Part shown: piece by piece, positions 1 through 64,000 of the stretch | Position numbering within the stretch: position 1 is the first letter of the stretch | Layout: every line of letters starts with the position of its first letter | Program-made: the position numbers and the translations under genes | Source: Cyanophora paradoxa CCMP329 | Taxonomy: Eukaryota > Plantae > Glaucophyta | Assembly (NCBI GenBank): GCA_004431415.1 | Contig: QPMI01000402.1 | Coordinates: 1-64,000, forward strand | Reading direction: 5' to 3' | DNA: 64,000 bases | The notes under the pieces: generated by a model | Database searches by the model: none | What the model was told of the DNA's origin: nothing | The model's input: the letters and a program-made list of their open reading frames with translations, nothing else

Positions 1-373
1 TTACTAGTGATGAGCCTTTAACTGAGGGTTCTATTAGACACATTCTAGCAAAGCAGAAACGATATAGAGAGGACCCAGCATATAGAGAGTATAAGAAACA
101 ACAAGCCCTGGCATCCTATTATCGCAGAAAGCCCAAAAAGAGGAGCAGAGACCCAGAGGGAGACCGATTAAATATTATTTGCCTACTGATAGTAGCAATG
201 GACCCCACAGGTCTATAAGATACTTGAGAAAAAGCGGTCTCAGTATGCTACTGAGGCAGCTATTAAAAGTTTACAGACAGGAACTGGTGTTCGCAACAAA
301 AAAATGACTTAAAGGAAAAAGTAGATAGGTTGTATTGAGGAAAAATTATTTTCGTATCTACTATTAAAGAGAA

Positions 374-700
374 ATGCCGAATATCCGCAAGATACTCACA
401 GATGATGAAAAAGCAGAGAAGCTGAGACTGAAAAGGGAGCAAGATGCCCAAAGAAAACGCGAAGCCTATCATAAAAAGAAGGAGGAACGATTATCCCAAG
501 GAGCCGCTACAGTTCACACACCAGAAGAACTCAAAAAGATTGCCCTCAGACACCAGAGGAAATACAGGGAAAATGAAGAATATCGCGAGCAAAAAAAGGC
601 AAAAGCGCTGGAATATTACCACAAGAAGAAAGATGAACAGCCCAAGAAACCCAAAGAGCATAAACCGGTTGGAAGACCTCGGAAATATATCGAAGAATAA
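374..700 (+). CDS. Small basic coiled-coil protein with C-terminal AT-hook
   Basis: 108-aa K/R/E-rich ORF ending KPVGRPRKY (AT-hook-like GRP). A frameshifted paralog lies at ~60-180 (RYREDPAYREYKKQQALASYYRRK ... RPRGRPIKY). Confidence 0.6.
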   Translation: MPNIRKILTDDEKAEKLRLKREQDAQRKREAYHKKKEERLSQGAATVHTPEELKKIALRHQRKYRENEEYREQKKAKALEYYHKKKDEQPKKPKEHKPVGRPRKYIEE

Positions 701-918
701 ATTCTCGATCGAAACAAATTTTGTAGAAATCGATTTGATCGGAGGCAAAAAAAATGACAGCTTTCTTCCCTCTTTTTTAAAACTGTACCTATATATCGAG
801 ACAGTATCCCGACCCAAAACTACTTAAGGACTTGGCAAATAATAGGATATATATAAAAGACAATTCCTCCTTCCGAAATTATTTTCTTCGTTAAAGGTAG
901 AAGTCCCCAAAATCGAAA

Positions 919-3501
919 ATGAACAAAATCGAGAAATTCGCCACCCCTGTTGAAAATGCTACATTCCTTAGTACTCTCATTGGTGATCGCAACAAGGTCA
1001 CCCATGTATTTGATTCTGCTGAAGATGCCCTTGAAGCCATTGATAATAGCAAGGTTAAGACCTGGGCTGAATGCATTCAACCTGAGCAAGTCACCAGAGT
1101 TTACCTGGACCTGGATAAATTCGCTGATTTGAAGGAGAACATTGCTGAAAACTATGCTGAGGCTGAAACTGTTGTAAGAGAGATGAGAGATAAGCTATGG
1201 AAGCGATCTGGGACCACTTCGATTAACGATATTGCTGTTGCAGTTCGCCATAGAAGGGTTTATTTGATCAAGGAGGATGTCACCAAGTTCAAGATCTCAG
1301 CCCACTTTATCATTAAATCGCTTGCATGCAAACATGAAGATATCCCAAGCTTTTCAAAGCTATGGGATTGGTGAAAAATGAGGATTATGACAGTGGAGTT
1401 TACAGCTCCACACAGAACCTTATCTGCCTCAATTGCTGCAAAGGTGAGACTCTGGATGCTCAAAATAAATCAAAGAAAGATGTTGATAAAAACGTTTGCT
1501 TTAAGAAATTCGTTGACTGTGACAAAGTGTTAATGCGAAATGAGGACTTCTTTGTATCTTTCTTCTCAGCTTCTACTAAACTTGTGGATGAATCGAATAT
1601 TTCTGCATTCGCAAATTATAGCCCTGAGCCAAAACCAGTTAAAAAGGAGCCAAAAAGTGATAAAGTGAAGACTGAGAAGGTAGAAGCTGAAAAAGACACT
1701 GAACCCGAAAATCCTGTTACTTTCGAACTGCTACAAAGTGTTATAATGGGTCTGAATGGTGAGAGAGCTAATGAGTATAAAACTTGGATTGATGTAGGAC
1801 TGGTCATCATCAATGTTGGGGAAGACAACAAGTTCACCCTAAAATGCAAGCTGAACTCTTCCACCAATTCTCAGAACAGAGTGACAAGTATGATTATGAT
1901 GAATGCCAGGAGAAGTTTACACAGCTTCGCAGAAGCAAGAAGAAGGCTGAGCCTGGCAAAGTGTTGACCTTCAAATCCTTGGTTTATTGGTTGAGCAAAG
2001 ATAACAATGAGCTTTTCAAGGAACTCTTCCCCAAAAAGTATGCATTCCTACCAGAGGACACAGATGAAATCGATTACAAGACTGCAAGTATCCCTCCTTT
2101 GGCTGAACATTACAATGTGCATAAGAGGTATTTCAATGCTCGAATGCATCATGTTGAAAATGTTGGTTGTGTGATGCTCTGGGATGAACAACTACTTTGC
2201 TGGATGCCCAAAGATATTGGGAAGCTCTCTACAAAGCATTTCCCCCACTTGATGCATAAGGTGATTGTGAATGAGGGACAGATAATGAGAAAGAGAAATG
2301 GGAGCAATCATTTAGGAAATGGATTGTGGATCCAACAGCCACAAGATCAACTTACATGGATTTCCTCCCCTCCTGCTACTCTCAGTGCAAAATGCAAGTC
2401 TGTATTTAATCTCTATCCAGGAATGAAGGTCGACCATCAGCAATTCGAAAATGCTCCAGAGGATGTAACTGCTGAGATGATTAAGCCTTTCCTTGATCAC
2501 TTGTTCTTAATGTCTGGTGAGGATCAAAATACCTATGAATATCTGTTGAAATGGTTTGCCCACATGCTGCAAAAGCCTGGGGAACTCAATGGAGTATCCT
2601 TAATCTTCATTGGTGAGCAGGGAACTGGTAAAAATGTGTTGGTTGATACTTTCCAAAAGAAGATACTTGGAGATGCCCTAAGTTATGCAACTGGAAAGCC
2701 AAAAGAGGATCTGTTTGGTCGATTTGCCCACAATAGAGAGGATAAGATCTTGATTGTTGTGAATGAAGCCTCAGGCAAGGACACATTCGAAAATAATGAT
2801 ATGCTCAAAGATCTCATAACTTCTGATAAGATTGTAATTGAACACAAAGGGATAGATTCATACACAAAAAGCACTTTGCCAGGATTATATTCACGCAGCA
2901 ATAACAAATTCCAGTGAAATTGAAGCTGGAGATAGGCGATTGTGGTTGTTGAAGTTAGTAAGAATTCGCAAAGGATAGGTCATACTTCCTTCCACTTGTA
3001 AAATGGCTTAATGATCACTGCAATATTCGAAACATTGCCCTATTTGAGGAACAAAGTTGAATGTGAGGATGTGAACTGGATTTGCTGATAGACCCCTTAC
3101 AAATAATACTATTTAGCCCAACAGGTGTGCGCTCCAATCATTCTTATGTTCACTAAGGTGGCTTGTGGATGAGGCTTAATTTCCGAGAATAAATGCAAGT
3201 CTGGTGCCTTGTGGAAACCTGGAAGTGGTTCCAGGAGTTTATTACCAGCAATAAATAATAAAAACGATTATAATAGTCGCCGATATTATACTGAAATGAG
3301 AAGTGTTACATATATCCAAGTGAAAACTACAAATGGCAAACAATACTATCATTTCCTATTCCCACAAGTATTTAGGAATTCAGAAAGATGAAGCTTGTAG
3401 ATGATGAGACTATTGAGGAAGAAGCTAATCCAAGGATGAAACAAGAACTACCTGCTGCTGATCCTGATGCATCAGATTATGACTCTGATGTTGAAGTTTA
3501 G
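919..3501 (+). pseudogene. AEP primase-PriCT2-SF3 (D5-like) helicase, frameshifted
   Basis: ORFs 919-1374, 1362-1967 and 1844-2917 plus downstream fragments. AEP motifs RVYLDLD, KISAH and DSGVY; PriCT-2-like YKTWIDVG...FSEQSDKYD; Walker A GEQGTGKN; Walker B LIVVNEA; KDLIT..IEHKGID; SNN...GDRR. Confidence 0.85.
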
Positions 3502-4528
3502 GTTTACTCAAAAGTGGACTCACAGTTGACTCAATTTATATAAAAGACCAAACAGTCTTTTATTTATGGTTTATTTATCGATTAGGTTGACTAAGTGGGG
3601 GGAGTTGACTCATTTTTTCACAGATTCTAAAAGAGGACTCTGCCTAAAAAGAAATAAAAAGTGCCTCAACTCACCCACTAAGTCAACCAAAAATGATTTA
3701 AGAGATAGAAAAATATATTTATATGTAACTAGTAAGAAATGGCTGGAACAGATCATGATTCTGGATCGATCTATATGATTGAGAGTCAGGAAATGAACAA
3801 AGTCTACATAGGAAGAACTCACAGCCACTTCAAAAAAGATGGAGACACACAAATCAGGTCAAATGCCATCTACAGCAGACCTATGCAAGGCTTCTGATGT
3901 GAAGTTCTCAGTCCTGTATTCAAGTAAGAAGGGTGGGCATGAAGACCTAATGAACAGAGAAGCATATTACATGTATCTCTTTGAACCTTGGATAGTCAAT
4001 TTACAAAACCGAAATCCCGATTTAGGATTATAGTTTTTGCGATTCCATTCAGAGGAAGCCAGTGGATCCATTAAAACATTTTAAATTGCGTTTAGAACAT
4101 CCTAAAATAAAATCCCCTTAGAATAGGAACAAGTTAGGAATAATGCCCGAATTACCAACAAACTCATAAGGAGAAGAAATGGGAACTCATGGGATGCTGG
4201 GAACACTTTATGCAGCCCATGAAATTACAGAGGCTGAATATGACCGGGAAATAGATTAATTGCAAAGGGCAGACCCACTTTAAGCAGATTAACCAGAAAA
4301 GCAAATAACCTATATGGATAAAATTGAAACCTTGATGAATGGATAGGCTTAGGCAAATAGAACCAGATGCAGAAGATGGAACAGCCATGAATGAATTATA
4401 TCGCTGGCTCACTTACAGAGCCAGAAGGGAAGTTGTTGTAGATGTGATTGAATTCCTGGACAGAATTGCTACATCCCTTCTAATCGATTAAAGCAGGGTT
4501 AGATCAATTCAGGGCAATCAAGGTTCGC

Positions 4529-5200
4529 TTGTCTTTTATCTGCAAGTTCGTAAAAGTGAGCAATCCACAGGTTTGGATATCGAAATACATTTACAGTGAT
4601 TATTTTGTATTAACCAGGTCGAGAAATATTCGAACTGAGCTGAATAAAGCAGCCCAAATGTGTCAAGAGCAGATGAATGTGGTTGATAGCTATCGCTTGG
4701 AAAGAATCGAAATACTCAGAGTGGCTATTATGAGTTATGCTCCAACTGGTGGATGCTTTCTACAAACCCAGAGTGGATTGCTAGGAAGAAGAGCCACAGT
4801 GAATATTCGAAATATAGATGATCCTGCTTCGAAAATGCAATTTTGGCATATATTCACAGAAAAGCGATAAACTCCCATAAGAGGAATGAGCTTTCACAAT
4901 ATCGCAAATGGAAATACTCAGCAATCGCTTATAATCCGCGGCTCTGAATTTCGATAACATCCCATTCCCTGTTGCCTGTGATGCTGAGATTATTGATAAA
5001 TTCGAGGCTCAAAATGCAGGCATTAGCATTAATATATTTGGAATCGATGGAGAGGTTATTTATCCCTGCATCAATCCAGTAACCCAGGCAGAAGCATAAG
5101 GTTAATCTCATGCTGATATTTGATGATGAAGGGAATGGTCATTATATTACAATCATGTCCCTTTCAAGATTATTGAAAGTAAATCATGAAACATACTCCA
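4529..5200 (+). pseudogene. Fragment of Polinton-type DNA polymerase-associated N-terminal region
   Basis: Read across frames: RATVNIRNIDD..FENAILAYIH, NFDNIPFPV, IDKFEAQNAGISINIFG, VNLMLIFDDEGNGHYITIMSLSRLL. These resemble the conserved block that precedes the pPolB domain in Mavericks. Truncated at ~5200. Confidence 0.65.
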
Positions 5201-5514
5201 TACCAGTCCAGGGGCAATTAAATGGGATATCCCGGGCCGCTCGCACGGAACTAGATGCAGCAAATGCACGCACAGGCCCGTACCACACCCACCTGATTTT
5301 AGTTCCTAGCCAGGACCTCTTCTAACGTTCGGCCCGGCCCCCGCCCCCGGCCCCCGCCCCCGGCCCCTCCATTCCCGGCGGCGCCGGACCGCCCCGCGCG
5401 CGCCGCATAACCTCAACGCGCGCCCGAGCTCACGCGCGTCGGCCGCCGGCCGCCGCCCGCTCCCATCACGATTCGATCCCGGCCCCCGGCCCCCCCCCAT
5501 CACGGCGGCTCGCC

Positions 5515-7679
5515 CTACGTTATCGCTAGTCTTCCGAGCTCGAGAGTCGCTATCTGAGGACGTAGAGAGTCGCTGCTCGACCCGGAATCGGCGTCTACTT
5601 TCAGTTTTTCCAGCGTGAAGACGATGCAGTACTGCGCGAGGGGGCGCGGAATCGGGCGGGGCCGGCGCCGGCGGAGGGGACGCCGCGAACTCGCATCCGT
5701 GCCCTCGCTCGCCACACCTCGTGCTCCAGCATGTGCCCTGGCGGCCGCGGCGTCGACGGGGCGCCGTCGTCGGCAGGCATGGAGGGGGGGGGGGATAGGA
5801 TAGAGGGCGCGCACTCGAATAAAGACGACGTCGCGTGCCTTAGGTCGAGCGAGATGCCGAGGGCCGGAAAGCGGAGCCGGTGCAGGGGCGGTCCGCTTGC
5901 CCTCGGGGTGAAAGTAGACGAGGGCGGCGTAGGCTTCCTGCGCGTCGCTGCGGTCCGGTGGCCCTTTGATATCCTAGAGGGCCGTCGGCATCAACGAGGG
6001 CGGGAAAGGGAGCGAGGGGTAAACGGCAGCTCACGTTTCCGGCGGTTCATCCAGTGCATCGTCCAGGTTCCTGCGCGCCCGCGACCCGCGCGTCGGGCAC
6101 GAGCGGGCCCGGGGCCGGCGCACACGCGCTCGCGGACCGTAGCTGTACGGGTGCCGTTCGAGGACCTTCAGGGCGATCTCCGCCATGTCGCAACCGGCCT
6201 TGACGTCGATGGCGCAGAGGGCCGGGAACAGGTACTCGAGCACGCCGACGAGGTGGCCGTTGAGGAGGTGCAGCCGCCGGTTCGCGTTCGTGTCCGCGCC
6301 GTACTGCGGGTTCAGGAGATCTGGGAAAGGGCGGGTCGGCTCGCCCCGCGTCCCGCGCGCGTTCGGGCGGGGGGGTGGGGGCGGGGGCCGCGGACCGGGA
6401 TCGGGACGGTCGCGCCCTGGCCCCGCTGGACGCCGGTGACGATCCTCGGGCCGCGCTCGTGCTCCTTCTTCTTCTTCTTCTTGCCCCGGCGCGGCCGCGC
6501 GGTCGCGGCGGCCCGAGGCCTCCTCTTCGGCCGCTTGGCGAGAATCTCCCGCATCACGTCGAGCCGCCCCGTCCGCAGCGCCGCCTCGGCCGCCTCGCGC
6601 GCCTCGTCCAGCAGCTTCTGGTCCTGCGCGGCGGGCCCCGTCAGAGCCCGGGGCGCGCGCGGGGGGCGGGGCGGGGCGGGCCGGGCCGCACCCGGGCTTC
6701 GTTGTACATGATGCTGCGGCGGATGGAAACGTAAAGGCCGTGGAGGCGCAGGCGACGGCGGCGGCGACCGCTCGATCCCGGCGCCCTCGCGGAAGAGGCC
6801 GGGAGGTGGACGGCGGCGAGGGCGCCGCCAGGGAGATGCACGTCTGCGCCCGCGGTCCAAGACGTAGTCGTGCCGCGCCTCGTCCTCCTTGGAGCAGCCC
6901 GGCGGGAGCGGCGCGACGTAGGCGGCAACTTGCCCTGCGGGCGCGTGAGGCGCGGGCGGGCGCGGGGGAGGGGGCGCCGTACCTCGGCCCGCTGCTGCCG
7001 GATGAAGCGCGAGTCGACGCCGCCCCCGAGGAGATTGCAGGGCAGCGCGACGCGCCGCTCGGGAGATACGGCCCACGACGCCAGCGCCGAGGCGTGCGGC
7101 GGGCCGTGCGGACGCCCGAGAAAGGCCCCCTCGATCGCGCGCAGGGCGAGCAGGTCGACGGGCGGTGGGCTCAGCCCCAGCTCCGAGCCAAAGTGCTCCT
7201 CCATCCGTTCCGGCGGCCCCGTCATGCCTCGGGACGACGCCGAAAGGGAGCTGCGGGGGCGGCCGTCGGGGCGCGCGCGGGAGCCCCCCGCGACCCGGGG
7301 ACGCACGTACAGGACCTGGTCCGCCACCGACGGGGCCGAAGGATCGATAGCCGTATCGTCTCGTCGCGACCAGCTCGGCGCGTTTGTAGGGGCCTGCGGG
7401 GGATCCCCGTTGGGAGGGCGGAGGGGAAAGTGCGGGAGCAGACTCTTCGAGTACACGGGCCCGCCGGGCGCGGGCGTCTTTGACGCGGCGGCGCCGCGAG
7501 CGCCAGGCCGGACGCCTGGAGCTCCTCTTCCGGTTCATCCAGACGAGGCCGCCGCCGCCGCCGCCGCGCTCCGCCGGGGCCGACCCTCCCCCCGCACCCG
7601 CGGCGAGCGAGATGTTCATCATGCGTCCGCGCTGCGCGGCGCGCGCCTTTCTCGACGCGCGGGACGCCGCCGACGCCAT
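5515..7679 (-). CDS. Intron-rich hypothetical protein, divergent from the recombinase gene (exon limits approximate)
   Basis: Protein-like segments in alternating frames (DQKLLDEAREAAEAALRTGRLDVMREIL; LEYLFPALCAIDVKAGCDMAEIALKVLE; YCIVFTLEKLKVD), separated by short GC-rich GT..CAG stretches. Confidence 0.45.
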
Positions 7680-8257
7680 CCAGATGGGAACGGGCGCCTC
7701 GGGCGCGGCCGCGGGCCCGCTGACATCGCCGAGGTCGCTGCGATCACCTTCTCGATCGCGCGCTCTCTTCAGCGAGCTCCCGCCATGCCCGCCGAGGCGA
7801 CGCCTGCAACGGGCGGCCGCCGCGGCGACCGTTAGCCGCAGACGACGTCCGAAAGGGTCGAAATGCTTACCGGAGACTTTGGACACGCCCGGCGGTGTCG
7901 GAATCGATCGGAAAGTGCAAGTTCCCGAAGCGGGCGCGACCACGCCCGCCGATAGAGGTACCCGAGAACCGAGCTTGTGTGCGGATTGCTGGCCAAGCAA
8001 ACTACCGCAGCTGCGTGTAAGCTATCGTCTCGACACGGTTTACGGGAATCCGAGTGGCCGGATCGGCGTTTACGGGGACCAAACGTACCCCCCCCCGTTT
8101 ACGCCGTCCCATTTTTTTTTTTACAGTCGCTCGTTCCCCCCGCCCACGCGCACCCGCCCCTAACCCGCAAGCTCCCCGCGTCCTCTTTCAACGCATAAAT
8201 CGGAGCGCGCAGGCCCTTGCTATCGAGGCGCGCGCAGGCCGCGGGCGCAGCGGCGCC

Positions 8258-11200
8258 ATGTCGCTCGCGTTTGCGCGCGACTCGTGGGAGGTGGTCTCGT
8301 TCGACGCCTACGCCGGGCCCGAGCGCCTCCACGTGTTCCGCACCGACGCCGGGCCCGCGGCCGCCCTGCCCCAGGTTCAGCGCATATTCGGCAACGGACC
8401 CGCCGAGGCGGCGGAAGAGGCGGCGAGGCAGCTCACCGGACCGCACGGCCTCGCGTCGAGGCCGATCGCCGGCCCGCAGACGGAGAGCCTCATCCTCCTC
8501 TGGGAGATGCTCGCGATCGTGCCGCGGGGCCAGCTGCACCCGACCGAGAGCCCGCCGCGCGTCCTCTCCCTCCAGCACGTCGAGGAGCTGGCGTCGATCT
8601 GCTGGGAGGGGTCGGACAGCCCGCGGCTGCGGCACTGCTACCGGGACCTCACCTCGGCGATCGAGCGGCGGACGCAGGAGACGTTCGAGCGGTGCGACGT
8701 CAAGGTGCTCCACGTAGACGGGGCGAGGTTCTTCGCTCTGAAGGTCCGCCGGCTCGAAGTTCCGGAGGTCTCGCCCTGGTACATCCCGCTCGCCAGCATC
8801 GCCCAGTGCATCTACGGCGGCCCAAAGGACACGGCCAGCGTGCGGCGTGAGATCGCGAGGAGCCACCCGAGCCTCGGAGAGAACAGCCCGCACCGCTGGC
8901 TCGCGACGACGAAGACGCTCGGGCGCCCCCACTTTGCCACCCTGGCGAGAACGCTGGTCAGCTTCCTCGCGCTCTCCGGCGAGGCGGGGCAGGAGAACCT
9001 GGGGTCGGCTCGCAAGTGGTCCTTCCTGAGCCTCGAGGGGGCGGAGCAGCTCCTGGCCAAGCTTCCGGGCCGGGATCCCGCGTTCGGCCTCGCGTTCAAG
9101 AGGGCCTCGCTCGCCATCCGAGGCCACGATCCTGCGGAGATCGATTTGATGGTGCCCGAGCCCCGCCCGGCGCGGCGCCTGGCGATCTTCTCCAAGAGGG
9201 AGTGGCTAACGGTACCCCCCCCCCCCCCCCCCCCCCCCCCTCCGGCGCCGCACTCACCCCGGGCGCGCGTAGGATACGATGCTCGCAAACGTGATGACCC
9301 TCCTGCTGCACCGCATGAAGCCCAACGCGAGCGCCAAGGCCCTGTACCCCGCCAGCCTCGACACCATCGTCTCGATCCTGCGGCGATACGCCAAGATGAG
9401 CGACGAGAGGCGCCGAAAGCGGGCGCTATGGCACGCGGCAAACGGCGGGCTCGTTCTGTGCTTTGGCTGCACCGGCGGGGGGCAGGGCGGCGCGCAGAGG
9501 ACGTGGACGACGCGCGGCCACTGGGTCACGCTCGCCCTCGACGGCGCGAGCCGGTATACGCGCCCGCCCCATCCCCCCGCCCCCTCCCACGACCGCGCGC
9601 ACCGCGTCCCCGCAGGCGGTGCAGGTACTTTGACTCGCTCGGCGCGCCGCCGGATCCGAGGTTGAGGCGGGCGGCGAGCAAGGCCTTGCCGTCGTTTACG
9701 TGGGTCACGGAGCTTCCCGATCGCCTGCAAACGGACGGTCACTCCTGCGGTAAGGCCGGCGCCCTCGCCCGCGCGCGCGCACGCGCCGCGAACCGCGCGC
9801 ACCAGGGATATGGGCGCTGTGGTTCGCCGAGAGCCTCGCGCTGGAGGCGGCGACGCAGTACTCGTGGGAAGAGTACCTGAACGACGGCTCCATCGGATTC
9901 CTAAAGTCTGGTGAGGCGTTTACGAGCGAGCTCGGCGCTAAAAACACGCGCTTCATCGCACGGAGGTGCCTCTATTCGGCCCTCCCCGCCCCCGCCCCGC
10001 CCCCACCACGCCGAACCCCGCCCCCCGCAGGCGAGAGGCGTACCGGTCCTTGCTGGAGAGCGCCATCGTCGACACCAGCGATCTCCGCCTGTTCGAGATC
10101 GACGAGGACGTCGACAGCTGGGCCGTCGCGCTCCCCGCATCGAGCCGCGCGCCGCCGGGGGCGGGCGCCATCGAGGCCGCGGGCCCGGCGGCGCCGGGGG
10201 ACCCCTCGTCCTCGTCCGCGAGCTCGTCGTCGTCCGAGAGCGAGGCCGAGGGCGACGAGGGCGGCAGCGACGGCGACGCGCGCCCGCTCACGCCATCGAC
10301 CGCGCCGCCTCGCCCGCCGTCGGCTCGCCGCCGGCGCCCGTCGCGCTCGCCGTCGCCCGGACCGGCTCGCCCCCGGCCGGCGAGGCGCGGCAGCCGTACG
10401 CCCTGCACGAGGGCGCGTTTAGTCGGGCCCTGAAACTGCAGCTCGCGGCCTATCGGGAGTGGAGACAGGCACCGTTGAACGCCTCGCGCAAGGGCAACGC
10501 CGTCGAAAACTCGAGCCTGGCGAACGACCTGGGCATCATTCAGCGGCTGCTGGGCTACGTCCGCATGCGCGAGGGGCTGGAGGGCGAGCTCACCCTCGAT
10601 CTGATGAGCCGGGTCGACGCGGTCGAAATCGTGCTTCGTTTCTTCAAGTGAGGCGGGGCGGCGGGCGCGGTGGAGGGGGGGGGTGCGGGGGGCGTTTACC
10701 AAACGCCGCGGCAGGTTCCTGCGCGAGGAGCGGGGCACGCTGCCCGGGACGCTCGTGAGCTACGCCTCCACCCTCATCAACCTCGCCGCCTTTGTCGCGG
10801 GACGGGGCGGCGCGCCGGCGGGGAGCGAGGGCCCGCACGGTCAGGCCCTGCGCAACCTGCGGGTGAGCTTCCCTCCCGCCCCGCGCCGCCGCCCCCCGGG
10901 GGCGCGCCGACGCGCCGCGCGCACCCTCAGAACCAGCTCGTCGCCGAGTCCAAGGCGGAACGGAAGTGGAGAACGAGAAAAACGTGGGTCCGCTTCGAGG
11001 ACGTCGTTCGCGGGCGCGTCGAGGCCTACGCCGCGTTTCGCTCCGAGGAGCGGCCGCGGCAAAAGGCGAAGTACCTGAGGGAATCTCTCTTGCTTGGGTT
11101 CCTTTCGATCAGCCCGGCGCGGCCGGGCCTCCTCCAGCACCTGAAGATCGGCGAGACGCTGCGCAAGGACAACGGTCGGTGGAACATGTCGATCCTGAGC

Positions 11201-12866
11201 ATGCGGATCCAGGACGGCTCCGAGGAGGGCGCGCTCACCCACAAGACGGCGGTGCGGGGGGCCTCCCGCCGCGCCGCGCCGGGACGCGCGCCGCCGACGC
11301 CCCCATCCGCAGAAGCGGCACGGCGCCGTGATCGTCCCGGTCGCCCAGCAGCTCCAGGTGCGCGCCCCGCCCCGCCCCGCGCGCGCTCCGTCGACCGCTG
11401 CCGCGCGGCGCGTCAGGAGCCGCTAACAGAGTACGTGGAGAGCTTCCGGCGTCACCTGTTGAGCGAGGGCGCCAAGGACCAGGGGTACATCTTCTTCACC
11501 TCCGGCGGCGATGCGTTTCGCCGCGGGTCCTGGACCCTGTTCGCGAAACAGGTGAGGCGAGGCGCGCCGCCGGCGCGGGGCGGGGCTCACCCGGCGCAGG
11601 CCATGAGCCGCTGGACGGGCGTCGCCGTGCCGCCGCGGACGATGCGCGCCGTCGTGACGACCTGGGTGCGCGATCAGGCGGCCCAGGGGCGGATCGAGGG
11701 CGACGTCTGCACCAGCATCATCGAGGGGACGGCGCGCCTCCTCCAGCACACCCCGCGGACGGCGACGATGCACTACGATTGCAATAAGACGCAGCGCGAG
11801 GTGCGCCGCCCCCGCCCCGCACCCCCGGCCCCGCGCGCTCACCGGGCAAGAGGCGTGCGTGGCGCTGGCCTGGCTCGAGCGCGCCGCCGGCGAACTCGAG
11901 AAGCCGACGGTTGCCGCGCTCGAGGGGCCGGAGGGGCGGTCTTCGTCGGACGGGGACGGGGAGGAGGGGGAAGGCGAGCCCGGCGCCGCCGCCGGCGCCG
12001 CCGCCGCCGCCGCCTCGGACGACGGGGAGGAGGGCGGGAGCTCGGAGAGCGAGGACGGCGGGAGCTCGGAGGAGCTGAAGGAGGGCCTGCGCGTCGAGCG
12101 CGAGCTCGCCCGCGCCGAGGGGCGCTGGTGTCCCGAGTGCCGACGCATCTTCGGGACCCCCAGAGGCATCTCCCGCCATCGTTGCTCGCCGCGCACGCCC
12201 AAGGCGCGCGGTCGGAGCGACGACGACGACGAGGAGGATGAGGAGGAAGAGGAGGAGGAGGATCCGACGCCCAAGGCCCCGCGCCGCGAGCGCGGCCGCG
12301 GCGGGCGGGACGTGGCGGTCCGGGACCCGCCGGCGGAAGACGAGGGCGAGGGGTTGGACGAGGCTCCGAAGCGGGGTCGCCCCCGCGCGGCCGCCGGCCG
12401 CCGGCGCCCGCGCGAGCGGGAGGAGATGGCGCCTCCGCCGGCCCCCTGGCACATACGCCTGATCACGCCGAGCCCCATGCCTGCGCGGAGCGTCGTGGCG
12501 GCGATGGTGACTCGGCGGGGCGACCTCTTACCCACGACGGTCTTTGCGAGGCTCACGGCGACGGTGGGGCTCGCCTCGGGCCAGCAGGAGAACCGCCTCG
12601 TCGTTCTGCGCAGGTTCGGCACGCTCTGGACGCCCTCGAACGAGGGCGGGCCGGACGATTACACCTACCCGCGCGCGGCGGTGCCCGTCGAGTACCGCGC
12701 GACGAACGGGGCGATCGACGTGACGACGTCTGCCGAGGAGGTCATGCAGCGGCTCGGCGCGGCCGCCCGCGAGGCCCCGCCGGCGGCGCACCCGCCGGGA
12801 GGGCGCGGGAGCGCCACCGGCCGCCGCCGCGGCCGCCCGCCCAAGAACCTGAGGCGAGGGGCGTGA
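8258..12866 (+). CDS. Spliced multidomain protein: Ulp1/C48-type cysteine protease + tyrosine recombinase + acidic tail with zinc finger and AT-hooks
   Basis: About 10 GT-AG introns restore frame (e.g. 9212-9272, 9554-9615, 9750-9805, 9966-10030). Protease: GHWVTLALD..RYFDSLG..LQTDGHSCGIWALWFA. Recombinase: SPARPG (R), THKTA (K), PRTMR (HxxR box with H replaced), LQHTPRT (H), MHYD (Y). One frameshift is needed near the C-run at ~10370. Confidence 0.8.
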
Positions 12867-14880
12867 GGAGGGACGGGCGCGGGACGCATAAGAAGAGGCT
12901 CGAACCGGTCCGCGCCGCGCCGACGACGACGGCGCTGGTGGGGCAGATGGAGGCCGACGGACGCCCGCGCCCGCCCACCCCGCGCCCCCGGCCGCCGGTG
13001 CCCATCGACGCGCCCCCGCCCGTGGCGATCCGCCCGTCGTTTGTCGTGCTCTCCCCCGCCGGCCCGCCGCCGAAGCGCGGGAAGCGGGCCGCGGCGGCAG
13101 ACCTGCGCGTGCAGGAAACCGGCCCCTTTCAGGTCGCGTCGAATGCGAAAGAGTAAGCGTTCGCACCTTCCAGCGGGCAGAGGGGCGGCGGGGCGGGGCG
13201 GGCCCGGGGCGAGGGCTCCTTGCAGCGCCTGGGACGAGGGAGCGGCGGGGCGGTTCGGCGGCGCGGCGGGCGGCCTTTGCTGTCCGGCGCGACGGCGGGC
13301 GATCTGCGCACGCGCCGGCCGGGCCGGGTGCGAGCGCGGGCCGCGAGTCAGGAAGGCGTCGAGCGAGCGCCCACGGGAGGCGGCGCCTCGCACCCGTGCC
13401 GCGTCCGCCGTCTAGACGATGTCCAATCGTACGCCTGGCGTCCCGCCCCGTCGGCTCGTCGTGAACCCGCCGCCGAGGCTGCGTGCACGTGGGGCCAATT
13501 ACAAGCGCGAGGGCGGCGGGGAATCCGGTGTCCCCGAGCAGGTCCGCACCGATCCAAGCGACCGTGGATCGCACGGTCGATTGCGGCAGCGATCGAACGG
13601 GATGGTGTGGCGGGCGCAAACCTGCGATCGCAGGCGGCTAGCTAGCGGCGAAGCGTGCGGTGGATCGCGTGCGAGAGCATGCCGACGGCCGAATCGGTAG
13701 GCGCGCCGCCGCGGCGGGTCCTGCCGGTGAGAAATGGAATACGTGGTACCCCCGGTGCGCCAAACGTCGGCAAACGAGGCCTTTCAAGGTCGCACGCTCG
13801 CCGGCTAGCAGCGTTCAGGCATTGTCAGAGGGAGTTTGAGGGTGCGTAGAGTCCCTCCCATCGCCTCGGGCCGCAATCCGAGCCGGCGGATCGCAGGCGA
13901 GCCGCTCCCGACCTCGCCGACCGCGCTCCGAGGACATGGAGGCCTCTCAATCCTCTAGCTGGCGACGAAGCCGACGAATCCGGCGAGCCCGGCCCCGCGC
14001 CTCCTCGCATCGCGCCCGTCGCCCGCCCGGCCGTCCCTGCACGCTTCCTGCGGCTTCTTTCGTGCCTCCACGGGTGCTGATCGCCCCGGCCGCTCGCCCC
14101 GACGCGGCGCGGCGAGCGGCCGCTCGCGGTGCGGTGCGGCGCTGTAGCTAGCCCCTCCCTCGGCCCCGCGCCTCTTCGGAGCGAGAAAGATTCTTTCCTC
14201 GGACGATCAGGAGTGCGGAGGACGCGCGGCGGCCCGCGGGTCCACCTTTGGTTCGCGTCTCCCTCGGCTGCGCGAGCCCGCGGCGGTCGCCCTGACGATC
14301 CCGTTGCGCTCCAGGGCATCCTAGAACCCCCTGCGCATCCCCTCGTCGACCGCCGGTCCACCCCGGCCGCGCCTTTGCAGACGGTGCGCGGGGCCCCGCC
14401 CGTTCCTCACACGCCCGCCCCACCAACTCGTCTCCGGCAGGCTTGCGCGGCGCGCACGCGAGCTAGAGCCTATTCCGGATGCGTAGAGGCCCGGGAAGAC
14501 GCAGCCCGCCCGCGTCGCGGCCCTCCCGGCGCGGCCGTTCATCCGTGCCCGCCGCGATCAAGGTCCGCGCGAGTCTCTCCGCCCCGCCTGCCCCGCAACG
14601 ACCCACGCTCCGCGCAGCCCGCCCTCGGGGCGACGATCGGTATGAAGGCGGCCGTCGCGGCGCGCGCCCCGGGCGAGACAGGCGCCGTGGGGATCTAGAG
14701 GACGGCCCGGGCAGTCCATCCATCCCCTCCATCTAGCGAGCGGTGGTGTGATCATGCAATGGATCGCGCCGCGGCAAGCGGGCGGGCGGCTTTCGACGGG
14801 GTTTCCGAGCGGGCGGCACGGGGCTGAATTCTCAGGATCCTAAAATCGAAGCCTAGAGGGCGTGCAAGCGCGGGCGCCGC

Positions 14881-17800
14881 CTACGCGTCGTCGGGGGCGT
14901 TCTCCACCGACTCTAGCTCGGACGGCGCGGCTGCATTGACGCCCGAGGCTTGCTGGGCCGAGCCGGTCGGGTCCTTTGGCTTCCCGGCGCGGGCCTCCGC
15001 GCGCAGCTTGTCCTCCTTCTCTTTCCTGAACCGCTCGAGCATATTTTTCTCTTCTTGGTCCACGAGGACCTGCGCGGTGCTGGCGTAAGCACGCGGCTGT
15101 CGTCTACGCCAAAAATGCACGCCAAGCGAGTGCACCATGGTGCCGGACGGACCCGGGGCGCCCCCGCGATCGCCGGCATCTGCGTCGGTCCTGTTGTAAA
15201 CTGTGGCGGGGCGGGGGTGGTGGGGAAAGGGCGCACCCTCTTTGGGCTGGGGGTCGGCAGCCGCGTCTTGGGCCCTGTGCGTGCGCGCCGGCTCGTGAGG
15301 GGCGGGGCGGGGCGGGGAGGGGCAGGGCGGGGCCTGGGGTGGGCCGGGCCGGGGCGGGGCGGGGCGGAGGCCGGGGCGGGCGGGGCGGGGCGGGCCGGGG
15401 CGGAACGGGGGCGGGGGCGTGCACGCGGGCGACGCACTGGGAGTCGCTGCCGGCAGGCGCGCCACGGGGCGATGCCGCCGGCGAGCCTTGGCTGGCCGCA
15501 GACGCCGGCCCCGACGCCGCGCTCGCCGCCGGCCTGCGCGATGCGGGCGGGATCGGAAAGTCGAACGAGCGCGGGTCGGGCGCGGGGCGGACGTGGACGG
15601 GGCGTCGCGTTCGATCTCCGCCGCCTCCGCGCTCGCCCCTTGTACCTTCCGCGGGGATCGCTTTCGGGGCGGCTTCTCCCCCTCGTCGCCCGCGGGCCTC
15701 TTTTTTGAACTGCCGGCGCCGCTGCGGCCAGCGTTGGAGGGGTAGGGAGATGCCGGGGGAGGGATCAATGGAGACGGACCTGGCGCTCGGAGCGGCGGCC
15801 GGGGGCTTGGCGGTGCGGGTTGGCGGGGGCGGGGGCGGCATACTCCTGGGCAAGGTTGATTCGAGCGCGAGGTGGGGCGCGGCGACGCGGGGCGGCTTCG
15901 CACCGGCCGGTCGGTTTTCCCGCCCCCTTGCCCTTCTTCTTGACCTCCTCCTCCTCCTCCGCCTCCTCCGCCGGTTCCGCCGCCGCCTCCTCCGCCTCCT
16001 CCTCCTCACCACCTAGTTATCGACGAAGGGCGAGTAAAGAGGCCGCGGAGTGGGGAGGGAAAGGAAAGAATGGTAAACGGCCACGTTTACCTGCACCGCC
16101 GTCGTCGTTCTCCTCATCTCTTTCGAGCTCTTCGGCTACCCGGTAGGCCTCCAGGCTGTATGAGAACGATGGTAAATACAAGCTGACGGGACTTGCGCTG
16201 GGGGTGCGCACAAGGTCTCGCCGAGCTTCCTTGCTCTTGAATCTTGTGGAACCTTTTGTAAGATTCCTGCCCACTGATGACGCAAGGGTGGGGTCAAACC
16301 GATGATGAGAGTGATAACACGGCGGGTTCCAACGGGGACGCACGGGTGGATGGCGGGCCAGCCGAGGTGGTCGCCGATGAGGATGAAGAGGGAGACGAGG
16401 CCTTTGCGACCGTCCCCACTGATCCTGTCGATCGAGGGGAACTTTGCGTGGACCGTCGGGAGGTGGTTCGTGATTCTCTCGATCAGTTCCGCGCTTTTAA
16501 AACCCCTGAGGAAGGTCTTCGTCTCGAACGACTCCTTTCTGCTCGGGCGAGGCCTGTTGGTAAACGCAAGTTGAGGATCGATAATGAAACAGGACGCACA
16601 ACGTGGCTTCGTCCACGATGTCGGAGCGTTTGAGCTTGATCCCGATGTCCTCCAGCGATTCCTGGCGCCCTTGCGATCCCGAAGATGCCTGTGCTTTGCC
16701 GCCGCGGCCTCTGGATCGGCTCTCACGTGAGAATGCGGCGAGAACCGGGGGCGGGCGGGTTCGCACCCCGCCGCCGGCTTCGAGCCGGAAGCACCGCCCA
16801 TGTCCCGCCCTCGCGACGTCGACCGGCCGCTGTCGCCGTCGCCGCCCGCCTTTCGTTTCGCAGCCCTGCGCGCCCGGTTAGCAAACGTGGAGAAAGGTGC
16901 ATACGCTGGGTCCGGGCGCCGACTTCAACTCCTCCTTCGATTGCGAGGGCGTGGGTCGCCGTGGGCGCTTGGTGGGGGGGGCTTCTCGTCGTCCTCCTCC
17001 TTCTTCTCGTCCTTCTCCTCCTCCTCATTGTCCTCGCTCTCGTCTTCGTCTTCGTCCTTGGAGAACTTGGACGGGTGCGGATCGCTGCGCGCCGGGTGCT
17101 CTCGGCTCGCGCGTGGGAAAGAGGGGAAAAGGAAATGAGGCACCACTTGGAGATGTCGTAGCCGAGCCGCTTGTATGCATTCGCGAGCGTGGCGCGGAGG
17201 GCGGACAGATCGTCGCCCTCAACGTACGGCTCGTCGATCTTATCAAGGCACCGCGTGACCGCCTTCGTGTCCTTGAAGTCGTACTTCCCGGCCTCCGGCC
17301 TGCGCGGCGGTTCGAATGAGACGGCTGCGGTTTGCCAGGAACCCGGGCGCGTACTTGGGAGCCGATGCCGGAGCCGCCGCGCGCGCGGCGGCGCCGGCGG
17401 CCGCCCGCGGTGCCGGGGTCTCCTGCCGCTTGCCATCTCCGGTCGCGCCGCCGCCGCCAGGGGTTGATGGCTTGGGAGTGGGAGCCGATGGGGCCGCCCG
17501 GGCTGGGGCGGGAACGGGCGCGGCATTTACGGCGCGTCCGCCGGCCGGCGCCGACGCTTCGCCCACCGGGTCCCGCCGCCGGGGGGCTTCGCCGGCCTTG
17601 GGCTTGACGACCGAGGCAATGTCCGCGAGCTCGGGGACCGCCGTCGCGTCTCCCACCGTGTGGGGGGGATCAAAGAACTCCAATTCGGGAACTTTAATGG
17701 GAACGGCGGTCGCATGGTAGCTCTTCGCGAGCGGGCATTGCTGGTAAACGGCCGCATGCTCGGACATGGTCGACTCGCACCCCGGGCAGAGAACGTTCCG

Positions 17801-18330
17801 GGATCCGGCGCAATCCACAGCGCCGGCACGGAGGCGACGACGTGCGATCCTTTCGGGCAGCGACTGAAGAGGCTGTTTACGGCGGGGTCGGCGAGCGCTG
17901 CGCATTCTGATAGCACCCGTCAGCAACCGGCCGCGCGGGCCCGGACGGGCCGACGCACGCGCTCCAAGTTGCGCCCTGATCATACTCGACAAGGCAATGA
18001 TCTGGGCCGGCTTGAGCTGCTCCACGGTTCCCTGCGGTCATGGCGCGGAAGTGCGGGTCGGCGTTTCGCGCGCGGCCATCACGGAGGCGCGCGGCGTCGC
18101 TCACCTTCAGCTTCGTGGGTTCGAATTGCCTGTAGAGCTCATCGAAGCGAGCGCGTAGTGGCTCCGGGGGCAAGCCGGCGACGTCTGCTCCACCGAGGGC
18201 ACGCGGATCGCCGAGATCCAATCCCCAGCGCCGGCTGTGGCCGTTCCCTTCCATCCGCCCTGCGAGCTGCGGCCTGGTCGAAGGGGGGGTACGCGTAAAC
18301 GGCCTGCGCGTCCCAACGCCGCGGGGCGCC
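14881..18330 (-). CDS. One or more intron-rich hypothetical proteins (boundaries uncertain)
   Basis: Protein-like exons (RFDELYRQFEPTKLK; LCPGCESTMSEHAAVYQQCPL; YDFKDTKAVTRCLDKIDEPY; FLRGFKSAELIERITNHL; QEEKNMLERFRKEKEDKL) in changing frames. No recognisable domain. Confidence 0.35.
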
Positions 18331-18345
18331 GGCGGGCGCCCCGGC

Positions 18346-20011
18346 ATGCAGCGACCCACCCAGACGGCCGCCATTCTAGCCGCCGAGGCCGCGGTGCGCG
18401 CCCGGATCATCCGCGAGAGCGACCCGACGAACAAGCTCGGCGAGCTTTCGGCCCGCCTGTTACTGGAGGCATCACAGCTGCCGATCCAGTACCGTAGCTG
18501 CGCCGCGCGGGGATGCTGGGCGTCCACGGGGTGCCGGACGCCGCTGTGCACGGACCACCTCGAACGAGCCTCGGTGCGGGCCGCGCGGCGAGCGGCCGGC
18601 ACCTCCCGCGCGGCTGATTGTTGCGTAGCTACGAGTCGGGCCCTCCAGGGCGGTCCCGGGCGCCCTGGGCCTGTTCGCGGTTGCTTCGCCGGCCGCGCGG
18701 GCGCGGGCCGCCCTCCTCGGCCCGGCGTACCGCGCCCTCGTCTTTCACCCAAAGCTCCGGAAGCGCATCTGCCCGTACGACGGGTGCGCCGCGCCGCCCT
18801 TGGACCCTCGCTTTCGCCGGACGACGTCGACGCGCGCGCGCAGGCGGAAGATCGTCTGCCCGACGCACCAGTGGGCCCAGCTCCAGAAGACCGGGCGGTG
18901 GACGTGCGCTTTCCCTCGCCGCCGGCGCCGGCGCCGCGCGCGCCGCTCACGGGCGGGGGCGGGCCCGTTTACGCAGGTTCGTGTTCCAGATCAACTCGAG
19001 CTGCCTCATCGACGCCTCCCTCCCGATCTTTACGGGCCGCTGGGCGAACAACGGCTATCCGTTTGCGCGGAACAACGCCACGATCGCCGGAGACGGCAAC
19101 ACGCAGACGGCCTGGCTGCACGCCACAAAGTGCATCTACGACGACGACGAGGTGCGCCCCGCGCGCCCAACCCCCCCCCCCCGCGGCGCGCCGCCGCCGC
19201 CGACGAACGCGCCCGCCCGCGCGCAGATCCTCGTCTCATACGGTACGTGCCGCGCCCGCCCGTCTCCCCCGGCGCGACCCCGCGGCCGACCCCGCCCGTC
19301 GTGCAGGCGACGGCTTCTTCGATAAGCTGCTGGGCCAGCTCAAGGCGGGCGTCTTCGCCGAGTGCGACTGGCCCGGGCAGGTGCGCCTGTCGGAGCGGGA
19401 CGAGCGGATGTCGAAGCGCCCCCGGGGCGAGCTGGACGGCCTGGCGGTGCTCGGGTGCGCCGCGGGCGCCTGGACCCCAGGACCGCTGGTGGGAGCGCGC
19501 GGAGGCGGCGGCGGCCGCCCTCAAGTTCGTGGCGCGGGTGGTCGGCATCCTGGAGGACGAGGACGACGGCTGCGGCGGCGGCTCGGCCGAGCCGGCGATC
19601 CTCTGGCCGCGCTGCCCGTTTGCGGCGCGCTTCGGATCGTGCGGCGCGCCGGCGGCGGCGCCCGCCCCGCCCCGCGCACCCCGAGCCCCGCGGCGGGGAG
19701 CGGCGCGACCCCGTCCGGGTGCCGTCGACGACGCCGGCGCCGGCGCGGCCCGCGGCGGCCTTCTGGCCGCCCTGCCCCTTTGCAGCGCTCTGCGGGGCGG
19801 GCGGCGCGCGCGCGGGGCGGGGGCGCCCGCTCCCGCCCGCCCCGTCGGGGCGGGTCCGGAGGAGGCTTCTCCGGCGCCGGCGCCGGCGGCGCGATCCCCG
19901 GCGGCCCTCTGGCCGTCCTGCCCTTTGCCGCGCGCCTCGGGCGGCCGCGGGCGGGGCGTTTACGCGTGCGAGGACGCCGCTCTGCCAGGGGCAAAGCGGG
20001 CGCGCTCGTAA
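18346..20011 (+). CDS. Spliced SET-domain methyltransferase with Cys/His pre-SET segment
   Basis: After removing introns (18574-18628, 18784-18843 and at least three more): CAARGC..PLCTDHL, LRVGPSRAVPGALGLFA, ICPYDG, FVFQINSSCLIDAS, GRWANN, LHATKCIYDDDEILVSYGDGFF. This is canonical SET motif order. The 3' end is uncertain. Confidence 0.8.
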
Positions 20012-20835
20012 AGGGCGCCGCGGGCGGGCCCGGCCGCGGCCCGGCGGCGGGGCGGGCCGGGGCAACCGACTCGCCAAGTCGGCGAGCCCGAGGGTCCCGA
20101 GGAGGTTGGGGGTTAAACGTTGGGCTCGCTGTGCATGGCGCGGGTTTTGGGGCTTGGTGTGAGCACTGTGCCACGGTGAGCCAGTGTGAGGTCGCCGGCT
20201 TTAATTTCGATTGCATTGAAAAATATATTTAGTTAATCTGATATCGATGGTACCGCCAGCGCTAGCTATAGCCGCCGGGCAGCAGTACTAGTAGCTCATG
20301 ATCATGACTCAGTGATCAGCAGTCGATGATCATGATCATGAGCTTAGCTGCAGCTATCATAGTATAGCCTATTGGGCGGCGTATCATATAATTATAAATG
20401 AGGATCGGAGCTGGAGTCAATTTAGGACCTACTGATCATCATGGCATGAATCCCGGGCCCGGATGATCCGCATGATCACTGAGTCAGTACGTATACAGCT
20501 AGATATCGATCTAGATCTCCTGCAGCTGTACATGTATACGTATACGTATACGTATCGCGTACGCGTACGTAGTTTGGTGCTTAACGTACCCCGGCTGGGA
20601 CCGCATTAATATCGAAACGCTAAGAAACTGCGGTATGTATCCCTTAGAGCAGCCAAAAGGCTTCAAACCGCATTAATTCGGTACCGCATTAATATCCATG
20701 TAGGGGTCCGGGTCCAAAAACGCATTGATTACTGGCGCATTAATTAAGTACTAGCGTTATACGGTAGTTGACGTCGACGCCACCGGGCCAACTCGTGATC
20801 GACCGTCTCCGAGGCTCGACCGTCACGGCCGCCGG

Positions 20836-21360
20836 TAGGGTTGCCGCGCTTAAGTTCAAGTGCACTTAAACTTAAGCGTTTAAGTTAAGTTTAAGTTTTA
20901 GTTTAAGCGGCCTGCTTAAACTTAAGCTTAAACGGGGACACCCCGGTTCGAATCCCGGGGGCAGAACCCCGGAAACCCCCTCAAAACGATGTCAGATGTG
21001 CAGAAAACATGCTGTATGTCATCGCCATCGGCTATAAAACTTCTCTGCATTCATAATGGTCCCAACACTGCCAGTTTCGAGGCTGGGTCTCCCTCAGAAA
21101 GGATTACGTATACCCCCCTTCAGAAGCTTCACTGACTGAAACTTCTGGAAAATCGTGTGTTTAGTGATTAAAATCCGTCAGGAAGGCATTCTAGCATGTC
21201 TGTGGCGCGTTTGAGATTGAATCGGTGTCTGTTTCCTCATCATACTGGGTGCTCTTGTATGGACTTAAGTTTAAGCGCTTAAACGCTTAAGTTTAAGCGC
21301 ACTTTTAGTTTAAGTGGGGGAGGCTTAAACTTAAGCTTAAACCGTTAAACGGCAACCCTA
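20836..21360. mobile_element. hAT-type MITE (525 bp)
   Basis: 11-bp TIR TAGGGTTGCCG (20836) / CGGCAACCCTA (21350-21360). Perfect 8-bp TSD GCCGCCGG at 20828-20835 and 21361-21368. Subterminal CTTAAAC/GTTTAAG repeats at both ends. Confidence 0.9.
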
Positions 21361-22016
21361 GCCGCCGGGCGTCGGACGCACTGCGGCACTCGGCGAGTCG
21401 ACGGCGACCCGTGACCGTCGGACGCCCGGCGGCCGAGTATACTATGATAGTACGTATACGTACGGTCGCGATCGGCCCGGACTCGACTGAGTCTACTAGC
21501 TCGGCCGAAGCTAAGCTTAATTAATATTATATACTAGTACTACGGTAATTCAATGATTAAGCTTAAGCTTAACTAGTAAGCCGCCGAAGTTCGAATTCGC
21601 GCGCGGTCCGCGGCCGACGCCGGCCCGACGGTCGGCCGAACCCGACCCCCTATTAATATTAACTTAGTAATATTTTTTAATATTCGATCTGAATCGATGA
21701 TGCCATATGGCATGATGATACTAACTTAGTTACCTTAGTAACTTGTTTTTAGTAACTCACTACTAAGTTACTAGCAGTAACTTCTAGTAAGATACTCCCG
21801 AGTGACCGGGGCCGAGTCCCGACTCCCGAGTCTCGGACTCCGGGATCCGGATCCGGGACTCCGGGACTCCGCCGGGCCGGGATCCGAAATCCGGATGTCG
21901 ATATCGATCCGGAGTCCTGACCGGTACGGCGGTACCGCGGCCGGGACTCCGGGAGTCCCGACCGTCGACGTCGGACGCCGGGACGTCGACGTCTACGTAC
22001 GGTATACGTTTACGTA

Positions 22017-22279
22017 CTGTAAACGTAGAAAAGTTCGTTGAGACTTAATTTCGACAAAACCCGAAAATCGTAACGAAAATACGGTTCGACAGCAGCATAT
22101 TTTCGTCAGCCCCCCGACTCCGCCATAGACGGGTCAGCCGCTAGTACCCTACTCGATACAAAATTTCCGTTCAAGAGTATCAAATATTCGTCAAAGTGCA
22201 GGTCTGACGAATATAGACGAACTTCGGAAATAAAGACGCTGTCGAAGATTCCTACTAGGCTACCGTAGTACGTTTACAG
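22017..22279. mobile_element. Tc1/mariner/pogo-type MITE
   Basis: TA|CTGTAAACGTA ... TACGTTTACAG|TA: an 11-bp TIR flanked by TA. The interior is non-coding with TTCG(T/A)-type subrepeats. Confidence 0.6.
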
Positions 22280-23526
22280 TATACGTAGCTCGATGATGAG
22301 CCTCGATCGTGCACGGCCGTTACTAACAAAACAAATAGTAATTATAAGATCCGATGATCCGATGATCATCGGATCAACTTATTATAAATATACGTAAATG
22401 CCATGATGTACTAGATATATATATACGTATACGTACTAGCTTCAGCTATAGGATAATTAATATAATAGCCTAGCGTACTTATATATATAAATTATAATAT
22501 AATTAGTCGTCTGTTACGGTAGTACGTATACTGTGTATATATATATAATATATTGTTATATAATATAGACTCGCCGAGTCGTGACGGTGACTCGTGACTC
22601 GTGAGTCGTGATCCGGCACTCACTGAGAGTCACTGTCTCAGTGTCACTCACTGAGTCACTTCCAGACTCTGAAGACTCTGAGAGTCGACGTCACTGACTG
22701 ACTGGACGTGGACCCGGGACTCGGGACGTCGACGTTGACGTGCGCTGTGCAGTACTAGTACGTACGCGGTGCAGATCTAGATCTAGAGTCACTGCAGCTG
22801 CCAGTGCAGATCTACCGTAGTACCGGTTGCCTACTGGTAGTAGACTCTGACTCTGAGAGTCCCGACTCTCGGCCGCGGAGTCCGAGATTCAATGATTCGA
22901 ATTCCAAGTTCGGGACGAGAACTTGGAAGCGCTACGTATACGTACCGTAGTAACTTAGTAACCGTACTACGGTAGTACCGTAGTACTAGGCTAGCTAGCT
23001 CAGTATACGTACTACGGTAGCTCAGCGGCTCATCAGAGTCATCACTGACTCACTGGCATTGAGTCAGCGGCTTTCATCTGCCGCACTCACTGAGTCAGTG
23101 ACTGCGGCAGTGCGCCGCGGCGCGGCATATATATCGCGCGGGATTCGCGGCATTGCGGCACGCGGCAGGCCGGCCGGCCGCACGTCTCGCTTGGCCTAGG
23201 CCTAGCTATAGTTCTGCACTCAGCTGGCACTGCGGCAGGGCGTGCGTCGACGTCGTCGCCGTCTGCATAAATCCGGCGACTTGTATGTTTATGAACCTGC
23301 GTGAACGATTTCAATATCAGCGTTAACGATATCGCTAATATCGCGACTCGCAGGCCGAACCCACCAGTACACGTATACGTATTCCACGGACCGTTTGACT
23401 TCCGATCGTAATTGTGCCGCGGTGACAACAGAAGACGCATCGGAATGTCGAATGCACATGTACACGCGCCCGACGCGGTACGTCGCTTTCCGGCCTTGCA
23501 CGCTCGCCGTCTACATCTGCCCTTAC

Positions 23527-26066
23527 ATGGCTGATATCGGTGCCGCATCGCGTTTGCAGCTGCCGTCCGCGGTTCACGACATCGCAAGCATCGTAGAGGC
23601 GATCACGACCGCAGCAACGGCTCGGTACGACAAGGAGGCCTTCTGGAGCGAAATCTGCGGGGACCCGTCCGAGATTGTGGCGCTATGTTCATCAGCGGGA
23701 AAGGATCTCGAGGGCGGTATCAAGGACGCAGGGGCCCGCGCGTGCGATCGACTTCGAACCCTGCTCGGCCGCGACGGACCGCCGCCTCCACCGGACACGG
23801 TGGAGAGGGCCCTCGTCCTTGCGATTCGGTACGAGATGACACAGGTCGTCGATATGCTGCTCCGGAGCCTTCCGAGTGCGCGCGTGGATGTGCTCGAACG
23901 CGGCCTCGCTCTAAAGTTGGCCGTCTTAAAGGTGAGAACGCTGTTAACCGTTTACCGACTCTTCAACTTTGTGCCGTACCCGCACCTTGCTGATTTACGC
24001 ACGGTACCGCGTAGGCCGGCGCGGGAAACGATCATGAGCGCAACAGAAATGTGTGGGTCCTCGTGTCGCATCTATCAGAGGTGATCTCCGACGAGAACAT
24101 CGAGTCCGTGATCGCAAATGTCAACGAGATGCTCTTCTTTGCCATCGCACTCGGGCAGCGCGACACTGTGCATCGCATTTTACATGATCTATTCTCGCGC
24201 ACGGGCCGCAAGCTCTCGACGTACTGGACGTTTCCCAAGGTCCACGTCCAACTCCCCGGCGTCGACGGCCTCGAGCCCGCGGATTTTACATTTCCCTCCG
24301 TGATCGATGTGGTCATGGTATTAAACAGGGACGATACGAACGACATGGTCAGGGCCTTGCTCGAGCTCATGCCGTCTCCACCCCTTTCCGATCTCTGGCA
24401 ACCGAGCGCTTCGGCGCTTCGCACAACTGTCGCCGCACTTCGCGCCGTCGAAGTGTTGCCGGCCCCCAGTGAACTACTGGAGCCCGAGGATTACGCCATC
24501 TCGGTGGCCTTTGTCCGGGCCGTGGAGAGCGCCTTCCACAACGTTTGCAACCCCGCGATGTTCGAAGCCCTCGTAAAAAGGTGCCTCCGCGGTTGGACGA
24601 AATATGAGATCTCCCTCTCTTCGTCGTCGTCTTCCGATTCCGACGCACCGCACCCTGATTTGGTGCGTTTACCGTGCAATCGCTCTGATAATATCTACCA
24701 AAAACGCCTTGCAGCCGCTGATTTGTACCCGCGCAGGAAGAATACGAGCTGCTTCCCAGATGCATTTCATCGTCCACGTTTATATCCTTCTTGGAACGTC
24801 TGGGTCTCGCTGCGTTTACCGGCGGCGACGCCATTCGGCACCGCAAGGAGCAGGTCTTGCGTGCGGACAGCCCCGAGGCGGCGGTCGTGCTCGAAAAGTT
24901 CAACGTGGACCGCATCCATTACGAGCGGATCGTCAACGAAGTGGCGGACGACCTCGAATCGAGAGCCCGCGAGCGCTCCATGAACATCCTCCGGGCAGCA
25001 CTGCGCTCGCCGTGCACCGTCCATCATCCCGATCGTCCACCGGTGCCCGCCCTCGATTTCATCCTCGCCTGGGCACAGTCCCGGGCGCTTTACGACGAGT
25101 CGGACACCGCGTTCAAGAATGTGGAGCTCGATGCGTACGTCAAAGTGCTCTTCAGACCCGACGTCACCGTCTCCGAGTTTACGCGCGGCATCGCGGCGTG
25201 GTCGCGGGCGGTTCAGAACCGCACGCTGCGGATCGACGGCGCCGTCGTGCTTCGGTCGCTCTTCGGACCCGTGACCATCACCGGTCCCTCGCCAGCGACG
25301 TTGGCCAGCAAGCGCTCGCACGTCCTGCGCATGATCCAGGATCGTAAGATCAAGCTCCGGGCCGCCGCCGAGTTGGAGGGGATCCCGATGGACGCCCTCC
25401 ACGTTGCCGCGCGCGCGTTGGACGCAAACGTACGCACCCTCGCCGTCGTTTACGGCGCCCCGCGGTATCCCTGCTCAACGCAGCGCAGGAAATAAACACC
25501 ATGCTGGACATCCTGAGCTCCTGCAACTCCCTCGGATCGTTCATCATCAAAGGCATTTTCACCCACGCGATCGAGGGTGTCGACGCAAATGTCAAGGTTC
25601 GCTGCGGGCCCCTGGTTTACGTTTTGTTCGGCCCGCCCCGAGTGCGCGCGCGATCCTGACGGGCACGCACGCGCGCAATTTGCAGGTGACCTCGCGCGAG
25701 ATGTGCGAGCGGGCGCGCGACTTTTTCGTGTTCCTTCGGGAGGTCGACTCGCGGGTCGCCGCCGGGGGCCGGATCTCGGGGAGCGAGGACTGCAAGAGGG
25801 CGCTGGCGACGCTGAAAACGGTCGATGAACTGAAATGCATGGCCGGCTCGAAAGAGTGGAAGCTCCTCGGCGGTCCGGAGATATGCCTCGATGGGTGGAA
25901 GGCGCTCTACGGTTCGTCGTTGATCGATCCGCATCCGGATCGTGCCTCTCTCGGGGGCAACGGCGTTGTGACGGGCGCGTTTTTCAGATGCGGCAGAGGC
26001 GTGCGTGGGTTCGGGCGGCCCGTCGCCCTCTGTGCGGCCCGTCGAGGCGGCCCCTGCCCCCGGTAA
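23527..26066 (+). CDS. Spliced hypothetical helical protein (possibly degenerate ankyrin-like)
   Basis: Phase-0 introns 23932-24014 and 24663-24736 join ORFs 23395/24051/24791 exactly in frame. Two more GT-AG introns start near 25430 and 25597. Confidence 0.6.
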
Positions 26067-26905
26067 ATACGATGCGGGAATGGCGTCTTGATCCCGTAAT
26101 ACCGGTGTTGACCTGCACGCGCAGGGCCGCCGGTGCACGCTCCGTCGCCCTCTTCGGCCGACCGCGGCGCGCCGCCGTCGTCGGCAACCGTTTCCGCGGG
26201 TCCGTTTGCGTTGCGGAATGATGCTCGGAGGGTTGATTTACGCCCGAATGCAGGGGCCGATACCACCAAAGCCGGCGCGGCAAACGTTGGTCGCCCGCGG
26301 GAGCCCGAGGCGACGTCGCAGGCCGCCGGTGCGCGTAAATGAATGAACCGCGCGCGAGGCGCGCGTGGAGGCGCCCACCGACCGATCCTGCAGTCGCGGT
26401 CGCGGTGCCGGCCGCGGCGCCGGCCGCTCCATCGCCCCAGGCACCGAGTCCCGCGCCCGCTGTGCGACCCGCCGAGGCGGCCTCTGCCCCTGGTAAATAC
26501 GATGCGGGAATGGCGTCTTGATCCCGTTTATATACGTAATACCGGCGTTGACCTGCACGCGCAGGGCCGCCGCCGCAGGCGTCGCCCGCTCCGTCACCCT
26601 CTCCGGCCGACCGCGGCGCGCCGCCGTCGTCGGCGACCGTTTCCGCGGGTCCGTTTGCGTTGCAGACGAATACTCGGAGGGTTGATTTCCGCCCGAATGC
26701 AGGGGCCGATACCACCAAAGCCGGCGCGGCAAACGTTGGTCGCCCGCAGGAGCCCGAGGCGACGTCGCAGGCCGCCGGTGCGCGTAAATGAATAAAACGC
26801 GCTCAAGGCGCGCGTGGAGGCGCCCACCGACGGATCCTGCAGTTGCGGTCGCGGTGCCGGCCGCGGCGCCGGCCGCTCCATCGCCCCAGGCACCGAGTCC
26901 CGCGC
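26030..26905. repeat. Tandem duplication, two copies of ~430-447 bp
   Basis: GGTAAATACGATGCGGGAATGGCGTCTTGATCCCGT at ~26062 and ~26492, with high identity continuing to GCACCGAGTCCCGCGCC at ~26441 and ~26890. Confidence 0.9.
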
Positions 26906-26967
26906 CGGCGGCGGCGACGGCGACCACGCGTGCGCGCCCGCCCCCCACACCGTTCCGTTGTTCCAAG

Positions 26968-27663
26968 ATGCGCGCAACGTTCCGTTTACACGTCCACGAT
27001 TGCCGTGCAGAACCCACTTCGGTCGCGGCGGAGATTAATAACTCGAATATCGATTTCTTCCGCTCCTGGACGCGGCAAATGTTCGCGGCGAGGCGCGATA
27101 TACTGCTTCTCGCGGTGCAGCTCGGAACACCCGCGTTCCTCGCAGAGCTCCTGTCGCTCGAAGCGTTTACATCAACAATCGAAAAGGATGATGTGTGGCT
27201 CGCCATGCATTCGCACCTGCGTTTCATGCTCGTGATCCAGCGCGAGGAGATTGGCGATCAACAGGACCGCGCGATTCCCAAAGAGATGTACGAGAAGCTA
27301 CAAGTGCTCCTGAAATCAAGCGTCGTACCGTACGTGGACCACCTCTGCGCGGCGCTCATCGGCCGCCTCCACAACTCCGATTTCAAGGCCTACAAAATGC
27401 TCCTTGCGTCCAAGAAGTTCAGCGTTTGGTGCCTCGTCTGCTCGCAGTTCGACGACAAGGGCCCCGTCGTGGTCGACTCGACGTCGTTCCGAGCGGGAAA
27501 TCACGGATGGCGCACTCAGATTTGCAATTACGTGTGGGGTGGGTGGGCACGGGAAGCCAACCATGCCGATCTTCAAACCCATCACGGGGACTGTGGTCGG
27601 CGTCCGATCGGCTATTGCGCAGAGTGTTTTATCGATCGAGTGGTATGTTACCGGATGTTGTGA
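26968..27663 (+). CDS. Hypothetical protein
   Basis: Normal amino-acid composition from MRATFRLHVHDC onward, with a Cys-rich C-terminus. Confidence 0.55.
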   Translation: MRATFRLHVHDCRAEPTSVAAEINNSNIDFFRSWTRQMFAARRDILLLAVQLGTPAFLAELLSLEAFTSTIEKDDVWLAMHSHLRFMLVIQREEIGDQQDRAIPKEMYEKLQVLLKSSVVPYVDHLCAALIGRLHNSDFKAYKMLLASKKFSVWCLVCSQFDDKGPVVVDSTSFRAGNHGWRTQICNYVWGGWAREANHADLQTHHGDCGRRPIGYCAECFIDRVVCYRML

Positions 27664-28093
27664 TACTTATACTGTAAACGCTTTACGAAACCTCTCCGCA
27701 GAAGGAACGTCAGAAGACGGAGCGTCGTGTAGCACTTGGCACTTCCAATTGCCAGTCGAGTTGCAGCTCCAAGCGATCCGGGGGTGACGTGAATGGGGAG
27801 CCTAAACCTTTCCTCAAAGGTACCATCAAAACCTACCCGCCTCGAATCAACAACCGGCGCGATTGTCTTGATCGGCTCGGGCTGGACAAGGAGATCATCG
27901 ATGTGCGTTCTTCCCTCACGCAACCCCCCCCCGAACTGCATTGCTCGCTCACGCCGCATAGGTCTGCATGTACTGCAACGAAGGTATCCACGAGAACGGA
28001 TGCCATCCGTCACAAGCCTTGGAAAACGATCCCGGACCCCGGCGAGAGTATGCACAGTTGTTTTGGTGAGCATTCGTCGCCCCGCGTTGCGGA

Positions 28094-28914
28094 GTGTGCC
28101 CGTGTTTACCGTCGTGTCCGCGCAGCAATGCGCGGATCGTTTGCGAGGAACTCCCTTCCATCGAGATTGCGCACATGCATGCCGAAGGACGCTTCCACTA
28201 CAGGTGCTACCTCGAACAGCGCGGTATCGCGTTCCAGGACGACGCGGCGCCCGCCCTGGAGTTTATTGAGAGGTACTGGGACGTGCGCTGCATACAGCAC
28301 GGCGATACAGCAATCCCGCTCGTTCGCATCAAGTTCTCGGACTGCTTGGGAAACGACCCCAATCGAGCGAACCAGCTCGAGATCCTGAACCGTCACCCCG
28401 ACGAGGAGTGTCGGGCCCTGGTTCCCGGAAACGTCCCCAAGGAGGCTCTGATGTACCAATGGTGGGTCGCGTGTTTACTCGGTTTGGTTCGCGTGGGCGT
28501 ACAGCTGACGCCCCCGCCTTCCTTGTATCTCGCAGCAACCGCGTTTATTGTGGCATTCTCCTTTGCGACAACTGCCGGAAAACCTACGTTCGTCATCAAG
28601 CCGACGTGGCCGCGTACCGAGAGTACCTGCGCATTCGACTGCCCGGTCAGAACCCGCGAATGAAGCCGACGTTTACGGAGGCGCAGCTCCAAAAGTACAA
28701 GAACGCCTTTCGGAACTATCTGCCGTGCCCGTGGCACCGCATGCACTTCGGCTGGAGGGATCGGATCAACGCCCGCTCGCTCACCAAGTCCGAGGAGATC
28801 GAGCGGCAGCCCTTGCTCATCCCGATCGCGCCGGAGCGCTGCGACTACGGCTCCGCGGAGAACGATGATCAGGTTCGCTCTTTTACAACCCGTGCACCCA
28901 ATGGCTCCGCCTAA
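28094..28914 (+). CDS. Hypothetical protein, probably spliced; 5' end uncertain
   Basis: ORF 28094 (..KEALMYQW) joins ORF 28408 (NRVYCGILLCDNCRKTY..) across GTGGGT..CGCAG at ~28463-28535. Confidence 0.45.
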
Positions 28915-29813
28915 ACGCCTCGGCACGTCCTCGCAGGCCTACAATTACCACACGACGCGTAGGACGTCGACGCGCGTGGGGTCCCACGCGACCTCTGGCT
29001 TTGCGGTCTCCTACGTGGACGAGGATCACGGGGCGAATCCGGAGGGCGTCGCGGACGCCGGAGCGTCGTCGTCCTCGGCGCAGCCGCAGCCGCCGGCGCT
29101 CTCCGGATCCTCGCGGCGACGCCCTGGCCCGGACCTGGGTCCGGTACTGCCTCGGAGAACCCGGTGCGCAGACGTTCTCGATGAACCGAGTCGCTCGCGC
29201 TGATCCGTTACGGCAGGCAGAGAACGGCCTACGGCCCGCTCGCGGAAGGGCATCCCGAGATCCTCGCAATGTTGGGCGTGCGTTTCGCTCGACGACGCTC
29301 CTTTCACTATCAGGCGAGATGAACACCCCTCAGGGCGGCGACACGAGGGTGCGGTTCCGGGAGCGGCTCGCTCAACTGCCCCGGGGGCGCAACATGCACC
29401 GCGTGGCCGAAGCCCGGGCCCTTGAGGCCGGGGCCGAAATCGACCTCTCCGAGGAGGACCCGAACGATGACTCGGATTACGAAGCGCCCGCGCCGCGACG
29501 CAAGCGGGCAAAGCCCGCCCCAGAGGCGGCCGAGGCGGCCGCCGGCGCGGCGACGGCGGCGGCGGTCGCGACGGAAGCGGCGGCGGCGGCGACGGCGACG
29601 GTGCAGGAGCAGGTCGGAACGAGCTCGGGCGCGCCGGTCGCAAACAGCGCGCGCCCGCCGCTGGACGAGCTCGTGCGGGTCCGTTTACGCGCCCGGCGCG
29701 CAGCACTCTCCTCTTCTAAGGGCGCGTTGACGTTGCAGGGCATGTCTCCGGAAGAGCTGGACCGTCTTCGCCGGTTGATGCAGCAGAGAGAGGGTGAATT
29801 GAAGCGGTCGTGA
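28901..29813 (+). CDS. Hypothetical protein, probably spliced
   Basis: MAPPKRLG start, acidic patch and NLS-like PRRKRAK, coiled-coil end. Frame changes at GT..CAG segments. Confidence 0.4.
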
Positions 29814-30057
29814 GGCCGAAATAGTGAATTGATCGATTTGTTGGGTTGTTGTCGAAAAAGTATTGCGTGTGCACGTGATTGTGATTGCGATCGAAGGGTG
29901 CGGGGTATCGATGGGCACGGGTCCCGGCGCACATTGTACATTGGCACATTGTAAACGTGGGTGCGGTCCGCGGCGCGTAAATCTAGTTTTAGACGCTCAA
30001 AGCCAACCTATAGATACGACGTGGCAAAAGTACTAAGAGGGTCGCCGTCGTGGTCGT

Positions 30058-30727
30058 CTACTCGCCGTCTTCCTCTTCCGCGCCGTCGCCTTCCGCCTCG
30101 GCCTCGGCGAGCAGGTCGTCCGGGATCGACATTCCCTCTGGGACCTCGTCCTCGAGCCGCTGCCGCACCTCCTCCAACCCCTTGGCGTCGACACGGAGGA
30201 GCAGGGGCACAAAGTTGACAAAGTCGTGCGCGTGGGCCGCGCCGGTGACCCGCGCGAGGCCGGGGAAGCGCCGCAGGGTCGACGCGAGGTGGCGGAGCTC
30301 GAGGTAGGTTCGCGCTTTCATCGTCGACTCGTCGGTGCGGAATCCGCAGCTGCGCAGCGCGTCGTCGTAGCGCGGATCCACGTTGATCTGTGTGTGGGGC
30401 GCGCGAGAACATGAGGGGCGCGGGCCCACACGCGCGCGCGCGGGGAACGCACCGCCCTGAAGAGCCCCCACGTGCGCCGGCTCTTGCTGTACCGCGCGAC
30501 GAAGCGCTCGTAAATGCCGAGCACGGCGCACGCGATCAGCAGTATGGCCCGTAGGCGTCCCACGCCGGCGTCGTTTGCGTAGCGCGCGAGCTCGGCCCGC
30601 GCCTCGGCGCTCGCGTCGAGCCCGAGCCCGACGAGGACGGGGGAGACCCCGCCCTCCATGCCGCGGAACATGGCGTCCAGGCTGCACGCGTCGACGCTCG
30701 CCTCGCTCCCGGCGGGGGCTTTGCCCT

Positions 30728-30760
<33 letters not shown>

Positions 30761-32189
30761 CATCGCGTTCGTCCTCGGCGAGCCGCCCGAGCTCCTGGGC
30801 CCACCGCCGGCGCTGCTCCACCTCCCACGCGTCGTCGCTGTCGTCGCCGCCGTCGCTCGCGCCCTCTTGCGAGCCCGGCTCGCCGTCGCGGGGCGCGGAA
30901 GAGGCGTCGTCGGCCGCCGCGTCGTCGTGGTCTTTGTCGTCGTCGTCGTCGTTGGCGACGGCGTATGCCGCGACGAGCGTCTGCGGGGCGGGGGCGGGTT
31001 GGTGGGGGCGGGCTTGACGGGCAATGGGCGGGTCGGGGGTGGGTGGGAGTGGGTGTGGGGAGGCCGTACCCGCACGAGCTTGTCGCTGCGCCATGGTTTA
31101 CGGTCGTCCGAGGGCGCGCTCCACTTGCTCCGCTTGCGCTTCGGCCGGCTGCTGGGGCCCGCCGATGGGTCGTCTTCGTTGCGTTCAGAGTCGCTCGGGC
31201 TCTCGGTGGCGGCGGCGGCGGCGGTTCGTGCACGGCGGGGGCGGTCCTTGGTGACATTTTCGGGTTCGCTCTCGTCCTCGAGCTCGTCGCGTTCCTCGGA
31301 GGGCGCGCGCGCCGCGGCCGGCGCGGGTGCGTGCGCCGATCCCGCGCGGCGCTTGCCCTTTTTGGACGCGCTGTGCTGGGATTCCGTTTTGCCGGGCGGC
31401 GCGGTAGGGGGGGCTGCGGCGGCGGAGGACGACGACGCGGCGATGGCGGCGGGGGCGGGGGCCGAGGTGGGTCGGGGCGGGGGCGGGGGCGGGGCCGGGA
31501 GCGGGGGCGGCGATGGGCGCGGGCGGCGCTGCGGGAAGCGCCGCGACGAGCCGTGCGCCCGCGTCCCGGGCCGAGGCGAGAAGAGCGCGCCCCGACGCCT
31601 CGCCCTCCGTCCACGCCCGCGGATCGGATGCGTTGGCGATGTAGCCCACGTAGGCCGCGTACGCGTCGAGACGGCTGCAGGGAACGAGCTTTGCGTGGTC
31701 GCATCCGGGCGCGGTGCAGGCCGCCGTCGGTGCCGCGGCGAGCTCTGCGCCGGCGGACGATCCTGGCTCGGGCAGCGCGTGCGCCTCGGGTGACTGGACG
31801 GCCCCGCCCGAGGCGAGGTGCAGGGCGCAGGAGGTGCACGCGATGCGCCCCTCGCGGAGCACGTTGGCGGCCGCGCGCGGGTGGGCGTCGACGGCCTCGG
31901 CGATGCTCCGAGCGCCGGTCCGCTCCAGGAGCGCGGCGGCCGTGCACGGGTAAACGAAGAGCGGCGGCGTCGGCTGGGCGCGCCCGCAGCGCGTGCAGCG
32001 GTGCTGGAAACTGATCATCTCGTGCCGCCACTCGGCAAAGTATCCCGGGAGCGCCACCCGGCTCGGGCGGGACTCGATCTCCGGGGGAGGGACGGGTGGC
32101 TCGCCCGAGGCTCCGTTTGCGGGTGCGGATTCGGCGCCGGTGCCCGCAGGTGCGGCGGCGGCTGCCCCTGCGGCTTCCGGAGGGGTCAT
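30058..32189 (-). CDS. Spliced hypothetical protein with CxxC pairs and acidic regions
   Basis: HRCTRCG..IACTSC exon, acidic exon (NDDDDDKDHDD) and terminal exon INVDPRYDDALRSCGF..EEEDGE. Confidence 0.5.
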
Positions 32190-32279
32190 AATTGGAGGAT
32201 CGTTGCACACGAGCGCGTAAACGGCCGGAGCGCATGTCTTTATGCATCTTGGTGATTTATTGATATTCTAGTAGATGTG

Positions 32280-32935
32280 AGCGCCGCTGCCGCCGCGGAT
32301 ACGGGGCGGGCAGGACCCCTCGGGGTGGCTGGTGAGAGCGGCCCGCCGGCGCCGCCGCGGATACGGGGCGGGCGGGACCCCTCGGGGTGGCTGGTGAGAG
32401 CGGCCCGCCGGCGCCGCCGCGGATACGGGGCGGGCGGGACCCCTCGGGGTGGCTGGTGAGAGCGGCCCGCCGGCGCCGCCGCGGATACGGGGCGGGCGGG
32501 ACCCCTCGGGGTGGCTGGTGAGAGCGGCCCGCCGGCGCCGCCGCGGATACGGGGCGGGCGGGACCCCTCGGGGTGGCTGGTGAGAGCGGCCCGCCGGCGC
32601 CGCCGCGGATACGGGGCGGGCGGGACCCCTCGGGGTGGCTGGTGAGAGCGGCCCGCCGGCGCCGCCGCGGATACGGGGCGGGCGGACCCTCGGGGTGGCT
32701 GGTGAGAGCGGCCCGCCGGCGCCGCCGCGGATACGGGGCGGGCGGGACCCCTCGGGTGGCTGGTGAGAGCGGCCCGCCGGCGCCGCCGCGGATACGGGGC
32801 GGGCGGGACCCCTCGGGGTGGCTGGTGAGAGCGGCCCGCCGGCGCCGCCGCGGATACGGGGCGGGCGGGACCCCTCGGGGTGGCTGGTGAGAGCGGCCCG
32901 CCGGCGCCGCCGCGGATACGGGGCGGGCGGGACCT
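32280..32935. repeat. Tandem array of ~10.5 x 62-bp GC-rich units
   Basis: GGTGAGAGCG recurs at 32331, 32393, 32455, 32517, 32579, 32641, 32701, 32762, 32824 and 32886. Confidence 0.97.
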
Positions 32936-33304
32936 CATAGGGTTCTGGGCTTTGTTCGGTGCCACTAGAAGATGGCGAACTGATACTAGCTATCCTAGAT
33001 GGTGAACTGATACTAGCTATCCTAGATGGCGAACTAGAAGAAGATGGCGAAGATCCTAGTTCTTCGTGTACATGCCCGACTACAGGTAATCTGATATGTT
33101 CCTTGTTCTCCTAAGTGTATCATGGTATCCTAGAGATGTAAATATATACAATTCTAAAGATCTTATCAGTAACGCGAGTCGCCGACATGAAGACGTACGA
33201 AACTTTGAATACTTAGAATTTTATCATACCAACTGGAAATAGTACACGTTTCTCCAATCAGATAGAAATTACATAGATCGGAGCCAGACAACCAACCGCG
33301 CACA

Positions 33305-34135
33305 TCGCTCTCATCAACTTCCCGAGGGGTCCCCCGGGCCTCTACTGCGCGGCGCCGACGACACGACCTCGCTCCCGTCAGCAACGAAGCGCCCCCTGCC
33401 GCCGCCCCGCCCACGCGTTGCCGCGGGGCGGCCCGGCTCTCATCAACTTCCCGAGGGGTCCCCCGGGCCTCTACTGCGCGGCGCCGACGACACGACCTCG
33501 CTCCCGTCAGCAACGAAGCGCACCCTGCCGCCGCCCCGCCCGCGCGTCGCCGCGGGGCGGCCCGGCTCTCATCAACTTCCCGAGGGGTCCCCCGGGCCTC
33601 TACTGCGCGGCGCCGACGACACGACCTCGCTCCCGTCAGCAACGAAGCGCCCCCTGCCGCCGCCCCGCCCGCGCGTCGCCGCGGGGCGGCCCGGCTCTCA
33701 TCAACTTCCCGAGGGGTCCCCCGGGCCTCTACTGCGCGGCGCCGACGACACGACCTCGCTCCCGTCAGCAACGAAGCGCCCCCTGCCGCCGCCCCGCCCG
33801 CGCGTCGCCGCGGGGCGGCCCGGCTCTCATCAACTTCCCGAGGGGTCCCCCGGGCCTCTACTGCGCGGCGCCGACGACACGACCTCGCTCCCGTCAGCAA
33901 CGAAGCGCCCCCTGCCGCCGCCCCGCCCGCGCGTCGCCGCGGGGCGGCCCGGCTCTCATCAACTTCCCGAGGGGTCCCCCGGGCCTCCTATTGCGCGCCG
34001 GCGGCACGGGCTAGCTCCCTTCAGCGACGACGCGGCCTCTGCCGCCGCCCCGTCCACGCGCCGCGGCGGGGCGGCCCGGCTCTCATCAACTTCCCGAGGG
34101 GTCCCCCGGGCCTCTACTGCGCGGCGCCGACGGCG
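33305..34135. repeat. Tandem array of ~6.5 x 129-bp units
   Basis: TCATCAACTTCCCGAGGGGTCCCCCGGG recurs at ~33311, 33440, 33569, 33698, 33827, 33956 and 34083. The last unit is diverged. Confidence 0.97.
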
Positions 34136-34258
34136 CGGGCTCTCTCTAATAAACAACACCGACGCTCAAGTGGTTACACAGGTTTAATTTAATTTACTAC
34201 AACCGCTAGGCCGCATTTACAAAATGAGAAACAAACGATTCCACGCACATTGCCCCAT

Positions 34259-37200
34259 TTACGGGTCGCTCAAAATGCCCATCCGAACCAGTTCCGCCCC
34301 ACCGTCCCACTCCGTTTCGCGGGGAAGCGTCGTGCGGAGCGGCACGCCGTCGAGCAGGTGCCGCAGTATCCCCTGGTACGCCGGACGGTGCAAAAAGTTC
34401 CGGTTCTCGCCGCCCGAGTGGAGCTCGAACAGAATGCGCCGCCGCTGTTCCTCGTCAAGCGGAATCGGGCCGCACCGCGGGACCGTTGCGCCGATGGCCA
34501 TCGCGTCCGCAGCCCACGCTGCGCGCAGCGTCTCGCGGGCCTCCATTTCGAGCCGACTGCGAAAGCGCTCAAAGAGGGCGGGGCGGGCGGCCGCCGAGAG
34601 CCCGACCACTTCCTCGCCCCCGTCACGATCGTACGTCTCGTCTATAACGTCCTCGCTCTCCATCCGCATCCAGCTACCCCTCCCGCCGTTGCTGCGAATC
34701 CGCACGCGTAGATCGCGAGGCGCGGCGGCCTGAACATACTCCAGAATCCCTCCGGCGAGCCGATTCGTCTTGCGCTTCCGCTCCGACGCGATCCGGCTCT
34801 CGGTGATGGTCGACGCGGACGCCGGTGCGGACCGACACCCGTTGTAGTCGGGTCCGTCGTCGCCGTCGACGTCGATCGCTTCGCTTCCCGACCCGGCGCC
34901 GCCGCGGGCGGGTCCGCACGCGCGCTTCGCGGGGCGCTCGTGCGCCCACTCGCCCCCGCACGCCGTCGCCGCGGCAACGCTCTCCGCCACGTCCAGCCTA
35001 TCGTGGTACGGATCGCCGAGGTCCAGCAGGACGCAGCGCAGCACCGCGCACGCATCCGTCGCCAGGCGCGTCGCGTACTCCTGGCGGTCGAGCGCGGGCT
35101 CGCCTGCGCCGCGCACGAGATGGAGCGGCTCCTCGCCGCGCTTGCCGACCTTTTCCCCGTTTACCGCGTCCAGCGTGACCGAGTACGCGTAGCCGCCCGG
35201 CCCGGGCGCGGACCCGTTGACGCGCGCGTCCATCCTCTCCATGAGGTGGAAGATGGGCAGCGCCTCGGACGAGTACCTCTCCAGCACCCGCCCGCCCGTC
35301 GCCGCGTCGATCGAAAACGCGGCTCCGTTGTTTTTTACCGGGACCTGGAGGTCGGCCAGCGAGTAGTAGCCGCCGAGGGCGCGCCACACGCGGTACGCGG
35401 TCTCCTCCAGCGCCTCCCGCAACGCATGAACCGCGTCCCCCGCGCCGAGCAGGGCGCCGATGACGCCGCGCTGGAGCAAGGCCGAGGCGTGGGACGCGCT
35501 CCGCTTGACGGCGTCGAAACCCGTGATCGCCACGCCGCGCTCCTCGACCGCGCCGCCGCCGGGGCCGCAGACGTACTTGACGCCCGCGTAGCCCTTTTTA
35601 CGAGCAATCAGAAACGGCCGAAACGCCTTTTCGACCTCGATGTAAAGGCGAGGGCACCCCGCGCCGCGGTGCGTCTCGTTGACCAGCCGCTGGATCGTCG
35701 CCGCCCGCCGCAACGCCTCCTCCACGGCGATCGCCTCGGCAAAGTGCACAAAGATCGAGTCCGTATCCCCGTAAAGCACCTCCGCGTCCGGGTACGCCCG
35801 CTGAACGCACGACATCGCCGTGCGGAGCGCCTCGCGTCCGCACGCCGTCGTCGATTCGGCGACGGGGCGCGAGGCCAGGGGCCCGCCGCGGCACCCGAAG
35901 ATCCCGTAAATCGAGTTTGCCACGACCTTGATCGCGAGCTGGAGCGCCCCCAGCACCCGCGCCTGGGGGGACGACGGGTCGAGCTCGGCGGCGCGCGCGC
36001 GCACCGCGGCCCGGGACGCCACGAGCGTGGAGACGAGGGCCGGCACGACGCCGCGGGTCTCGTCGGGGTCCCGCCGAAAGACGTGGATCCTCTCGCCCGC
36101 GGCGCAAAAGACGTGCTGGTCTTCCGAGCACAGCACCTCGCGCCCCGCGCGCGCCGCCCGGACGCAGCGCCGGCCGGCGGCGTCGGCCTCGAACACCGCG
36201 CCGGCGCCGACGTAGAGCGAGGGACACAGGCCGTAGGACCGCATGCAGCTCGGGTACAGGCTGCTGTAATCCAGCGTGACGACGGGCGAGGTGTACCTGC
36301 CGATCATCGGCGGGATCACGTGGGCGCCGTCGTACGACCCGTCGCCCCCGTTTACGTCGCCCTTTTCGTCGCCGCCCTCGTCCCCGCGGCCGCCCCCGGC
36401 GAGGGACGCGAGGCTCCGCTCGACGAGGACGGGTGGCCGCCCCTCGGACCTCGCCCTCCCGTAGCGACCGAGGAGCGCCTCGCCGCGCACCGTCGAGCCG
36501 CCGTACTGGATGAGGGAGAGCGGGACGCCCGTCTCCCGGCAGAGGGCAAGCGCGTTGAGGAGCGCCCCGCGCCGGTGCGCGATCCGGAGTACGAGCGACG
36601 CGTTCCGGACGCAGTGCGCGGCGAGCCGGGCGCGGCCCGCCGCGCCGCCCGCGCGAACGAGGGCGGCAATCGTCGAGGGCTCGAGATCCTCGCAGGGCTC
36701 GCCCAGCACGTGCGCCGCGGCGACGCCGAGCCTAGAGTCCACAAAGCCGGCGGCCGCGTCGCCCCGGAGCTCCTCCAGCGCGTCAAAGTGGACGAGGCCG
36801 CCCGCGAGGCGCCGCCCGCATTCGTCGCTGGGGCGGTACCGCCCGGGGCGTTTACCGCGCCACTCGCGCTCGGGAAGCGGCGAGGGGCACGCGTCCTTGC
36901 CGAGGTGGCGGAACCAGTCCCGCGCCGCCGCGCCGCGCCCAAAGAGGTGCTCGGAGCGCCGCGCGAGGAACGGGAGGTCGCGCCCGCTGCTGTTGAAACC
37001 GACCAGCACGTCGGCCTCGGACGCCGCGTTTACGAACCACTCGAGGAGCGCCGCCTCGGCGACGTCGGCGTCGGACTGCGTAAATGCAACGACCTCGCAG
37101 TCTGGGATCGGCGGCGCGCACGCCCCGGCGACGCCCACCTGCCGACGGCGGGGCGACCCATCCCCGCCGAGCTCCGCCAGGACGATGGAGATGAGGACGA

Positions 37201-37873
37201 CGCGGTCCTCGGGCCGCGCGGGATCGGGGACGCGCGCGGCGCCCTCGGCGGCGACGGTCTCGATGGCCAAGTAGGCGACCGTCACGCGCGGCGGCGCGCT
37301 CTCGTACTCGCCGCCCGCCGGCCCCACGCCCGCCGTCGGCGCGCACCACTCGGCCACGCCGGGGCGCGCGCGGCCCTCGCGGCAGGGCGCCGCGCCGCGG
37401 ACGCGGATCCAGGTGCCGGGAGAGGTGCCCGTCGACTCGTGAAACGCGACGTGCTGGCGGGGCTGGTGTCCCATCACGAGCGGGTCGTAGTTGGGGCCGC
37501 GCGCCGCCCTCCAGCGTTGCTGGAGCCCGTCGAAAAGGAAACGGAGCGCCGGCCAGGGCGCGCGCACGTCCCACGCGCTCAGGGGCTCCTCCACGTAGCC
37601 GTGCAGGGGAAAGACGGGCCGGGGCTGCGCGTCCACCCGCGCCCCGCAGCACCGCGCGGCGTCGTCGAGGACGGCGTAGAGGCGTGCGGGGTCCGGGTCC
37701 GCCGGCGCCGGCGCGATGCTGAAGCGAGCGTAAAAGTCGTCCACGTACACGACGACGGCGGCGCCGTCGGGCGTGCGGCCCCAGAGGCGCACCCGGCCGC
37801 GCGCATCGCCTCGGACGTTGGGCGCGCGGATGGTGCAGTAGTCGGTGCTGTAGCAGAAGAGGAGGAGGTCCAT
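34259..37873 (-). CDS. polB: Family B DNA polymerase (delta/viral-like, RNA-primed type)
   Basis: LWGRTPDG N-terminus; YDGAHVIPP; LDYSSLYPSCM; QLAIKVVANSIYGIFG; VLYGDTDSIFV; EVEK..KKGYAG. Likely start MDLLLF at 37873, downstream of TATAAAAG. Intronless. Confidence 0.97.
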   Translation of the reverse strand: MDLLLFCYSTDYCTIRAPNVRGDARGRVRLWGRTPDGAAVVVYVDDFYARFSIAPAPADPDPARLYAVLDDAARCCGARVDAQPRPVFPLHGYVEEPLSAWDVRAPWPALRFLFDGLQQRWRAARGPNYDPLVMGHQPRQHVAFHESTGTSPGTWIRVRGAAPCREGRARPGVAEWCAPTAGVGPAGGEYESAPPRVTVAYLAIETVAAEGAARVPDPARPEDRVVLISIVLAELGGDGSPRRRQVGVAGACAPPIPDCEVVAFTQSDADVAEAALLEWFVNAASEADVLVGFNSSGRDLPFLARRSEHLFGRGAAARDWFRHLGKDACPSPLPEREWRGKRPGRYRPSDECGRRLAGGLVHFDALEELRGDAAAGFVDSRLGVAAAHVLGEPCEDLEPSTIAALVRAGGAAGRARLAAHCVRNASLVLRIAHRRGALLNALALCRETGVPLSLIQYGGSTVRGEALLGRYGRARSEGRPPVLVERSLASLAGGGRGDEGGDEKGDVNGGDGSYDGAHVIPPMIGRYTSPVVTLDYSSLYPSCMRSYGLCPSLYVGAGAVFEADAAGRRCVRAARAGREVLCSEDQHVFCAAGERIHVFRRDPDETRGVVPALVSTLVASRAAVRARAAELDPSSPQARVLGALQLAIKVVANSIYGIFGCRGGPLASRPVAESTTACGREALRTAMSCVQRAYPDAEVLYGDTDSIFVHFAEAIAVEEALRRAATIQRLVNETHRGAGCPRLYIEVEKAFRPFLIARKKGYAGVKYVCGPGGGAVEERGVAITGFDAVKRSASHASALLQRGVIGALLGAGDAVHALREALEETAYRVWRALGGYYSLADLQVPVKNNGAAFSIDAATGGRVLERYSSEALPIFHLMERMDARVNGSAPGPGGYAYSVTLDAVNGEKVGKRGEEPLHLVRGAGEPALDRQEYATRLATDACAVLRCVLLDLGDPYHDRLDVAESVAAATACGGEWAHERPAKRACGPARGGAGSGSEAIDVDGDDGPDYNGCRSAPASASTITESRIASERKRKTNRLAGGILEYVQAAAPRDLRVRIRSNGGRGSWMRMESEDVIDETYDRDGGEEVVGLSAAARPALFERFRSRLEMEARETLRAAWAADAMAIGATVPRCGPIPLDEEQRRRILFELHSGGENRNFLHRPAYQGILRHLLDGVPLRTTLPRETEWDGGAELVRMGILSDP

Positions 37874-37937
37874 GTCGGGGCGGGCGGGGGTCCGCGGGGG
37901 CTGCACGAGCGCAGTAGAGGGGACCGAGGGTGGGGTC

Positions 37938-37945
37938 CTTTTATA
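37938..37945 (-). promoter_or_regulatory. TATA box of polB
   Basis: TATAAAAG on the minus strand ~65 bp upstream of the ATG, in otherwise GC-rich DNA. Confidence 0.65.
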
Positions 37946-38221
37946 GGTGCGGCCGCTCGGGGGCGCGGATTCGAGCGAAATAGAAGGAGGGGAGGGGTAC
38001 GGCGGTCCGGGGGGCAAGACGGGTGCCACCCGCATCTCGGCGGGCTGCGATGAACCCTCGGCGTACGAGTACGAACGAGGCGCGGTCGTCTCCTACAATT
38101 TGGATCACAAGACGCGATACAGAGACGACCCTAGCGCAACGCGCGGCGTCCCCTCGATTCTGGGGCCCGCCGCGACAAAGAACACTAACCTACATCGGCT
38201 GTGGACCGCACCATCCCCCGT

Positions 38222-38485
38222 CTACGACGTCGCGCAGCAGACGCAGCCGGTCCTGCGCCGGGGCGCGATGCGGAGGGGGGGCAGCGGGCTCGTAAAACCC
38301 GCCAGCTTGCACTCCAGCTCGTAGTCGAACGAGTTGAGCGCGTCGCAGATGAGCGCGTCGAGCTCCGGATCCGGCGTAAGGTGGCGCGCGATGTCCGCGG
38401 GGGTCCAGACGTGGCGCGACGGGATGGGCGGGCGCGACGCCTCGTCCGTCGCGACCTTTGCGTCCGGCTGTTCCAGAGTGCTCAT
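38222..38485 (-). CDS. Small hypothetical protein
   Basis: MSTLEQPDAK..LICDALNSFDYELECKL has protein-like composition. The 3' end is uncertain. Confidence 0.35.
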   Translation of the reverse strand: MSTLEQPDAKVATDEASRPPIPSRHVWTPADIARHLTPDPELDALICDALNSFDYELECKLAGFTSPLPPLRIAPRRRTGCVCCATS

Positions 38486-38639
38486 GACTGAATAAAGTGG
38501 CAAAGGCGATGCGATTGCGGCGGTGCGATTGCGAGGTCGAAGACGTGCACGGGTGGCAGGATTCAAGCGAAATCCCCCGGAACAAAATGAAACGACCCGC
38601 GCAATCCGCGTACCCACTCTCACGCGACGCTTTCAGCAA

Positions 38640-39179
38640 TTACAAACCCAATTTGCAGCGCGCCTCGGCGGGGCAAGCGTAGGCGACAATGGGAGGCGCG
38701 GGAGCGTGGTCCGGATGCAGCACGACGGCAAGAGCGACGGTAAATCGGTGCTTCCCCGCGGTCACGACGAGACAGAGGTCCCCGTCGGCGGGCGCGGATA
38801 CGTAGAAGACGCCCCCGCGCGTGGGCAGGTCCACGTAGCAGGCCACGCCGCCCGTCGCCGCAAACGAGGTCGCAATCGCTCGGTTCAGGGCGCCCGCAAA
38901 GCTCTCCGGGCGCGCGCCGTGCACGTCGGGCGCCGGCACGGGCACGTAGAGCCCGGGCGGGTAGGGCTCCCCGCGTAGTCCCGGCCCGTAGCGCGCTCGG
39001 AGGTTGATGGTGCACGCGCGCCCCGCGGCGGACGCGACCCGCACAAAGATGTCGACGGCGGCCCACGTGGGGGCCGACGCGGGGATGTAGATGCCGCGCG
39101 GCACGGCGGCAGCGCGATCGGCGATCCAGTACCCCACCGAGACCGCCGACGGCGTCGCGTTGCGATCGGCGGGCTGCAT
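38640..39179 (-). CDS. Hypothetical protein
   Basis: 179-aa ORF with balanced composition, divergent from the MORC-like gene. Confidence 0.55.
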   Translation of the reverse strand: MQPADRNATPSAVSVGYWIADRAAAVPRGIYIPASAPTWAAVDIFVRVASAAGRACTINLRARYGPGLRGEPYPPGLYVPVPAPDVHGARPESFAGALNRAIATSFAATGGVACYVDLPTRGGVFYVSAPADGDLCLVVTAGKHRFTVALAVVLHPDHAPAPPIVAYACPAEARCKLGL

Positions 39180-39344
39180 GGGCCGGCGTAAACGAGTGAC
39201 GGGCGCTTGCGCCAGCGGCGCGCACGGCCCCGTTTACGCCGGATTCGCACGAAATGCAAACGTGTACCGACACGCACGACGCACGCGACGGGCCCATGCG
39301 AGCAATGTTTCGAGACGACGGCCCATCCCCCCCCCCGCGCGTCC

Positions 39345-39375
<31 letters not shown>

Positions 39376-39377
39376 AC

Positions 39378-39419
39378 GGGGCCCCCAGGGGGCGACTCGG
39401 GCATCCGTTTACATAAAAG
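39378..39419 (+). promoter_or_regulatory. GGGGCCCCCAGGGG + CATAAAAG promoter module
   Basis: Motif at 39378-39391, CATAAAAG at 39412, ATG at 39472. The same arrangement occurs at three other genes. Confidence 0.6.
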
Positions 39420-39471
39420 ACCTGGGCCCCCGGGGGAGGGTGCAACACCTCGTCGACTCCATCGCCGCGCG

Positions 39472-41397
39472 ATGTCGTCCTCGTCGTTCGGCTCCGTCAT
39501 CAAGGCGCACTCCGAGCTCCTCAACTCCGTCGTCAAGTGCGCGACCAAGTTCGGTCCGTTTGTGGAGGTCATCGACAACGCGATCGTCGTCTCGGACGAC
39601 GTCAAGGTCGACATCTCCGTGGTTGCGATCACGTCGACCACCAAACCCGGGGGAGACGAGAAGACCTCCCTCGTCGTTCGCGACAAGTCCGGTGGCATTC
39701 CGCGAAAGGCGCTCAAGGAGCTCACGAGCGTCGGCGCGCCTCCCGACGGCACGCGCAGGGCGACCACCCTCTCGCGGTTCGGGGTGGGGCTCAAGTGCGC
39801 GGCGAACATGGACAAGGTCAACGGCGCCACCGTCGTCCTCACGACAAACGAGGACGAGTACCACGCCGTCGTTTACCAGCGCCGCGTGCCCGATGGCTCC
39901 ACGGGGAGCGAGAAGCAACTCCACGCGGAAGTCTTCACCAACCTCGAGTACGACGTCAAGGGTCGCGCGCTGAAGAAAACGGATCCGCTCGCGGTGGCCC
40001 TTCGGACCTTTGCGGACGACGGGTTGATGGGCGTCGTGAGCAACGAGCTCGCGTCGCTCACCCAGAGCGACGAGTGCGGCACGACCGTCATCTTTCTGGA
40101 CTTTAACAACGGCGGAAACTTTATCTGGGACAACGAACGCAAGGACCTCGCGTACGTTGTTAAAAAGGGGAACCGGGAGCTCGCGGCCGACACGCTCGCC
40201 GGATTTCTCGCTCTCCTCTACCCCGGCATTCGTAACCGCATCCCCGAATGCTCCATCTGCGTCGGAGGCGACCAACCCGTCAACTTTCACTCCATCGAGG
40301 ACGCGTTCGATCGCAAGGGCGGTAAAATATCCAACTTCTCCGTGGATAATGGCCCATTTGCGGGCACCGTGTTCGTAGGCGCGCCCTCCGAGGACGGTCC
40401 GTACTCGCGCAGCCCGTTCGGGTTCGGCCCGGGGCGCGTGCTCCTCGTCTCCTTTGTGCGCGTGATCGGCTCGTTTCCCATCCCGACCGGTCGCCTCGGC
40501 ATCCCGCCCGGCCACGGAATCGTCCTGCACACGAAGAACTCTGTGGAGACAAACCCCACCAAGGACGATGTACCCGCCGCAACGGGCGAGAAGATCATCA
40601 CCGAGCTCGCCAAAAAACTTCCGTACCAGGCCGTCGCAGCGCCTACCGCGGCCCCCGTCCGGGTGGCGGAGCGCTCGAACAAGTTTACTCAACTCTTCGA
40701 TGAGCACGACGCGCTCCAATCCCCCTACGTGTGCGAGAAGAACAAGTTTGGCCTCGCTCCCTCCGAGGACCTCAGCGAGCCCGCGCGTCTCTTCGATGAG
40801 AACAAACAGGTCGGATCCGACATCACCGACTGTAAACGGTTCAAAGAGGTCATCAAGAACCGCTGCCTGCTCGCCGTCGAGCTGATCTACCACGTTGCCG
40901 ACCCGGCGGTGCGCGAGCGCATGGACGCCGAGAACCTCGCGAAACGCTGCACCAAGATGGTAATCGGCGGCAAGATATGCACCATGGGGAAACTCGGCGA
41001 GGCGATCCGCGCCATCGTCTGCGCCCCGTACGGCACGTTGGAGGCGTTGCGCGCAAAGTATGTCGAGCTCGCCAAGGATACCCGCGTTCAGGAGCTCCTT
41101 GTCGAGTACTCGACGTACGACTACAAAAAGCCCAAGGACGACGACGCGCCCAAGAAGCGCAAGTTGGAGCGCGACGATCGCAACGCGGATGGGAAGAAAC
41201 CGTCAAAGCGCGCAAAAAAGAGCGTCAAGACCAACTCAAAGGGCGACGACGCCGGGGACGACGACGCTCCCAAGAAACGCAAGGCACCCCGCAACGATCG
41301 CGACAAGGGCAAGAAGAAACCGGCAAAGCGCCTTCAGAAAAACGCAGAGTCCGAGCCGGAGAGCGACGATGCCACCGAGTCGGAGACGGAGGATTGA
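39472..41397 (+). CDS. MORC-like GHKL ATPase with basic/acidic tail
   Basis: HSELLNS..FVEVIDNA (N box), VRDKSGGI (G1), SRFGVGLK (G2), GTTVIF (G3), and TNPTKDD resembling the MORC S5 motif. Duplicated DDDAPKKRK NLS-like repeats. Confidence 0.8.
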   Translation: MSSSSFGSVIKAHSELLNSVVKCATKFGPFVEVIDNAIVVSDDVKVDISVVAITSTTKPGGDEKTSLVVRDKSGGIPRKALKELTSVGAPPDGTRRATTLSRFGVGLKCAANMDKVNGATVVLTTNEDEYHAVVYQRRVPDGSTGSEKQLHAEVFTNLEYDVKGRALKKTDPLAVALRTFADDGLMGVVSNELASLTQSDECGTTVIFLDFNNGGNFIWDNERKDLAYVVKKGNRELAADTLAGFLALLYPGIRNRIPECSICVGGDQPVNFHSIEDAFDRKGGKISNFSVDNGPFAGTVFVGAPSEDGPYSRSPFGFGPGRVLLVSFVRVIGSFPIPTGRLGIPPGHGIVLHTKNSVETNPTKDDVPAATGEKIITELAKKLPYQAVAAPTAAPVRVAERSNKFTQLFDEHDALQSPYVCEKNKFGLAPSEDLSEPARLFDENKQVGSDITDCKRFKEVIKNRCLLAVELIYHVADPAVRERMDAENLAKRCTKMVIGGKICTMGKLGEAIRAIVCAPYGTLEALRAKYVELAKDTRVQELLVEYSTYDYKKPKDDDAPKKRKLERDDRNADGKKPSKRAKKSVKTNSKGDDAGDDDAPKKRKAPRNDRDKGKKKPAKRLQKNAESEPESDDATESETED

Positions 41398-41714
41398 CTC
41401 GTAGGTAGATAGAGCGCCCCGGACGCGCTCGAGTGTAAATAATCGCCACCAAACACTCTTGACACGTGCGTTTACGCTCTCCCAGGCGGCTCGTGCGCGC
41501 GCTTCAACCGCGTAAACGGGTCGCCTTGCACCCCACACGCGACCCGCCCGCCGTCCTCGCGCGGTTCACGGGTCAACCGCGCGCGGCTGGCGTGGGTACG
41601 CGCGCGCACCCTCGGCCGAAAATGTACCCGACTCTAACCGCACCCGACGCGACCCGCCCCGGCCACGCGCGCCCGCCCCCTGCTGCATTTCGTTCGAATC
41701 CAACCGCGCCCCTG

Positions 41715-41752
41715 CCCCCAGGCCCCCCGCGCGTGCTCGAGCACCATAAAAG
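41715..41752 (+). promoter_or_regulatory. CCCCCAGG + CATAAAAG promoter module
   Basis: CCCCCAGG at 41715, CATAAAAG at 41745, ATG at 41794. Confidence 0.55.
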
Positions 41753-41793
41753 GGCCCGCCCCTCAAAGGTCGGCGACCAGATTTCAGCCATCG

Positions 41794-42948
41794 ATGGAGC
41801 AGCTCCCACTGCACGTCCACGAACTCGTCGTCTCCAAGCTCGGCGCCGGCGACGCCGCCCTCCTCGGTAGCGCGTCGTGTTCGATGCGGCGGCTCGTGCG
41901 GGAGAACGACGTTTACTGGATCAAGCAGCTCGAACGGCGCGGCATCGCCGTCCCGGAGGGCCTCAAGACCGGCACCGCGCACGAGGTGTTTTGGCGGACG
42001 GAAAACTCCCTTTGCGCGTCGTGCCGCCGCCCCAACGACGGTGCGCGTTGTCCGATCACGAAGCGTCTCGCGTGCGATCGGTGCCGCGAGCCCGTCGCGC
42101 TGCGCGACGCGATGGCGTTTGCGGGGCTTCCCCGCTCGGCGACGGACGCTCTTCGCACGCTCTACGGTCTTCCCAGGATGACGACGCGCGCGGCCGCCAT
42201 GGAGATGCGCTACCAGCGTCAGGAGGCGCGCGCGACGCCGGGTTCAGAGCCGATGCGGACGCTCGCGAGGCGCCTGGGTCTTGGTCGCGCCCGGTTCGGC
42301 GCTCCCGGAGGCGTCCGCATGGTGGGATTCTGCCCAAGGACCCTCGAGCCCCTTTACGACACGGAGGGCGCCCGCCGCATCGCCGAGAAACGCTACGGCG
42401 CCGACGTCGAGGGCACCGTGCGTCGCATGCGGGAGCAACGCGCTCGGACACGGGCGATGCGCCTGCAGCGCATAACGGAGGCGTTTACGCGGTTATCCGC
42501 CGCGGCCGAGCGTTACGATCCGCCGTTGATGGTCAGCGGATACCACAACACCCGAACGACCCTTTGCGTCCAGATCAACCCAATGGCTGCCATGCCGGTC
42601 GCGGTGACCCCCGAGATCACCCACCATTTCGTCACCCCCGAAGAGATCTCGGGCGCCGAAAACTTTAACGCGTTTCCCGGCGTTGTCGAGTCGGAATTTC
42701 ATCCCGTCTTTGCGGCGTTTACGGATGCCAAGTACGCCCACCGCGAGTACCGCATCGCACGCCTCGCGGCGGCCCTCGGTGCGCACGAGTTGGTCACGCC
42801 GACGTCGTTCTTTGTTCAGCATCCGACCGGGGCGTCTACGCCAACGGCGCTCGATCTTTACCTGTTTGCTGGCGTAAAGGCTCGCTTCGAGGAGGCCGTT
42901 CAGGAGCTGCGTGCACGTATTTACCCCACGATCGATACCATGGAATGA
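41794..42948 (+). CDS. F-box protein with C4 zinc motif (possibly XPA-like C-terminal region)
   Basis: MEQLPLHVHELVVSKL..LLGSASCSMRRLV..VYW (F-box); CASC..CDRC; LYDTEGARRIAEKRYG. Confidence 0.75.
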   Translation: MEQLPLHVHELVVSKLGAGDAALLGSASCSMRRLVRENDVYWIKQLERRGIAVPEGLKTGTAHEVFWRTENSLCASCRRPNDGARCPITKRLACDRCREPVALRDAMAFAGLPRSATDALRTLYGLPRMTTRAAAMEMRYQRQEARATPGSEPMRTLARRLGLGRARFGAPGGVRMVGFCPRTLEPLYDTEGARRIAEKRYGADVEGTVRRMREQRARTRAMRLQRITEAFTRLSAAAERYDPPLMVSGYHNTRTTLCVQINPMAAMPVAVTPEITHHFVTPEEISGAENFNAFPGVVESEFHPVFAAFTDAKYAHREYRIARLAAALGAHELVTPTSFFVQHPTGASTPTALDLYLFAGVKARFEEAVQELRARIYPTIDTME

Positions 42949-43440
42949 TGTAAGCGAAACGTTTGTATACAAATACGGAACAGGCCATATTGCTGTAGGA
43001 CGTAAATCTGACGGTGAGACGGGAAGGGCACCGCCGGCGGGGTGGACTTCTTTTGGACCGACCAGACAGACGCGCACACCCCATTCCCCCCCCTTCCGCC
43101 GCCTCGTCCACCCTCTGCGGCCGCGCGCCGCCGCACCCGCCGCACGGAACGAGTCGGACGGGGCGCGCGGCGGCGGCGTTTACGCGGGTCGCGGCGGTCC
43201 CCGCCCCGCACCCGCCCCGCCCCGCACCCCCGCCCCGCCCACCCCATCGCCTCTGCCCCTCGGTGAGGCTTTACTCGTGCTACCCGCTGCTCGTGGACAA
43301 AGATCCGAGGCGGCCCGCCCGCCCGCGCGACGAGCCCGTGATGCTTTGCGCGACACAGACATCTATCTATGTCTCGATCCCGCAACGCGGCGCGCACCGT
43401 CGCCTGCGCGCGGCACTACCCGGCGCGACGAGGAGCCGGC

Positions 43441-43956
43441 TCAGTCTACCAGCCAGAAGGTGGCCTTGGTCATGTTGTGGTGCCAATCCTCGAACCGGGT
43501 CTCGAGGCGGCCCCGCAGGCACGCGCGGGCGGGGTCGGCGCGGACGGCGGCCTCGTACTGGTACGCGGAGGCCCGGCGAGGGAACGCACAGGTGAAGACG
43601 CGGTCGGCGCGCAGCCTGGAGACGATGACCTTTGCCTTCATCGCAACGTCGTCGGGGAAGACGCCGAGGTCGCGGGCGACGACTAGCTCTAGGTCGTGGT
43701 CGGACAGCGACGCCCAATACGCTTCATCCCCCGGCGGTGCGACTTGTACGGCGCAGCGCCCGTCCGGGAGCGTAAAGTACCTGACACTGAAGCTGATTAA
43801 TAGGTCCGTACTGTCTTTGTCGAGCAGGGCGATCGCGCGTAGAATGGTATCAAGGTCGCGGACGGCGAAGAAGATCGGGGCGCGCTTGGGGAGCTCATCG
43901 GCCAGGAGGCGGGCGGCGGACGTGGGATCCTTGGTGAAGAATTTGTCAAAGTCCAT
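43441..43956 (-). CDS. Hypothetical protein between repeat-unit remnants
   Basis: 171-aa ORF from MDFDKFF with normal composition. CATTTAAG lies ~55 bp upstream. Confidence 0.65.
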   Translation of the reverse strand: MDFDKFFTKDPTSAARLLADELPKRAPIFFAVRDLDTILRAIALLDKDSTDLLISFSVRYFTLPDGRCAVQVAPPGDEAYWASLSDHDLELVVARDLGVFPDDVAMKAKVIVSRLRADRVFTCAFPRRASAYQYEAAVRADPARACLRGRLETRFEDWHHNMTKATFWLVD

Positions 43957-44129
43957 CGTTTGCAAAGGTGAGCGAGAGCGATGGCGAGGCCCCTCGGAAG
44001 GGGGTCTTAAATGGCCTGGGCCACAGGCCCTCGCGCGACCCAGGAGGAGGGGATACAGCGACTCTCGAGTCGGCGGCGGCGCGGGGCGGACCCACCGCCC
44101 CGAGTCACTCCTCTTCCGCCCCCTACCCC

Positions 44130-47100
44130 AGCCGCACGGAACGAGTCGGACGGGGCGCGCGGCGGCGGCGTTTACGCGGGTCGCGGCGGTCCCCGCCCCG
44201 CACCCACACCGCCCCGCACCCCCGCCCCGCCCACCCCATCGCCCCTGCCCCTCGCACCGCGTCGTCTCCGCGGCCGGTGTTGCCGCCAGGGGCGACGGCG
44301 CGCGCGCGGGGACGGGGTGAGGGGTACGGCTCGTGCGCGTCTGTCTGTTCGGTCCAAAAGAAGTCCACCCCGCCGGCGGCGTCCTTCCCGGATTTTCATG
44401 ACGTCCGAGTGGGAACGCGCCCTCCCGTCTTTTTCCGTTCTAGTATCTTTACTCTCTTTCTTCCCACTTTGACCTTTAGAAGTAGAGAAAATGTAGGTAA
44501 ACCAAGGTAGGGAAGAGGTTTAAGGAAAAATGGGAGGCCGCGTTCCCACTCGGACGTCCGAAAAATCCGGGAAGGACACCGCCGGCGGGGTCGACTTCTT
44601 TTGGACCGACCAGACAGACGCGCACACTCCATCCCCCCCCCGTTCTGTCCCGCCGCGCGCCGCCGCACCCGCCGCGCAGAAAGAGTCGGACGGGGCGCAC
44701 GGCGGCGGCGTTTACGCGCGTCCCAAAGGCCCCCGCCCCGCACTGGCCTCGCCCCGTACGGCGCCCACCCACCCGACCGCCTCTGCCCTCGCACCGCGCC
44801 GTCGCCGCGGCCTGCGGCGCCGCCAGGGGCGACGGCACGTGCGCGGGGACGGGGTGAGGGGTACGGCTCGTGCGCGTCTGTCTGGTCGGTCCAAAAGAAG
44901 TCCACCCCGCCGGCGGCGTCCTTCCCGGATTTTTCGGACGTCCGAGTGGGAACGCGCCCTCCCGTCGTTTTCCGTTCTAGTATCTTTACTCTCTTTCTTC
45001 CCACTTTGACCTTTGGATGTAGAGAAAATGTAGGTAAACCAAGGTAGGGAAGAGGTTTAAGGAAAAATGGGAGGCCGCGTTCCCACTCGGACGTCCGAAA
45101 AATCCGGGAAGGACACCGCCGGCGGGGTCGACTTCTTTTGGACCGACCAGACAGACGCGCACACTCCATCCCCCCCCCGTTCTTTCCTGCCGCGCGCCGC
45201 CGCACCCGCCGCGCAGAAAGAGTCGGACGGGGCGCACGGCGGCGGCGTTTACGCGCGTCCCAAAGGTCCCCGCCCCGCACTGGCCTCGCCCCGTACGGCG
45301 CCCACCCACCCGACCGCCTCTGCCCTCGCACCGCGCCGTCGCCGCGGCCTGCGGCGCCGCCAGGGGCGACGGCACGCGCGCGGGACGGGGTGAGGGGTAC
45401 GGCTCGTGCGCGTCTGTCTGGTCGGTCCAAAAGAAGTCCACCCCGCCGGCGGCGTCCTTCCCGGATTTTTCGGACGTCCGAGTGGGAACGCGCCCTCCCG
45501 TCTTTTTTCGTTCTAGTATCTTTACTCTCTTTCTTCCCACTTTGACCTTTAGAAGTAGAGAAAATGTAGGTAAACCAAGGTAGGGAAGAGGTTTAAGGAA
45601 AAATGGGAGGCCGCGTTCCCACTCGGACGTCCGAAAAATCCGGGAAGGACACCGCCGGCGGGGTCGACTTCTTTTGGACCGACCAGACAGACGCGCACAC
45701 TCCATCCCCCCCCCGTTCTTTCCTGCCGCACGCCGCCGCACCCGCCGCGCAGAAAGAGTCGGACGGGGCGCGCGGCGGCGGCGTTTACGCGCGTCCCAAA
45801 GGTCCCCGCCCCGCACTGGCCTCGCCCCGTACGGCGCCCACCCACCCGACCGCCTCTGCCCTCGCACCGCGCCGTCGCCGCGGCCTGCGGCGCCGCCAGG
45901 GGCGACGGCACGCGCGCGGGGACGGGGTGAGGGGTACGGCTCATGCGCGTCTGTCTGGTCGGTCCAAAAGAAGTCCACCCCGCCGGCGGTGTCCTTCCCG
46001 GATTTTCATGACGTCCGAGTGGGAACGCGCCCTCCCGTCTTTTTCCGTTCTAGTATCTTTACTCTCTTTCTTCCCACTTTGACCTTTGGATGTAGAGAAA
46101 ATGTAGGTAAACCAAGGTAGGGAAGAGGTTTAAGGAAAAATGGGAGGCCGCGTTCCCACTCGGACGTCCGAAAAATCCGGGAAGGACACCGCCGGCGGGG
46201 TCGACTTCTTTTGGACCGACCAGACAGACGCGCACACTCCATCCCCCCCCCGTTCTTTCCTGCCGCGCGCCGCCGCACCCGCCGCGCAGAAAGAGTCGGA
46301 CGGGGCGCACGGCGGCGGCGTTTACGCGCGTCCCAAAGGTCCCCGCCCCGCACTGGCCTCGCCCCGTACGGCGCCCACCCACCCGACCGCCTCTGCCCTC
46401 GCACCGCGCCGTCGCCGCGGCCTGCGGCGCCGCCAGGGGCGACGGCACGCGCGCGGGGACGGGGTGAGGGGTACGGCTCGTGCGCGTCTGTCTGGTCGGT
46501 CCAAAAGAAGTCCACCCCGCCGGCGGTGTCCTTCCCGGATTTTTCGGACGTCCGAGTGGGAACGCGCCCTCCCGTCTTTTTTCGTTCTAGTATCTTTACT
46601 CTCTTTCTTCCCACTTTGACCTTTAGAAGTAGAGAAAATGTAGGTAAACCAAGGTAGGGAAGAGGTTTAAGGAAAAATGGGAGGCCGCGTTCCCACTCGG
46701 ACGTCCGAAAAATCCGGGAAGGACACCGCCGGCGGGGTCGACTTCTTTTGGACCGACCAGACAGACGCGCACACTCCATCCCCCCCCCGTTCTTTCCTGC
46801 CGCACGCCGCCGCACCCGCCGCGCAGAAAGAGTCGGACGGGGCGCGCGGCGGCGGCGTTTACGCGCGTCCCAAAGGTCCCCGCCCCGCACTGGCCTCGCC
46901 CCGTACGGCGCCCACCCACCCGACCGCCTCTGCCCTCGCACCGCGCCGTCGCCGCGGCCTGCGGCGCCGCCAGGGGCGACGGCACGCGCGCGGGACGGGG
47001 TGAGGGGTACGGCTCATGCGCGTCTGTCTGGTCGGTCCAAAAGAAGTCCACCCGCCGGCGGTGTCCTTCCCGGATTTTCATGACGTCCGAGTGGGAACGC

Positions 47101-49475
47101 GCCCTCCCGTCTTTTTCCGTTCTAGTATCTTTACTCTCTTTCTTCCCACTTTGACCTTTAGAAGTAGAGAAAATGTAGGTAAACCAAGGTAGGGAAGAGG
47201 TTTAAGGAAAAATGGGAGGCCGCGTTCCCACTCGGACGTCCGAAAAATCCGGGAAGGACACCGCCGGCGGGGTCGACTTCTTTTGGACCGACCAGACAGA
47301 CGCGCACACTCCATCCCCCCCCCGTTCTGTCCCGCCGCGCGCCGCCGCACCCGCCGCGCAGAAAGAGTCGGACGGGGCGCACGGCGGCGGCGTTTACGCG
47401 CGTCCCAAAGGTCCCCGCCCCGCACTGGCCTCGCCCCGTACGGCGCCCACCCACCCGACCGCCTCTGCCCTCGCACCGCGCCGTCGCCGCGGCCTGCGGC
47501 GCCGCCAGGGGCGACGGCACGCGCGCGGGGACGGGGTGAGGGGTACGGCTCGTGCGCGTCTGTCTGGTCGGTCCAAAAGAAGTCCACCCCGCCGGCGGTG
47601 TCCTTCCCGGATTTTCATGACGTCCGAGTGGGAACGCGCCCTCCCGTCTTTTTTCGTTCTAGTATCTTTACTCTCTTTCTTCCCACTTTGACCTTTAGAA
47701 GTAGAGAAAATGTAGGTAAACCAAGGTAGGGAAGAGGTTTAAGGAAAAATGGGAGGCCGCGTTCCCACTCGGACGTCCGAAAAATCCGGGAAGGACACCG
47801 CCGGCGGGGTCGACTTCTTTTGGACCGACCAGACAGACGCGCACACTCCATCCCCCCCCCGTTCTGTCCCGCCGCGCGCCGCCGCACCCGCCGCGCAGAA
47901 AGAGTCGGACGGGGCGCACGGCGGCGGCGTTTACGCGCGTCCCAAAGGTCCCCGCCCCGCACTGGCCTCGCCCCGTACGGCGCCCACCCACCCGACCGCC
48001 TCTGCCCTCGCACCGCGCCGTCGCCGCGGCCTGCGGCGCCGCCAGGGGCGACGGCACGCGCGCGGGACGGGGTGAGGGGTACGGCTCGTGCGCGTCTGTC
48101 TGGTCGGTCCAAAAGAAGTCCACCCCGCCGGCGGTGTCCTTCCCGGATTTTTCGGACGTCCGAGTGGGAACGCGCCCTCCCGTCTTTTTTCGTTCTAGTA
48201 TCTTTACTCTCTTTCTTCCCACTTTGACCTTTAGAAGTAGAGAAAATGTAGGTAAACCAAGGTAGGGAAGAGGTTTAAGGAAAAATGGGAGGCCGCGTTC
48301 CCACTCGGACGTCCGAAAAATCCGGGAAGGACACCGCCGGCGGGGTCGACTTCTTTTGGACCGACCAGACAGACGCGCACACTCCATCCCCCCCCCGTTC
48401 TTTCCTGCCGCACGCCGCCGCACCCGCCGCGCAGAAAGAGTCGGACGGGGCGCGCGGCGGCGGCGTTTACGCGCGTCCCAAAGGCCCCCGCCCCGCACTG
48501 GCCTCGCCCCGTACGGCGCCCACCCACCCGACCGCCTCTGCCCTCGCACCGCGCCGTCGCCGCGGCCTGCGGCGCCGCCAGGGGCGACGGCACGCGCGCG
48601 GGGACGGGGTGAGGGGTACGGCTCATGCGCGTCTGTCTGGTCGGTCCAAAAGAAGTCCACCCCGCCGGCGGTGTCCTTCCCGGATTTTCATGACGTCCGA
48701 GTGGGAACGCGCCCTCCCGTCTTTTTCCGTTCTAGTATCTTTACTCTCTTTCTTCCCACTTTGACCTTTAGAAGTAGAGAAAATGTAGGTAAACCAAGGT
48801 AGGGAAGAGGTTTAAGGAAAAATGGGAGGCCGCGTTCCCACTCGGACGTCCGAAAAATCCGGGAAGGACACCGCCGGCGGGGTCGACTTCTTTTGGACCG
48901 ACCAGACAGACGCGCACACTCCATCCCCCCCCCGTTCTTTCCTGCCGCACGCCGCCGCACCCGCCGCGCAGAAAGAGTCGGACGGGGCGCGCGGTGGCGG
49001 CGTTTACGCGCGTCCCAAAGGCCCCCGCCCCGCACTGGCCTCGCCCCGTACGGAGCCCACCCACCCGACCGCCTCTGCCCTCGCACCGCGCCGTCGCCGC
49101 GGCCTGCGGCGCCGCCAGGGGCGACGGCACGCGCGCGGGGACGGGGTGAGGGGTACGGCTCATGCGCGTCTGTCTGGTCGGTCCAAAAGAAGTCCACCCC
49201 GCCGGCGGTGTCCTTCCCGGATTTTCATGACGTCCGAGTGGGAACGCGCCCTCCCGTCTTTTTCCGTTCTAGTATCTTTACTCTCTTTCTTCCCACTTTG
49301 ACCTTTAGAAGTAGAGAAAATGTAGGTAAACCAAGGTAGAGAAGAGGTTTAAGGAAAATGGGAGGCCGCGTTCCCACTCGGACGTCCGAAAAATCCGGGA
49401 AGGACACCGCCGGCGGGGTCGACTTCTTTTGGACCGACCAGACAGACGTGCACAAACTGTACCCCTCACCCCATC
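44130..49475. repeat. Tandem array of ten ~537-bp units, each with 94-bp inverted arms around a 105-bp AT-rich core
   Basis: Unit marker ATGGGAGGCCGCGTTCCC at 44530, 45067, 45603, 46140, 46677, 47212, 47749, 48285, 48822 and 49358. First palindrome: arms 44333-44426 and 44532-44625. A partial copy lies at ~43021-43260. Confidence 0.98.
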
Positions 49476-49525
49476 TTCGCGCGGCAAGGCGATACGTTGT
49501 CGTGTGTGGCGAGGGCTTTACTGGT

Positions 49526-50020
49526 TCAGAAGATCTTAAACTTGCGTTTCGCATTGGACACGTTGAACACACGGGTCCGATAGTGTGTGTCGAGCTTCAG
49601 CCCACCCGAGACGCATTCCGACTTTCGTTTAGGTCTCTGTTGCTGCTCGGTGGTGAGCACGTTCTCCACAGACCTCCACACGCTCGTTATGACATCCGCG
49701 GGCGCGTCAGAGGCCAGCCGTCCGATGGAGACCAAAAGGCGATCGGCGTGAAGGTAATCGGCCAGAATAGCAAGCCGTGCCAGGTTCAAAAGCGTCTCTG
49801 TAGGGTCCGGACACGGAGGTTCAAATAGGCGCGTGTCGCTCGGGGCGCTGAGAGCCCTCTCGGCGGAGCGGACGAGCCACCCCGAAAAAGGGAGCGGCAT
49901 CGGGGCGCTTTCGGCGTCGCAGCACTCGGCGGCCTCGCGGAGAACGATCGAGTCGGCGAACAGGGCCGGAGGACACGGGAATGGGGCGTCGTCTCCCATG
50001 CACATGAGCTTCATGCTCAT
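49526..50020 (-). CDS. Skp1/BTB-POZ-like protein
   Basis: MKLMCMGDDAPFPC..DSIVLREAAECC..PMPLP and LAILADYLHADRLL, matching the Skp1 pattern S..I....PLP ... LI.AANYL.I..LL. Confidence 0.6.
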   Translation of the reverse strand: MSMKLMCMGDDAPFPCPPALFADSIVLREAAECCDAESAPMPLPFSGWLVRSAERALSAPSDTRLFEPPCPDPTETLLNLARLAILADYLHADRLLVSIGRLASDAPADVITSVWRSVENVLTTEQQQRPKRKSECVSGGLKLDTHYRTRVFNVSNAKRKFKIF

Positions 50021-50140
50021 CCTCGCACTCGTACGTTAGAGGAAACTTTGCGCTCGCAGGATGTATTTCTGGATCTCATATTCGCGAGTGCGAATCCTTA
50101 TTTTACTCGAAAACAACGAGAAGTCGGTATTCAAGTCCGT

Positions 50141-50827
50141 TTACGTCCGACCTAGGCCTAGACTACGCATTACTTTTACCACCCCCATCGGAGAGACGCC
50201 GGCCGCGCGCGCGACGTCGGTTGCGGTGGCGCCGGCTCCGTGCGCAACGGCGGCGGCGGCTACCAGAATGGGCGAGCGCGCGGACTCGGAGAGCGCTCTC
50301 GCAACGTTTACGGCCCTGTGGCGCGAATCTGCGTCCAGCGCGAGCCGAGACAAAATAATCTCCACATAGTCCGACGGCCTCGCGACGTACGTCGGCCAGC
50401 AACGACGGCTACGCTGGATGGCGCGCACGCAACGGAAAACGGCGCCGCGTCGGGTGACGAGGTCGGGCGTCCACGTCAACGCATCGGCGAGGAGACGGGG
50501 CGAACGAAGCGCCTTCGAAGCCCAGTACAACCCCGCCGTCGCGAGCACCAGCGCCGAACGACCGTTACGGATGCTCCGCGGCGCGATCACGCTCCGCGCA
50601 ACATCGACGATTCCTTCGGGAACATACAGAGCGATGGCGGCAGAGCGCAGCGCCTCCTCCACGCGGCCGCCACGGACATCGGCCTTGCTTCCATCGTCAC
50701 CGCGATCTTTGCGATCTTCATGGGGTGCGCCCAACACGCGTGGAGTTCGTACGACGCCGCAGCCATCGCAAGCGCACCACTCCACGGTCAGAACCGTCAG
50801 CCCGCCCCCGCACATTGTCCAGATCAC
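50141..50827 (-). CDS. TFIIB-like transcription initiation factor
   Basis: Zn-ribbon half CDGCGVV. Cyclin repeat 1: LYVPEGIVDVA..GRSALVLATAGLYWA..PRLL. Repeat 2: PSDYVEIILSRL..RSPILVAAA..DVARAAGVS. Start uncertain (50827 or 50815). Confidence 0.85.
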   Translation of the reverse strand: MIWTMCGGGLTVLTVEWCACDGCGVVRTPRVLGAPHEDRKDRGDDGSKADVRGGRVEEALRSAAIALYVPEGIVDVARSVIAPRSIRNGRSALVLATAGLYWASKALRSPRLLADALTWTPDLVTRRGAVFRCVRAIQRSRRCWPTYVARPSDYVEIILSRLALDADSRHRAVNVARALSESARSPILVAAAAVAHGAGATATDVARAAGVSPMGVVKVMRSLGLGRT

Positions 50828-51049
50828 CCGAACAACGTCAACGCGAAAGGCTATCTCGAGGCAGAACGCAACTCTCTCTCTCTCTCTCGTAAGGAATCGC
50901 CGAACACGGGACCTCCGGGTGCATTTCTAGGTCCGCCCGCATATATATCAAACATTTTGCACGTGCGTACAGATGCGAAGACCGACTACAAACGTTTCAC
51001 GCGCGCCTCGAAAAGCGGAGGGAGGATGTCGGGATTGCCGTAAACGCGG

Positions 51050-51436
51050 ATGCGGCGTCGTACCTGCGGATGGTGCCCACCCCCCGCCGCCAAGGATCAA
51101 TTCGTGGGGCACATCCAACGGGCCATCCGCCGCAACGTCAACCCCGCGTACGGGCGTGGGGAGAGCGTTTCGCTCAAGTACCGCGACTGGCTCGAATGGT
51201 CCGGTTCGGACCTCTTCAAGAGCAAGTCGTCGCGTCTGCGTGCGTTCTGCACCGCCACGACGGCGCTCGGTCAGGCGGTCGTCTACGGGGACCTCTGGCA
51301 CCTGCAATTTTGCGTCCAGGGGCTTCGGGAGATCCTCGAGCGCGGGTTCCCCTGCGAGGATGACTCGAAGAAGGACTACATTACGTGGGGCATGTACGAG
51401 ACGAAGATTCCCGTGGTAGGGTGTCACGTTCTGTGA
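51050..51436 (+). CDS. Hypothetical protein (true start may be 50973 via frameshift or intron)
   Basis: Protein-like composition. The TATATAT at ~50942 is shared with the divergent TFIIB-like gene. Confidence 0.5.
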   Translation: MRRRTCGWCPPPAAKDQFVGHIQRAIRRNVNPAYGRGESVSLKYRDWLEWSGSDLFKSKSSRLRAFCTATTALGQAVVYGDLWHLQFCVQGLREILERGFPCEDDSKKDYITWGMYETKIPVVGCHVL

Positions 51437-51761
51437 CGGGCCGATTGCGGGCAGCGGTAGATTGCCGTGTACATGAGTAAATAGAATCGACATCGAAGCA
51501 CGCGCTACGTAAACCCACGCGCGGCGTGCGCGCAACTACCAACACGATCGCTCATCCCGGGGCGTAAACGGAGCGCAGGGCGCCCTTCGTACGCCCCGCC
51601 GTCGACCTCGCGCTCGTCTTTGGCCGTGAGACGAGGGTACACGAGGGTACGATGGCCTCTTCGTGTGCAGATGGGGCGGCCGCGGCCGTTTCAATTCATC
51701 GAGGATCGCCTGGGCCCCGAGCACGGATAAATATCAGCGCCCGTCTCGGGTGTCGGCACCC

Positions 51762-52127
51762 ATGGAGAGCTGCGAGCTGATCTCCCTCAAGGCGTACCCG
51801 ACCTCGGCCTTTCCGACGGCCAAAGAGGGCGGCGTGCGCGTCGGCACGTTCCACGCCGTCAAGAGCCGGCTCGACGTCGGCATGACCCCGCACGCGCTGC
51901 GCGCGATCTCCGGACTCCGCGAGGACGCCGTCGCCGCGCTCCGCCGCCACGACCGCAAGGGCTACGCGCTCCTGACGGCCTACGTCGAGGACGAGGGCGG
52001 CGTCGCCGTCACGCACGTCATCCTCGCCCGCGACGCGAGGGACGTGCCGCCCCCCAAGCCCCGTGCGGGTGGGGGAAAACGCGGCGGCACCAAGGGCGAC
52101 GACGGCGAGGGAAATTCCGATTCGTGA
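51762..52127 (+). CDS. Small hypothetical protein
   Basis: CACCATGG start, GATAAATA ~35 bp upstream, strong GC3 bias. Confidence 0.6.
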   Translation: MESCELISLKAYPTSAFPTAKEGGVRVGTFHAVKSRLDVGMTPHALRAISGLREDAVAALRRHDRKGYALLTAYVEDEGGVAVTHVILARDARDVPPPKPRAGGGKRGGTKGDDGEGNSDS

Positions 52128-52138
52128 CACGCAACAGA

Positions 52139-52683
52139 CTACGCGTCGTCGGCCGTCTCGTCCGTATCCACCTCGATCGTCGTAAACGCCTTGGCCAACC
52201 GCTTCATGACGGCCAGCTTCCGCCGCGCGCCGCCCCCGCCGCCCTTTACCTCGCGCTCAAACGCGCGCGACTCGGCGACGCCGGCAAAGCCGTAGGCGAT
52301 CGCCAGCGCCTTCCACGGGCCTTTTCCCCTCGTATAAGCGAATTTCGAGCCGTAATTGTGCTCCCGGAGCCTGCAAACGGCGCGCGCGTGAGCCGGCCGT
52401 CGGCGCGCGTGCGCGCTCGCGTCTACCTCCTGGCCATGTCGGAGGTGCTCCCCACGTAGCAAATATTCTGGTCGTTTGTAATCAAGTACACGACGGGCTG
52501 CTTGGGGTGGCGCAGGTGGAGGGCCTTGGTCTTGGTCGCGGCGGGGGTCTTGGGGGGCTTTGCGGCGTCGCCGGTGCCGTTGGCGCCACCCGCGTCGTCC
52601 TGCGGCGCCGCGCCGTCGCCGGGTCCCTCCCGCTCTTCTTTGATGGCGGCGCCGTCCTTGTCGCTTTCGAGAGACTCTCCCAT
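52139..52683 (-). CDS. SLX1-like GIY-YIG endonuclease, one intron (52371-52426)
   Basis: Spliced product VYLITNDQNICYVGSTSDMARRLREHNYGSKFAYTRGKGPW..GF..ESRAFE. The 56-nt GT-AG intron removes the stop and restores RRLREHN. Confidence 0.9.
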
Positions 52684-52770
52684 TGATCCGGCGACGGCTC
52701 GAATGTTCAAGGGGGCCCCGAGCCCGTATTTACGCGTGGGCGCGCGCCGAGGGAGGGCCCCCCCCCCCCC

Positions 52771-52807
52771 CCCCCGGGGGCCCCGTGTGCGCTCGAGACC
52801 TATAAAT
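52771..52807 (+). promoter_or_regulatory. CCCCCGGGGG + TATAAAT promoter module (divergent GIY-YIG/primase promoter)
   Basis: Motif at 52771, TATAAAT at 52801, ATG at 52865. Confidence 0.6.
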
Positions 52808-52864
52808 GGGGGCGGCCCTCGGGCCGTTGCACCGTGACCGCGACCTCGGAGCAACGCGCGCGCC

Positions 52865-55156
52865 ATGGCGCCGTCGACAGAGTGGAAGGTGGAGTACCGC
52901 CCGCAAAACGGCTCCGCGTACGATGTCGTCAACGACAAGAAGTGGTACTCGGGGTCCAACAAAGTCGCATCCGTTGGCGTCGAGCCCATCAACACCCTCC
53001 TTCGCAAGAGCTCCCTGTTTTTACCCGAGTTTTGGCGCGAGGCGGACCCCTCCGTTCGCTACCACCACATGGGGATCATCGACATCGACGGGATCAGGTC
53101 GGATCCAAAAGGCGCAAAGCCGATGTGGACTCCGGATCGCGAGGAGCTCGATCGTCGCATCGCCGGCGGAGGCCTCGACGGCGCGGACCTCGGCGCGCTC
53201 TGCGAGGAGAATTCGTCGCTCTGGGCGGCTCGCAAGGCGGCGGACCTGATCTCCGCGCGGCTCACGGAGCGCGGCAAGCAGGCCCTTCTCCCCTACTACA
53301 CCGGTAAAAAGGGATTCCGCGTGCTGTTCCGCGACGTCGACCCGGCGACGGGCGTGGACCGCGCGTACGTGCGCGTCCGTAAGAACGAAAAGTGGGGGAC
53401 GCACGAAAACGTAAAAACGTACTTTGAAGATCTTCTCGGGAGCGACCTGCTTTCGATGGAGCTGGAGCGTGGTGGCATCAAGACGACCGTCGGTTTTCTC
53501 ATCGATTACGGCGTTCACGCGACAGGCAAGGGTTGCAAGCCGGACGTGCAGCACCACGCCGTCACAAAGGTGTGGCCGACGCGCGGGCCCACGCTTTCGA
53601 CGAACAGGACCCGCGATCCCGATCCGGCGCTGCGCCGCGAAATATTCCGTCACTTTGATGCCATCTGCACGACGAAGAACCTTTCCGCAGCATCGACGGC
53701 GCGTCTTTACGAGCTGCGGGGCGAGACGACCGAGCCGACCGATTCCGATCGCAATCCAAAGGAGACGTGCGGCGAAGGACCCGACATCGATGTCGAAACG
53801 AAAAGGCAACTCGGGGGAAAGCACATCGTTCATGCGTGGCGTTGCATCCTGCTGGACTCGAAGTATCCACCGGCCGGGTTTCGCGTGGGCACGACCGCAA
53901 GCGACGCGATCAGGGCGACGCACAGGGAATGGTTCTTTAAGTATACGCAAAACTTTGCCCTGCACAACAACCCATTTGGATGGATGCCGGGATCAAAGCT
54001 CAACTCCGAAGAGAAGCGACAACTGAACGAATGGATTCTCAAGAGACAGCTCGAGGCGCTCCGGTTGGGGCTCGAGTTCTGTACCCACGAGTTTACGGAT
54101 CCCGAAGACTGCAACCGATTAAAACTGGATTTTGACAAGCTCCTGATCGACGACCACGCGACGCTACGCTCTCTGCAATCCATTCTCGTGGAGGAGCTCG
54201 GGATTCCCCGTGAACATTGCCGCGTGATCTCCCTCGGAAACCCAAAACGCAGGTCGACGCACGTCGCGTTTCCGGATATAAAGCTGCCCGTGGAGATGTT
54301 CCCGTCAATTGTGCAGCGGATAGCGAGCGCCAAGGGAATGCCCTGGAGCGGATCCCTTGCCGGCAAGCTCGACACGCAACCCCTGTCGTCGCCCTCCATT
54401 CCGCTTCGCATGCTGGGGTCGGTGAAGCGCATCGCTATCGTGTACGAAGACAGCAACGGTACCTCCGCCAACTGGTTAAGGATCGTCGAAGACAGTCGCA
54501 TGCGGTTGCTCGCGGCCGTCGACGCGTTCGGTCAGCCCGACGAGAAACGGTACGCTACAAGCGATGGCACGTTTGAGGCCCTCACGCAACGCCTCCTGTA
54601 CGACGCGTGCGTGCGGGCCCTCCCGGGCTGGACGGCCACACCGCTTTCCGAGGAGACGCGCGAGCTAATTCGCTGCTGCAAACAAAGGGCACGCGGTAAA
54701 TCCAACAAGGTACCGGCGAGCGACGCGGAGTGCGTGGTACTCAAGGAGCTCTTTGAAAAGTACCTCCTCCTCGACGAGGTCGCGGACGCCGTGTTTGAGC
54801 AGTGCGGCGAGACCGACCCGGTCGAAGTTTTCAAGTCCCCCGTGTTTAAATCATCTGGTGACGGATGGTACACTGCCTCCAACGACAAACTCTGGGCGGT
54901 GTGCATTCCCACGGCCGGAAGGATGGTGAAAGGCAAGCCCGCCCACCCCGCCGACAAGGCTCACATCGGAACGGTTTACTTTACCCTCTGCCCCGAGCAG
55001 CGATGCGTCATCGCCGGGTGCCTCCGCGAGACGTGTTGCGCGTTTTACATGCGTGTAGGCGACACGGATTCCAAGTTCCCTCGCACCCGAGTCGGGACCT
55101 TTGGTACCCAAACGGCCCCCGACGCCCCCCCCGCAAAGCGCGCAAAGACCAGGTAG
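52865..55156 (+). CDS. Archaeo-eukaryotic primase with two AEP-like domains and C-terminal UL52/PrimPol-like zinc finger
   Basis: Domain 1: IIDID, YYTGKKGFRV, IDYGV. Domain 2: LKLDFD, RRSTHVAFP, LDTQP..LRMLGSVK. C-terminal C..H..C....C (AVCIP, AHIG, GCLRETC). Confidence 0.8.
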   Translation: MAPSTEWKVEYRPQNGSAYDVVNDKKWYSGSNKVASVGVEPINTLLRKSSLFLPEFWREADPSVRYHHMGIIDIDGIRSDPKGAKPMWTPDREELDRRIAGGGLDGADLGALCEENSSLWAARKAADLISARLTERGKQALLPYYTGKKGFRVLFRDVDPATGVDRAYVRVRKNEKWGTHENVKTYFEDLLGSDLLSMELERGGIKTTVGFLIDYGVHATGKGCKPDVQHHAVTKVWPTRGPTLSTNRTRDPDPALRREIFRHFDAICTTKNLSAASTARLYELRGETTEPTDSDRNPKETCGEGPDIDVETKRQLGGKHIVHAWRCILLDSKYPPAGFRVGTTASDAIRATHREWFFKYTQNFALHNNPFGWMPGSKLNSEEKRQLNEWILKRQLEALRLGLEFCTHEFTDPEDCNRLKLDFDKLLIDDHATLRSLQSILVEELGIPREHCRVISLGNPKRRSTHVAFPDIKLPVEMFPSIVQRIASAKGMPWSGSLAGKLDTQPLSSPSIPLRMLGSVKRIAIVYEDSNGTSANWLRIVEDSRMRLLAAVDAFGQPDEKRYATSDGTFEALTQRLLYDACVRALPGWTATPLSEETRELIRCCKQRARGKSNKVPASDAECVVLKELFEKYLLLDEVADAVFEQCGETDPVEVFKSPVFKSSGDGWYTASNDKLWAVCIPTAGRMVKGKPAHPADKAHIGTVYFTLCPEQRCVIAGCLRETCCAFYMRVGDTDSKFPRTRVGTFGTQTAPDAPPAKRAKTR

Positions 55157-55208
55157 ATAGAGGCGCCTGTGTTTGTGATAACGCGACATTTTACGTATGC
55201 AATCGGCT

Positions 55209-55964
55209 TCAGCGTTGCGGGCCCCCAATCGTGGCGGAAACGAATCGCAAGGCCGCGCGCCCCAGCATCCACCGCGGATCGGCGTAGAGGTCCGTAAACG
55301 GGGCGGGGAGGCACTTTGGGAGCCACGCGGATGCCTCGGCGAGGCGCGCGGCGTACTCTCCCGGCTCCTCGGCGAGCCGCGCGAGGTGCTCGTCCTCGAG
55401 GAGTCGCACCGTGGTGGGCGGGACGCGGCACGAGGGACACGCGAGGGCCCTCGGCTGGGCGACGAGCTGGAGGGCGCACGCGAGGCAGAGGACGTGCTTG
55501 CACGGGGTAAACTCGACGGGGCGCGCGGGTCGCTCGAGGCACACGGCGCACAGCCGGTCCGGCTCCGGCCTGGACGTTGATGCCAGGTTCCACGTGCACG
55601 TCGAGAGGAGCGCGAGCGCGCGGCCGAGGCTGAAAAATTTCGCAAGGGCGGCGCGGTCGCGCGCGGGGTCGGCCTCCATGGGCAGCTCGGCGACGGCCAT
55701 GTCGCGCCGGCAGTCAAAAGGTTGGTGGCAGAGGGGCACGCGCACGACGGCGGCGCGGCGATCGGCGTCGTAGTAGAGCGTGCGATCGCCGCGGGCGGAT
55801 TCCAGGGCCGCCGCGCCCGGCGGCGGTTCGGCGCTAGAGGCCGAGCGCCACGCGGGAAGGGTGAAGAGGCCGCCGTCCCTGACGGCGGGCGCGAGCCCGG
55901 GGAGGTCCTGCAGGACGCACGTCCGCTTGGTGCACGGCTCGACGGCGCTTGGCTCGGCCTGCAT
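55209..55964 (-). CDS. C3HC4 RING-finger protein (putative E3 ligase)
   Basis: CAVC..PCKHVLCLAC..CPSCR. TATAAAAGG lies ~55 bp upstream. Confidence 0.9.
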   Translation of the reverse strand: MQAEPSAVEPCTKRTCVLQDLPGLAPAVRDGGLFTLPAWRSASSAEPPPGAAALESARGDRTLYYDADRRAAVVRVPLCHQPFDCRRDMAVAELPMEADPARDRAALAKFFSLGRALALLSTCTWNLASTSRPEPDRLCAVCLERPARPVEFTPCKHVLCLACALQLVAQPRALACPSCRVPPTTVRLLEDEHLARLAEEPGEYAARLAEASAWLPKCLPAPFTDLYADPRWMLGRAALRFVSATIGGPQR

Positions 55965-55991
55965 GGATCCAGGACGCCGTTTTGTTGCTGT

Positions 55992-56249
55992 TTACATGCC
56001 GTTCTCGCGCTGCCTCCTTTTATACCTTTTACGGACCTCGCGCATCACCTCGTTGTTGCACCTACGGCACCGCTTTCCGACCCGTCCGCTCGAGTGCGCG
56101 CGGAGCTCGTCGAGGTTCAGTAAAAGCCGACACCGGCAGCAGTGTCGCAAGAGGATGCCGTCGCCTTTGTCGACGACGCAGCGACCTCGCGTCACCGAGC
56201 CCTTGGGTACGACGAATGCAAGGTCCATCGAGGGCGCGCGCGCACCCAT
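55992..56249 (-). CDS. Small C4 zinc-finger protein with basic tail
   Basis: CCRC-x18-CRRC followed by REVRKRYKRRQR. TATATAG lies just upstream. Confidence 0.55.
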   Translation of the reverse strand: MGARAPSMDLAFVVPKGSVTRGRCVVDKGDGILLRHCCRCRLLLNLDELRAHSSGRVGKRCRRCNNEVMREVRKRYKRRQRENGM

Positions 56250-56286
56250 GCGCGGCCCGCGGGACCTATATATGGGTTGCACCCTC

Positions 56287-56329
56287 GGGGCCCCCAGGGG
56301 CGCGCGACGGGGCAACGGCTCCATAAAAG
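56287..56329 (+). promoter_or_regulatory. GGGGCCCCCAGGGG + CATAAAAG promoter module (bidirectional)
   Basis: Motif at 56287-56300, CATAAAAG at 56322, ATG at 56397. An opposite-strand TATA lies at ~56266-56274. Confidence 0.6.
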
Positions 56330-56396
56330 CAACCGGCCCCTGGGGCCCATGGTCGAGTGCGAGCCTCCCCCGGACCACCCCCGTCGCGCCGGCACC

Positions 56397-59300
56397 ATGA
56401 CGGGCAAGCGGTCCTCTCCGCCCATCCCCTCGCCCTCGGACGACGAGGGAGACGACGCTGCAAAGCGCGGGAGGATCGTAAACGACGAAAGCGGTGGCAA
56501 GATCGAGGACGCAATCGACTCTATGGACGTCGACCCCATCCCGCCGCCGCCCCGCCCCGAAGACGCCGTCGAGGTCATCTTCGACGGCGCGTGGCACCCC
56601 TGGACGGCGCTCGAATCGTCGTCCGAGTTTGAGCGGCGCGGCATGGCGTCCACCTTTGCGGTTCGCTCCAACGGCCGCCTCCGCCTCGTGCGCTACGGAG
56701 GCGTGGAGACCTTTGTCGCCGAGGGCGTGCGCCACGCGCGCCGCCGCGAGCTCGTCGTCCGGCTGCGCTCCGAGCGGTACCGCCGCTGCTCGCTCGCGGC
56801 GCTGCTGCGCGCGTTCCCGGACCTCCGTCGGGCCGCGCGCGCCGCGTTTCGCCGCTGCCAGAAGCTGGAGCGCTGGGGGGTCCCGTTTACGCTCGAGTAC
56901 GACGGCGCGCTCGGGTTCCGCATCTTTTACAAGTCCATCACGCGCTTTCGCGAGCCGCCCCTCGGGCGGCGCTTTGCCTCTTTGGAGGGGCAGACCACGG
57001 CGACGCTCCCCTCGTACCTTCGGGTCCTCCCGAGCAGCGTCCCCGCCCCCGCGTCCGTCGAGACGTACCTCGGCGCCGCCGCCGCCTCGGTCCAGCTCCC
57101 CGCCACGCGCATCGACGACTACCGCGCGCTGGGCTCGGACGAGCGCGCGGAGCGCGTGCTCGTCCGCACGGGCGAGCCGGACGACGGCTCGTGCGAGGCG
57201 CGCGCCGACCTCGCCGAGTGGCTCCTCCCAGAGGTCGTTCGGTACGCGGGCGGCCTCGGGGTGCCGCCCGCCGCGCCGGCCGGGAGGACGATCGAGCTCG
57301 ACGACGCGGAGCGCGCGCGCTTTGCCGTGGCTCTCGGCCTCGTCGCCGGCCCCGCCTGCGCCGAGCTGGCGGCGGCGCCGGGGCGCGTTTACGTGGACCC
57401 CGCGAGCGTGCGGGTGGAGGCCTGGGTCAACTCGATCGAGTACCGGGCGCGTTTACCGTGCCCCGCGTGCGGGCGGGGGGACCGCTGGGCCGAGCTGACG
57501 GCCGACTCGGTGCGGGAGCGCGTCGGCGTGCGCTGCTGCGGCGAGTGCGAGCCCGCCATCGCGCGCAAGCGGCGGCGAGCCAACCGCAGCCGCTACCCGA
57601 AGCGGCCGCTCCACTCGGCGCTCAAGGCGCTCCGGCAGTGCGAGGTCGCCGCCGACGAGGCGCGCTTCGGAAACCTCGGTCGGGACGCCGTCGAGCGGCG
57701 GGAGCACTACATGGACGCCGCGCGGTTCGGTGCGACGGCGAATCGCGCGTTCGAGGGGTGCGGCACGGCCTCTGCCGAGCACGTCGCGGAGATCGAGCGG
57801 GTGGCCGAGGCGACGGCGAGGCTTTTCGGCGGCGAGGGTACCTTTTGGACGCTCGAGGGCATCGCCGAAAAGTGGGCCACGCTGAATGAAGAGGAGCGCC
57901 GCAAGGAGCGGGGCGCGCTGCGGACGGGCTTTCAGCTCCCGGAGCCCGGCAAGATGGACGATTGGATGAGGGTCTGTTGTCCCAGAGGGGGAGATCGACG
58001 ACGCGATGGACGAGATCATCGTGGATCCCGACGTGACAAACGTTTACGTCGACGACAGGCTCATCCACGACGCCATTGCGCGCGCCTTTGCGGAAGGATA
58101 CGAGCGCGTTTACGTCGTGCTGGAGGAGGGCATGGGCGCCGGAAAGTCGACGGCCATCCTCAGGTCGGCCGCAGAGGTGGTCCGGGACCCAACGATCGCG
58201 AACCTCGCCGAGGACACGACCGTTTCGATCGCCTGGTTCGTCAACTCCCGCTCCCATCCCGACCAGCTCAAGGAGAGGAACGACTTTCGGGCGGTGTTTC
58301 GCGGACTCGTGGACAAAGAGGGGAGGGAGGTGCAGCGGTGCTGGATCGGGTACAGGGAGGAGCGAAAGGCGGGCTCCGATGCGCCGGACGCCCTGCTCGT
58401 GACGGCCGAGTCGTCCCATCGGTTCGTCCAGGGCGCCTCGCCGTACCACATCCTCGTCATCGACGAGGTCGGCAAGATCGCCGCCATCATCAGCTCGTCG
58501 GGCACCCTCGCCAAGGATTTACGCCAGGCGGCCGCGGCAAAGGCTCTCGCGCGGATGCTGGCCGCGGCGCGCGTCGTTTATCTCGCAGACGCCGACCTGG
58601 ACCGCGAGACGCTCCGATTTGTCCTCGACATGGGCAATTCGGAGCCACGACCCGACGTAAACGCCTCCGAGGGGGAGACGGCGGCGGGGACTCGGACGAC
58701 GAGGGGGTGGCGCTCGCGGGGAGGACCGGCGCGGCGCGGACAAAGCGCATCCTGTATCGTAAATCCCACGGGGCGGGGGCGACATGCGCCACGCGTGGGC
58801 CGCGCTCCCGCTCTCTGAAGCCGGGCTGCGCGTCGCCGCGCTGCTCCTCCTCGGCTACAAGGTGATCGTCTCCTCGACCACCAAAGACGAGTTCAACGCG
58901 ATCTGCGCCGTTGTCGACAGCCACCCGGACCTCGCGCACGTCCGCAGGGCCCTCGTCTGCGGCAACTCGGACGATCGCGATCGCAGGCTCTTTTCCGACC
59001 CGAACCGGTTCGCCGAGCTGGACTTAATATGTTACAACACCGCGGTCGCTCAAGGGAGCTCCATGGACGAACCCCACGTGCTCTTTGACGTCTGCTGCGT
59101 GGTGCACGGAGGCGTCCTCGGGGACGTCAACATCCAGTACCAGCTCACGCCTCGCTGCCGGGCCTTTTCCGAGACCCTCGCGCTCATCTTCTGCCCCCTC
59201 GGGACACAGCCCAAAGAGAACGCCAAGGGCGCGCTCGAGCTCCTCGAAACGCGGCGGGCCGAGGTCCGGAGTCACCGGCGACGCGAGCGGCGCGACAGGG

Positions 59301-61768
59301 GCGCGGGCGTTCGCAGGGAGCACGACAACGGCGCCTTTGCCGTGGCGACGGCGCAGTGGTTGAACCCCACGCAGGAAAACGCCCTCCTCCGTCGTCAGGC
59401 CCACCAGATGGCCAACGAATCGCACACGCGCCGCAGCTTCATCTCGTCCTTTAACGCCAAGCTCCTCTCGCGCGGCAGCCTCGGCGTGGTCGTCGTTGAT
59501 TTCAGCGCTCCCGCCGGCGAAAATGTAAAGGAGGAGATCCAGGCGCTACGCGAGCTCTTCCGCCTGCACGTCATCGCCCACCCGGTCCTCGGCGCGCGCG
59601 CCCTCCCCGGCGAGGACGTCTCACAGGAGAAATCGGCGGCGGGCCGGCTGTTTACGGCTCGCAGGGCCCACCGCGGCGATCCAAACGACTACGAGCGTCG
59701 CTCGCTCGATCTCGCCTTTGCCGCGCAGGCCTTTTGCGTTGCGCCGGAGGAGCTCGGCGCCCGCGATATCGTCTGGTACCTCCAGGATCCCAACGGCAAG
59801 AAGAATCGACCCGAGCTCAGGAACCTCCTCCACGCGCTCGAGGTGGAGATGGGCGGCCGCCCCCGGCGCGCTCGGTCGACGTACGTTCTCCAGCCCACGT
59901 TTACGGACGAGGCGCACGCGGACCGCAGCTTTCGGGAACTGCTGGAGATGGTGCGGTGCCCGGCGTTGCTCGCGCTCCGGCACGTCGTGGATTCGAGCCG
60001 CGCGGGCGCGGCGCCCGTCGCCGACGCCGCGGTGGCGGCGCCCCTCTTGCGAATCGCCCTCTCCGAGGCGCCCCACGACCCGCCGGGGTTGGCGACCTCG
60101 GCGGTGCGCGTGGGGCTGGACGTCCTGGGGCGCGACCTCTTTGACGATGCGACCAAGGCCACGCTGGAGGCGACGATCTCGGTGGAGGCGGGGCTCCTCG
60201 AGCGCAACTTTTCCGACCTGCCGGCCGAACGACAGGCGTGCATCAAGAGGGCGGTCGGGGTCGGGGATGCGGATGACGCTCTGCCCGTCGCCGCCGTCGG
60301 CCGGGCGCTCGCAAAGCCATCCGTGCGGGACGAGGCGCGGGCCCTGTTTTACGGGAGCGTTGCCGGGCAGGCGCCCGTCGAGGTGGCGCGCGGCGAGCTC
60401 GAGGAGCTCTCGACCATGCTGGCGGCCCGGCGCGCCCTCGAGGACGAGGTCGCCGTCGAGGTCTTTCGAACGTTGGACGTCGTTACGGGGCGGCTCGCCC
60501 CCGGGGAGCGCATCACGGCCGAGACGGTGCTGCGCATCGGGCGCGACGGCGAGCCGGCGGCCGTGGAGGAGCTGCGCAAGGTGACGGCCAGGCTGCTCGT
60601 GGCGCCGCACCGGGACGCTCGCTCGCTGGAGCGCGGCGCGGCGTGGAGGGAGCGCCTCGCTCGGCTGACGGACCTCGGGCCCTTGAACGTGCTCGACCCG
60701 GCCGGCGCGGACGACCACGCCATCCGCACCGAGATCGAGCGCCTGCGCGTGCTGGGAGTGGGCGCGGACGAGTTTGGTCGGCCCCTGGCGTGCCCTTTGG
60801 TCGAGTCGGATGCGAAAGGCGTCCTCCTGAACCTCTACGCCAAGGCCATCGAGCACGTCGGCCTCCCCTTTCGTGCAAAGGATACCTTTGGTGCCATCGC
60901 ACGGGCAACCCGCTTCTGTTCCGACAGTTTACGTCCCCTCTCCGGCACGTTTCCGACCCTGGCGGCCCGACTGGGCCAGCTCAACCTGGCGTTTACGGTC
61001 CTGGCGGCGGCCGCGACGGTGCTGGGACGTGCAAAGAAGAGGGCGGCGGATATCAAAGCGGCCAAGCAGCGCGCGCACGATCAGAAGATACCCTACCGAG
61101 AGCCCCCCGAGCCCGAGTATCCCGCGGAGAACCCGTTCCTTTGGCTCTCGGCCGAGGCGCGCGCGTCGCTGACCCCAGAGGACGGTGTCCTGTGCGATTA
61201 CGACGTCAGGGACGTTGTACATCGCGCGCTCTCGTCGCCAGAGGCGAGCCCGGTGCTGGATTGGGACGTAAACGGCACGACGGTGCGCGGGGCGGTCGTA
61301 AACGCGCTGCAATGTGCCGAGACGGCCCTCCAGGAGGCCACGAACCTGCGAATCGCGGCCACCGAGGACGACGTGCGCGCCCTCTGCGAGCAGGTGGTTC
61401 GGTGGAGGGCCGAGCACGGCCACAGCCGCGTCCTCGCCGAGCCGTATCCGGAGAGGCGCGGCCGCGGCGACCACATCCTCGTCTGCAGGTCGCTCTTCGA
61501 GACGTACACGTGCATGGGACGCGAGCCGACGGTGACTTCCTCCGGGGAACGGATCGGGTGGTTCCTGAACACGTCCTCCGAGAGCGGAATCGCCGCGGTG
61601 ACCAAGTGGCAGGAGGAGACGTGGAAGACGCCGCCCCAGAGCGCCGGGGTGTTCCCGCCAAAGGCGAATCGCTACCGCGAGATCGAGCGGGCCGGCCGGC
61701 GGCGCACGCGTTACCTTTGCATACCGCGGCAGTGCTTTGTAAACGTAGGCGTTGCGCTCAATTTTTAA
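56397..61768 (+). CDS. UL9-like origin-binding SF2 helicase (~1790 aa) split by three frameshifts
   Basis: EGMGAGKST (I), VTAESSHR, YHILVIDE (II), VYLADADL (III), VIVSST (IV), LICYNTAVAQGSSMD (V), YQLTPRCR (VI), in herpes UL9/NCLDV ori-binding order. Frame changes at G runs at ~57970, ~58688 and ~58778. Confidence 0.85.
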
Positions 61769-61828
61769 TACCAATCACATTTCTAATCCGTAAACGGTCT
61801 CGACCTGGGAATGGGGGGCGCGGAGGGC

Positions 61829-64000
61829 CTACGCAACGGCGGCGGGCGGTGCCATCGGGCGCGCCCGGAGCAGCGACGCGCGGCGGCGGCTCGCCCCGTG
61901 CGCCTCGTCCTCCAGCGAGATCAGCGTGCCGTCGGTGCAGCGGCACGCGTACATGGGGCCGCCGAGCGGCCAGACGGCGGCGACGGGCCTCATCACGCCG
62001 ATCTCGACAAAGGCAAACTTGCCCGTCGGGTAGACAAAGAGGACGCGCCAGCCCATCGAAGGCTCGTACCCGAACCAGCCCGTCTCGACGGGAAACAGGT
62101 TTTGACCCTCGGTCCACGCGCGCCGGGCGATGCCGACGTGCCGAAAGGTCGCGGTGGCGCCGTCGGAGACGTACAGCGAGTCGAGGCCGCGCTCGTCGCG
62201 GCAGACGAGGGCGAGCGCGTTTCCGCCGAGGTCGCGCAGGAAGCGGGCGCCGGCCGGGTCCGTGCGGGCCCTCTTGCAGGCGGCGGCGCGCCCGGGGTCG
62301 AGCCAGAGGGCGACGGTCGCCGGCGCGTCGTTGTCGCCGTGCGCGGACCACTCCAGGAGGACGGCAGAGTCGCGCGCGTCGGCCTTGGCGTTTGACGGGC
62401 GCTCCGCGTCCGCGAGGGCCTTGGGATCCCACCGGAGGAGCGGGCTGTCGCGCGCCGCGGCGAGGTCGATGCGGGCAATGGCCGTCAGGACGCCCGCGCG
62501 CGCGCGGAGGGAGCGGACGTCGACGGTCACGCCGCGCTCCGCCAGCGGCCCGAGGGCGACGGCGCGCGCGCCGGCGGGGTGGCAAAGGAAGAGCGACAGC
62601 GGGGTCCCGTCGGCGGCGGCCGTTGCATAGGCGGTAAACGGGCCGCAGGTGGCGAGCGAGCCGGAGACGATGCTCTCGCCGTCGGGGATGGGAACGCCCG
62701 CGCTCGGGTCGCCGCGCTGCGGCTGCTTCGTAAAGGACGGCGAGGCCGCGCGTTTCATGGTGTCGCGGATGTGGAATGAGCAAAAGTGCGATGGCGGGCG
62801 CGCTCTAAGGAGCGCGTGGGCGGCGCCGGATTCGTGCGAAATAGGTTTGGTTCCATTCGATTCACAAACAGTCCAGCCAGGCGGACGCGGGGGGTACTTC
62901 GACGATGCGAAATCCGCTTTGCATGGTGGGGATGGTGACGGCGACGGCGGGGCCGCGCGCCGCGGCGGCCCAAGCGACGATGGTGGACGAGGTCGGGCCG
63001 TAGAGGGCGAGTACGCGGGGCGGGGGTTCCACCTCGCTCGCGCGGCCGTCGTGGCTCACGCGAAAGAATCCGAGCTCGTCCTTCGAGTCGCCCTCGGCGC
63101 GCGCGTACTTGCAAACGCGTCCCGCCAGGTAGGAGACTCTGCTCCGGTCTCGGAGGGCCCTGCCGGCGATCGGCATCGTTTGACCGTCGGGCCCGACGAA
63201 GACCTCCCGCTCCTCTGAACAAGCAATGAGCCAGCCGTCGGCAAACGGGACGATCATTTGGGTATTGATGCTGGCGAGAGGCGAGCCCGCCGGGGCGAGC
63301 TCGATGCGCCTCGCGGTTCCGTCGCCGACGTTTACCACGAGCAAAGCCGCTCCGTTGGCCATGGCGTCGGCGTTGTTGGTGGCGTTGGGGGCGTCGGTGA
63401 TGGTAAATAGAACAGAGGTGCAGCGTGCGTTAATCCGGTGGGCCGGCCTGGAGTGAAACGATTGCGCTTCCGCCATGATCGCGTTTGCGTGCTCGGCGAG
63501 GTCCAAGAGGATGCGGGGTGGGGCGCCGACGGGCCAGGAGACTATCGACCCCGGTTCGTCGGCGGCGGCGTTGAACGGAGCGGCCTGGAAGCGAACTTCG
63601 CCGTCGTCGGCCACCCAGAGGCCCGAGAGGCGCGGGCGGAGTTCCATGCGTGCGAGGACGGCCGCGGGGAGCGTGTCCACGGCGCCGGAAGGGTCGATGC
63701 GTAGGAGCGCCTCGGGTTGGATCGCGAGCGAGGCGGGCGCGCGCTCGACGGCGAACCAGCGCGCGTCGGGGCTGGGGGCGACGCGCCGCACCGCCCACTC
63801 GCCCTCGGGACGCCAGCGCCCGCCGCCGCGGCGGACGAGCGGGCCGGCGCGTGCGGCAAGGCGTTGCTTCCAAAAGGGCATGGTCGATTCGGCGTCGATG
63901 GTTGCGACGTAGCACTCGTCGGCGGCGCTCGCGAAAGCGTCGCGATCCTCTGCGTCGAGATGCGAGGCGATCATTGCGAGGACCTCGCGCGGGAAGACGC
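61829..64000 (-). CDS. F-box protein with beta-rich (propeller-like) C-terminus, one intron (62805-62865), 5' end outside window
   Basis: FPREVLAMIASHLDAEDRDAFASA (F-box) at the window edge. A 61-nt GT-AG intron joins ORF 62862-63974 in frame to ORF 61829-62758. Confidence 0.7.

Follow-up and report, generated by a model that had tools for sequence, protein, structure and literature searches.

The 64,000-nucleotide stretch of Cyanophora paradoxa CCMP329 DNA analyzed here (the window; contig QPMI01000402.1, positions 1-64,000) contains, in its right block (23-64 kb), a replication module of virus type inside a eukaryotic nuclear genome. This block is likely a large nuclear DNA virus that lies integrated and dormant and belongs to an undescribed lineage, so far seen only in C. 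paradoxa, and a left block (5-20 kb), which lies between a flank (1..5225) and a spacer, is possibly the integration and latency arm of the same virus. We assign this reading as a whole a probability of about 0.5; its observed basis consists of the genes and their families, a depth of about 1x, an unbroken helicase frame, sister helicases on three contigs, and left-block transcripts. That the 23-64 kb region is of viral or mobile origin is considered highly probable. Viral regions of C. paradoxa have already been reported in bulk (PMC12344493); no earlier description of this lineage was found in the literature searched.

Table 1. Features of the window, with strand and supporting evidence
Positions	Strand	Feature	Evidence
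1..5225	+	Flank, outside the element: decayed high-copy AT-rich Polinton/PLV-like repeat	GC 0.39, CpG o/e 0.44
901-2917	+	D5-type primase-helicase of flank repeat	PriCT_2 and DUF5906 (Pfam); PHROG primase E 3.6e-20
3736-3894	+	GIY-YIG of flank repeat	
4484-5225	+	Flank-repeat gene cut by GC-rich DNA	
5950..7830	-	Orphan gene(s) with introns	Coding segments; one RNA-labelled contig over 6982-7250 and 7443-7802
8258..10433	+	Ulp1/C48-type protease gene, long first exon, 4 introns; may form a single gene with the recombinase	Spliced model, 640 open codons, H, D, Q, C motifs
10289..12866	+	Spliced tyrosine recombinase, C-terminal C2H2-like finger	Spliced model; Atlas; zf-C2H2_4 E 0.016
14881..18150	-	Transcribed orphan gene with several exons	14814-15067, 16344-16538 and 17354-17906 connected by a single RNA-labelled contig of 2,381 nt, depth 41
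18355..20460	+	Spliced, presumably SET-like gene and 3' region	Spliced model; RNA-labelled contigs join 18291-18572 and 19306-20461, depth 40-51
20200..23250	.	Spacer, nested short palindromes	Multi-copy island at ~22.05-22.2 kb
23305..32189	.	Orphan-gene cluster, few introns	Codon-model segments
32282..34132	.	Tandem arrays of 62-bp (x10.6) and 129-bp (x6.4) units	TRF, 98% and 95% matches
34259..37873	-	Family B DNA polymerase (PolB), 1,204 aa, intronless	Pfam E 1e-50
39472..41397	+	GHKL ATPase	HATPase_c_3 E 8e-6
41794..42948	+	Protein with likely N-terminal F-box	F-box E 0.012, under curated cut-off
44249..49470	.	Ten 537-bp units, candidate origin array	Per unit: 149-bp inverted arms, 93-bp AT-rich core, one CGTTTACG
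49526..50020	-	ORF called Skp1-like in the first-pass annotation	
50141..50815	-	TFIIB-like factor, Zn ribbon and cyclin repeats	NCBIfam PRK00423 E 1.3e-8; archaeal TFB in PDB E 0.001
52139..52686	-	GIY-YIG nuclease, one short intron	Two exons, joined frame open
52865..55156	+	AEP primase, NCLDV-herpesvirus (C962R/UL52) type	Atlas; DxD and GKKGF motifs
55209..55964	-	RING-finger protein	zf-C3HC4_3 E 3.5e-8
56349..61768	+	UL9/origin-binding-type SF2 helicase, ~1,800 aa, Cys cluster upstream	Fold and profile matches
61829..64000	-	Pair of orphan genes; the final one has a weak F-box and continues past the window end	

Replication genes of the right block

The right block encodes a divergent PolB, a UL52/C962R-type primase, a UL9-fold helicase, TFIIB, GIY-YIG and RING proteins, and a GHKL ATPase, together with a ten-copy 537-bp hairpin array. 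The primase proposed in the first-pass annotation was borne out by Atlas, where all six clusters listed were 88 to 100% viral (scores, 0.91 to 0.94) and four carried AEP_C962R or Herpes_UL52; HMM searches of Pfam, PHROG, and NCBIfam gave no match to it. The UL9-like helicase of the same annotation was likewise upheld, since the top four PDB fold matches were the HSV-1 origin-binding protein and origin-binding proteins also led the viral library. These fold searches used a model with a mean pLDDT of 49.7 (60 to 88 in the core), and the matches shared 10 to 16% sequence identity. The helicase also matched CyRepA1 (NCBIfam) at an E value of 0.007, with its sisters reaching 7e-9. An 11.4-kb short-read contig differed from the window by one mismatch and four single-base gaps, every one in the helicase gene at frame breaks; because the two differ exactly there, the breaks were attributed to assembly errors.

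When the helicase was searched against 1.84 billion representatives, five matches were obtained, two of them the same gene and a near-duplicate and the other three further Cyanophora proteins. These sisters are 25 to 33% identical and lie on three other contigs (tig00000042, tig00020553, and tig00021072). Since relatives were found only in Cyanophora and on other contigs, a resident family of diverged elements is indicated. One sister (P0080) was colinear over 1,930 columns at 31%, and in another (P0079), AEP-like motifs were fused at the N terminus; an AEP-helicase fusion has been described for mimivirus R8 and ASFV F1055L.

The PolB assignment held at the Pfam E value given in Table 1. The polymerase motifs are intact and the Exo I and Exo III aspartates (two exonuclease carboxylates) are replaced; judging from these residues, the enzyme probably lacks proofreading, which would help account for the extreme divergence of the family. 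A host Pol delta orthologue was rejected because identity to every relative found was 24 to 32%, C-terminal C4 fingers were absent, the exonuclease residues were replaced, and the gene was intronless. In trees built from a set without a labelled Pol delta, PolB formed a long branch paired with another long branch, with unsupported forks, and fell outside the well-supported clade holding most viral-contig polymerases. No second Cyanophora PolB surfaced in a word-limited search.

Among the accessory genes, TFIIB and RING were confirmed at the E values in Table 1, the former with an N-terminal Zn ribbon visible in the sequence. Other calls stood in part: for the supposed MORC protein, the GHKL ATPase domain was recovered but not the MORC identity (the PDB search was empty), the F-box drew two weak matches (E values of 0.012 and 0.1), and the GIY-YIG frame was open when joined, with weak matches for its two exons (E values of 0.018 and 0.058). 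The Skp1 call was not sustained in Pfam-type or PDB searches. Nothing significant was found for the orphan cluster in Pfam, PHROG, or NCBIfam.

Genes for capsid (the double-jelly-roll type included), portal, terminase, packaging ATPase (A32), D5, VLTF3, and RNA polymerase were not recognized between 5.2 and 64 kb by Pfam, PHROG, NCBIfam, and motif scans; the element continues past 64 kb. Scans of 39 and 96 ORFs of the window against Pfam and PHROG yielded no HK97 capsid, portal, or terminase, and a D5-type SF3 primase-helicase was found only in the AT-rich flank. A six-frame scan of the window for HUH endonuclease motifs gave one match, in a frame of noncoding appearance.

Introns, promoters, and repeat arrays

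Spliceosomal introns, previously attributed to the locus at large, are numerous in the left block but are not a feature of the replication genes. In 15 kb on the left versus 33 to 36 kb on the right, a strict screen counted 12 versus 0 introns and a looser screen 10 versus 2, so that density differs about tenfold; visual inspection showed a few introns in the right block. The PolB, primase, helicase, and ATPase genes are intronless and the host mean is 9.2 introns per gene, which was counted for viral origin. Raised coverage, which the first-pass annotation had proposed looking for, was not observed: right-block depth was ~1x, about single copy, and thus gave no sign of current replication. 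Cytosine methylation and silencing have been reported for C. paradoxa viral genes generally.

TATA-like boxes were present ~50 to 70 nucleotides upstream of the ATG of the PolB, primase, RING, ATPase, F-box, and 8258 genes; upstream of the last there are a CATAAA at 8194 and two copies of CGTTTACG. Three tandem arrays were counted (62 bp x10.6, 129 bp x6.4, and 537 bp x10) in place of the two origin-like arrays first described. One 537-bp unit folded at -201 kcal/mol (z, -16), a value reached by 0 of 100 shuffles. Replication that is nuclear and dependent on host RNA polymerase II appears fairly probable. In such a scheme, binding and melting of the 537-bp hairpin array would fall to the UL9-type helicase, and nuclear DNA copying to the UL52-type primase and the element's own, probably nonproofreading PolB. 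TATA promoters would be read by host RNA polymerase II with the assistance of the element's TFIIB, and ubiquitin ligases of the host might be redirected by the RING and F-box proteins. A circular form would be excised and inserted by the tyrosine recombinase, and Ulp1 and SET could adjust host chromatin in latency.

The left block and its edges

The spliced tyrosine recombinase was substantiated by five GT-AG introns that join to an open frame with R..K..R..H..Y residues. Atlas rows included Phage_integrase (10% of members) and telomere resolvase, and single exons of the gene had no match in Pfam and PHROGs. RNA-labelled contigs lie at 10097-10401 and 12026-12479 (depth, 6 to 11), and the left block is transcribed, as seen from such contigs. 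Of the two proposed effectors, the Ulp1 call retained motif support (H-D-Q-C in the spliced model), its exons being without a Pfam match; the other spliced model has motifs that we take to be SET-like, but database and PDB searches were empty. No housekeeping gene was found among the Pfam-scanned ORFs of the block.

The sharp compositional edge at 5.2 kb is real, but its use as evidence for an element was not supported, because it marks an AT-rich high-copy repeat in a GC-rich host (mean GC, 67.6%). Contig depth was ~2,000 to 13,000 over 4.0 to 5.3 kb versus ~140 to 190 alongside. The flank gene broken there may be a pPolB N terminus; a database search with it returned chance-level matches only. 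In the spacer, 49 palindromic 10-mers were found versus 4.4 +/- 1.9 expected, and the bin depth of its island was ~3,900, with many variant contigs.

One element or two

The recombinase may be the integrase of the adjoining replication-gene cluster, and whether the left block belongs to the same element as the right is evenly poised in our estimate. Three features common to both blocks were counted for linkage: the GTAAAC bias, composition, and the promoter design at 8194. In the left block (16 versus 1.8 expected) and in each of the three right sub-blocks, GTAAAC ranked first or second among overrepresented 6-mers. The enrichment of CGTTTACG noted in the first-pass annotation is real in both blocks (48 copies versus 2.7 expected, 10 of them in one array; reached by 0 of 100 shuffles), and tetranucleotide r was 0.66 to 0.80 between blocks versus 0.74 to 0.83 within the right block; as compared within the window, this sharing may be genome-wide. 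The AT-rich flank repeat has 5 GTTTAC versus 1.4 expected. The mid-gene break at ~5225 also counts for insertion there. Linkage is further favored by the failure to find a housekeeping gene in the left block and by the precedent of punuivirus, described below.

Alternatively, and with somewhat lower probability, two unrelated mobile units could be neighbors amid abundant repeats. In this view, a Crypton-like recombinase-Ulp1 transposon carrying passenger genes (5-20 kb) would have landed in a Polinton-like copy, and 23-64 kb would be a separate endogenous fragment of a large virus that arrived by another integration route. A C48/Ulp1 peptidase accompanies the recombinase in CryptonF-2_PS and in some CryptonS elements, and this known pairing was counted against linkage. 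Host-like intron density on the left only, the 3-kb spacer with its multicopy pieces, the absence of protein similarity between the blocks, and the Preplasmiviricota and cnidarian clusters among the Atlas neighbors of the recombinase point the same way. Against two units stand the shared motif, composition, and promoter design, and also copy number: an active transposon family would not be expected at the single-copy depth of the left block, where long contigs (depth, 141 to 191) gave no sign of dispersed near-identical copies, though diverged copies would escape detection. Moreover, short terminal direct repeats (4 to 6 bp in Cryptons) were not identified at candidate edges. Against the favored reading, in turn, stands that comparison of 5150-5700 with the spacer and the remaining edges revealed neither a terminal repeat nor an att-like match.

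A more inclusive proposal, which we consider doubtful, makes 5-64 kb a single element of a new lineage, either a large DNA virus of temperate habit or a giant replicon without a capsid, which would integrate by its own tyrosine recombinase, carry a spliced, transcribed latency arm (recombinase, SUMO protease, and SET), replicate in the nucleus in a herpesvirus-like manner from the hairpin origin array, be represented in the glaucophyte genome by four or more diverged members, and have no detectable relative among 1.84 billion proteins. It is improbable that the right block is not a virus but a capsid-less giant self-replicating element or plasmid-like replicon diversified in the Cyanophora lineage. 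The 41 kb without a virion gene, relatives confined to the host genome, and the match of the helicase family to cyanobacterial plasmid CyRepA1 would suit this explanation; yet the block continues past the window end, so that the absence covers the 41 kb seen, its TFIIB, RING, F-box, and primase type are typical of large DNA viruses, and sisters at 25 to 33% identity equally fit repeated infection by diverse viruses. Divergent host paralogues, or adjacency as a long-read assembly artifact, are very unlikely: Pol delta is the best PDB match of PolB, the near-identical helicase model P0067 on another contig suggests duplicated assembly, and 5225-5333, 20493-21313, and 21874-22192 are spanned by no short-read contig among the matches listed, but the genes are intronless, the primase and helicase are of viral types, the C4 fingers are missing, the two blocks share sequencing runs and have similar depths, and the window is matched by long contigs with almost no differences.

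Comparison with known systems

The locus suggests that an early-branching alga harbors a resident family of large elements with a herpes-like replisome, whose replication enzymes lack any detectable relative in the large protein collections searched. The public genome can answer which capsid type, if any, the family has and whether a tyrosine recombinase serves as integrator of a large eukaryotic DNA virus. As in herpesvirus replication (UL9, UL52, UL30, and palindromic origins), the locus combines a UL9 fold and UL52-type primase (both also found in NCLDVs) with PolB, palindromic AT-core repeats, and Pol II-type promoters; unlike herpesviruses, it has an algal host, its own TFIIB, and replaced exonuclease residues, with HK97 capsid, portal, and terminase undetected. 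Oomycete Cryptons with a C48 peptidase resemble the left block in joining recombinase and Ulp1, and Starships, giant elements with a recombinase close to one end, resemble the locus in that placement. To our knowledge, neither Cryptons nor Starships have a replisome. Teratorn, a transposon-herpesvirus fusion, joins an integrase unit to a viral genome, but that unit is a piggyBac transposase, unlike here.

Mirusviricota are large protist DNA viruses, some predicted to be nuclear and intron-rich; the intron-rich ones lack PolB, whereas this locus has intronless replication genes including PolB, the virion module not being found in the window. The Mirusviricota host-range paper does not mention Cyanophora in its main text. 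Mriyaviricetes, of which endogenous members have been reported from an assembly of a glaucophyte (10.1101/2025.04.19.649669), are nuclear and without RNA polymerase, and some yaraviruses fuse AEP to a UL9-like SF2 helicase; mriyaviruses lack PolB, have an HUH endonuclease, and measure 35 to 45 kb, whereas PolB is present here and no capsid gene was recognized in the 41 kb seen. Endogenous Nucleocytoviricota, such as those of C. paradoxa (PMC12344493) and the punuivirus of Chlamydomonas (10.64898/2026.10.09.758095), are likewise integrated virus-type gene clusters in algal genomes, and PolB, TFIIB, AEP, and UL9-like helicase occur in that phylum. The locus differs from them in its TATA-type promoters, in helicase relatives found only in Cyanophora, and in that genes for D5, packaging ATPase, capsid, VLTF3, and RNA polymerase were not recognized between 5.2 and 64 kb. 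Punuivirus is a single integrated virus in which intron-rich latency genes lie beside intron-poor virulence genes (10.64898/2026.10.09.758095), and the locus is similarly bipartite, with an intron-rich and an intron-poor part.

An apparent virus-type replicon in the right block

The right block of the window carries replication genes and is a real endogenous virus-type replicon of an apparently undescribed, Cyanophora-resident lineage. The polymerase motifs of its family B DNA polymerase (PolB; 1,204 aa) are intact, C4 fingers are lacking, and the aspartates of Exo I and Exo III (two exonuclease carboxylates) are replaced, from which loss of proofreading is predicted. The closest PolB relatives share no more than 32% identity, a value exceeded by none of the 80 loci retained from a search of viral contigs, and in a quick tree and FastTree runs, on 37 and 103 rows, PolB fell on a long, unstable branch. 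The primase resembles the AEP_C962R and Herpes_UL52 clusters. No primase homologue was found at E 0.01 among 7,992 candidates; since its cluster representative was an unrelated 48-aa piece, clustering can hide paralogues. Among the other genes, domain matches confirmed TFIIB, RING, and GHKL ATPase genes, GIY-YIG and F-box returned weak matches only, and Skp1 was unconfirmed.

The large genes of the right block are intronless, and a TATA-like box precedes the start of most of them by 50-70 nt. The best candidate for an origin, a putative function, is an array in which a 537-bp unit is present ten times, each copy being a long hairpin with an AT-rich core. A partial copy of this unit lies on the other side of a 171-aa gene, and a unit of ~480 bp is duplicated locally elsewhere in the block. 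Rfam and ARAGORN searches gave no matches.

Positions and composition of features in the window
Feature	Position	GC	CpG o/e	Remark
Block 1, AT-rich flank	1-5.2 kb	0.39	0.44	encodes a broken D5-type primase-helicase
Flank junction	~5225			
Block 2, left block	5.2-20.2 kb	0.73		
Ulp1/C48-type protease ORF	8258..10433 (+)			fold model pLDDT 35
Ulp1 and recombinase frames	8258-12866			overlap at 10.3-10.4 kb
Divergent gene pair, intervening region	18150-18300			
Block 3, spacer	20.2-23.2 kb (20200-23250)	0.49		
B-box-like word	near 20955			
Multi-copy island	22.05-22.2 kb			
Block 4, right block	23.2-64 kb (23250-64000)	0.67		
Duplicated ~480-bp unit	26.0-26.9 kb (25984-26800)			
PolB	34259..37873 (-)			
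Partial 537-bp unit copy	43020-43260			region 43020-44250
Helicase	56349..61768 (+)			

A helicase family resident in Cyanophora

The structure model of the UL9/origin-binding-type helicase, of only partial confidence, had the HSV-1 origin-binding protein and viral origin-binding proteins as its top fold matches. A profile search of PDB returned nothing relevant, and the helicase alignment matched none of 122 stretches of viral contigs. Five hits were obtained with phmmer among 1.84 billion representatives: the helicase itself, its duplicate, and three others, all from Cyanophora, on tig00000042 (two models in one cluster), tig00020553, and tig00021072. One of these protein models, P0080, aligned with the helicase end to end at 31% identity, and the remaining relatives were at ~26%. 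A family of diverged helicases is resident in the Cyanophora genome, and we infer that its members mark whole sister elements. Another model, P0079, has AEP-like motifs N-terminal to the helicase, an order like that described for mimivirus R8 and ASFV F1055L (10.1101/2024.02.29.582850); its N terminus gave no significant match to the right-block primase (E 0.069). The near-identical sister models P0077 and P0080, both on tig00000042 and 23 gene numbers apart, reflect either recent duplication or duplicated assembly. Part of the helicase, used as a query, retrieved two EukProt proteins with Cyanophora paradoxa accessions. Because the model P0068 matched the three helicase ORFs of the window at 94-100%, the window was taken as part of that model's contig, tig00020539.

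Within sequencing-run contig set X1, a single 11.4-kb contig (depth, 193) spans positions 52758-64000 with one mismatch and four single-base gaps. The gaps coincide with the frame breaks in the helicase, and the gene is thus continuous in short reads. Since one contig covers this stretch with one mismatch, the model P0067 was rejected as a second diverged copy and is probably an assembly duplicate. Raised coverage, which the first-pass annotation had proposed looking for, was also rejected: long-contig depth, a rough guide to copy number only, was 193-229 in the right block (further contigs, 211 and 229) and 141-191 in the left block, and depth drops as GC rises (r = -0.81; 10 contigs). The right block is about single copy and not amplified. 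The DNA contig sets number 16 and possibly all represent one strain. Between 49.5 and 64 kb, the pieces listed from sets X17 and X18 (taken as RNA by a guess supported by pieces skipping predicted introns) were at most 26 nt long and X22 gave none, which is not evidence of silence.

The AT-rich flank and the left block

Host genes contain on average 9.2 introns, of 86 bp, in a genome that has 67.6% GC and is probably haploid (PMC6704402). In composition, the GC-rich DNA of the window therefore resembles the host, and the outlier is the AT-rich flank. Contig depth in the flank is in the thousands, versus 140-190 in adjoining DNA; the flank belongs to a Polinton-like repeat of very high copy number, of which it is a decayed and CpG-depleted copy. 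For this species, 366 capsid matches of Polinton-like elements are listed in a supplement row of PMC10120064. The final gene of the repeat is interrupted mid-gene at the junction, compatible with insertion of the GC-rich DNA and also with deletion. Searches with flank DNA returned 0 and 2 loci, the latter being chance matches.

Spliced models in the left block encode a Ulp1-type protease and a tyrosine recombinase, together with a protein that, from its motifs, we take to be SET-like. The introns are short and host-style, contigs from two runs labeled as RNA (a guess) join the exons, and no housekeeping genes were recognized in the block. RNA-labeled contigs at the overlap of the Ulp1 and recombinase frames have a one-base gap and end at 10401; the two may be one protease-recombinase fusion gene. 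The ORF at 8258 is also a speculative Bro-N candidate. Farther along, a short region with one CGTAAACG separates two divergently oriented, transcribed genes and is a possible bidirectional promoter.

One element or two

The first-pass annotation had proposed a giant element integrated by its tyrosine recombinase. The virus-type replicon stands, integration of the whole by the recombinase is unproven, and a recombinase-integrated element with joined blocks is possible. The odds are about even that the left and right blocks are instead two elements. Intron density differs tenfold between them (12 introns in the left block versus 0 in the right by a strict screen, 10 versus 2 by a looser one), which argues for two, but the punuivirus, an endogenous Chlamydomonas virus, is a precedent for an intron-rich latency module within one (10.64898/2026.10.09.758095, in part). 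The 3-kb palindromic spacer with multi-copy pieces and the failure to find terminal repeats point to two elements, as does the known recombinase-Ulp1 pairing in Cryptons of oomycetes (PMC3212892); against this, the tetranucleotide signatures of the blocks agree and their promoter design is the same. The leading over-represented word, GTAAAC/CGTTTAC, is common to both blocks, which favors one element, although the sharing may be genome-wide.

In right-block coding DNA, this word bends codon choice: Val-Asn is GTA AAC in 10 of 19 cases, Val-Tyr is GTT TAC in 8 of 11, and Phe is TTT before an ACN codon in 20 of 24 (right-block counts, the left sample being too small). The bias that GTAAAC/TTTAC imposes on synonymous codons there resembles a genome-wide signature sequence.

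The spacer consists of overlapping short palindromes (49 palindromic 10-mers versus 4.4 expected) and includes an island with a B-box-like word flanked by two TTAAG-rich clusters, as well as a multi-copy island. Similar words occur in further contigs of the genome. Template-switch synthesis at a junction is our guess as to the origin of the palindromes. A spacer 20-mer matched a bacterial operon in metagenomes by chance.

Comparison with known systems

No virion or packaging genes were recognized in the window. Our literature search found no account of the locus or the helicase family, and no mention of Cyanophora was found in the main text of PMC10827195. Section 9 of PMC12344493 describes giant-virus regions of C. 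paradoxa that are methylated and whose best matches are mostly to nucleocytoviruses; one supplement of that paper does not name contigs of this locus, and its Fig. 3 and the bioRxiv supplements may show the contig. A glaucophyte assembly is described in 10.1101/2025.04.19.649669 as having >1% viral content and mriyavirus-like regions. Assignment of the right block to Mriyaviricetes fails on PolB, which the block has, and it is filed in no phylum. The right block works like a herpesvirus replisome, and the same enzyme set is also found in nucleocytoviruses (PMC3493329).

What the first reader, a model, noticed from the sequence alone, without database searches (positions are those of the whole stretch)
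8030..61800. Strong over-representation of the octamer CGTTTACG/CGTAAACG in coding and non-coding DNA
Seen: exact copies at about 8067, 8096, 9693, 9917, 18294, 18966, 19957, 25447, 28670, 29682, 32217, 36349, 37027, 39187, 39231, 41469, 41511, 42482, 42716, 43177, 50138, 50305, 51039, 51563, 52171, 55273, 56477, 56884, 57386, 58041, 58107, 58656, 59898, 60990, 61267, 61297 and 61789, plus one per 537-bp unit and many one-mismatch variants. A rough base-composition estimate at ~70% GC gives about one copy by chance. Inside genes it forces AT-ending codons (GTT-TAC, TTT-ACG, GTA-AAC) against strong GC3 bias. Inference: a selected or mechanistically generated signature, such as a protein-binding or self-marking site, a methylation target, or a HIP1-like motif.
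Basis: seen in the sequence. Interest (0 to 1): 0.75.

Follow-up and report, generated by a model that had tools for sequence, protein, structure and literature searches.

The report
Strand-biased word across algal viral element
A large virus-like element in an alga's genome carries the short word CGTTTAC about once every 800 bases, inside genes and between them and about twice as often on one DNA strand, which likely marks sites read by the element's own DNA-copying enzymes, much as Chi or primase sites do in bacteria and phages.

Summary
The enrichment is real. There are 48 exact octamers; 38 remain after collapsing arrays, against 1.2-3 expected. It survives dinucleotide, trinucleotide and synonymous-codon shuffles (16 in 21.75 kb of coding DNA versus 2.8 expected). 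The unit is not really the octamer. It is a graded word, TTTAC < GTTTAC < CGTTTAC, and the last G adds nothing beyond CpG richness.

The window from 5.2 to 64 kb is one endogenous large-DNA-virus-like element (PolB, UL9-like helicase, integrase-like gene), inferred to lie in a glaucophyte alga. The word is reached by four different synonymous routes, even at invariant PolB tyrosines. It follows the DNA strand (51:26; permutation p 0.004-0.015 for the 5- and 6-base forms), not gene direction. A separate TTC-to-TTT bias has no polarity.

Best reading (0.4): a weakly selected, polar site read by the element's replication machinery. Against it, spacing is random or clumped, polarity does not flip at the origin-like array, and no reader protein was shown. 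The host-genome control could not be run. Rivals are a mutation or repair ratchet (this PolB lacks two proofreading carboxylates), a host-wide signal, or a transcription-factor site.

The parts
8037..63336 (.). Dispersed word (C)GTTTAC(G)/(C)GTAAAC(G). Octamers on +: 8067, 8096, 9693, 9917, 18966, 19957, 22007, 25447, 28670, 29682, 36349, 37027, 39231, 41469, 42482, 42716, 43177, 44169, nine array copies 44709-49001, 50138, 50305, 56884, 57386, 58041, 58107, 59898, 60990. On -: 18294, 32216, 39187, 41511, 51039, 51563, 52181, 55293, 56477, 58656, 61267, 61297, 61789
   Evidence: about 3 pentamers, 1.6 hexamers, 1.25 heptamers and 0.77 octamers per kb
8037..8125 (+). Densest cluster: three GTTTAC(G) copies 30 and 29 bases apart, plus a TTTAC, upstream of the integrase-like gene
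   Evidence: short gaps overall are not clearly in excess (11 gaps of 70 bases or less versus 7.5 expected)
5230..64000 (.). GC-rich endogenous large-DNA-virus-like element; runs off the right end of the window; CpG observed/expected 1.2-1.4
   Evidence: genes from both ends have relatives on one sister contig; all 20 runs holding 52.8-61.8 kb are one organism
8258..12866 (+). Intron-rich gene with an unknown N-terminal region, a possible Ulp1-like protease part and a tyrosine-recombinase-like part
   Evidence: its relative P0008 hits Phage_int_SAM_1 at E 0.009 and PHROG integrase at E 0.005; Ulp protease E 0.07; all weak
34259..37873 (-). Family B DNA polymerase, predicted to lack proofreading (ExoI Asp to Ala; ExoIII Tyr to His and Asp to Asn)
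   Evidence: Pfam E 1e-50; alignment to human Pol delta; the sister enzyme P0002 keeps these residues
39472..41397 (+). GHKL (MORC-like) ATPase
   Evidence: HATPase_c_3 E 8e-6
44128..49497 (.). About 10 units of 537 bases, each a long near-perfect palindrome around an AT-rich core, origin-like; one octamer per unit in the GC-rich spacer outside the arms
   Evidence: DNA fold z = -17.7; origin role inferred
52865..55156 (+). Putative archaeo-eukaryotic primase-like protein (read from DxD and SxH-like motifs only)
   Evidence: three relatives; no Pfam, PHROG, PDB or fold match; model pLDDT 36
56397..61768 (+). UL9-like superfamily-2 helicase gene; its frame breaks in the window look like assembly errors
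   Evidence: Atlas score 0.98 to a cluster with ResIII (48%) and Herpes_ori_bp (31%); short-read contigs of 3 runs carry four single-base insertions relative to the window
1..5229 (+). Flanking low-GC, CpG-depleted, high-copy repeat with a decayed primase-helicase; the only non-element DNA in the window; 0 CGTTTAC, 5 GTTTAC versus 1.4 expected

Best explanation
The element carries a graded, non-palindromic word (TTTAC core, best form CGTTTAC) through coding and non-coding DNA with a bias to one DNA strand, and this word is likely kept by weak selection because one of the element's own replication enzymes, most likely its putative primase or its UL9-like helicase, would start or load on it. Shown: enrichment, word structure, convergence from several synonymous routes, and polarity by DNA strand. 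A T-rich template core would suit a primase that starts with purines (recalled property of archaeo-eukaryotic primases). Each extra site would give a small gain; per-site odds ratios are about 8 for the pentamer, 11 for the hexamer and 20 for the heptamer.
For: (1) Where the protein sequence permits it, CGTTTAC or GTAAACG is realised at 28 of 65 places versus 4.2 expected. (2) Four different free positions all move towards the word: [Y]TTAC 12/14 T, T[Y]TAC 19/33, TT[Y]AC 33/39, G[Y]AAA 12/16, against 5-47% in matched contexts. It is also written at two PolB tyrosines shared with P0002 and human Pol delta, so no single-base hot spot explains it. (3) Polarity follows the DNA strand, not transcription: plus-strand odds ratio 2.8 for TTTAC and 6.4 for GTTTAC, gene-label permutation p 0.004 and 0.015, sense effect about 1.1; raw counts 51:26, p 0.006. 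The general TT[C>T] bias (91/237 versus 90/233) and the control words TTTGC and CTTTG show no polarity. (4) Similar enrichment in coding (41 versus 1.9) and non-coding (19 versus 1.1) DNA on provisional gene models; top hexamer in each third of the element. (5) The element encodes PolB, a UL9-like helicase and an origin-like array. (6) An unrelated 67%-GC phage locus with an NrS-1-type primase-polymerase, L051, shows a comparable dispersed word, GTATTAC 16 versus 0.4.
Against: Spacing is random or clumped on each strand (CV 1.15-1.5 for the 5-7-base words, gaps of 5-10 kb), unlike an obligatory priming map and unlike L051 (CV 0.48, both strands pooled). Polarity is modest, does not flip at the 537-bp array (interaction p 0.1-0.9), and is not significant by permutation for the heptamer (p 0.13). 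The polarity test was chosen after seeing the data. The primase call rests on motifs only. Sites are mostly not conserved at protein level in sister elements (identity at motif codons 8/22 versus 509/1085 in PolB). Counts of TT[YR]C nearly balance (386 versus 361 expected), as a conversion process would give. No host or sister-element DNA was available.
Confidence: 0.4

Rival explanations
1. Non-adaptive mutation or repair ratchet. The element's predicted proofreading-deficient PolB, or a word-directed repair process, would drive TTCGC to TTTGC to TTTAC by C-to-T changes on both strands, and replication asymmetry would give the strand bias.
For: PolB lacks two exonuclease carboxylates that its sister keeps. 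TT[C>T] is general and present in both orientations (52% and 48% T versus about 13%). TTCGC is halved (104 versus 221), and the TT[YR]C totals balance in three of four upstream contexts. Phe-Thr is doubled (24 versus 12.1, p 0.002), and the window has FT where sisters have FA or FS at a YR-gene site and a PolB site. A ratchet model exists for HIP1 (PMC4390886, abstract).
Against: It needs separate hot spots at four positions of one word, plus G and C preferences upstream (79/146 and 62/79). The general TTT bias is not polar while the word is. The GTT context has an unbalanced excess of about 39. Variants among recent repeat copies show no drift towards the word (small sample).
Confidence: 0.25
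2. Host-wide trait that the element has taken on: a host poly(A) or termination signal (GUAAA-like), or another host sequence signal.
For: GTAAA lies within 100 bases after the stop at 11 places in 21 gene ends (5.2 per kb versus about 1.5 per kb per strand), often as GTAAAT. UAAA and GUAA are the poly(A) words of a red alga (PMC6413133, passages). The flanking repeat also has 5 GTTTAC versus 1.4, all on +. The host control was not run.
Against: Sense GTAAA is enriched inside coding DNA (19 versus 3.1), where a cleavage signal should be avoided. Antisense copies after stops are nearly as common (7 versus 11). Polarity follows the DNA strand, not the transcript. The flanking repeat has 0 CGTTTAC and no pentamer excess (11 versus 10.1).
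Confidence: 0.2
3. Binding site for a transcription or chromatin factor (viral or host) that coats the element, possibly sensing methylation of the flanking CpG and controlling silencing or reactivation.
For: The core fits RYAAAY (TTTRY words are 1.6-6.6-fold enriched), recalled as the forkhead core. There is a three-copy cluster upstream of the integrase-like gene and pairs between genes (39187/39231, 41469/41511). The element encodes MORC-like, SET-like and TFIIB-like proteins and shows no CpG decay, although the inferred host methylates viral genes (PMC12344493, section 9 and passages).
Against: No strong promoter concentration (21 pentamers in 4.3 kb upstream of starts versus about 3 per kb overall). 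The position where forkhead needs A holds G (62/79; A 5/79). No DNA-binding domain was identified. A factor on duplex DNA does not explain strand polarity.
Confidence: 0.15

Closest known systems
Chi sites and Architecture IMparting Sequences (AIMS; KOPS recalled) of bacteria
   Same: Non-palindromic, over-represented, strand-biased short words inside genes (description from PMC5861425, Introduction read).
   Different: Here in a eukaryotic virus-like element; denser (1 heptamer per 0.8 kb); graded 5-7-base word; weaker polarity (66%); no polarity switch found; no cognate enzyme shown.
Primase start words of phages (T7 gp4; NrS-1 primase-polymerase; recalled, the NrS-1 paper is not held)
   Same: Dispersed word on both strands in every reading frame, in a genome that appears to encode a primase; phage locus L051 shows a similar word.
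   Different: Spacing here is not even; the primase is not confirmed by any profile; the host is a eukaryote.
HIP1 (GCGATCGC) of cyanobacteria (PMC5861425 abstract and Introduction; PMC4390886 abstract)
   Same: 13- to 27-fold excess of an octamer within and between genes, rare codons forced, selection-versus-ratchet question open.
   Different: Not a palindrome, AT-rich core, strand-biased, no methyltransferase found in the window, no periodicity seen.
Giant endogenous viral elements of algae: punuivirus of Chlamydomonas (bioRxiv 10.64898/2026.10.09.758095, abstract and passages); GEVEs reported for Cyanophora paradoxa (PMC12344493, section 9)
   Same: Integrated large DNA element with an intron-rich part covered by RNA contigs and an intron-poor replication part without such cover.
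   Different: The punuivirus motif is an upstream promoter motif; neither text, as far as read, describes a genome-wide coding word. No capsid or packaging gene was found in this window, so the viral phylum is undetermined.

Membership tests
HIP1 | Palindromic GC-rich octamer | tested here: not met
   CGTTTACG is non-palindromic; the palindromes CGTTAACG and CGTATACG occur 0 times
HIP1 | Strong over-representation within and between ORFs | tested here: met
HIP1 | Cognate DNA methyltransferase | tested here: inconclusive
   none among 35 and 22 sequences scanned with Pfam; the element continues beyond the window and some exons were not scanned
HIP1 | Periodic spacing at 10-90 kb | not testable with these tools
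   window too short; no short-range regularity
Chi/AIMS-type polar words | Non-palindromic and over-represented | tested here: met
Chi/AIMS-type polar words | Strand bias independent of gene direction | tested here: met
   permutation p 0.004 (TTTAC), 0.015 (GTTTAC), 0.13 (CGTTTAC)
Chi/AIMS-type polar words | Polarity switches at origin and terminus | tested here: inconclusive
   no significant switch at the 537-bp array (raw octamer 16:4 left, 8:9 right, p 0.047); true origin unknown
Chi/AIMS-type polar words | Recognised by a translocating enzyme | not testable with these tools
   needs biochemistry
Phage primase start-site arrays | Genome encodes the cognate primase | tested here: inconclusive
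   52865-55156 has primase-like motifs by eye but no profile or fold match
Phage primase start-site arrays | Even spacing on each strand | tested here: not met
   CV 1.15-1.5 versus null 0.9-1.1 for the 5-7-base words
Forkhead binding site RYAAAYA (recalled) | Final A | tested here: not met
   G in 62 and A in 5 of 79
GTNNAC/GTWWAC methylase targets (recalled) | All members of the degenerate site enriched | tested here: not met
   GTTTAC 79 versus 12; GTATAC and GTTAAC at or below expectation
Poly(A) signal | Sense-specific at 3' ends and avoided in coding DNA | tested here: not met
   11 sense versus 7 antisense after stops; enriched in sense coding DNA
Giant endogenous viral element (Nucleocytoviricota or Mirusviricota) | Viral PolB and replication genes in a eukaryotic genome | tested here: met
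Giant endogenous viral element (Nucleocytoviricota or Mirusviricota) | Capsid and packaging genes | tested here: inconclusive
   none recognised in the window; rest of the element not available

The most novel reading that the evidence does not exclude
A nuclear large DNA virus of algae writes a polar, Chi- or primase-site-like replication word through its whole genome, strongly enough to change codons and some amino acids: a eukaryotic-virus counterpart of bacterial chromosome-architecture words, read by its own primase or UL9-like helicase.
Probability: 0.35. Interest if true: 0.8.

Novelty: new variant of a known kind. Interest (0 to 1): 0.55.

Why it matters
Dispersed, selected DNA words are known from bacteria and phages; the motifs I recall or read for giant viruses are promoter words. 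A polar word running through the genes of an algal endogenous virus would show how such an element copies itself, give a ready template for finding the specificity of its primase or UL9-like helicase, and serve as a sequence tag for finding related elements in algal genomes. If it is a ratchet from a proofreading-dead polymerase instead, it would be a natural record of that enzyme's error spectrum. If it is host-wide, it is a modest fact about the host.

Tried and rejected
Host control: no whole genome is held; a small-RNA paper's 4 supplements held no countable sequence; the species' genome-paper supplement is too large to read and may bear on host word counts; no codon-usage table was found (listing). 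Relatives with DNA: four scans of viral contigs with the element's or its relatives' proteins found none; of two metagenome scans one found none and one found 2 remote PolB loci; phage records gave no match. Control loci: 16 PolB-neighbourhood loci (33-57% GC, not GC-matched) show no comparable excess. Of 35 viral loci picked for carrying an octamer pair, none has GTAAAC among its top two hexamers; L051 has CGTTTAC 12 versus 1.9, L021 and L044 (overlapping sequence) 7 versus 2-3, and L027 and L028 are repeats. Periodicity at 10-11 and 146-200 bases: no convincing signal. Structure models of the putative primase (pLDDT 36) and the integrase-gene N-terminus (pLDDT 42) were too poor; fold searches gave nothing. 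Rfam: no match. Protein-level proxy in sister elements: FT 11 versus 7.2 in 5,047 residues, uninformative. No RNA holder was listed for 52.8-61.8 kb, and the one RNA run laid there gave only short spurious pieces; this is not evidence of silence. Contig depth was not used as copy number. In one search four of 18 frames were wrong; one search replaces it. One search dropped 3 of 38 added exon pieces that had no clear frame. Literature: the octamer search listed 40 of 1,496 papers, none about this word by title; two searches returned 0; two searches returned only the methylation papers. No complex prediction was run.

Full report
1. Observation. The window holds 48 exact octamers, 35 on + and 13 on -. 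34 of the 37 listed coordinates are exact. In 49.5 kb of non-redundant element DNA there are 38, against 1.4 and 3.0 under Markov orders 1 and 2, and 1.2 and 2.9 in di- and trinucleotide shuffles. With protein sequence and codon usage fixed, 18 coding stretches (21.75 kb) hold 10 sense and 6 antisense copies versus 2.3 and 0.45, and none of 300 shuffles reaches these counts. GTAAAC is the top hexamer in each of three separate thirds of the element.

2. The real word. The signal is nested: TTTAC 146 versus 22-40, GTTTAC 79 versus 7-12, CGTTTAC 62 versus 3-6. G before TTTAC (79/146) and C before GTTTAC (62/79) are informative; the final G is not (47/79 versus 50%, p 0.11). 18% of all TA dinucleotides of the element sit in this pentamer. 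Other GTNNAC words are at most mildly enriched. Enrichment is similar in coding and non-coding DNA on provisional gene models. Spacing is random or clumped, with gaps of 5-10 kb per strand.

3. The setting. From about 5.2 kb onward the window is a GC-rich element with PolB, a UL9-like helicase, a GHKL ATPase, a RING protein, weak GIY-YIG and TFIIB hits, SET-like exons (read by eye), an integrase-like intron-rich gene (via a relative) and a putative primase (motifs only). A 537-base palindromic array looks like an origin. All 20 public runs that hold 52.8-61.8 kb are one organism. A protein identical to the helicase carries a EukProt id of the same series as relatives labelled Cyanophora paradoxa, so the host is inferred to be that glaucophyte. 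Relatives of a left-end gene and a right-end gene lie on one sister contig, so the intron-rich left block belongs to the element and is not a host control. RNA contigs of two studies cover pieces of genes at 13.9-20.5 kb, with gaps that fit splicing. Four frame breaks in the helicase region are absent from short-read contigs. The first 5.2 kb is a different, high-copy, CpG-depleted repeat. Giant endogenous viral elements are reported for this species in general terms (PMC12344493, section 9 read); its readable supplement did not list these contigs.

4. How the word is made. At synonymous sites every free position moves towards TTTAC: 12/14, 19/33, 33/39 and 12/16, against 5-47% in matched contexts. 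28 of 65 places that could spell the heptamer do so, versus 4.2 expected, and the route needing two rare codons is used 6 times versus 0.2. Two PolB tyrosines shared with P0002 and human Pol delta carry the word through the preceding codon. Phe-Thr is doubled (24 versus 12.1). Underneath lies a separate general bias: T at TT[Y] is 52% in sense and 48% in antisense versus about 13% elsewhere.

5. Polarity. Outside arrays GTTTAC is on + 51 times and on - 26 times (p 0.006). In a model with codon opportunity, sense and gene strand over 28 provisional genes (14 per strand), the plus-strand odds ratio is 2.8 for TTTAC, 6.4 for GTTTAC and 3.5 for CGTTTAC, with gene-label permutation p 0.004, 0.015 and 0.13; sense has no effect. 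The general TTT bias and two control words are not polar. The bias has the same sign on both sides of the array. This test was chosen after inspecting the data.

6. Mechanism. A word that is stabilised as a whole, ignores transcription and follows the DNA strand points to a process that travels along the DNA. I commit to a weakly selected site for the element's own replication machinery, primase start or helicase loading (0.40). The failed even-spacing test and the unconfirmed primase count against it. Three earlier notes from this scan describe primase-word arrays in phages; they prompted the spacing test and are not evidence. A ratchet (0.25) is the main rival: this PolB has lost two exonuclease carboxylates that its sister keeps (not checked against reads), and TT[YR]C counts nearly balance. 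A host-wide signal (0.20) is untested; GTAAA is common just after stop codons and similar words are poly(A) signals in a red alga (PMC6413133, passages), but it is also enriched inside coding DNA. A transcription or chromatin factor site (0.15) fits the promoter cluster at 8037-8125 but not the polarity.

7. Comparison and novelty. It works like Chi, AIMS or phage primase words and resembles HIP1 in abundance. It is not HIP1 (not a palindrome) and fails the even-spacing feature of phage priming arrays. Among 51 control viral loci none has this word at the top, though they are not GC-matched and one phage locus shows an analogous word. Paper searches in the held library found no description of this word in a eukaryotic virus (listings only; subscription papers and unreadable supplements are not covered). 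PMC12695648 (passages) added nothing on this word. Verdict: a real, statistically strong new variant of a known kind of genome signature, with the mechanism and the host control open. Interest 0.55.

Noticed in passing
window 34259-37873 (-): The PolB appears to have lost proofreading (ExoI Asp to Ala, ExoIII Tyr to His and Asp to Asn), while the sister PolB P0002 keeps the residues.
   Followed up: partly
window 44128-49497: Ten 537-base units, each with palindrome arms of about 100 bases around an AT-rich core (fold z -17.7): origin-like. A gene at 43441-43956 lies between partial copies.
   Followed up: partly
window 20200-23400: A block built of short palindromes (GTATAC, TTAAGCTTAA, GACTC/GAGTC, GATCATGATC), rich in both CpG and TpA; parts appear multi-copy by contig depth. 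Unexplained.
   Followed up: no
window 8258-12866 (+): Intron-rich gene that appears to fuse an unknown N-terminal region, a Ulp1-like protease and a tyrosine recombinase; relatives only on two sister contigs.
   Followed up: partly
window 13900-20500 versus 49600-64000: The intron-rich block is covered by RNA contigs in two studies, while the intron-poor replication block has TATA-like boxes about 50-80 bases before starts: a two-part layout like that of punuivirus.
   Followed up: partly
window 5230-64000: General TTC-to-TTT bias in both orientations (Phe TTT 52% while other two-fold codons are 77-92% C-ending); TTCGCG/CGCGAA, CTTA and TTAG are depleted.
   Followed up: partly
window 1-5229: Low-GC, CpG-depleted repeat with a decayed primase-helicase; contig depth in the thousands at 4.5-5.2 kb suggests a high-copy mobile family.
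   Followed up: no
window 18975-19245, 50144-50827, 32282-32934, 33307-34132, 26061-26920: SET-like exons, a TFIIB-like gene, 62-base and 129-base tandem arrays, and a diverged 430-base duplication in which one copy has TTTAC and the other TTTCC.
   Followed up: no
L051:1-16044: A 67%-GC phage locus with an NrS-1-type primase-polymerase and PolA carries GTATTAC 16 times versus 0.4 expected, evenly spaced when both strands are pooled (CV 0.48, p 0.002).
   Followed up: partly
L041:1-16055: A 65%-GC viral locus with CTCGAG 54 times versus 6.6 expected.
   Followed up: no

Follow-up and report, generated by a model that had tools for sequence, protein, structure and literature searches.

A gene family encoding a predicted clan CE protease-tyrosine recombinase fusion in the glaucophyte Cyanophora paradoxa

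Does a single gene of the freshwater glaucophyte Cyanophora paradoxa encode both an Ulp1-like protease and a tyrosine recombinase (YR), and if so, to what kind of element does it belong? The stretch analysed here, hereafter the window, comprises the first 64,000 nucleotides of contig QPMI01000402.1, with the gene at positions 8258-12866 of the forward strand. Window exons and natural ORFs were searched one by one, and paralogues returned from the databases represented the full-length protein.

Exon chain and continuity of the fusion gene

The gene is interrupted by 10 introns of 48-68 nt with a GC content of 81-89%, all of the GT..AG type (introns 1-5: 9212-9272, 9554-9615, 9750-9805, 9966-10030 and 10648-10714; introns 6-10: 10863-10930, 11252-11312, 11358-11416, 11552-11599 and 11801-11852). 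In-frame splicing of intron 10 requires a GAG acceptor. Aligned singly to P0014, a C. paradoxa paralogue of 1346 amino acids, the exons show 40-60% identity (z 11-74 against shuffled sequences) and follow one another along P0014 in sequence, with joins at residues 305/307, 401/403, 446/449, 498/501, 694/697, 746/748, 851/852, 866/868 and 911/913. The roughly ten introns that the first-pass annotation held to hide the gene are thus confirmed. Searches with individual window exons gave no meaningful Pfam match, and the domain assignments therefore rest on paralogues and profiles; phmmer with the window YR ORF likewise returned no match in the PDB.

Exon 1 (8258-9211, 318 codons; 42% identity to P0014, z=74) encodes an N-terminal domain that is conserved among the paralogues, is assigned to no family and has no Pfam, PHROG or PDB match; Bro-N/KilA-N and an internal duplication were considered as its identity and were unsupported by the searches. 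The protease opens with a W-L-x(-D) motif at the end of this exon. According to the P0014 alignment, motifs and protease profile, the catalytic His (codon 9519, GHW) lies in exon 2 (9273-9553), the Asp (9632, YFDSLG), oxyanion Gln (9728) and Cys (9746) in exon 3 (9616-9749), and the helix past the Cys and the domain end in exon 4 (9806-9965; P0014 449-498). Exon 5 (10031-10647), read from GC3 and the P0014 alignment, comprises an acidic, Ser- and Pro-containing linker, a frame break and the start of the YR core-binding domain. This domain (Phage_int_SAM_1-like) continues in exon 6 (10715-10862), which was placed by the P0014 alignment. The YR catalytic Arg (11120) and Lys (11243) were located in exon 7 (10931-11251) by motifs and alignment. 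Exon 8 (11313-11357) adds 15 YR codons, 9 of them identical to P0014 852-866, exon 9 (11417-11551) is assigned to the YR by the same alignment, and exon 10 (11600-11800) contains R-T-M-R (11636-11647, second catalytic Arg 11645), His (11747) and the nucleophile Tyr (11774). Exon 11 (11853-12866), supported by P0014 and Pfam, encodes an acidic tail, a C2HC zinc finger beginning at 12129 (Pfam zf-C2H2_4 E=0.022), RGRP motifs at 12372 and 12828, a conserved domain of ~115 amino acids (12420-12773) with no meaningful database match, and the stop; the motif at 12828 is the terminal AT-hook. The acidic tail, CPEC..H.C zinc finger and GRP AT-hooks had been noticed before, and the conserved domains of the first and last exons had been overlooked. 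The predicted product is one protein of ~1300 amino acids, ordered as N-terminal domain, clan CE protease, linker, YR, zinc finger, conserved domain and AT-hook.

Nine further C. paradoxa gene models, falling into four subfamilies, have the same order of N-terminal domain, clan CE protease, acidic linker and YR, with zinc finger, conserved domain and AT-hook added in the full-length models. The models were predicted ab initio on an indel-prone assembly and were compared as proteins. They share 30-89% identity pairwise and retain the catalytic motifs across subfamilies; the linker sequence is not conserved between them. Judged from the models, fusion of protease and YR is family-wide. Four paralogues have near-zero YR branch lengths, which points to recent amplification, in a tree made by a quick method, with long branches and used for subfamily grouping only. 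On tig00000269, no more than 10 models separate two fusion copies. The contigs with fusions are tig00020553, tig00000269, tig00000658, tig00000411, tig00000836, tig00021535, tig00000179 and tig00020538, and g10514 (P0014) and g2900 are intact copies.

As assembled, the window copy carries a frameshift, and the unbridged frame stops at 10431-10433. Were this stop real, protease and recombinase would be two genes and the fusion an artefact, a reading helped by the fact that the fusion is seen in genomic sequence and gene models rather than in cDNA. It is nevertheless highly improbable. No frame contains an ATG from 10031 to 10470, and a start at the first in-frame ATG (10565) would fall within the conserved core-binding domain. 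The P0014 alignment extends to either side of the break, its two parts being just 11 residues apart, and the paralogues P0001 and P0002 both read PLTP-IDRAASP across it, with one more base than the window. The GC3 signal changes frame at 10272-10300, and the paralogue comparison places the site at 10293-10295 of the forward strand, with CC where P0001 and P0002 imply CCC. This is some 80 nt from the position near 10370 given in the first-pass annotation, which had also made the fusion dependent on the frameshift. The fusion is independent of it because the paralogues run unbroken through the linker, and the single protease-recombinase protein proposed there is upheld by the identical domain order of the nine other models. 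An intron at the frameshift was rejected, as every GT..AG pair able to restore the frame has its end at 10422, and its excision would delete conserved core-binding residues. We regard the break as a one-base loss in a C run, with an assembly error more likely than a true lesion. P0001 was also considered as the window locus in an older assembly. Since P0001 is not encoded by the window, whereas the intronless ORFs of the window are exact EukProt proteins, it is instead a further, near-identical read or copy located close to the end of tig00020538.

The two catalytic domains

The protease contains a His-Asp-Cys triad in that order and an oxyanion Gln, with a His-Asp spacing of 17 and a Gln-Cys spacing of 6; its W-L-T/D motif is split by intron 1. 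The intact C48 set (HW, DSL, QxDxxxCG) read from the spliced sequence is thus present, of clan CE/C48 type by profile. Against solved structures the profile matched SnCE1 (9qte, E=3.6e-9), XopD (0.002), ChlaDUB1 (0.004) and SENP1/Ulp1 (0.2), with no adenain or I7 among the 32 matches. The best Pfam Peptidase_C48 score was 18.5 bits, below the gathering cut-off of 20.7. By these comparisons the assignment to clan CE is secure and the C48 label borderline. Adenain differs in motif spacing, and the W-L-x-D motif and Q-x-D-G-x-x-C spacing found here match C48 and SnCE1 instead. SnCE1 is an efficient deSUMOylase and a weak DUB (PMC13125535), and because it is the closest solved structure, deSUMOylation is the best-supported candidate activity. 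Substrate specificity in clan CE is not readable from sequence, and the putative SUMO activity is extrapolated from SnCE1.

The protease may alternatively be a processing enzyme, either freeing the recombinase by cleavage in cis or representing a vUlp1 maturation protease from a Polinton-like ancestor. Polintons do encode an Ulp1-family protease (PMC11071308), SnCE1 itself undergoes N-terminal processing (PMC13125535), and a long disordered linker lies between the two domains. We consider this unlikely, as the profile finds ubiquitin-like isopeptidases and no protease of adenain or I7 type, the motif and spacing do not fit adenain, and the linker sequence is not conserved. From the earlier proposal of a deSUMOylase/deNEDDylase or self-processing protease we accordingly favour the first activity and give less weight to self-processing.

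In the recombinase, the R-K-(H)xxR-H/W-Y residues are present, and the His of H-x-x-R is R, K or Q across the clade, Polinton-like-virus (PLV) relatives included. Matches were obtained to XerA (E=0.0055) and a PHROG integrase (1e-4), and on P0014 to Pfam Phage_integrase (0.002) and SAM_1 (0.022), both under the cut-off. Foldseek with a low-confidence YR model retrieved Cre/XerA (E about 1e-3). Mean pLDDT was 39-40 overall in both structure models, with the single-sequence model unusable; AlphaFold pLDDT was mostly 60-80 for the P0014 helical domain that matches the core-binding start in exon 5. Motifs, XerA, PHROG and Foldseek together support a true YR with core-binding and catalytic fold, as the earlier reading of a helical core-binding-like region and recombinase residues had suggested.

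The nearest YR relatives lie in PLV contigs (loci L007 and L008), which places the fusion YR, by sequence, among the kin of PLV recombinases. The sister YR on L008 adjoins an A32 packaging ATPase (Pfam E=1.6e-5) and a pPolB-like ORF, and is without a clan CE protease. A sister YR family carries an OTU-like domain, identified by motif only.

Cre and Xer being the closest solved folds, the YR might resolve replication dimers or circularise the element's own genome at element repeats and not act as a host integrase; the element also encodes a polymerase of its own and contains the palindromic array of 537-bp units. We think this improbable: Cre and Xer matches reflect the content of the PDB, no other integrase was seen in the window, and a YR has been put forward as the integrase of phaeoviruses and of many PLVs.

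A polymerase gene and a virus-like block near the fusion gene

An intronless gene for a Pol-delta-like family B DNA polymerase (PolB) of 1204 amino acids lies at 34262-37873 on the reverse strand (Pfam E=9e-51; best PDB match Pol delta, E=2e-42), 21 kb from the fusion gene and amid virus-like genes. These include a GHKL ATPase gene (39472-41394, forward strand; Pfam HATPase_c_3 E=6e-6) and, at 52865-61765 of the same strand, a primase-like ORF with motifs recognised by eye and a frameshifted UL9-like helicase region (Herpes_ori_bp at only E=0.25; no PDB match). A TFIIB-like match was weak (E=0.17). Ten tandem units of 537 bp, each with 149-nt inverted arms, occupy 44100-49470 and possibly serve as origin or terminal repeats. 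The GC-rich block spans at least 58 kb and runs off the right end of the window. Element ends, att sites and terminal repeats were not found within the window, nor was a capsid gene, a packaging or maturation module or any other virion marker recognised there; many ORFs are without match and the block exceeds the window. Word-based scans of viral contigs, phages and prokaryote genomes, reaching close kin only, found no relatives of PolB, helicase, YR or protease; scans of this reach speak neither for nor against a chlamydial origin of the protease. This virus-like setting, like the grouping with PLV recombinases, had been overlooked by the first-pass annotation.

PolB linkage recurs in a diverged copy: a second PolB, P0016 (g10525), lies 11 gene models from the fusion P0014 (g10514). 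The chance of such proximity is about 0.8% if fusions are evenly spread over 25,831 genes and about 4% if they are confined to 5,406 methylated genes. The two PolBs share 42% identity, similar to the exon identity between the same two copies (mostly 40-55%), which is consistent with co-divergence of PolB and fusion gene. Linkage is known for these two loci only, with no PolB near the remaining paralogues among the 8000 candidates listed. Three GTTTAC motifs (8038-8102, forward strand; 0.2 expected) lie upstream of the fusion gene, in a region shared with the divergent gene to its left, and both blocks, intron-rich and intronless, show a 9-15x enrichment of the motif. GTTTAC might also be a genome-wide host feature. 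We infer that the PolB at 34262-37873 belongs to the same element as the fusion gene.

Several element classes were weighed. No RT was recognised among the ORFs scanned, and a DIRS/Ngaro retrotransposon, which would carry RT and RNase H next to the YR together with split or inverted repeats, was rejected, the gene being intron-rich, with no RT recognised in flanking frames and no terminal repeats. PLVs combine a protein-primed PolB or helicase-primase with an A32 ATPase and a jelly-roll capsid. A PLV as the whole element was likewise rejected, as the linked polymerase is Pol-delta-like and the GC-rich block exceeds the 14-40 kb of PLVs; only the YR is PLV-related. One hallmark of giant endogenous viral elements (Nucleocytoviricota or Mirusviricota), an RNA-primed family B polymerase with viral replication genes, is present, firmly for the PolB and weakly for the UL9-like and TFIIB-like matches. 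Cryptons are small elements that move by a YR alone, lack an RT and are flanked by direct repeats of 4-6 bp. A small Crypton-like DNA transposon of one or few genes, accumulating in silenced, virus-rich regions and using the fusion as its transposase, would reduce the nearby PolB to a neighbour. Cryptons typically have intron-rich YR genes and C48 cargo, the missing terminal repeats would suit such an element, as would four near-identical copies with no PolB listed nearby, two of which sit within 10 models on a single contig, and a low-complexity, MITE-bearing gap of 3 kb (20100-23300) parts the intron-rich block from the rest. No GCR1_C match (CryptonF) was found by Pfam on exon 11 or the paralogue tails. 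We regard this reading as doubtful, given the recurrence of PolB linkage in two copies of about 40-45% identity whose divergence agrees, the nearest YRs in PLV contigs and the GTTTAC signature common to both blocks. With slightly better than even confidence, we favour another reading: large virus-like elements with a gene for a Pol-delta-like polymerase form a family in the nuclear genome of C. paradoxa, and the fusion protein is their resident recombinase.

Proposed role and comparison with known systems

For such a resident recombinase, we posit that the YR would excise a circular element and reintegrate it at short homologies via a phosphotyrosine intermediate, the route suggested for phaeoviruses and Cryptons. 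The protease tethered to it could strip SUMO (or ubiquitin/NEDD8) either from the recombinase or from proteins present where recombination takes place, and this removal may counter silencing or degradation of the covalent protein-DNA complex, suggesting that the element carries its own anti-silencing tool on its integrase. Because its introns are of host style, the gene would need the host spliceosome for its expression, a parallel to the latency genes of punuivirus. More tentatively, and with lower confidence, the elements may represent an undescribed glaucophyte lineage of more than 58 kb, intron-bearing, self-replicating and integrative (a nuclear DNA virus or a capsid-less giant transposon), with a PLV-derived recombinase fused to a deSUMOylase; the sister YR lineage may provide a parallel with its OTU-like protease. 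Integration and anti-silencing would then be done by one protein.

Ulp1 and OTU domains are a recurrent feature of unrelated transposons (Mutator, Ginger1, Helitron, Crypton), where their role is only hypothesised (PMC2836005, PMC3212892). A single-chain protease-YR makes this role testable, by short-site recombination in which Cys and Tyr are mutated within the same protein. The gene is further a marker for large virus-like elements that form a multi-copy and in part recent family in a glaucophyte, a host for which giant endogenous viral elements have been noted in general only (PMC12344493). It provides a candidate integration enzyme for them and illustrates that introns and indels can conceal genes of this kind from annotation. 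We found no literature report of a Cyanophora Crypton or mirusvirus, nor an earlier one of a single-chain protease-YR.

The novelty of the fusion is partial, because oomycete Cryptons pair a YR with C48 and Ginger1 transposases fuse Ulp1. The pairing had been thought foreign to Cryptons, yet CryptonF-2_PS and some CryptonS elements of oomycetes encode a C48 peptidase besides the YR (PMC3212892). They resemble the present element in combining both enzymes on one eukaryotic element without long terminal repeats. The available part of that source treats the C48 as an additional protein or second gene, apparently separate from the YR, whereas here it is N-terminal in the YR chain, PolB-linked and without GCR1_C. 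Ginger1 transposases fused to Ulp1 and Mutator elements with Ulp1 or OTU domains (PMC2836005) likewise combine a mobility enzyme and a SUMO/ubiquitin isopeptidase within a single chain, and their genes contain introns; they differ in DDE chemistry, a C-terminal protease and TIRs. The clan CE proteases SnCE1, XopD and ChlaDUB (PMC13125535) share the His-Asp-Cys triad, the oxyanion Gln and the Q-x-DG-x-x-CG motif, and are secreted bacterial effectors rather than a domain of an algal nuclear mobile-element protein. PLVs with YRs (PMC12220804; L007, L008) hold the nearest recombinases, with the KT motif and K/R for the His of H-x-x-R; L008 differs in its pPolB-like ORF, A32 ATPase and protease-free YR. 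The phaeovirus endogenous elements of Ectocarpus (PMC13236599) are also large algal DNA viruses, and their proposed integrase is a YR that usually lies close to one end of the insertion; the portion of that report at hand notes no fused protease, and ends and reactivation are mapped there. Giant endogenous viral elements, including punuivirus (10.64898/2026.10.09.758095), differ in that no capsid or virion marker was seen in the window element, and resemble it as integrated virus-like DNA that combines intronless replication genes with host-style, intron-rich genes.

Structure and family of the fusion gene

The protease and the tyrosine recombinase (YR) of the gene at 8258-12866 (+) are very probably encoded as a single chain, as the first-pass annotation had proposed, and the same pairing was found in nine other models. 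The expected ten or so introns were recovered as exactly ten, all GT..AG, 48-68 nt long and GC-rich. In four of the ten, a CTCAC/TTTAC branch-like motif precedes the acceptor by 14-20 nt; intron 10 requires a GAG acceptor, which the paralogous model P0001 also implies. Tests were run on single exons, natural ORFs or database-returned proteins, the joined spliced model being excluded. Aligned singly to the paralogue P0014, the exons scored z of 11-74 and tile it in order, with a junction slack of a few residues at most. All catalytic and motif residues named previously are present. No ATG that could serve as a separate recombinase start was found before 10565, which itself lies within the conserved core-binding domain.

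The window does contain the reported frameshift, though at 10293-10295 and not near 10370. GC3 switches frame there, and P0001 and P0002 both read PLTP-IDRAASP, which requires one C more than the window has. A homopolymer error is plausible, since P0001 otherwise shows many apparent deletions relative to the window and the helicase-like gene of the window is likewise broken, at two places. A real lesion is a serious alternative, and we lean only modestly towards this copy being intact in vivo.

The natural ORF 10931-11800, searched against 1.84 billion proteins, gave five strong matches, and every one was a EukProt model from the glaucophyte alga Cyanophora paradoxa. The DNA is not human, and the element does not belong to a virus infecting people, animals or crop plants. 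Four intronless window ORFs and the window PolB are identical to EukProt proteins. The published PacBio assembly of the species has 67.6% GC and 9.2 introns per gene (PMC6704402). The fusion models form four subfamilies, which are as follows: (i) this locus, P0001 and P0002, (ii) P0004, (iii) P0003 and P0014, and (iv) P0005, P0011, P0012 and P0013, whose YR domains lie at zero branch length and were therefore copied recently. Catalytic motifs are retained in all subfamilies, except for segments lost through gene-model errors. A 300-aa N-terminal domain common to the family and a 115-aa C-terminal domain common to its full-length models had not been listed before; domain searches returned no identity for either.

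Protease and recombinase domains

In a profile search the protease matched SnCE1 (E=3.6e-9), XopD, ChlaDUB1, NopD, SENP1 and Ulp1, with neither adenain nor I7 protease among the matches; the Pfam C48 score is slightly below cut-off. The domain probably acts as a SUMO/ubiquitin isopeptidase, and processing is the less likely role. Because its closest match, SnCE1, removes SUMO efficiently and ubiquitin only weakly (PMC13125535), deSUMOylation is the lead candidate activity, with ubiquitin or NEDD8 as possible alternative substrates.

The YR matches XerA by profile, a PHROG integrase, and Cre/Xer by fold, the underlying structure model being confident in the core-binding helices only. The His of H-x-x-R is replaced by R, K or Q across the whole clade and is thus not a sign of decay. 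Outside Cyanophora, the closest YRs show 24-34% identity and stem from Prymnesium polylepis and from environmental contigs; no clan CE domain was found in any of these relatives. One contig (L008) is a Polinton-like virus (PLV): in its GC-rich stretch 1223-9564, a YR of the same clade adjoins an ATPase of the A32 packaging type and a 1596-aa ORF that has protein-primed-PolB-like (pPolB-like) motifs and a SAP domain. On another contig, L001, the genes near the YR include those for a DNA methylase and a VRR-NUC nuclease. Some relatives have, farther downstream, an NGDC...HF motif similar to that of OTU proteases, or a Tudor domain. In sister YRs (L001:10874-13021, L002:2757-4694 and P0010), NGDC...HF(D/E)P, OTU-like by eye, is followed by a Tudor-like tail; Pfam and PDB gave no support for the OTU-like domain. 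Judged from sequence, a YR and a ubiquitin-type protease may have been paired independently in this family.

Genomic setting

To the right of the fusion gene lie intron-bearing genes without assigned family, then an intronless block with a Pol-delta-like PolB, a GHKL ATPase, a palindromic 537-bp array and a RING protein, and weak matches to F-box, TFIIB and UL9-like proteins. The sole other PolB among the matches listed (g10525 on tig00020553, 42% identical) lies 11 models from the fusion paralogue g10514, and PolB and fusion gene show a similar degree of divergence between the two copies. By simple arithmetic, such proximity has a chance of ~0.8% genome-wide and 4% within methylated genes. 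Against a large element count the absence of PolB beside other fusion copies among the matches listed, two fusion copies only 10 models apart, and the failure to find element ends or a capsid gene in the window. On balance we consider it fairly likely that the fusion gene belongs to a large PolB element, whose extent we infer. On the contig of P0001, a host-like gene lies 15 models away; if P0001 is this locus, the recombinase would sit near an element end, as in phaeoviruses.

GTTTAC/GTAAAC, which resembles a forkhead-type site, is enriched 9-15-fold across 5400-64000 in both intron-rich and intronless blocks, coding sequence included; this may be element-specific or host-wide. The array (44100-49470; partial copy at 43020-43262) comprises ten 537-bp tandem units that are 97-100% identical, every unit having inverted arms of 149 nt separated by 93 nt, and looks like palindromic viral origin repeats. 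At the border of the intron-bearing genes and the intronless PolB block (32282-34132), a short AT-richer spacer lies between two near-perfect VNTRs, one of 62 bp x 10.6 and one of 129 bp x 6.4; the region is a possible terminus or origin. Besides the fused protease, the virus-like block holds further ubiquitin-system genes, namely F-box-like (41794-42945, E=0.095) and RING (55212-55964, E=3e-8).

Elsewhere, the insertion at 1-5320 is AT-rich (39% GC), depleted in CpG and frameshifted, and it carries a D5-like primase-helicase (DUF5906 E=3e-14, PriCT-2). It is probably the decayed remnant of a viral element, Polinton-like or of another kind, and is separate from the GC-rich block. An intron-split gene without assigned family (5518-7880, -) diverges from the fusion gene, with a ~380-bp upstream region in common; another (18350-19500, +) has SET-domain-like motifs by eye, the pieces searched being blank in Pfam. 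A MITE-like insert (20838-21361; inverted ends AGGGTTGCCG, internal TTAAG repeats) sits in 3 kb of short-palindrome low-complexity DNA (20100-23300), and a local duplication of about 430 bp occupies 26035-26900.

Proposed mechanism and known systems

The anatomy, family and fold of the fusion protein are established. Most likely, the YR would excise a circular element and reintegrate it at short homologies, and the tethered protease would remove SUMO or ubiquitin, its targets being chromatin, repair factors or the DNA-linked recombinase.

YR and C48 on one element are already known from oomycete Cryptons (PMC3212892), and transposase-Ulp1 fusions from Ginger1 (PMC2836005). YRs as proposed integrases are known from phaeoviruses and PLVs (PMC13236599, PMC12220804). 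Intron-rich latency genes occur in punuivirus (10.64898/2026.10.09.758095), and giant endogenous viral elements were already noted in C. paradoxa (PMC12344493). Neither a single-chain protease-YR nor the Cyanophora fusion family was described in the open-access literature searched. On the membership criteria tested, the fusion and its element fall outside CryptonF, DIRS and PLVs. Against these precedents for the pairing and for transposase-Ulp1 fusion, we regard the Cyanophora fusion as a genuine variant absent from that literature, comparable in its working to the integrase of a Crypton or a phaeovirus, with a passenger domain of the Ginger type added.

Follow-up and report, generated by a model that had tools for sequence, protein, structure and literature searches.

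Results

Layout of the locus

The stretch of DNA analysed here, 64,000 nucleotides of the Cyanophora paradoxa CCMP329 contig QPMI01000402.1 (hereafter the window), carries between the start of one gene and the end of another a non-coding block, in which two GC-rich tandem arrays face each other across a unique spacer. The block, its neighbours and the other genes of interest are as follows.

30058..32189, minus strand: left gene, function unknown, with a Cys-rich N-terminus, an acidic middle and at least two introns read by eye
32282..32934, plus strand: left array, 62-bp unit in 10.6 copies, 11 monomers (Tandem Repeats Finder, 98% matches)
32936..33305, no strand: spacer, unique, 370 bp
32970-33035, plus strand: 27-bp direct repeat in 2.4 copies (Tandem Repeats Finder)
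32970, 32997, 33024 and 33042 (repeat region 32970..33051), plus strand: AGATGG(C/T)GAA 10-mers, spaced 27, 27 and 18
33112..33161, no strand: lowest-GC 50 bases of the spacer, 26% GC, predicted unwinding site
33307..34138, minus strand: right array, 129-bp unit in 6.4 copies, 13 monomers (Tandem Repeats Finder: 33307-34132, 95% matches)
34259..37873, minus strand: polB, family B DNA polymerase with exonuclease domain, intact (PF00136, E=1e-50)
right of polB: MORC-like ATPase and RING protein (Pfam scan)
right of polB: TFIIB (E=8.6e-9)
right of polB: GIY-YIG (weak match)
52.9-55.2 kb: primase-like protein (motifs read by eye)
56349..61768, plus strand: large SF2-type helicase gene in several frames, weakly similar to UL9/CyRepA1, candidate trans-acting initiator

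The left array measures 653 bp at 84% GC and is G-rich on the plus strand; the right one measures 826 bp at 78% GC and is G-rich on the minus strand, and the G-rich strands of both point 5' to 3' into the spacer. There are 11 monomers on the left and 13 on the right, and the outer ends of both arrays begin at the same monomer phase. Units 7 and 8 of the left array are shorter by 2 and 1 bases within G/C runs, and the missing bases are possibly assembly errors. Namely, sequencing runs show at least 17 single-base insertions relative to the window at 16-21 kb, which makes short indels in the window sequence suspect, these two units included. In the right array, the sixth unit is a 127-bp variant. 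The motifs that the first-pass annotation had quoted for the two units are found where it placed them, on the plus strand for the 62-bp unit and on the minus strand for the 129-bp unit; the 13-mer core GGGACCCCTCGGG has 8 copies on the plus and 7 on the minus strand and is confined, across the window, to the two arrays. An HMM of the monomer tiles 11 left and 13 right copies, a circular result given that it was built from the array monomers, and its best match elsewhere in the window has an E-value of only 0.12.

The spacer had been described as AT-rich, which holds relative to its surroundings (it is second-lowest in GC among the 370-bp windows of 5.3-64 kb) but not in absolute terms, its GC content being 41%. 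Its short repeat, AGATGG(C/T), is likewise present, but not merely twice as had been noted, since the 10-mer AGATGG(C/T)GAA is counted four times. The lowest-GC 50 bases lie nearly centrally, 203 and 170 bp from the inner edges of the arrays, and a TATATA-like tract sits at this low-GC point. A central AT-rich palindrome was also considered and rejected: the best candidate in the spacer is an imperfect one of 26 bp at 33131, and self-complementarity is at chance level, its score being equalled in 562 of 1000 shuffles.

Relationship between the two arrays

The arrays had been proposed to share a core motif in inverted orientation. They are indeed homologous, but what they share is not the core alone; the homology takes in the whole monomer. 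The inverted match clearly exceeds chance, with a local alignment score of 48 against a shuffle mean of 23.8, and under either of two scorings none of 5000 dinucleotide shuffles reaches the observed score. An exact common word of at least 13 letters, for its part, arises in 45 of 5000 such shuffles. The opposite-strand homology extends over 625 bp at 67%, the arms being 66-69% alike, and the 129-bp unit aligns head to tail with two left units. In particular, of the 65 columns aligned between the core-bearing half of the 129-bp unit and the left unit, 43 are matches, a figure that no shuffle attains, be it one of 5000 at fixed phase or one of 500 at best rotation. For the other half, 43 of 68 columns match (9 of 5000 shuffles, and 48 of 500 under the second, stricter control), and the two halves match each other in 40 of 68 (0 of 5000 and 12 of 500). 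Judging from these alignments, each 129-bp unit probably consists of two head-to-tail copies of a 62-65-bp monomer that have diverged from each other and are homologous to the left unit. This dimer reading is firm for the half with the core and likely for the second half, from which the core has been lost.

Because the homology spans the arrays and because of the dimer structure, we infer that the block would be an old inverted duplication of a single 62-65-bp GC-rich satellite around a unique spacer, followed by separate homogenisation of each arm. Unequal crossing-over would homogenise each array on its own, and such separate homogenisation would leave a monomer in one array and a dimer in the other. 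The core does not stand out as a peak of conservation: when the match pattern is permuted, 4587 of 20000 trials contain a 28-column window just as good (p about 0.23), and a further p of about 0.27 likewise shows no preferential conservation. The suggestion that it is an iterated initiator site thus finds no support, its conservation being no higher than that of the rest of the monomer.

Support from sequencing runs

Among the runs listed, twenty DNA runs and no RNA run contain the region, the former with 94-96% of the sampled words of 30.0-38.1 kb, and four of these were examined, all in the form of contigs whose depth does not amount to copy number and which may come from one strain. In each of the four, the spacer appears without differences as a single contig of 417-432 nt that overlaps both arrays, and for this reason the block is no assembly artefact. 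Both inner array/spacer junctions are crossed by contigs in all four runs, the left outer junction is present in all four and the right one in three. Spacer depth in the four runs is 119, 50, 87 and 128, as against 108-167, 23-82, 75-129 and 102-201 for long neighbouring contigs, and the listed array-unit contigs stand at 6-9 times the spacer depth, consistent with the assembled copy numbers. In these four runs, the depth and the contigs at 90% likeness give no hint of amplification, or of further close copies that would make up a family. Episome tethering, which had been raised as one possible function, is left unsupported by a spacer depth that resembles that of the flanks.

Genes of the carrier element

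As the first-pass annotation had it, polB lies next to the block: the intact gene adjoins the right array, from which its end is about 120 bp away. Polymerase delta is its closest solved structure, and the ESM clusters nearest to it contain polymerases of nucleocytoviruses, eukaryotes and archaea. Its best relative, P0002, is 47% identical and labelled Cyanophora paradoxa; together with P0028, a 1404-aa polymerase without a name that comes from a run assembly, the two form one long branch with a support of 1.0 in a tree of 42 of the 84 hits, drawn without named viral references. A search with the single protein found no relatives in viral contigs or metagenomes, and an alignment of two proteins found none in viral contigs and two weak loci in metagenomes. 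A 13-protein alignment reached 80 distant loci at 22-32% identity. The monomer is absent from such loci (best blastn E 0.19 over 80 loci, best nhmmer E 0.85 over 82), and some tandem array lies within 10 kb of polB in 9 of the 80. In viral contigs, the core pattern has 0 matches and the helicase alignment finds no loci.

The left gene starts about 90 bp from the left array, with a CATAAA motif at -55, and has no match in Pfam, PHROG or NCBIfam. Its introns imply nuclear transcription. A (C/T)ATAAA motif stands 27-72 bases before the start in 8 of the 13 genes tested, both neighbours of the block included, and a TGTAA signal follows polB, the MORC gene and the gene at 41.8 kb. The AATAAA just outside both arrays was considered as a signal for outward transcripts; we dropped this idea because the neighbouring genes have TGTAA and because the left copy sits at the position of the TATA-like motif.

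The helicase gene lies 22 kb from the block and is frameshifted in the window sequence. It matches Pfam Herpes_ori_bp weakly (E=0.25) and CyRepA1 at E=0.0066, its paralogues reaching 6.8e-9 and 3.5e-7, and these CyRepA1 matches all fall well short of the curated cut-off. In its nearest ESM clusters (0.97-0.98), Herpes_ori_bp is found in 53%, 31% and 38% of members, which we take as a lead, and a 4-sequence profile gave no PDB match. On these comparisons, the helicase weakly resembles UL9/CyRepA1 initiators. Searching 1.84 billion representatives returned 5 hits, all labelled C. paradoxa, and the family comprises six gene models on five contigs of one species, one of which is numbered two genes away from P0002. 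Over their main segments, two C. paradoxa gene models with differing contig names match the window helicase at 89-100%, and one segment of P0088 matches it at 69%. P0088, which has another contig name, reads through the positions of the breaks, and the latter may be assembly errors or specific to this copy.

The nearest named relatives of the carrier element are C. paradoxa gene models, and no herpesvirus gene was found in the window. Capsid and packaging genes, together with a polB inside a known clade, would mark a member of the Nucleocytoviricota or Mirusviricota. Two Pfam scans of 34 frames each within the 64-kb window found no capsid family, for which reason we infer, rather than observe, the virus-like nature of what is probably a large, chromosomally integrated element. 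The primase label rests on motifs read by eye because a single-sequence fold gave a pLDDT of only 35.9.

Strand composition and G-quadruplex patterns

With the arrays masked, the turning points of the cumulative G-C, T-A and keto skews all fall within the spacer, at 33051-33138. At 0.5, 1, 2 and 4 kb, block shuffles reach the amplitude of the T-A skew 3, 3, 12 and 105 times in 2000, so that it exceeds most shuffles at 0.5-2 kb but not clearly at 4 kb, and the amplitude of the keto skew is weak, being equalled by 76 to 609 of 2000. Once both flanking genes are masked, the apex moves out of the spacer. What is more, at four-fold sites of 26 hand-picked frames, genes directed toward the spacer and away from it are alike (Fisher p 0.25 and 0.82). 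Leading strands are G+T-rich, and under this rule the polarity at the spacer is terminus-like. The canonical G-quadruplex pattern is found in 8 left units, in none of the right array and 52 times in the whole window.

Discussion

The reading that we prefer, if only tentatively and at somewhat short of an even chance, is that the block is a replication origin of the large virus-like element that carries it. An origin had been proposed at the outset, and the part of that proposal concerning the setting still fits, with polB adjacent and a weakly UL9/CyRepA1-like helicase in the same element, but the initiator core is unsupported and no significant palindrome is present. The case for an origin consists of inverted homology over the whole arrays, a non-coding position beside polB, a central GC minimum, the helicase and skews that turn in the spacer. 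The points that keep it at this level are an unconserved core, the missing palindrome, the lack of skew at silent sites and of amplification, a terminus-like skew polarity, the commonness of G-quadruplex patterns and a helicase 22 kb away. Mechanistically, the arrays or the spacer's four 10-mers would serve as loading sites for the element's helicase or for host factors. Since the G-rich strands of both arrays run toward the spacer, unwinding would focus near 33.14 kb, on the 26%-GC stretch, and forks would depart in both directions. In other words, the mirror-image G-rich arrays would be loading platforms and the spacer the melting site, with the element's own helicase and polymerase serving both.

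Two other tracts of the window compete for the same role. At 44128-49470, with a partial copy at 43020-43262, a 537-bp unit is repeated about ten times, and within every unit 300 bp are self-complementary (81%) around a centre of 40% GC. Apart from short GC-rich matches (best E 0.01), this unit has no clear homology with the two arrays of the block. The 537-bp array is reminiscent of tandem origin multimers and, as an origin candidate, is at least as good as the block, which lowers the odds for the latter. The second is the lower-GC tract at 20.2-23.3 kb: it is gene-free, dense in short palindromes and holds the lowest-GC windows of 5.3-64 kb. Parts of it stand at about twice the flank depth or more in the four runs, and it is possible that it is an element end or a repeat common to other loci.

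How does the block compare with known origins? HSV oriS and HHV-6 oriLyt have inverted elements around an AT-rich spacer, an arrangement that the block shares, and its carrier encodes a helicase that is weakly UL9-like. That said, those origins have two or three short boxes, whereas the block has 24 monomers of 62-65 bp, for which binding by an initiator is predicted. Origin multimers and the U73/UL9 origin-binding protein are treated in PMC5923074. KSHV ori-Lyt depends on 600 bp of GC-rich tandem arrays that lie next to an AT-rich core (PMC5397509). The likeness here lies in about 1.7-1.9 kb of non-coding DNA, with 600 bp or more of GC-rich arrays (in our case, 653 and 826 bp) and an AT-richer core. 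In ori-Lyt, however, the 20- and 30-bp arrays lie on a single side and an AT palindrome is essential, unlike the homologous mirror-image arrays of the block with no significant palindrome. In layout, the block is also like a UL9-dependent herpesvirus origin, but a central AT-rich palindrome was not found and the core shows no excess conservation. For want of such a palindrome, and with binding and replication being predictions, we do not class the block as an origin of the UL9 or KSHV type.

An iteron plasmid origin consists of phased 17-22-bp direct repeats beside an AT-rich tract with the rep gene adjacent; in the block, the 10-mers are spaced 27, 27 and 18, the initiator-like gene is 22 kb off, and we rejected this assignment. 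In metazoans, in turn, initiation takes place 250-300 bp downstream of a G-rich element with a defined orientation (PMC6646384). The block is similar in that a G-rich repeated strand lies 5' of the candidate initiation site, 170-200 bp away, which is near that offset, and here on both strands. It differs in that canonical G-quadruplex patterns are found in the left array only, such patterns being common across the GC-rich window.

Among the alternatives to an origin, the strongest, though in our estimate still unlikely, is that the block has no sequence-specific role at all. A GC-rich minisatellite would have been locally duplicated in inverted orientation, and its copies would have grown by slippage or unequal crossing-over. 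This would agree with divergence that is even over the monomer, with a dimer half that does without the core, with unrelated arrays elsewhere in the element and with the tandem arrays found near polB at nine of the distant loci. It sits less well with the balance of 11 and 13 monomers and their common outer-end phase, or with a distinct low-GC spacer that has repeats of its own; the lack of spacer differences in the four runs speaks weakly against it as well, these being perhaps of one strain.

Distinctly less probable is that the block marks the joined ends of a once linear genome, whose satellite-bearing terminal inverted repeats met on circularisation, the circle later integrating elsewhere. 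The arms would then have diverged after joining or would serve packaging or resolution. Joined terminal inverted repeats do look like facing inverted arrays, and the polarity of the skew at the spacer is terminus-like. Precedents for inverted satellite arrays in large DNA viruses exist as well: the TIRs of punuivirus GEVEs contain a variable satellite array (10.1101/2024.09.03.611062) and orthopoxvirus ITRs contain tandem repeats of several lengths (PMC5977245). However, the arms of those viruses are long, near-identical and terminal, whereas those of the block are short, internal, 370 bp apart and only 66-69% alike, and this while polB and other neighbours are intact. The want of near-identical arms speaks against a junction of terminal repeats or of concatemers, and the fused genome termini proposed by the first-pass annotation are disfavoured. 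Moreover, the spacer is not self-complementary, the homology does not clearly reach into the flanking genes, and contigs cross the inner junctions in all four runs.

It is very improbable, in our view, that the block controls transcription, either with the spacer as a bidirectional promoter of C-rich array RNAs or with the arrays forming an enhancer, or a boundary, that lies between polB and the left gene. The arrays have the same sense when read outward from the spacer, the TATATA-like tract coincides with its low-GC point, and a frame of 232 codons begins with an ATG at the left array's inner edge. The right array, however, has no ATG frame of at least 100 codons through its repeats, repeats that are GC-rich and poor in stops can be expected to have open frames anyway, no TGTAA in the outward sense stands just outside either array and there is no Rfam match. 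Transcription of this kind is coupled to replication in KSHV ori-Lyt and would be compatible with an origin. Finally, a foldback-type transposon remnant, with modular inverted arms and a unique loop inserted into the element, is barely credible: the outer end of each arm begins in the same phase of the monomer and the layout fits such transposons, but these form multi-copy families with target-site duplications, whereas here the spacer is one invariant contig with no variants at 90% likeness in the four runs, which argues against a family of close copies, no duplication is seen by eye and the arms are only 66-69% alike.

Returning to the origin reading, one can extend it to the element family as a whole. 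Namely, an undescribed family of large nuclear DNA elements in a glaucophyte, with at least four divergent helicase lineages within one gene set, would replicate from a mirror-image monomer/dimer array origin by means of its own UL9/CyRepA1-like initiator; we consider this broader proposition doubtful. Giant-virus endogenous elements, that is, clusters of virus-like genes, have been reported in C. paradoxa (PMC12344493), and section 9 of that source, the same species notwithstanding, gives no repeat or origin anatomy. Mriyaviricetes-related regions are mentioned for a glaucophyte in 10.1101/2025.04.19.649669, the main text of the C. paradoxa genome paper, so far as available, has 0 occurrences of 'virus' or 'viral' (PMC6704402), and the available portions of the mirusvirus papers contain nothing on such arrays (10.1101/2024.01.18.576163, PMC12768974, PMC12606086). 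We found no title or abstract that describes the block, and supplements could still list the element. The block is real and well defined, it appears not to have been described before, and the large elements to which its carrier belongs form a divergent family; the role predicted for it is plausible.

To our knowledge, the origins of large DNA viruses and elements of protists are largely unmapped. A compact origin candidate beside polB, together with a candidate initiator and divergent paralogous elements in a culturable alga, is testable by comparison and by binding. If the broader proposition on the element family is true, it would provide a mappable origin-initiator pair for a large DNA virus infecting protists; if the block is a neutral satellite, it is merely a tidy example of higher-order repeat evolution following an inverted duplication.

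Several further features of the window deserve mention. An intron-rich gene at 8258-12866 has exons with tyrosine-recombinase-like motifs by eye, the four exons tested have no Pfam support, and the gene could be the element's integrase or part of a separate transposon. Positions 1-5200 hold a decayed element that is AT-rich (37-40% GC), contains fragments of a PriCT-2/DUF5906 primase-helicase and is depleted in CpG (o/e 0.44 vs 1.0-1.5 in the six other regions tested). A degenerate 160-bp repeat lies at 19564-19958 and a 440-bp tandem duplication at 90% identity at 26019-26909. The hexamer GTTTAC/GTAAAC, by raw count, occurs in 100 copies in 5300-64000, with two in every 537-bp unit.

Follow-up and report, generated by a model that had tools for sequence, protein, structure and literature searches.

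Among described systems, the polymerase treated here comes closest to the viral family B DNA polymerases (PolBs) of the delta-like clade (groups EukVir2/3 in Kazlauskas et al. 2020, PMC7544198; the replicases of nucleocytoviruses, mirusviruses and herpesviruses). Proofreading is commonly held to be necessary for the genomes of large DNA viruses, and PMC11226790 describes herpesvirus mutants depleted of exonuclease as tending toward extinction in culture. A proofreading PolB is expected to carry four carboxylates, the ExoIII Tyr and the Lys of the Kx2h motif, the role of which has been described (PMC4974454). An inactive Exo fold joined to an active-looking polymerase is known from Pol alpha, Pol zeta and the archaeal and bacterial PolB2. 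For Cyanophora, the accessible part of PMC12344493 reports giant-virus insertions and does not discuss their polymerases, and the supplement to PMC10827195 reports four of five mirusvirus markers.

The window analysed here is the whole 64,000-nucleotide stretch of Cyanophora paradoxa contig QPMI01000402.1, and its features are collected in Table 1. An in-frame ATG at 38035, upstream of the annotated PolB start, gives a protein of 1258 aa (P0001), which we use for residue numbering; from this ATG the frame (34259-38035, minus strand) contains no stop codon. Contigs from three sequencing runs (X1, X3 and X7, each marked as a run from which the DNA in the window may have come) cover about 34119-39325 without a single difference to the window, so the exonuclease codons are not assembly errors, and sequencing error at these codons was ruled out by the same identity. 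No RNA run is among those listed as carrying the gene, and one run guessed to be RNA gave only short stray matches, which speaks neither for nor against expression. The NTD-Exo-Pol architecture with motifs A, B and C places the protein among family B DNA polymerases, in the delta-like clade. An AF2 model of residues 55-1010 reached a pLDDT of 83, and the catalytic subunit of eukaryotic Pol delta is the nearest PDB match by both fold (TM 0.77) and sequence (E=1.8e-42). The best BFVD matches are the polymerases of EhV86, medusavirus and pandoravirus, at 17-20% identity. Architecture and polymerase motifs are those of the delta-like viral PolBs, with which it also shares the lack of a C-terminal zinc module and the company of a primase and a UL9-like helicase. 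Unlike those enzymes it has lost exonuclease catalytic residues, and unlike Pol delta it is intronless, exonuclease-dead by its residues and devoid of CysA/CysB (no CxxC in P0001 or in its relative P0003).

Table 1. Features of the PolB gene and its surroundings (positions in the window; residues numbered as in P0001)
Feature	Positions	Strand	Basis or remark
Delta-like family B DNA polymerase, 1204 aa (P0002)	34259..37873	-	Database product, start ATG 37873
3'-5' exonuclease domain, residues 250-490	36566..37288	-	Pfam PF03104 E=2e-9; fold kept, active site eroded
ExoI YLAIET: D257A (codon GCC), E259 kept	37259..37267	-	Pol delta alignment, codons
ExoII GFNSSGRD: F352R (CGC), N348 and D353 kept	36977..36994	-	Pol delta alignment, codons
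Auxiliary catalytic Lys (Kx2h motif): K448C (TGC, at least three nucleotide changes)	36692..36694	-	Reference comparison
ExoIII HCVRNA: Y474H (CAC), D478N (AAC)	36602..36616	-	Pol delta alignment, codons
Polymerase motif A DYSSLYPS, intact	36248..36271	-	Sequence
Polymerase motif B KVVANSIYG, intact	35903..35929	-	Sequence
Polymerase motif C YGDTDS, intact	35756..35773	-	Sequence
C-terminal region	34262..35005	-	46% identity to P0003; neither a CxxC zinc motif nor a PIP-like motif
AEP primase, C962R/UL52 type, 763 aa, intact	52865..55156	+	Atlas features 0.94, clusters 88-100% viral, recognition 2311
UL9-like SF2 helicase, ~1807 aa	56349..61768	+	Weak labels: Herpes_ori_bp E=0.25, CyRepA1 E=3e-4, Atlas recognition 1603
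GHKL ATPase, presumably MORC-like rather than MutL-like	39472..41397	+	PF13589 E=6e-6; motif check
RING finger protein	55209..55964	-	PF13920 E=3e-8
Ten 537-bp tandem units, each with an inverted pair of ~149 nt (80-83%)	44249..49497		Candidate origin array
Tandem arrays, 62-bp (x10.6) and 129-bp (x6.4), directly downstream of PolB	32282..34132		

The original prediction had called the proofreading site apparently dead beside an intact polymerase site, reading degenerate ExoI, ExoII and ExoIII motifs and intact motifs A, B and C in an uninterrupted frame. All six motifs are present as it described them (sequence and alignment to Pol delta), the frame running to 1204 or 1258 aa. With equivalences taken from an alignment to the human and yeast Pol delta chains and mapped by hand, A257 corresponds to yeast D321/human D316, R352 to F406, C448 to K491, H474 to Y516 and N478 to D520/D515 (yeast/human). 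The prediction of lost catalytic residues thus holds for D257A, Y474H and D478N but not for ExoII, where N348 and D353 are kept and so only the aromatic residue is gone (F352R). The damage is also wider than first noted, as K448C was absent from the original list; all 30 references, like P0003, have Lys at this position. Four of the six textbook exonuclease residues are therefore lost in addition to F352R, leaving E259 and D353, and the 5 altered codons required at least 8 nucleotide changes. The ExoIII helix is present in the AF2 model. With the aspartates of both ExoI and ExoIII gone, and the Tyr and Lys as well, established two-metal chemistry suggests the site would be unable to cut DNA, and we consider the exonuclease very likely dead on the residues it carries. 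That E259 and D353 still sustain activity with the help of an unrecognised ligand seems highly improbable: N348 and D418 are retained with these two residues and the fold, but the losses listed above stand against it and a comparison with P0003 found no new acidic residue near the exonuclease motifs.

Among invariant alignment columns, PolB breaks 4 of 11 in the exonuclease and none of 21 in the polymerase domain (Fisher p=0.009, with three of the four broken columns being positions that had prompted the finding), while P0003 breaks 0 of 32. The contrast is weaker at looser conservation thresholds (p=0.08 at 70%, p=0.02 at 60%) and is not significant when the positions named in the original prediction are left out (p=0.06-0.68). 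Uniform neutral decay calibrated on the invariant columns would be expected to leave 5.9 stops where none is observed (P=0.003, indels ignored). The column contrast together with the stop-free frame makes general decay unlikely, and these comparisons support a copying site that is intact and still under selection; read from the sequence, the exonuclease loss is specific. Overall identity to P0003 is not reduced in the exonuclease domain (50%, vs 45% for the polymerase domain). One could instead regard the gene as a relic, a silenced integrated copy whose changes are without functional meaning. Viral genes of C. paradoxa are reported as enriched among methylated genes (PMC12344493), and methylated genes there as mostly silent, and a single base would suffice for three of the exonuclease changes. 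We find this improbable, as apart from the unbroken polymerase columns and missing stops, K to C needs three bases, GC3 is 0.91-0.94 across the domains of PolB and CpG is not depleted (observed/expected 1.27-1.44 at 34-64 kb outside the 537-bp array; 0.56 and 0.23 at 1-4000).

Candidate compensating changes were also examined. P575, C597 and Y601, at the yeast eex positions E594, I616 and H620, have the same residues in 8, 2 and 5 of 30 exonuclease-intact references, and KKGY in place of KKRY occurs in 3 of 80 exonuclease-intact viral PolBs as well, leaving no compensating antimutator change against these 30 references and 80 viral PolBs. In a crude motif-based screen, none of 16 neighbouring frames looked like a proofreader or MutL that could act in trans; there was one lone ExoI-like match lacking ExoII.

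Among 1.84 billion representatives there is a single close relative, P0003 (EukProt EP00741 Cyanophora paradoxa, tig00020553_g10525.t1), which is 42% identical over the full length and keeps all six exonuclease residues, with YWDIET, TWNGACYD, the Lys and YCLRDA; its gene model is ~37 residues short after motif A. The substitutions are thus not shared by its nearest homologue, and a carboxylate is lost in none of 80 IMG/VR viral PolBs and in at most 1 of 147 further homologues, bearing out the original expectation that such a loss is unusual for a large DNA genome and supporting, as far as sequences go, its rarity among large-DNA-virus PolBs. Searches with the exonuclease region returned only the query and shorter proteins none; no relatives came up when viral contigs were scanned with P0001, A2, P0006 and the primase, and a metagenome scan gave no close relative and two weak unrelated loci. 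Since the family has two members and no second exonuclease-dead relative, the loss reads as one event.

P0003 is the sister of the dead PolB with 100% support, and the two have a C-terminal region unique to them. The phylogeny against delta, zeta and viral PolBs placed the pair on its own long branch without a supported sister group, outside the clade to which all 13 rows with a zinc motif belong (SH-aLRT 96; a quick tree with a long branch), and apart from the rows that Pfam domains or source names mark as alpha-like or zeta-like, which form separate clades. P0005/P0006 appeared as sister of the pair in two earlier trees; we treat this as an artefact because it is gone from two later ones. 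The likeness to Pol alpha and Pol zeta is therefore not one of common descent, as the sister of PolB is exonuclease-intact, and the placement supports an independent loss. PolB2 differs in its degenerate motif C (PMC7544198), intact here as YGDTDS, and the marks of the PolB2 mutasome (degenerate motif C, missing ExoIII, iRadA and PPB2 partners) are not those of the window PolB; Pfam and NCBIfam scans found no RecA-like neighbour in the window.

The original prediction had further proposed an unbuffered mutator replicase, whose strongly raised mutation rate would explain the divergent proteins around it. The dead copy's own branch is longer than its sister's in all five trees, by 1.2-1.5 times, and reaches 0.81 against 0.56 (no higher than zero in 2 of 100 bootstraps) on a fixed topology that later trees did not recover; five of seven outgroups lean the same way. 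However, none of the seven relative-rate tests is significant (p=0.09-0.93), the excess shrinks to 0.60 vs 0.50 with better sampling, most of the divergence lies on the stem common to the pair (0.83-0.93 changes per column), and the long genes are intact. Because the exonuclease-intact sister is about as diverged, divergence does not support a mutator, and we regard this explanation as unlikely.

Outside the 537-bp array the block around PolB is intronless and 83% coding. Frame breaks of the UL9-like helicase in the window are assembly errors, without which the gene is intact; the primase has neither a Pfam nor a PDB sequence match. A dense intronless block with viral replication genes is what an endogenous large DNA virus would present, the helicase label being weak, and these neighbours point to such a virus. 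The giant endogenous viral elements of Cyanophora paradoxa (PMC12344493) resemble the block in being clusters of virus-like genes within a eukaryote genome rich in GC, and P0003 carries the label of that species. Double jelly-roll capsid, A32 ATPase and VLTF3 were not recognised in the window, past whose right end the block continues, nor were HK97 capsid, portal, triplex or terminase, with profiles that are not mirusvirus-specific. A viral polymerase that the host had domesticated for translesion synthesis or repair would have precedents in exonuclease-dead damage-tolerance PolBs (zeta, and the B2/G2 enzymes of archaea and bacteria, whose Exo motifs are degenerate; PMC7544198), and the gene is found in 20 DNA runs of one organism label. 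We think this very unlikely given its intronless setting among other virus-like genes and the missing CysA/CysB motif for a B subunit.

The reading we favour, tentatively, is that this exonuclease-dead delta-like PolB belongs to a large DNA virus that is endogenous and probably replicates in the nucleus, where the host would buffer its errors. One inactivating change may have come first and the remaining catalytic codons may then have drifted, while polymerase function was kept under selection, a pattern that would imply long replication without intrinsic proofreading. PolB would have stayed the element's replicase alongside its primase and origin helicase, and host mismatch repair or host exonucleases would hold the load below the error threshold; the host nucleus, by correcting errors or keeping them few, probably made the loss tolerable. 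Yeast offers a parallel: pol3-01, F406A and Y516F, which lack the equivalent residues, are 25-50-fold mutators, viable with MSH6 and lethal without it (PMC3188538). The small branch excess, the confident fold, the undepleted CpG, the viral type of the primase, the neighbours (intact apart from assembly errors) and the viral insertions and markers reported for Cyanophora, the labelled source of P0003, count in favour of this reading. Counting against it are the single loss event in a family of two, the sensitivity of the column contrast to thresholds and to the positions first named, and the negative result for compensating antimutator changes.

It is also conceivable, though rather unlikely, that PolB is an accessory short-tract polymerase, extending primers made by the element's own primase, in convergence on Pol alpha, or filling repair and recombination gaps; proofreading would then be dispensable because host Pol delta/epsilon do the bulk synthesis. 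The exonuclease was lost with the rate barely raised, PolB has no PIP-like motif, profile scans recognised no clamp within the window, and a primase and an origin-type helicase lie close by. Pol alpha and Pol zeta give a precedent (PMC7544198), and some mirusvirus lineages (PMC12768974) and the proposed Ariadnavirales (bioRxiv 2026.08.29.747986) are reported to have dropped replication genes for host enzymes. Against this, exonuclease-intact P0003 lacks a PIP-like motif too, and the model suggests that the thumb and full replicase architecture are retained.

Under our favoured reading, PolB is likely, from its sequence, a rare case of a large DNA virus polymerase that naturally lacks proofreading. 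It is possible, and we hold this more loosely, that a large eukaryotic DNA virus lineage replicated for long with such an enzyme, through host-nucleus fidelity or Pol-alpha-like primer extension, as an intermediate toward total loss of the viral polymerase; the gene may also mark a step toward polymerase-less nuclear mirusviruses. The natural dead/intact orthologue pair P0002/P0003 offers a direct test of a large viral genome without proofreading, with the intact sister as a ready-made control, and such a test would separate host mismatch repair, higher base selectivity and hand-off to host polymerases. If the enzyme is inactive or purely accessory, it would be a curiosity of one endogenous element.

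Two further observations concern the rest of the block. The GHKL ATPase has no MutL motif and is presumably of the MORC-like type, its single-sequence model being uninformative (pLDDT 35). The repeat arrays are spanned by no single contig among those listed, and the 62-bp and 129-bp arrays are a candidate left edge of the intronless block.

The delta-like family B DNA polymerase (PolB) is encoded on the minus strand by an open frame whose database product (P0002, 1204 aa) starts at the ATG at 37873; residues are counted here from the first ATG (1258-aa form). Pfam matches were found to DNA_pol_B (E = 1e-50) and DNA_pol_B_exo1 (E = 2e-9), and in the PDB the nearest sequences come from human and yeast Pol delta, on whose alignments the exonuclease residues were mapped by hand. 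This confirmed the substitutions in ExoI, ExoII and ExoIII named in the original prediction: A257, R352, H474 and N478 stand in place of yeast Pol delta D321, F406, Y516 and D520, and E259, N348 and the ExoII Asp (D353) are retained. C448, in place of yeast K491, the Kx2h Lys, is an additional change that had escaped the prediction. By the set of six catalytic residues given for family B exonucleases in PMC4974454 (the Tyr of ExoIII, the Lys of Kx2h and four carboxylates), 4/6 are altered in PolB. To reach the five altered codons takes 8 nucleotide changes or more, three of them for K to C. In comparison with P0003, the nearest relative, the exonuclease motifs have gained no acidic residue beside them. 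From established chemistry, the exonuclease site should be inactive.

The PolB locus (~34119-39325) showed zero differences in contigs of 3/3 DNA runs compared (of 20 listed as carrying it), these being possible sources of the window DNA and not independent populations, and assembly error was excluded by this exact match. The model built with AlphaFold2 from a 32-row alignment for residues 55-1010 (pLDDT 83, pTM 0.85) has Pol delta as its best structural match (TM 0.77) and is predicted to preserve the ExoI strand and ExoIII helix.

To ask how specific the loss is, we used alignment A3, consisting of PolB, P0003 and 30 references chosen from 72 other matches of the homologue search. At columns invariant across the references, PolB breaks 4/11 in the exonuclease domain (D257A, K448C, Y474H, D478N) and 0/21 in the polymerase domain; P0003 breaks 0/32. 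As predicted, the frame is uninterrupted (1258 open codons) and its polymerase motifs are intact. A3 omits alpha-like, zeta-like and most Pol II-like rows, and the exonuclease invariance partly reflects that choice; in A4 (43 rows) the only other exonuclease-degenerate rows are two alpha-like and three zeta-like, and one row is without the domain. The contrast is significant at invariant columns (Fisher p = 0.009) and at 90% and 80% thresholds (p = 0.003 and 0.001), and weaker at 70% and 60% (p = 0.08 and 0.02). Once positions picked by the prediction are removed, p rises to 0.06-0.68, because only K448C (and V439A) played no part in selecting the finding. Identity between PolB and P0003 is 50% in the exonuclease domain versus 45% in the polymerase domain, and therefore the fold is conserved and the chemistry alone lost. 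Under uniform neutral decay calibrated on 4/32 invariant columns, a rough calculation ignoring indels, 5.9 stops are expected in the frame and none is observed (P = 0.003). We infer that loss of the exonuclease took place under continuing selection on the polymerase, well before any recent integration, and judge the loss, as read from these alignments, to be real and specific, in one case.

When 1.84 billion representatives were searched with phmmer without an index, P0003 (EukProt label Cyanophora paradoxa; 42% identity, full length) came out as the sole close relative at 610 bits, the next match scoring 207 bits. P0003 retains 6/6 catalytic residues. Its model lacks ~37 residues just past motif A (residues ~533-546), including the helix after SLYP, either a gene-model error or a true deletion. 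All six residues are also kept by 134/147 further matches; the other 13 comprise six truncated or unaligned at ExoI, six differing or unaligned at the Lys column alone, and P0199, which may lack the ExoI Glu. None of the 147 has lost both aspartates. Among viral PolBs from IMG/VR (504 were recovered via polymerase motifs and the best 80 by similarity taken, many of them close to one another), 76/80 retain all six, three lack the ExoI region in the recovered frame and one has a Lys difference or misalignment. Three viral PolBs with intact exonuclease (L039, L041, L042) carry KKGY instead of KKRY. PolB and P0003 form a clade with a long stem in every tree (support 100), apart from alpha-like and zeta-like rows and outside the zinc-bearing Pol delta clade. 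These quick trees, built without named mirusvirus sequences and with the pair biased in composition, give it no supported sister group. The exo-dead PolBs already described are alpha, zeta and B2/G2 (PMC7544198). Full-text literature, with most subscription papers and preprint supplements outside reach, yielded no natural exo-dead PolB in a large eukaryotic DNA virus and no published account of this element's polymerase, which argues weakly for a true absence.

Among the corresponding yeast alleles, pol3-01, F406A and Y516F increase mutation 25-50-fold and need MSH6 for viability, and K491R increases it 2-8-fold (PMC3188538). In Marek's disease virus, mutants depleted of exonuclease tend towards extinction (PMC11226790). 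A long-lived exo-dead lineage would therefore need buffering, and we tentatively favour errors being buffered by mismatch repair or exonucleases of the host, at work on a replicon in the nucleus. Somewhat unlikely, and ranked second, is the reading that PolB makes short tracts in the manner of Pol alpha, or serves in repair, with bulk synthesis by host polymerases, consistent with some mirusvirus orders missing a polymerase altogether (PMC12768974). An unbuffered mutator replicase seems improbable. It predicts a long branch, and the exo-dead/sister lengths in five trees were 0.80/0.57, 0.67/0.44, 0.81/0.56, 0.62/0.51 and 0.60/0.50 (in the 0.81/0.56 tree the excess was ≤0 in 2/100 bootstraps), but relative-rate tests gave p = 0.09-0.93. 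A moderate mutator may still be compatible with the branch data, since selection limits protein divergence. The proposed link between a mutator and the divergent neighbouring proteins does not hold, most divergence lying on the stem common with exo-intact P0003. Second-site antimutators appear readily in proofreading-deficient yeast Pol delta, for which strand displacement is also mentioned (PMC3188538); the PolB sequence gave no sign of such intrinsic compensation.

Features annotated in the window
Feature	Position	Strand	Remarks
Split D5-like primase-helicase frames (PriCT_2, DUF5906)	374-2917	+	AT-rich (GC 0.39), CpG-depleted
Fragmented frames	8174-12866	+	no Pfam match
PolB	34259-38035	-	1258 open codons
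PolB C-terminal region	34262-35005	-	~250 aa; 46% identity to P0003; no family match; possible partner-binding module
GHKL ATPase, MORC-like	39472-41397	+	Lys/Asp-rich tail; transcribed away from PolB cluster
F-box-like frame (by eye; no Pfam match)	41794-42948	+	
Partial 537-bp copies	43020-43262, 44128-44254		
537-bp tandem array	44249-49497		ten units, 97-100% identity
Skp1/BTB-like frame	49526-50020	-	by eye; no Pfam match
GIY-YIG match	52423-52989	-	weak
C962R/UL52-type primase	52865-55156	+	nearest Atlas clusters 88-100% viral
RING protein	55209-55964	-	Pfam PF13920 (E = 3e-8)
UL9-like helicase (label weak)	56349-61768	+	~1807 aa
F-box-like frame (by eye; no Pfam match)	62862-63998	-	

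Intronless frames cover 83% of the block from 34259 to the window end, the 537-bp array left out, and CpG is not depleted there, whereas it is in the first 4 kb. The two F-box-like frames, the Skp1/BTB-like frame, the RING protein and the weak GIY-YIG match lend the block a ubiquitin-ligase flavour of a kind common in giant viruses. The primase shows by eye two AEP-like halves followed by a C-terminal Cys/His cluster; GKKGFR lies in the first half at a position where His would be expected, and that half may be inactive. The helicase seems broken into three frames because of four one-base assembly errors in the window: contigs of 3/3 runs carry four extra single bases, and in their phase only the terminal stop remains. 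Its N-terminal region carries Cys clusters. Genes for a capsid, a clamp, MutL or a stand-alone exonuclease were not recognised within the window, and the block extends past its right end. UL9-like primase-helicases are reported from nucleocytoviruses and herpesviruses (bioRxiv 2026.08.29.747986), giant-virus insertions are described in C. paradoxa (PMC12344493), and 4/5 mirusvirus markers are recorded for Cyanophora (PMC10827195). The best reading of the gene content is an endogenous large DNA virus, with no family assigned; going by the label of P0003, its host is presumably a glaucophyte-like alga.

Each 537-bp unit contains an inverted pair of ~149 nt, and the array may serve the UL9-like helicase as a replication origin. 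The flank (33053-33249 and 33799-33887) has a second copy in run contigs at ~87% identity, skipping 549 bases of the array of 129-bp repeats; this copy is a paralogous locus at another place in the genome. At lower window coordinates, the D5-like frames are probably a different, older and decayed mobile element, and the fragmented frames after them, where motifs read by eye suggest a protease of Ulp1-like type and a tyrosine-recombinase-like segment, are possibly a spliced transposon gene.
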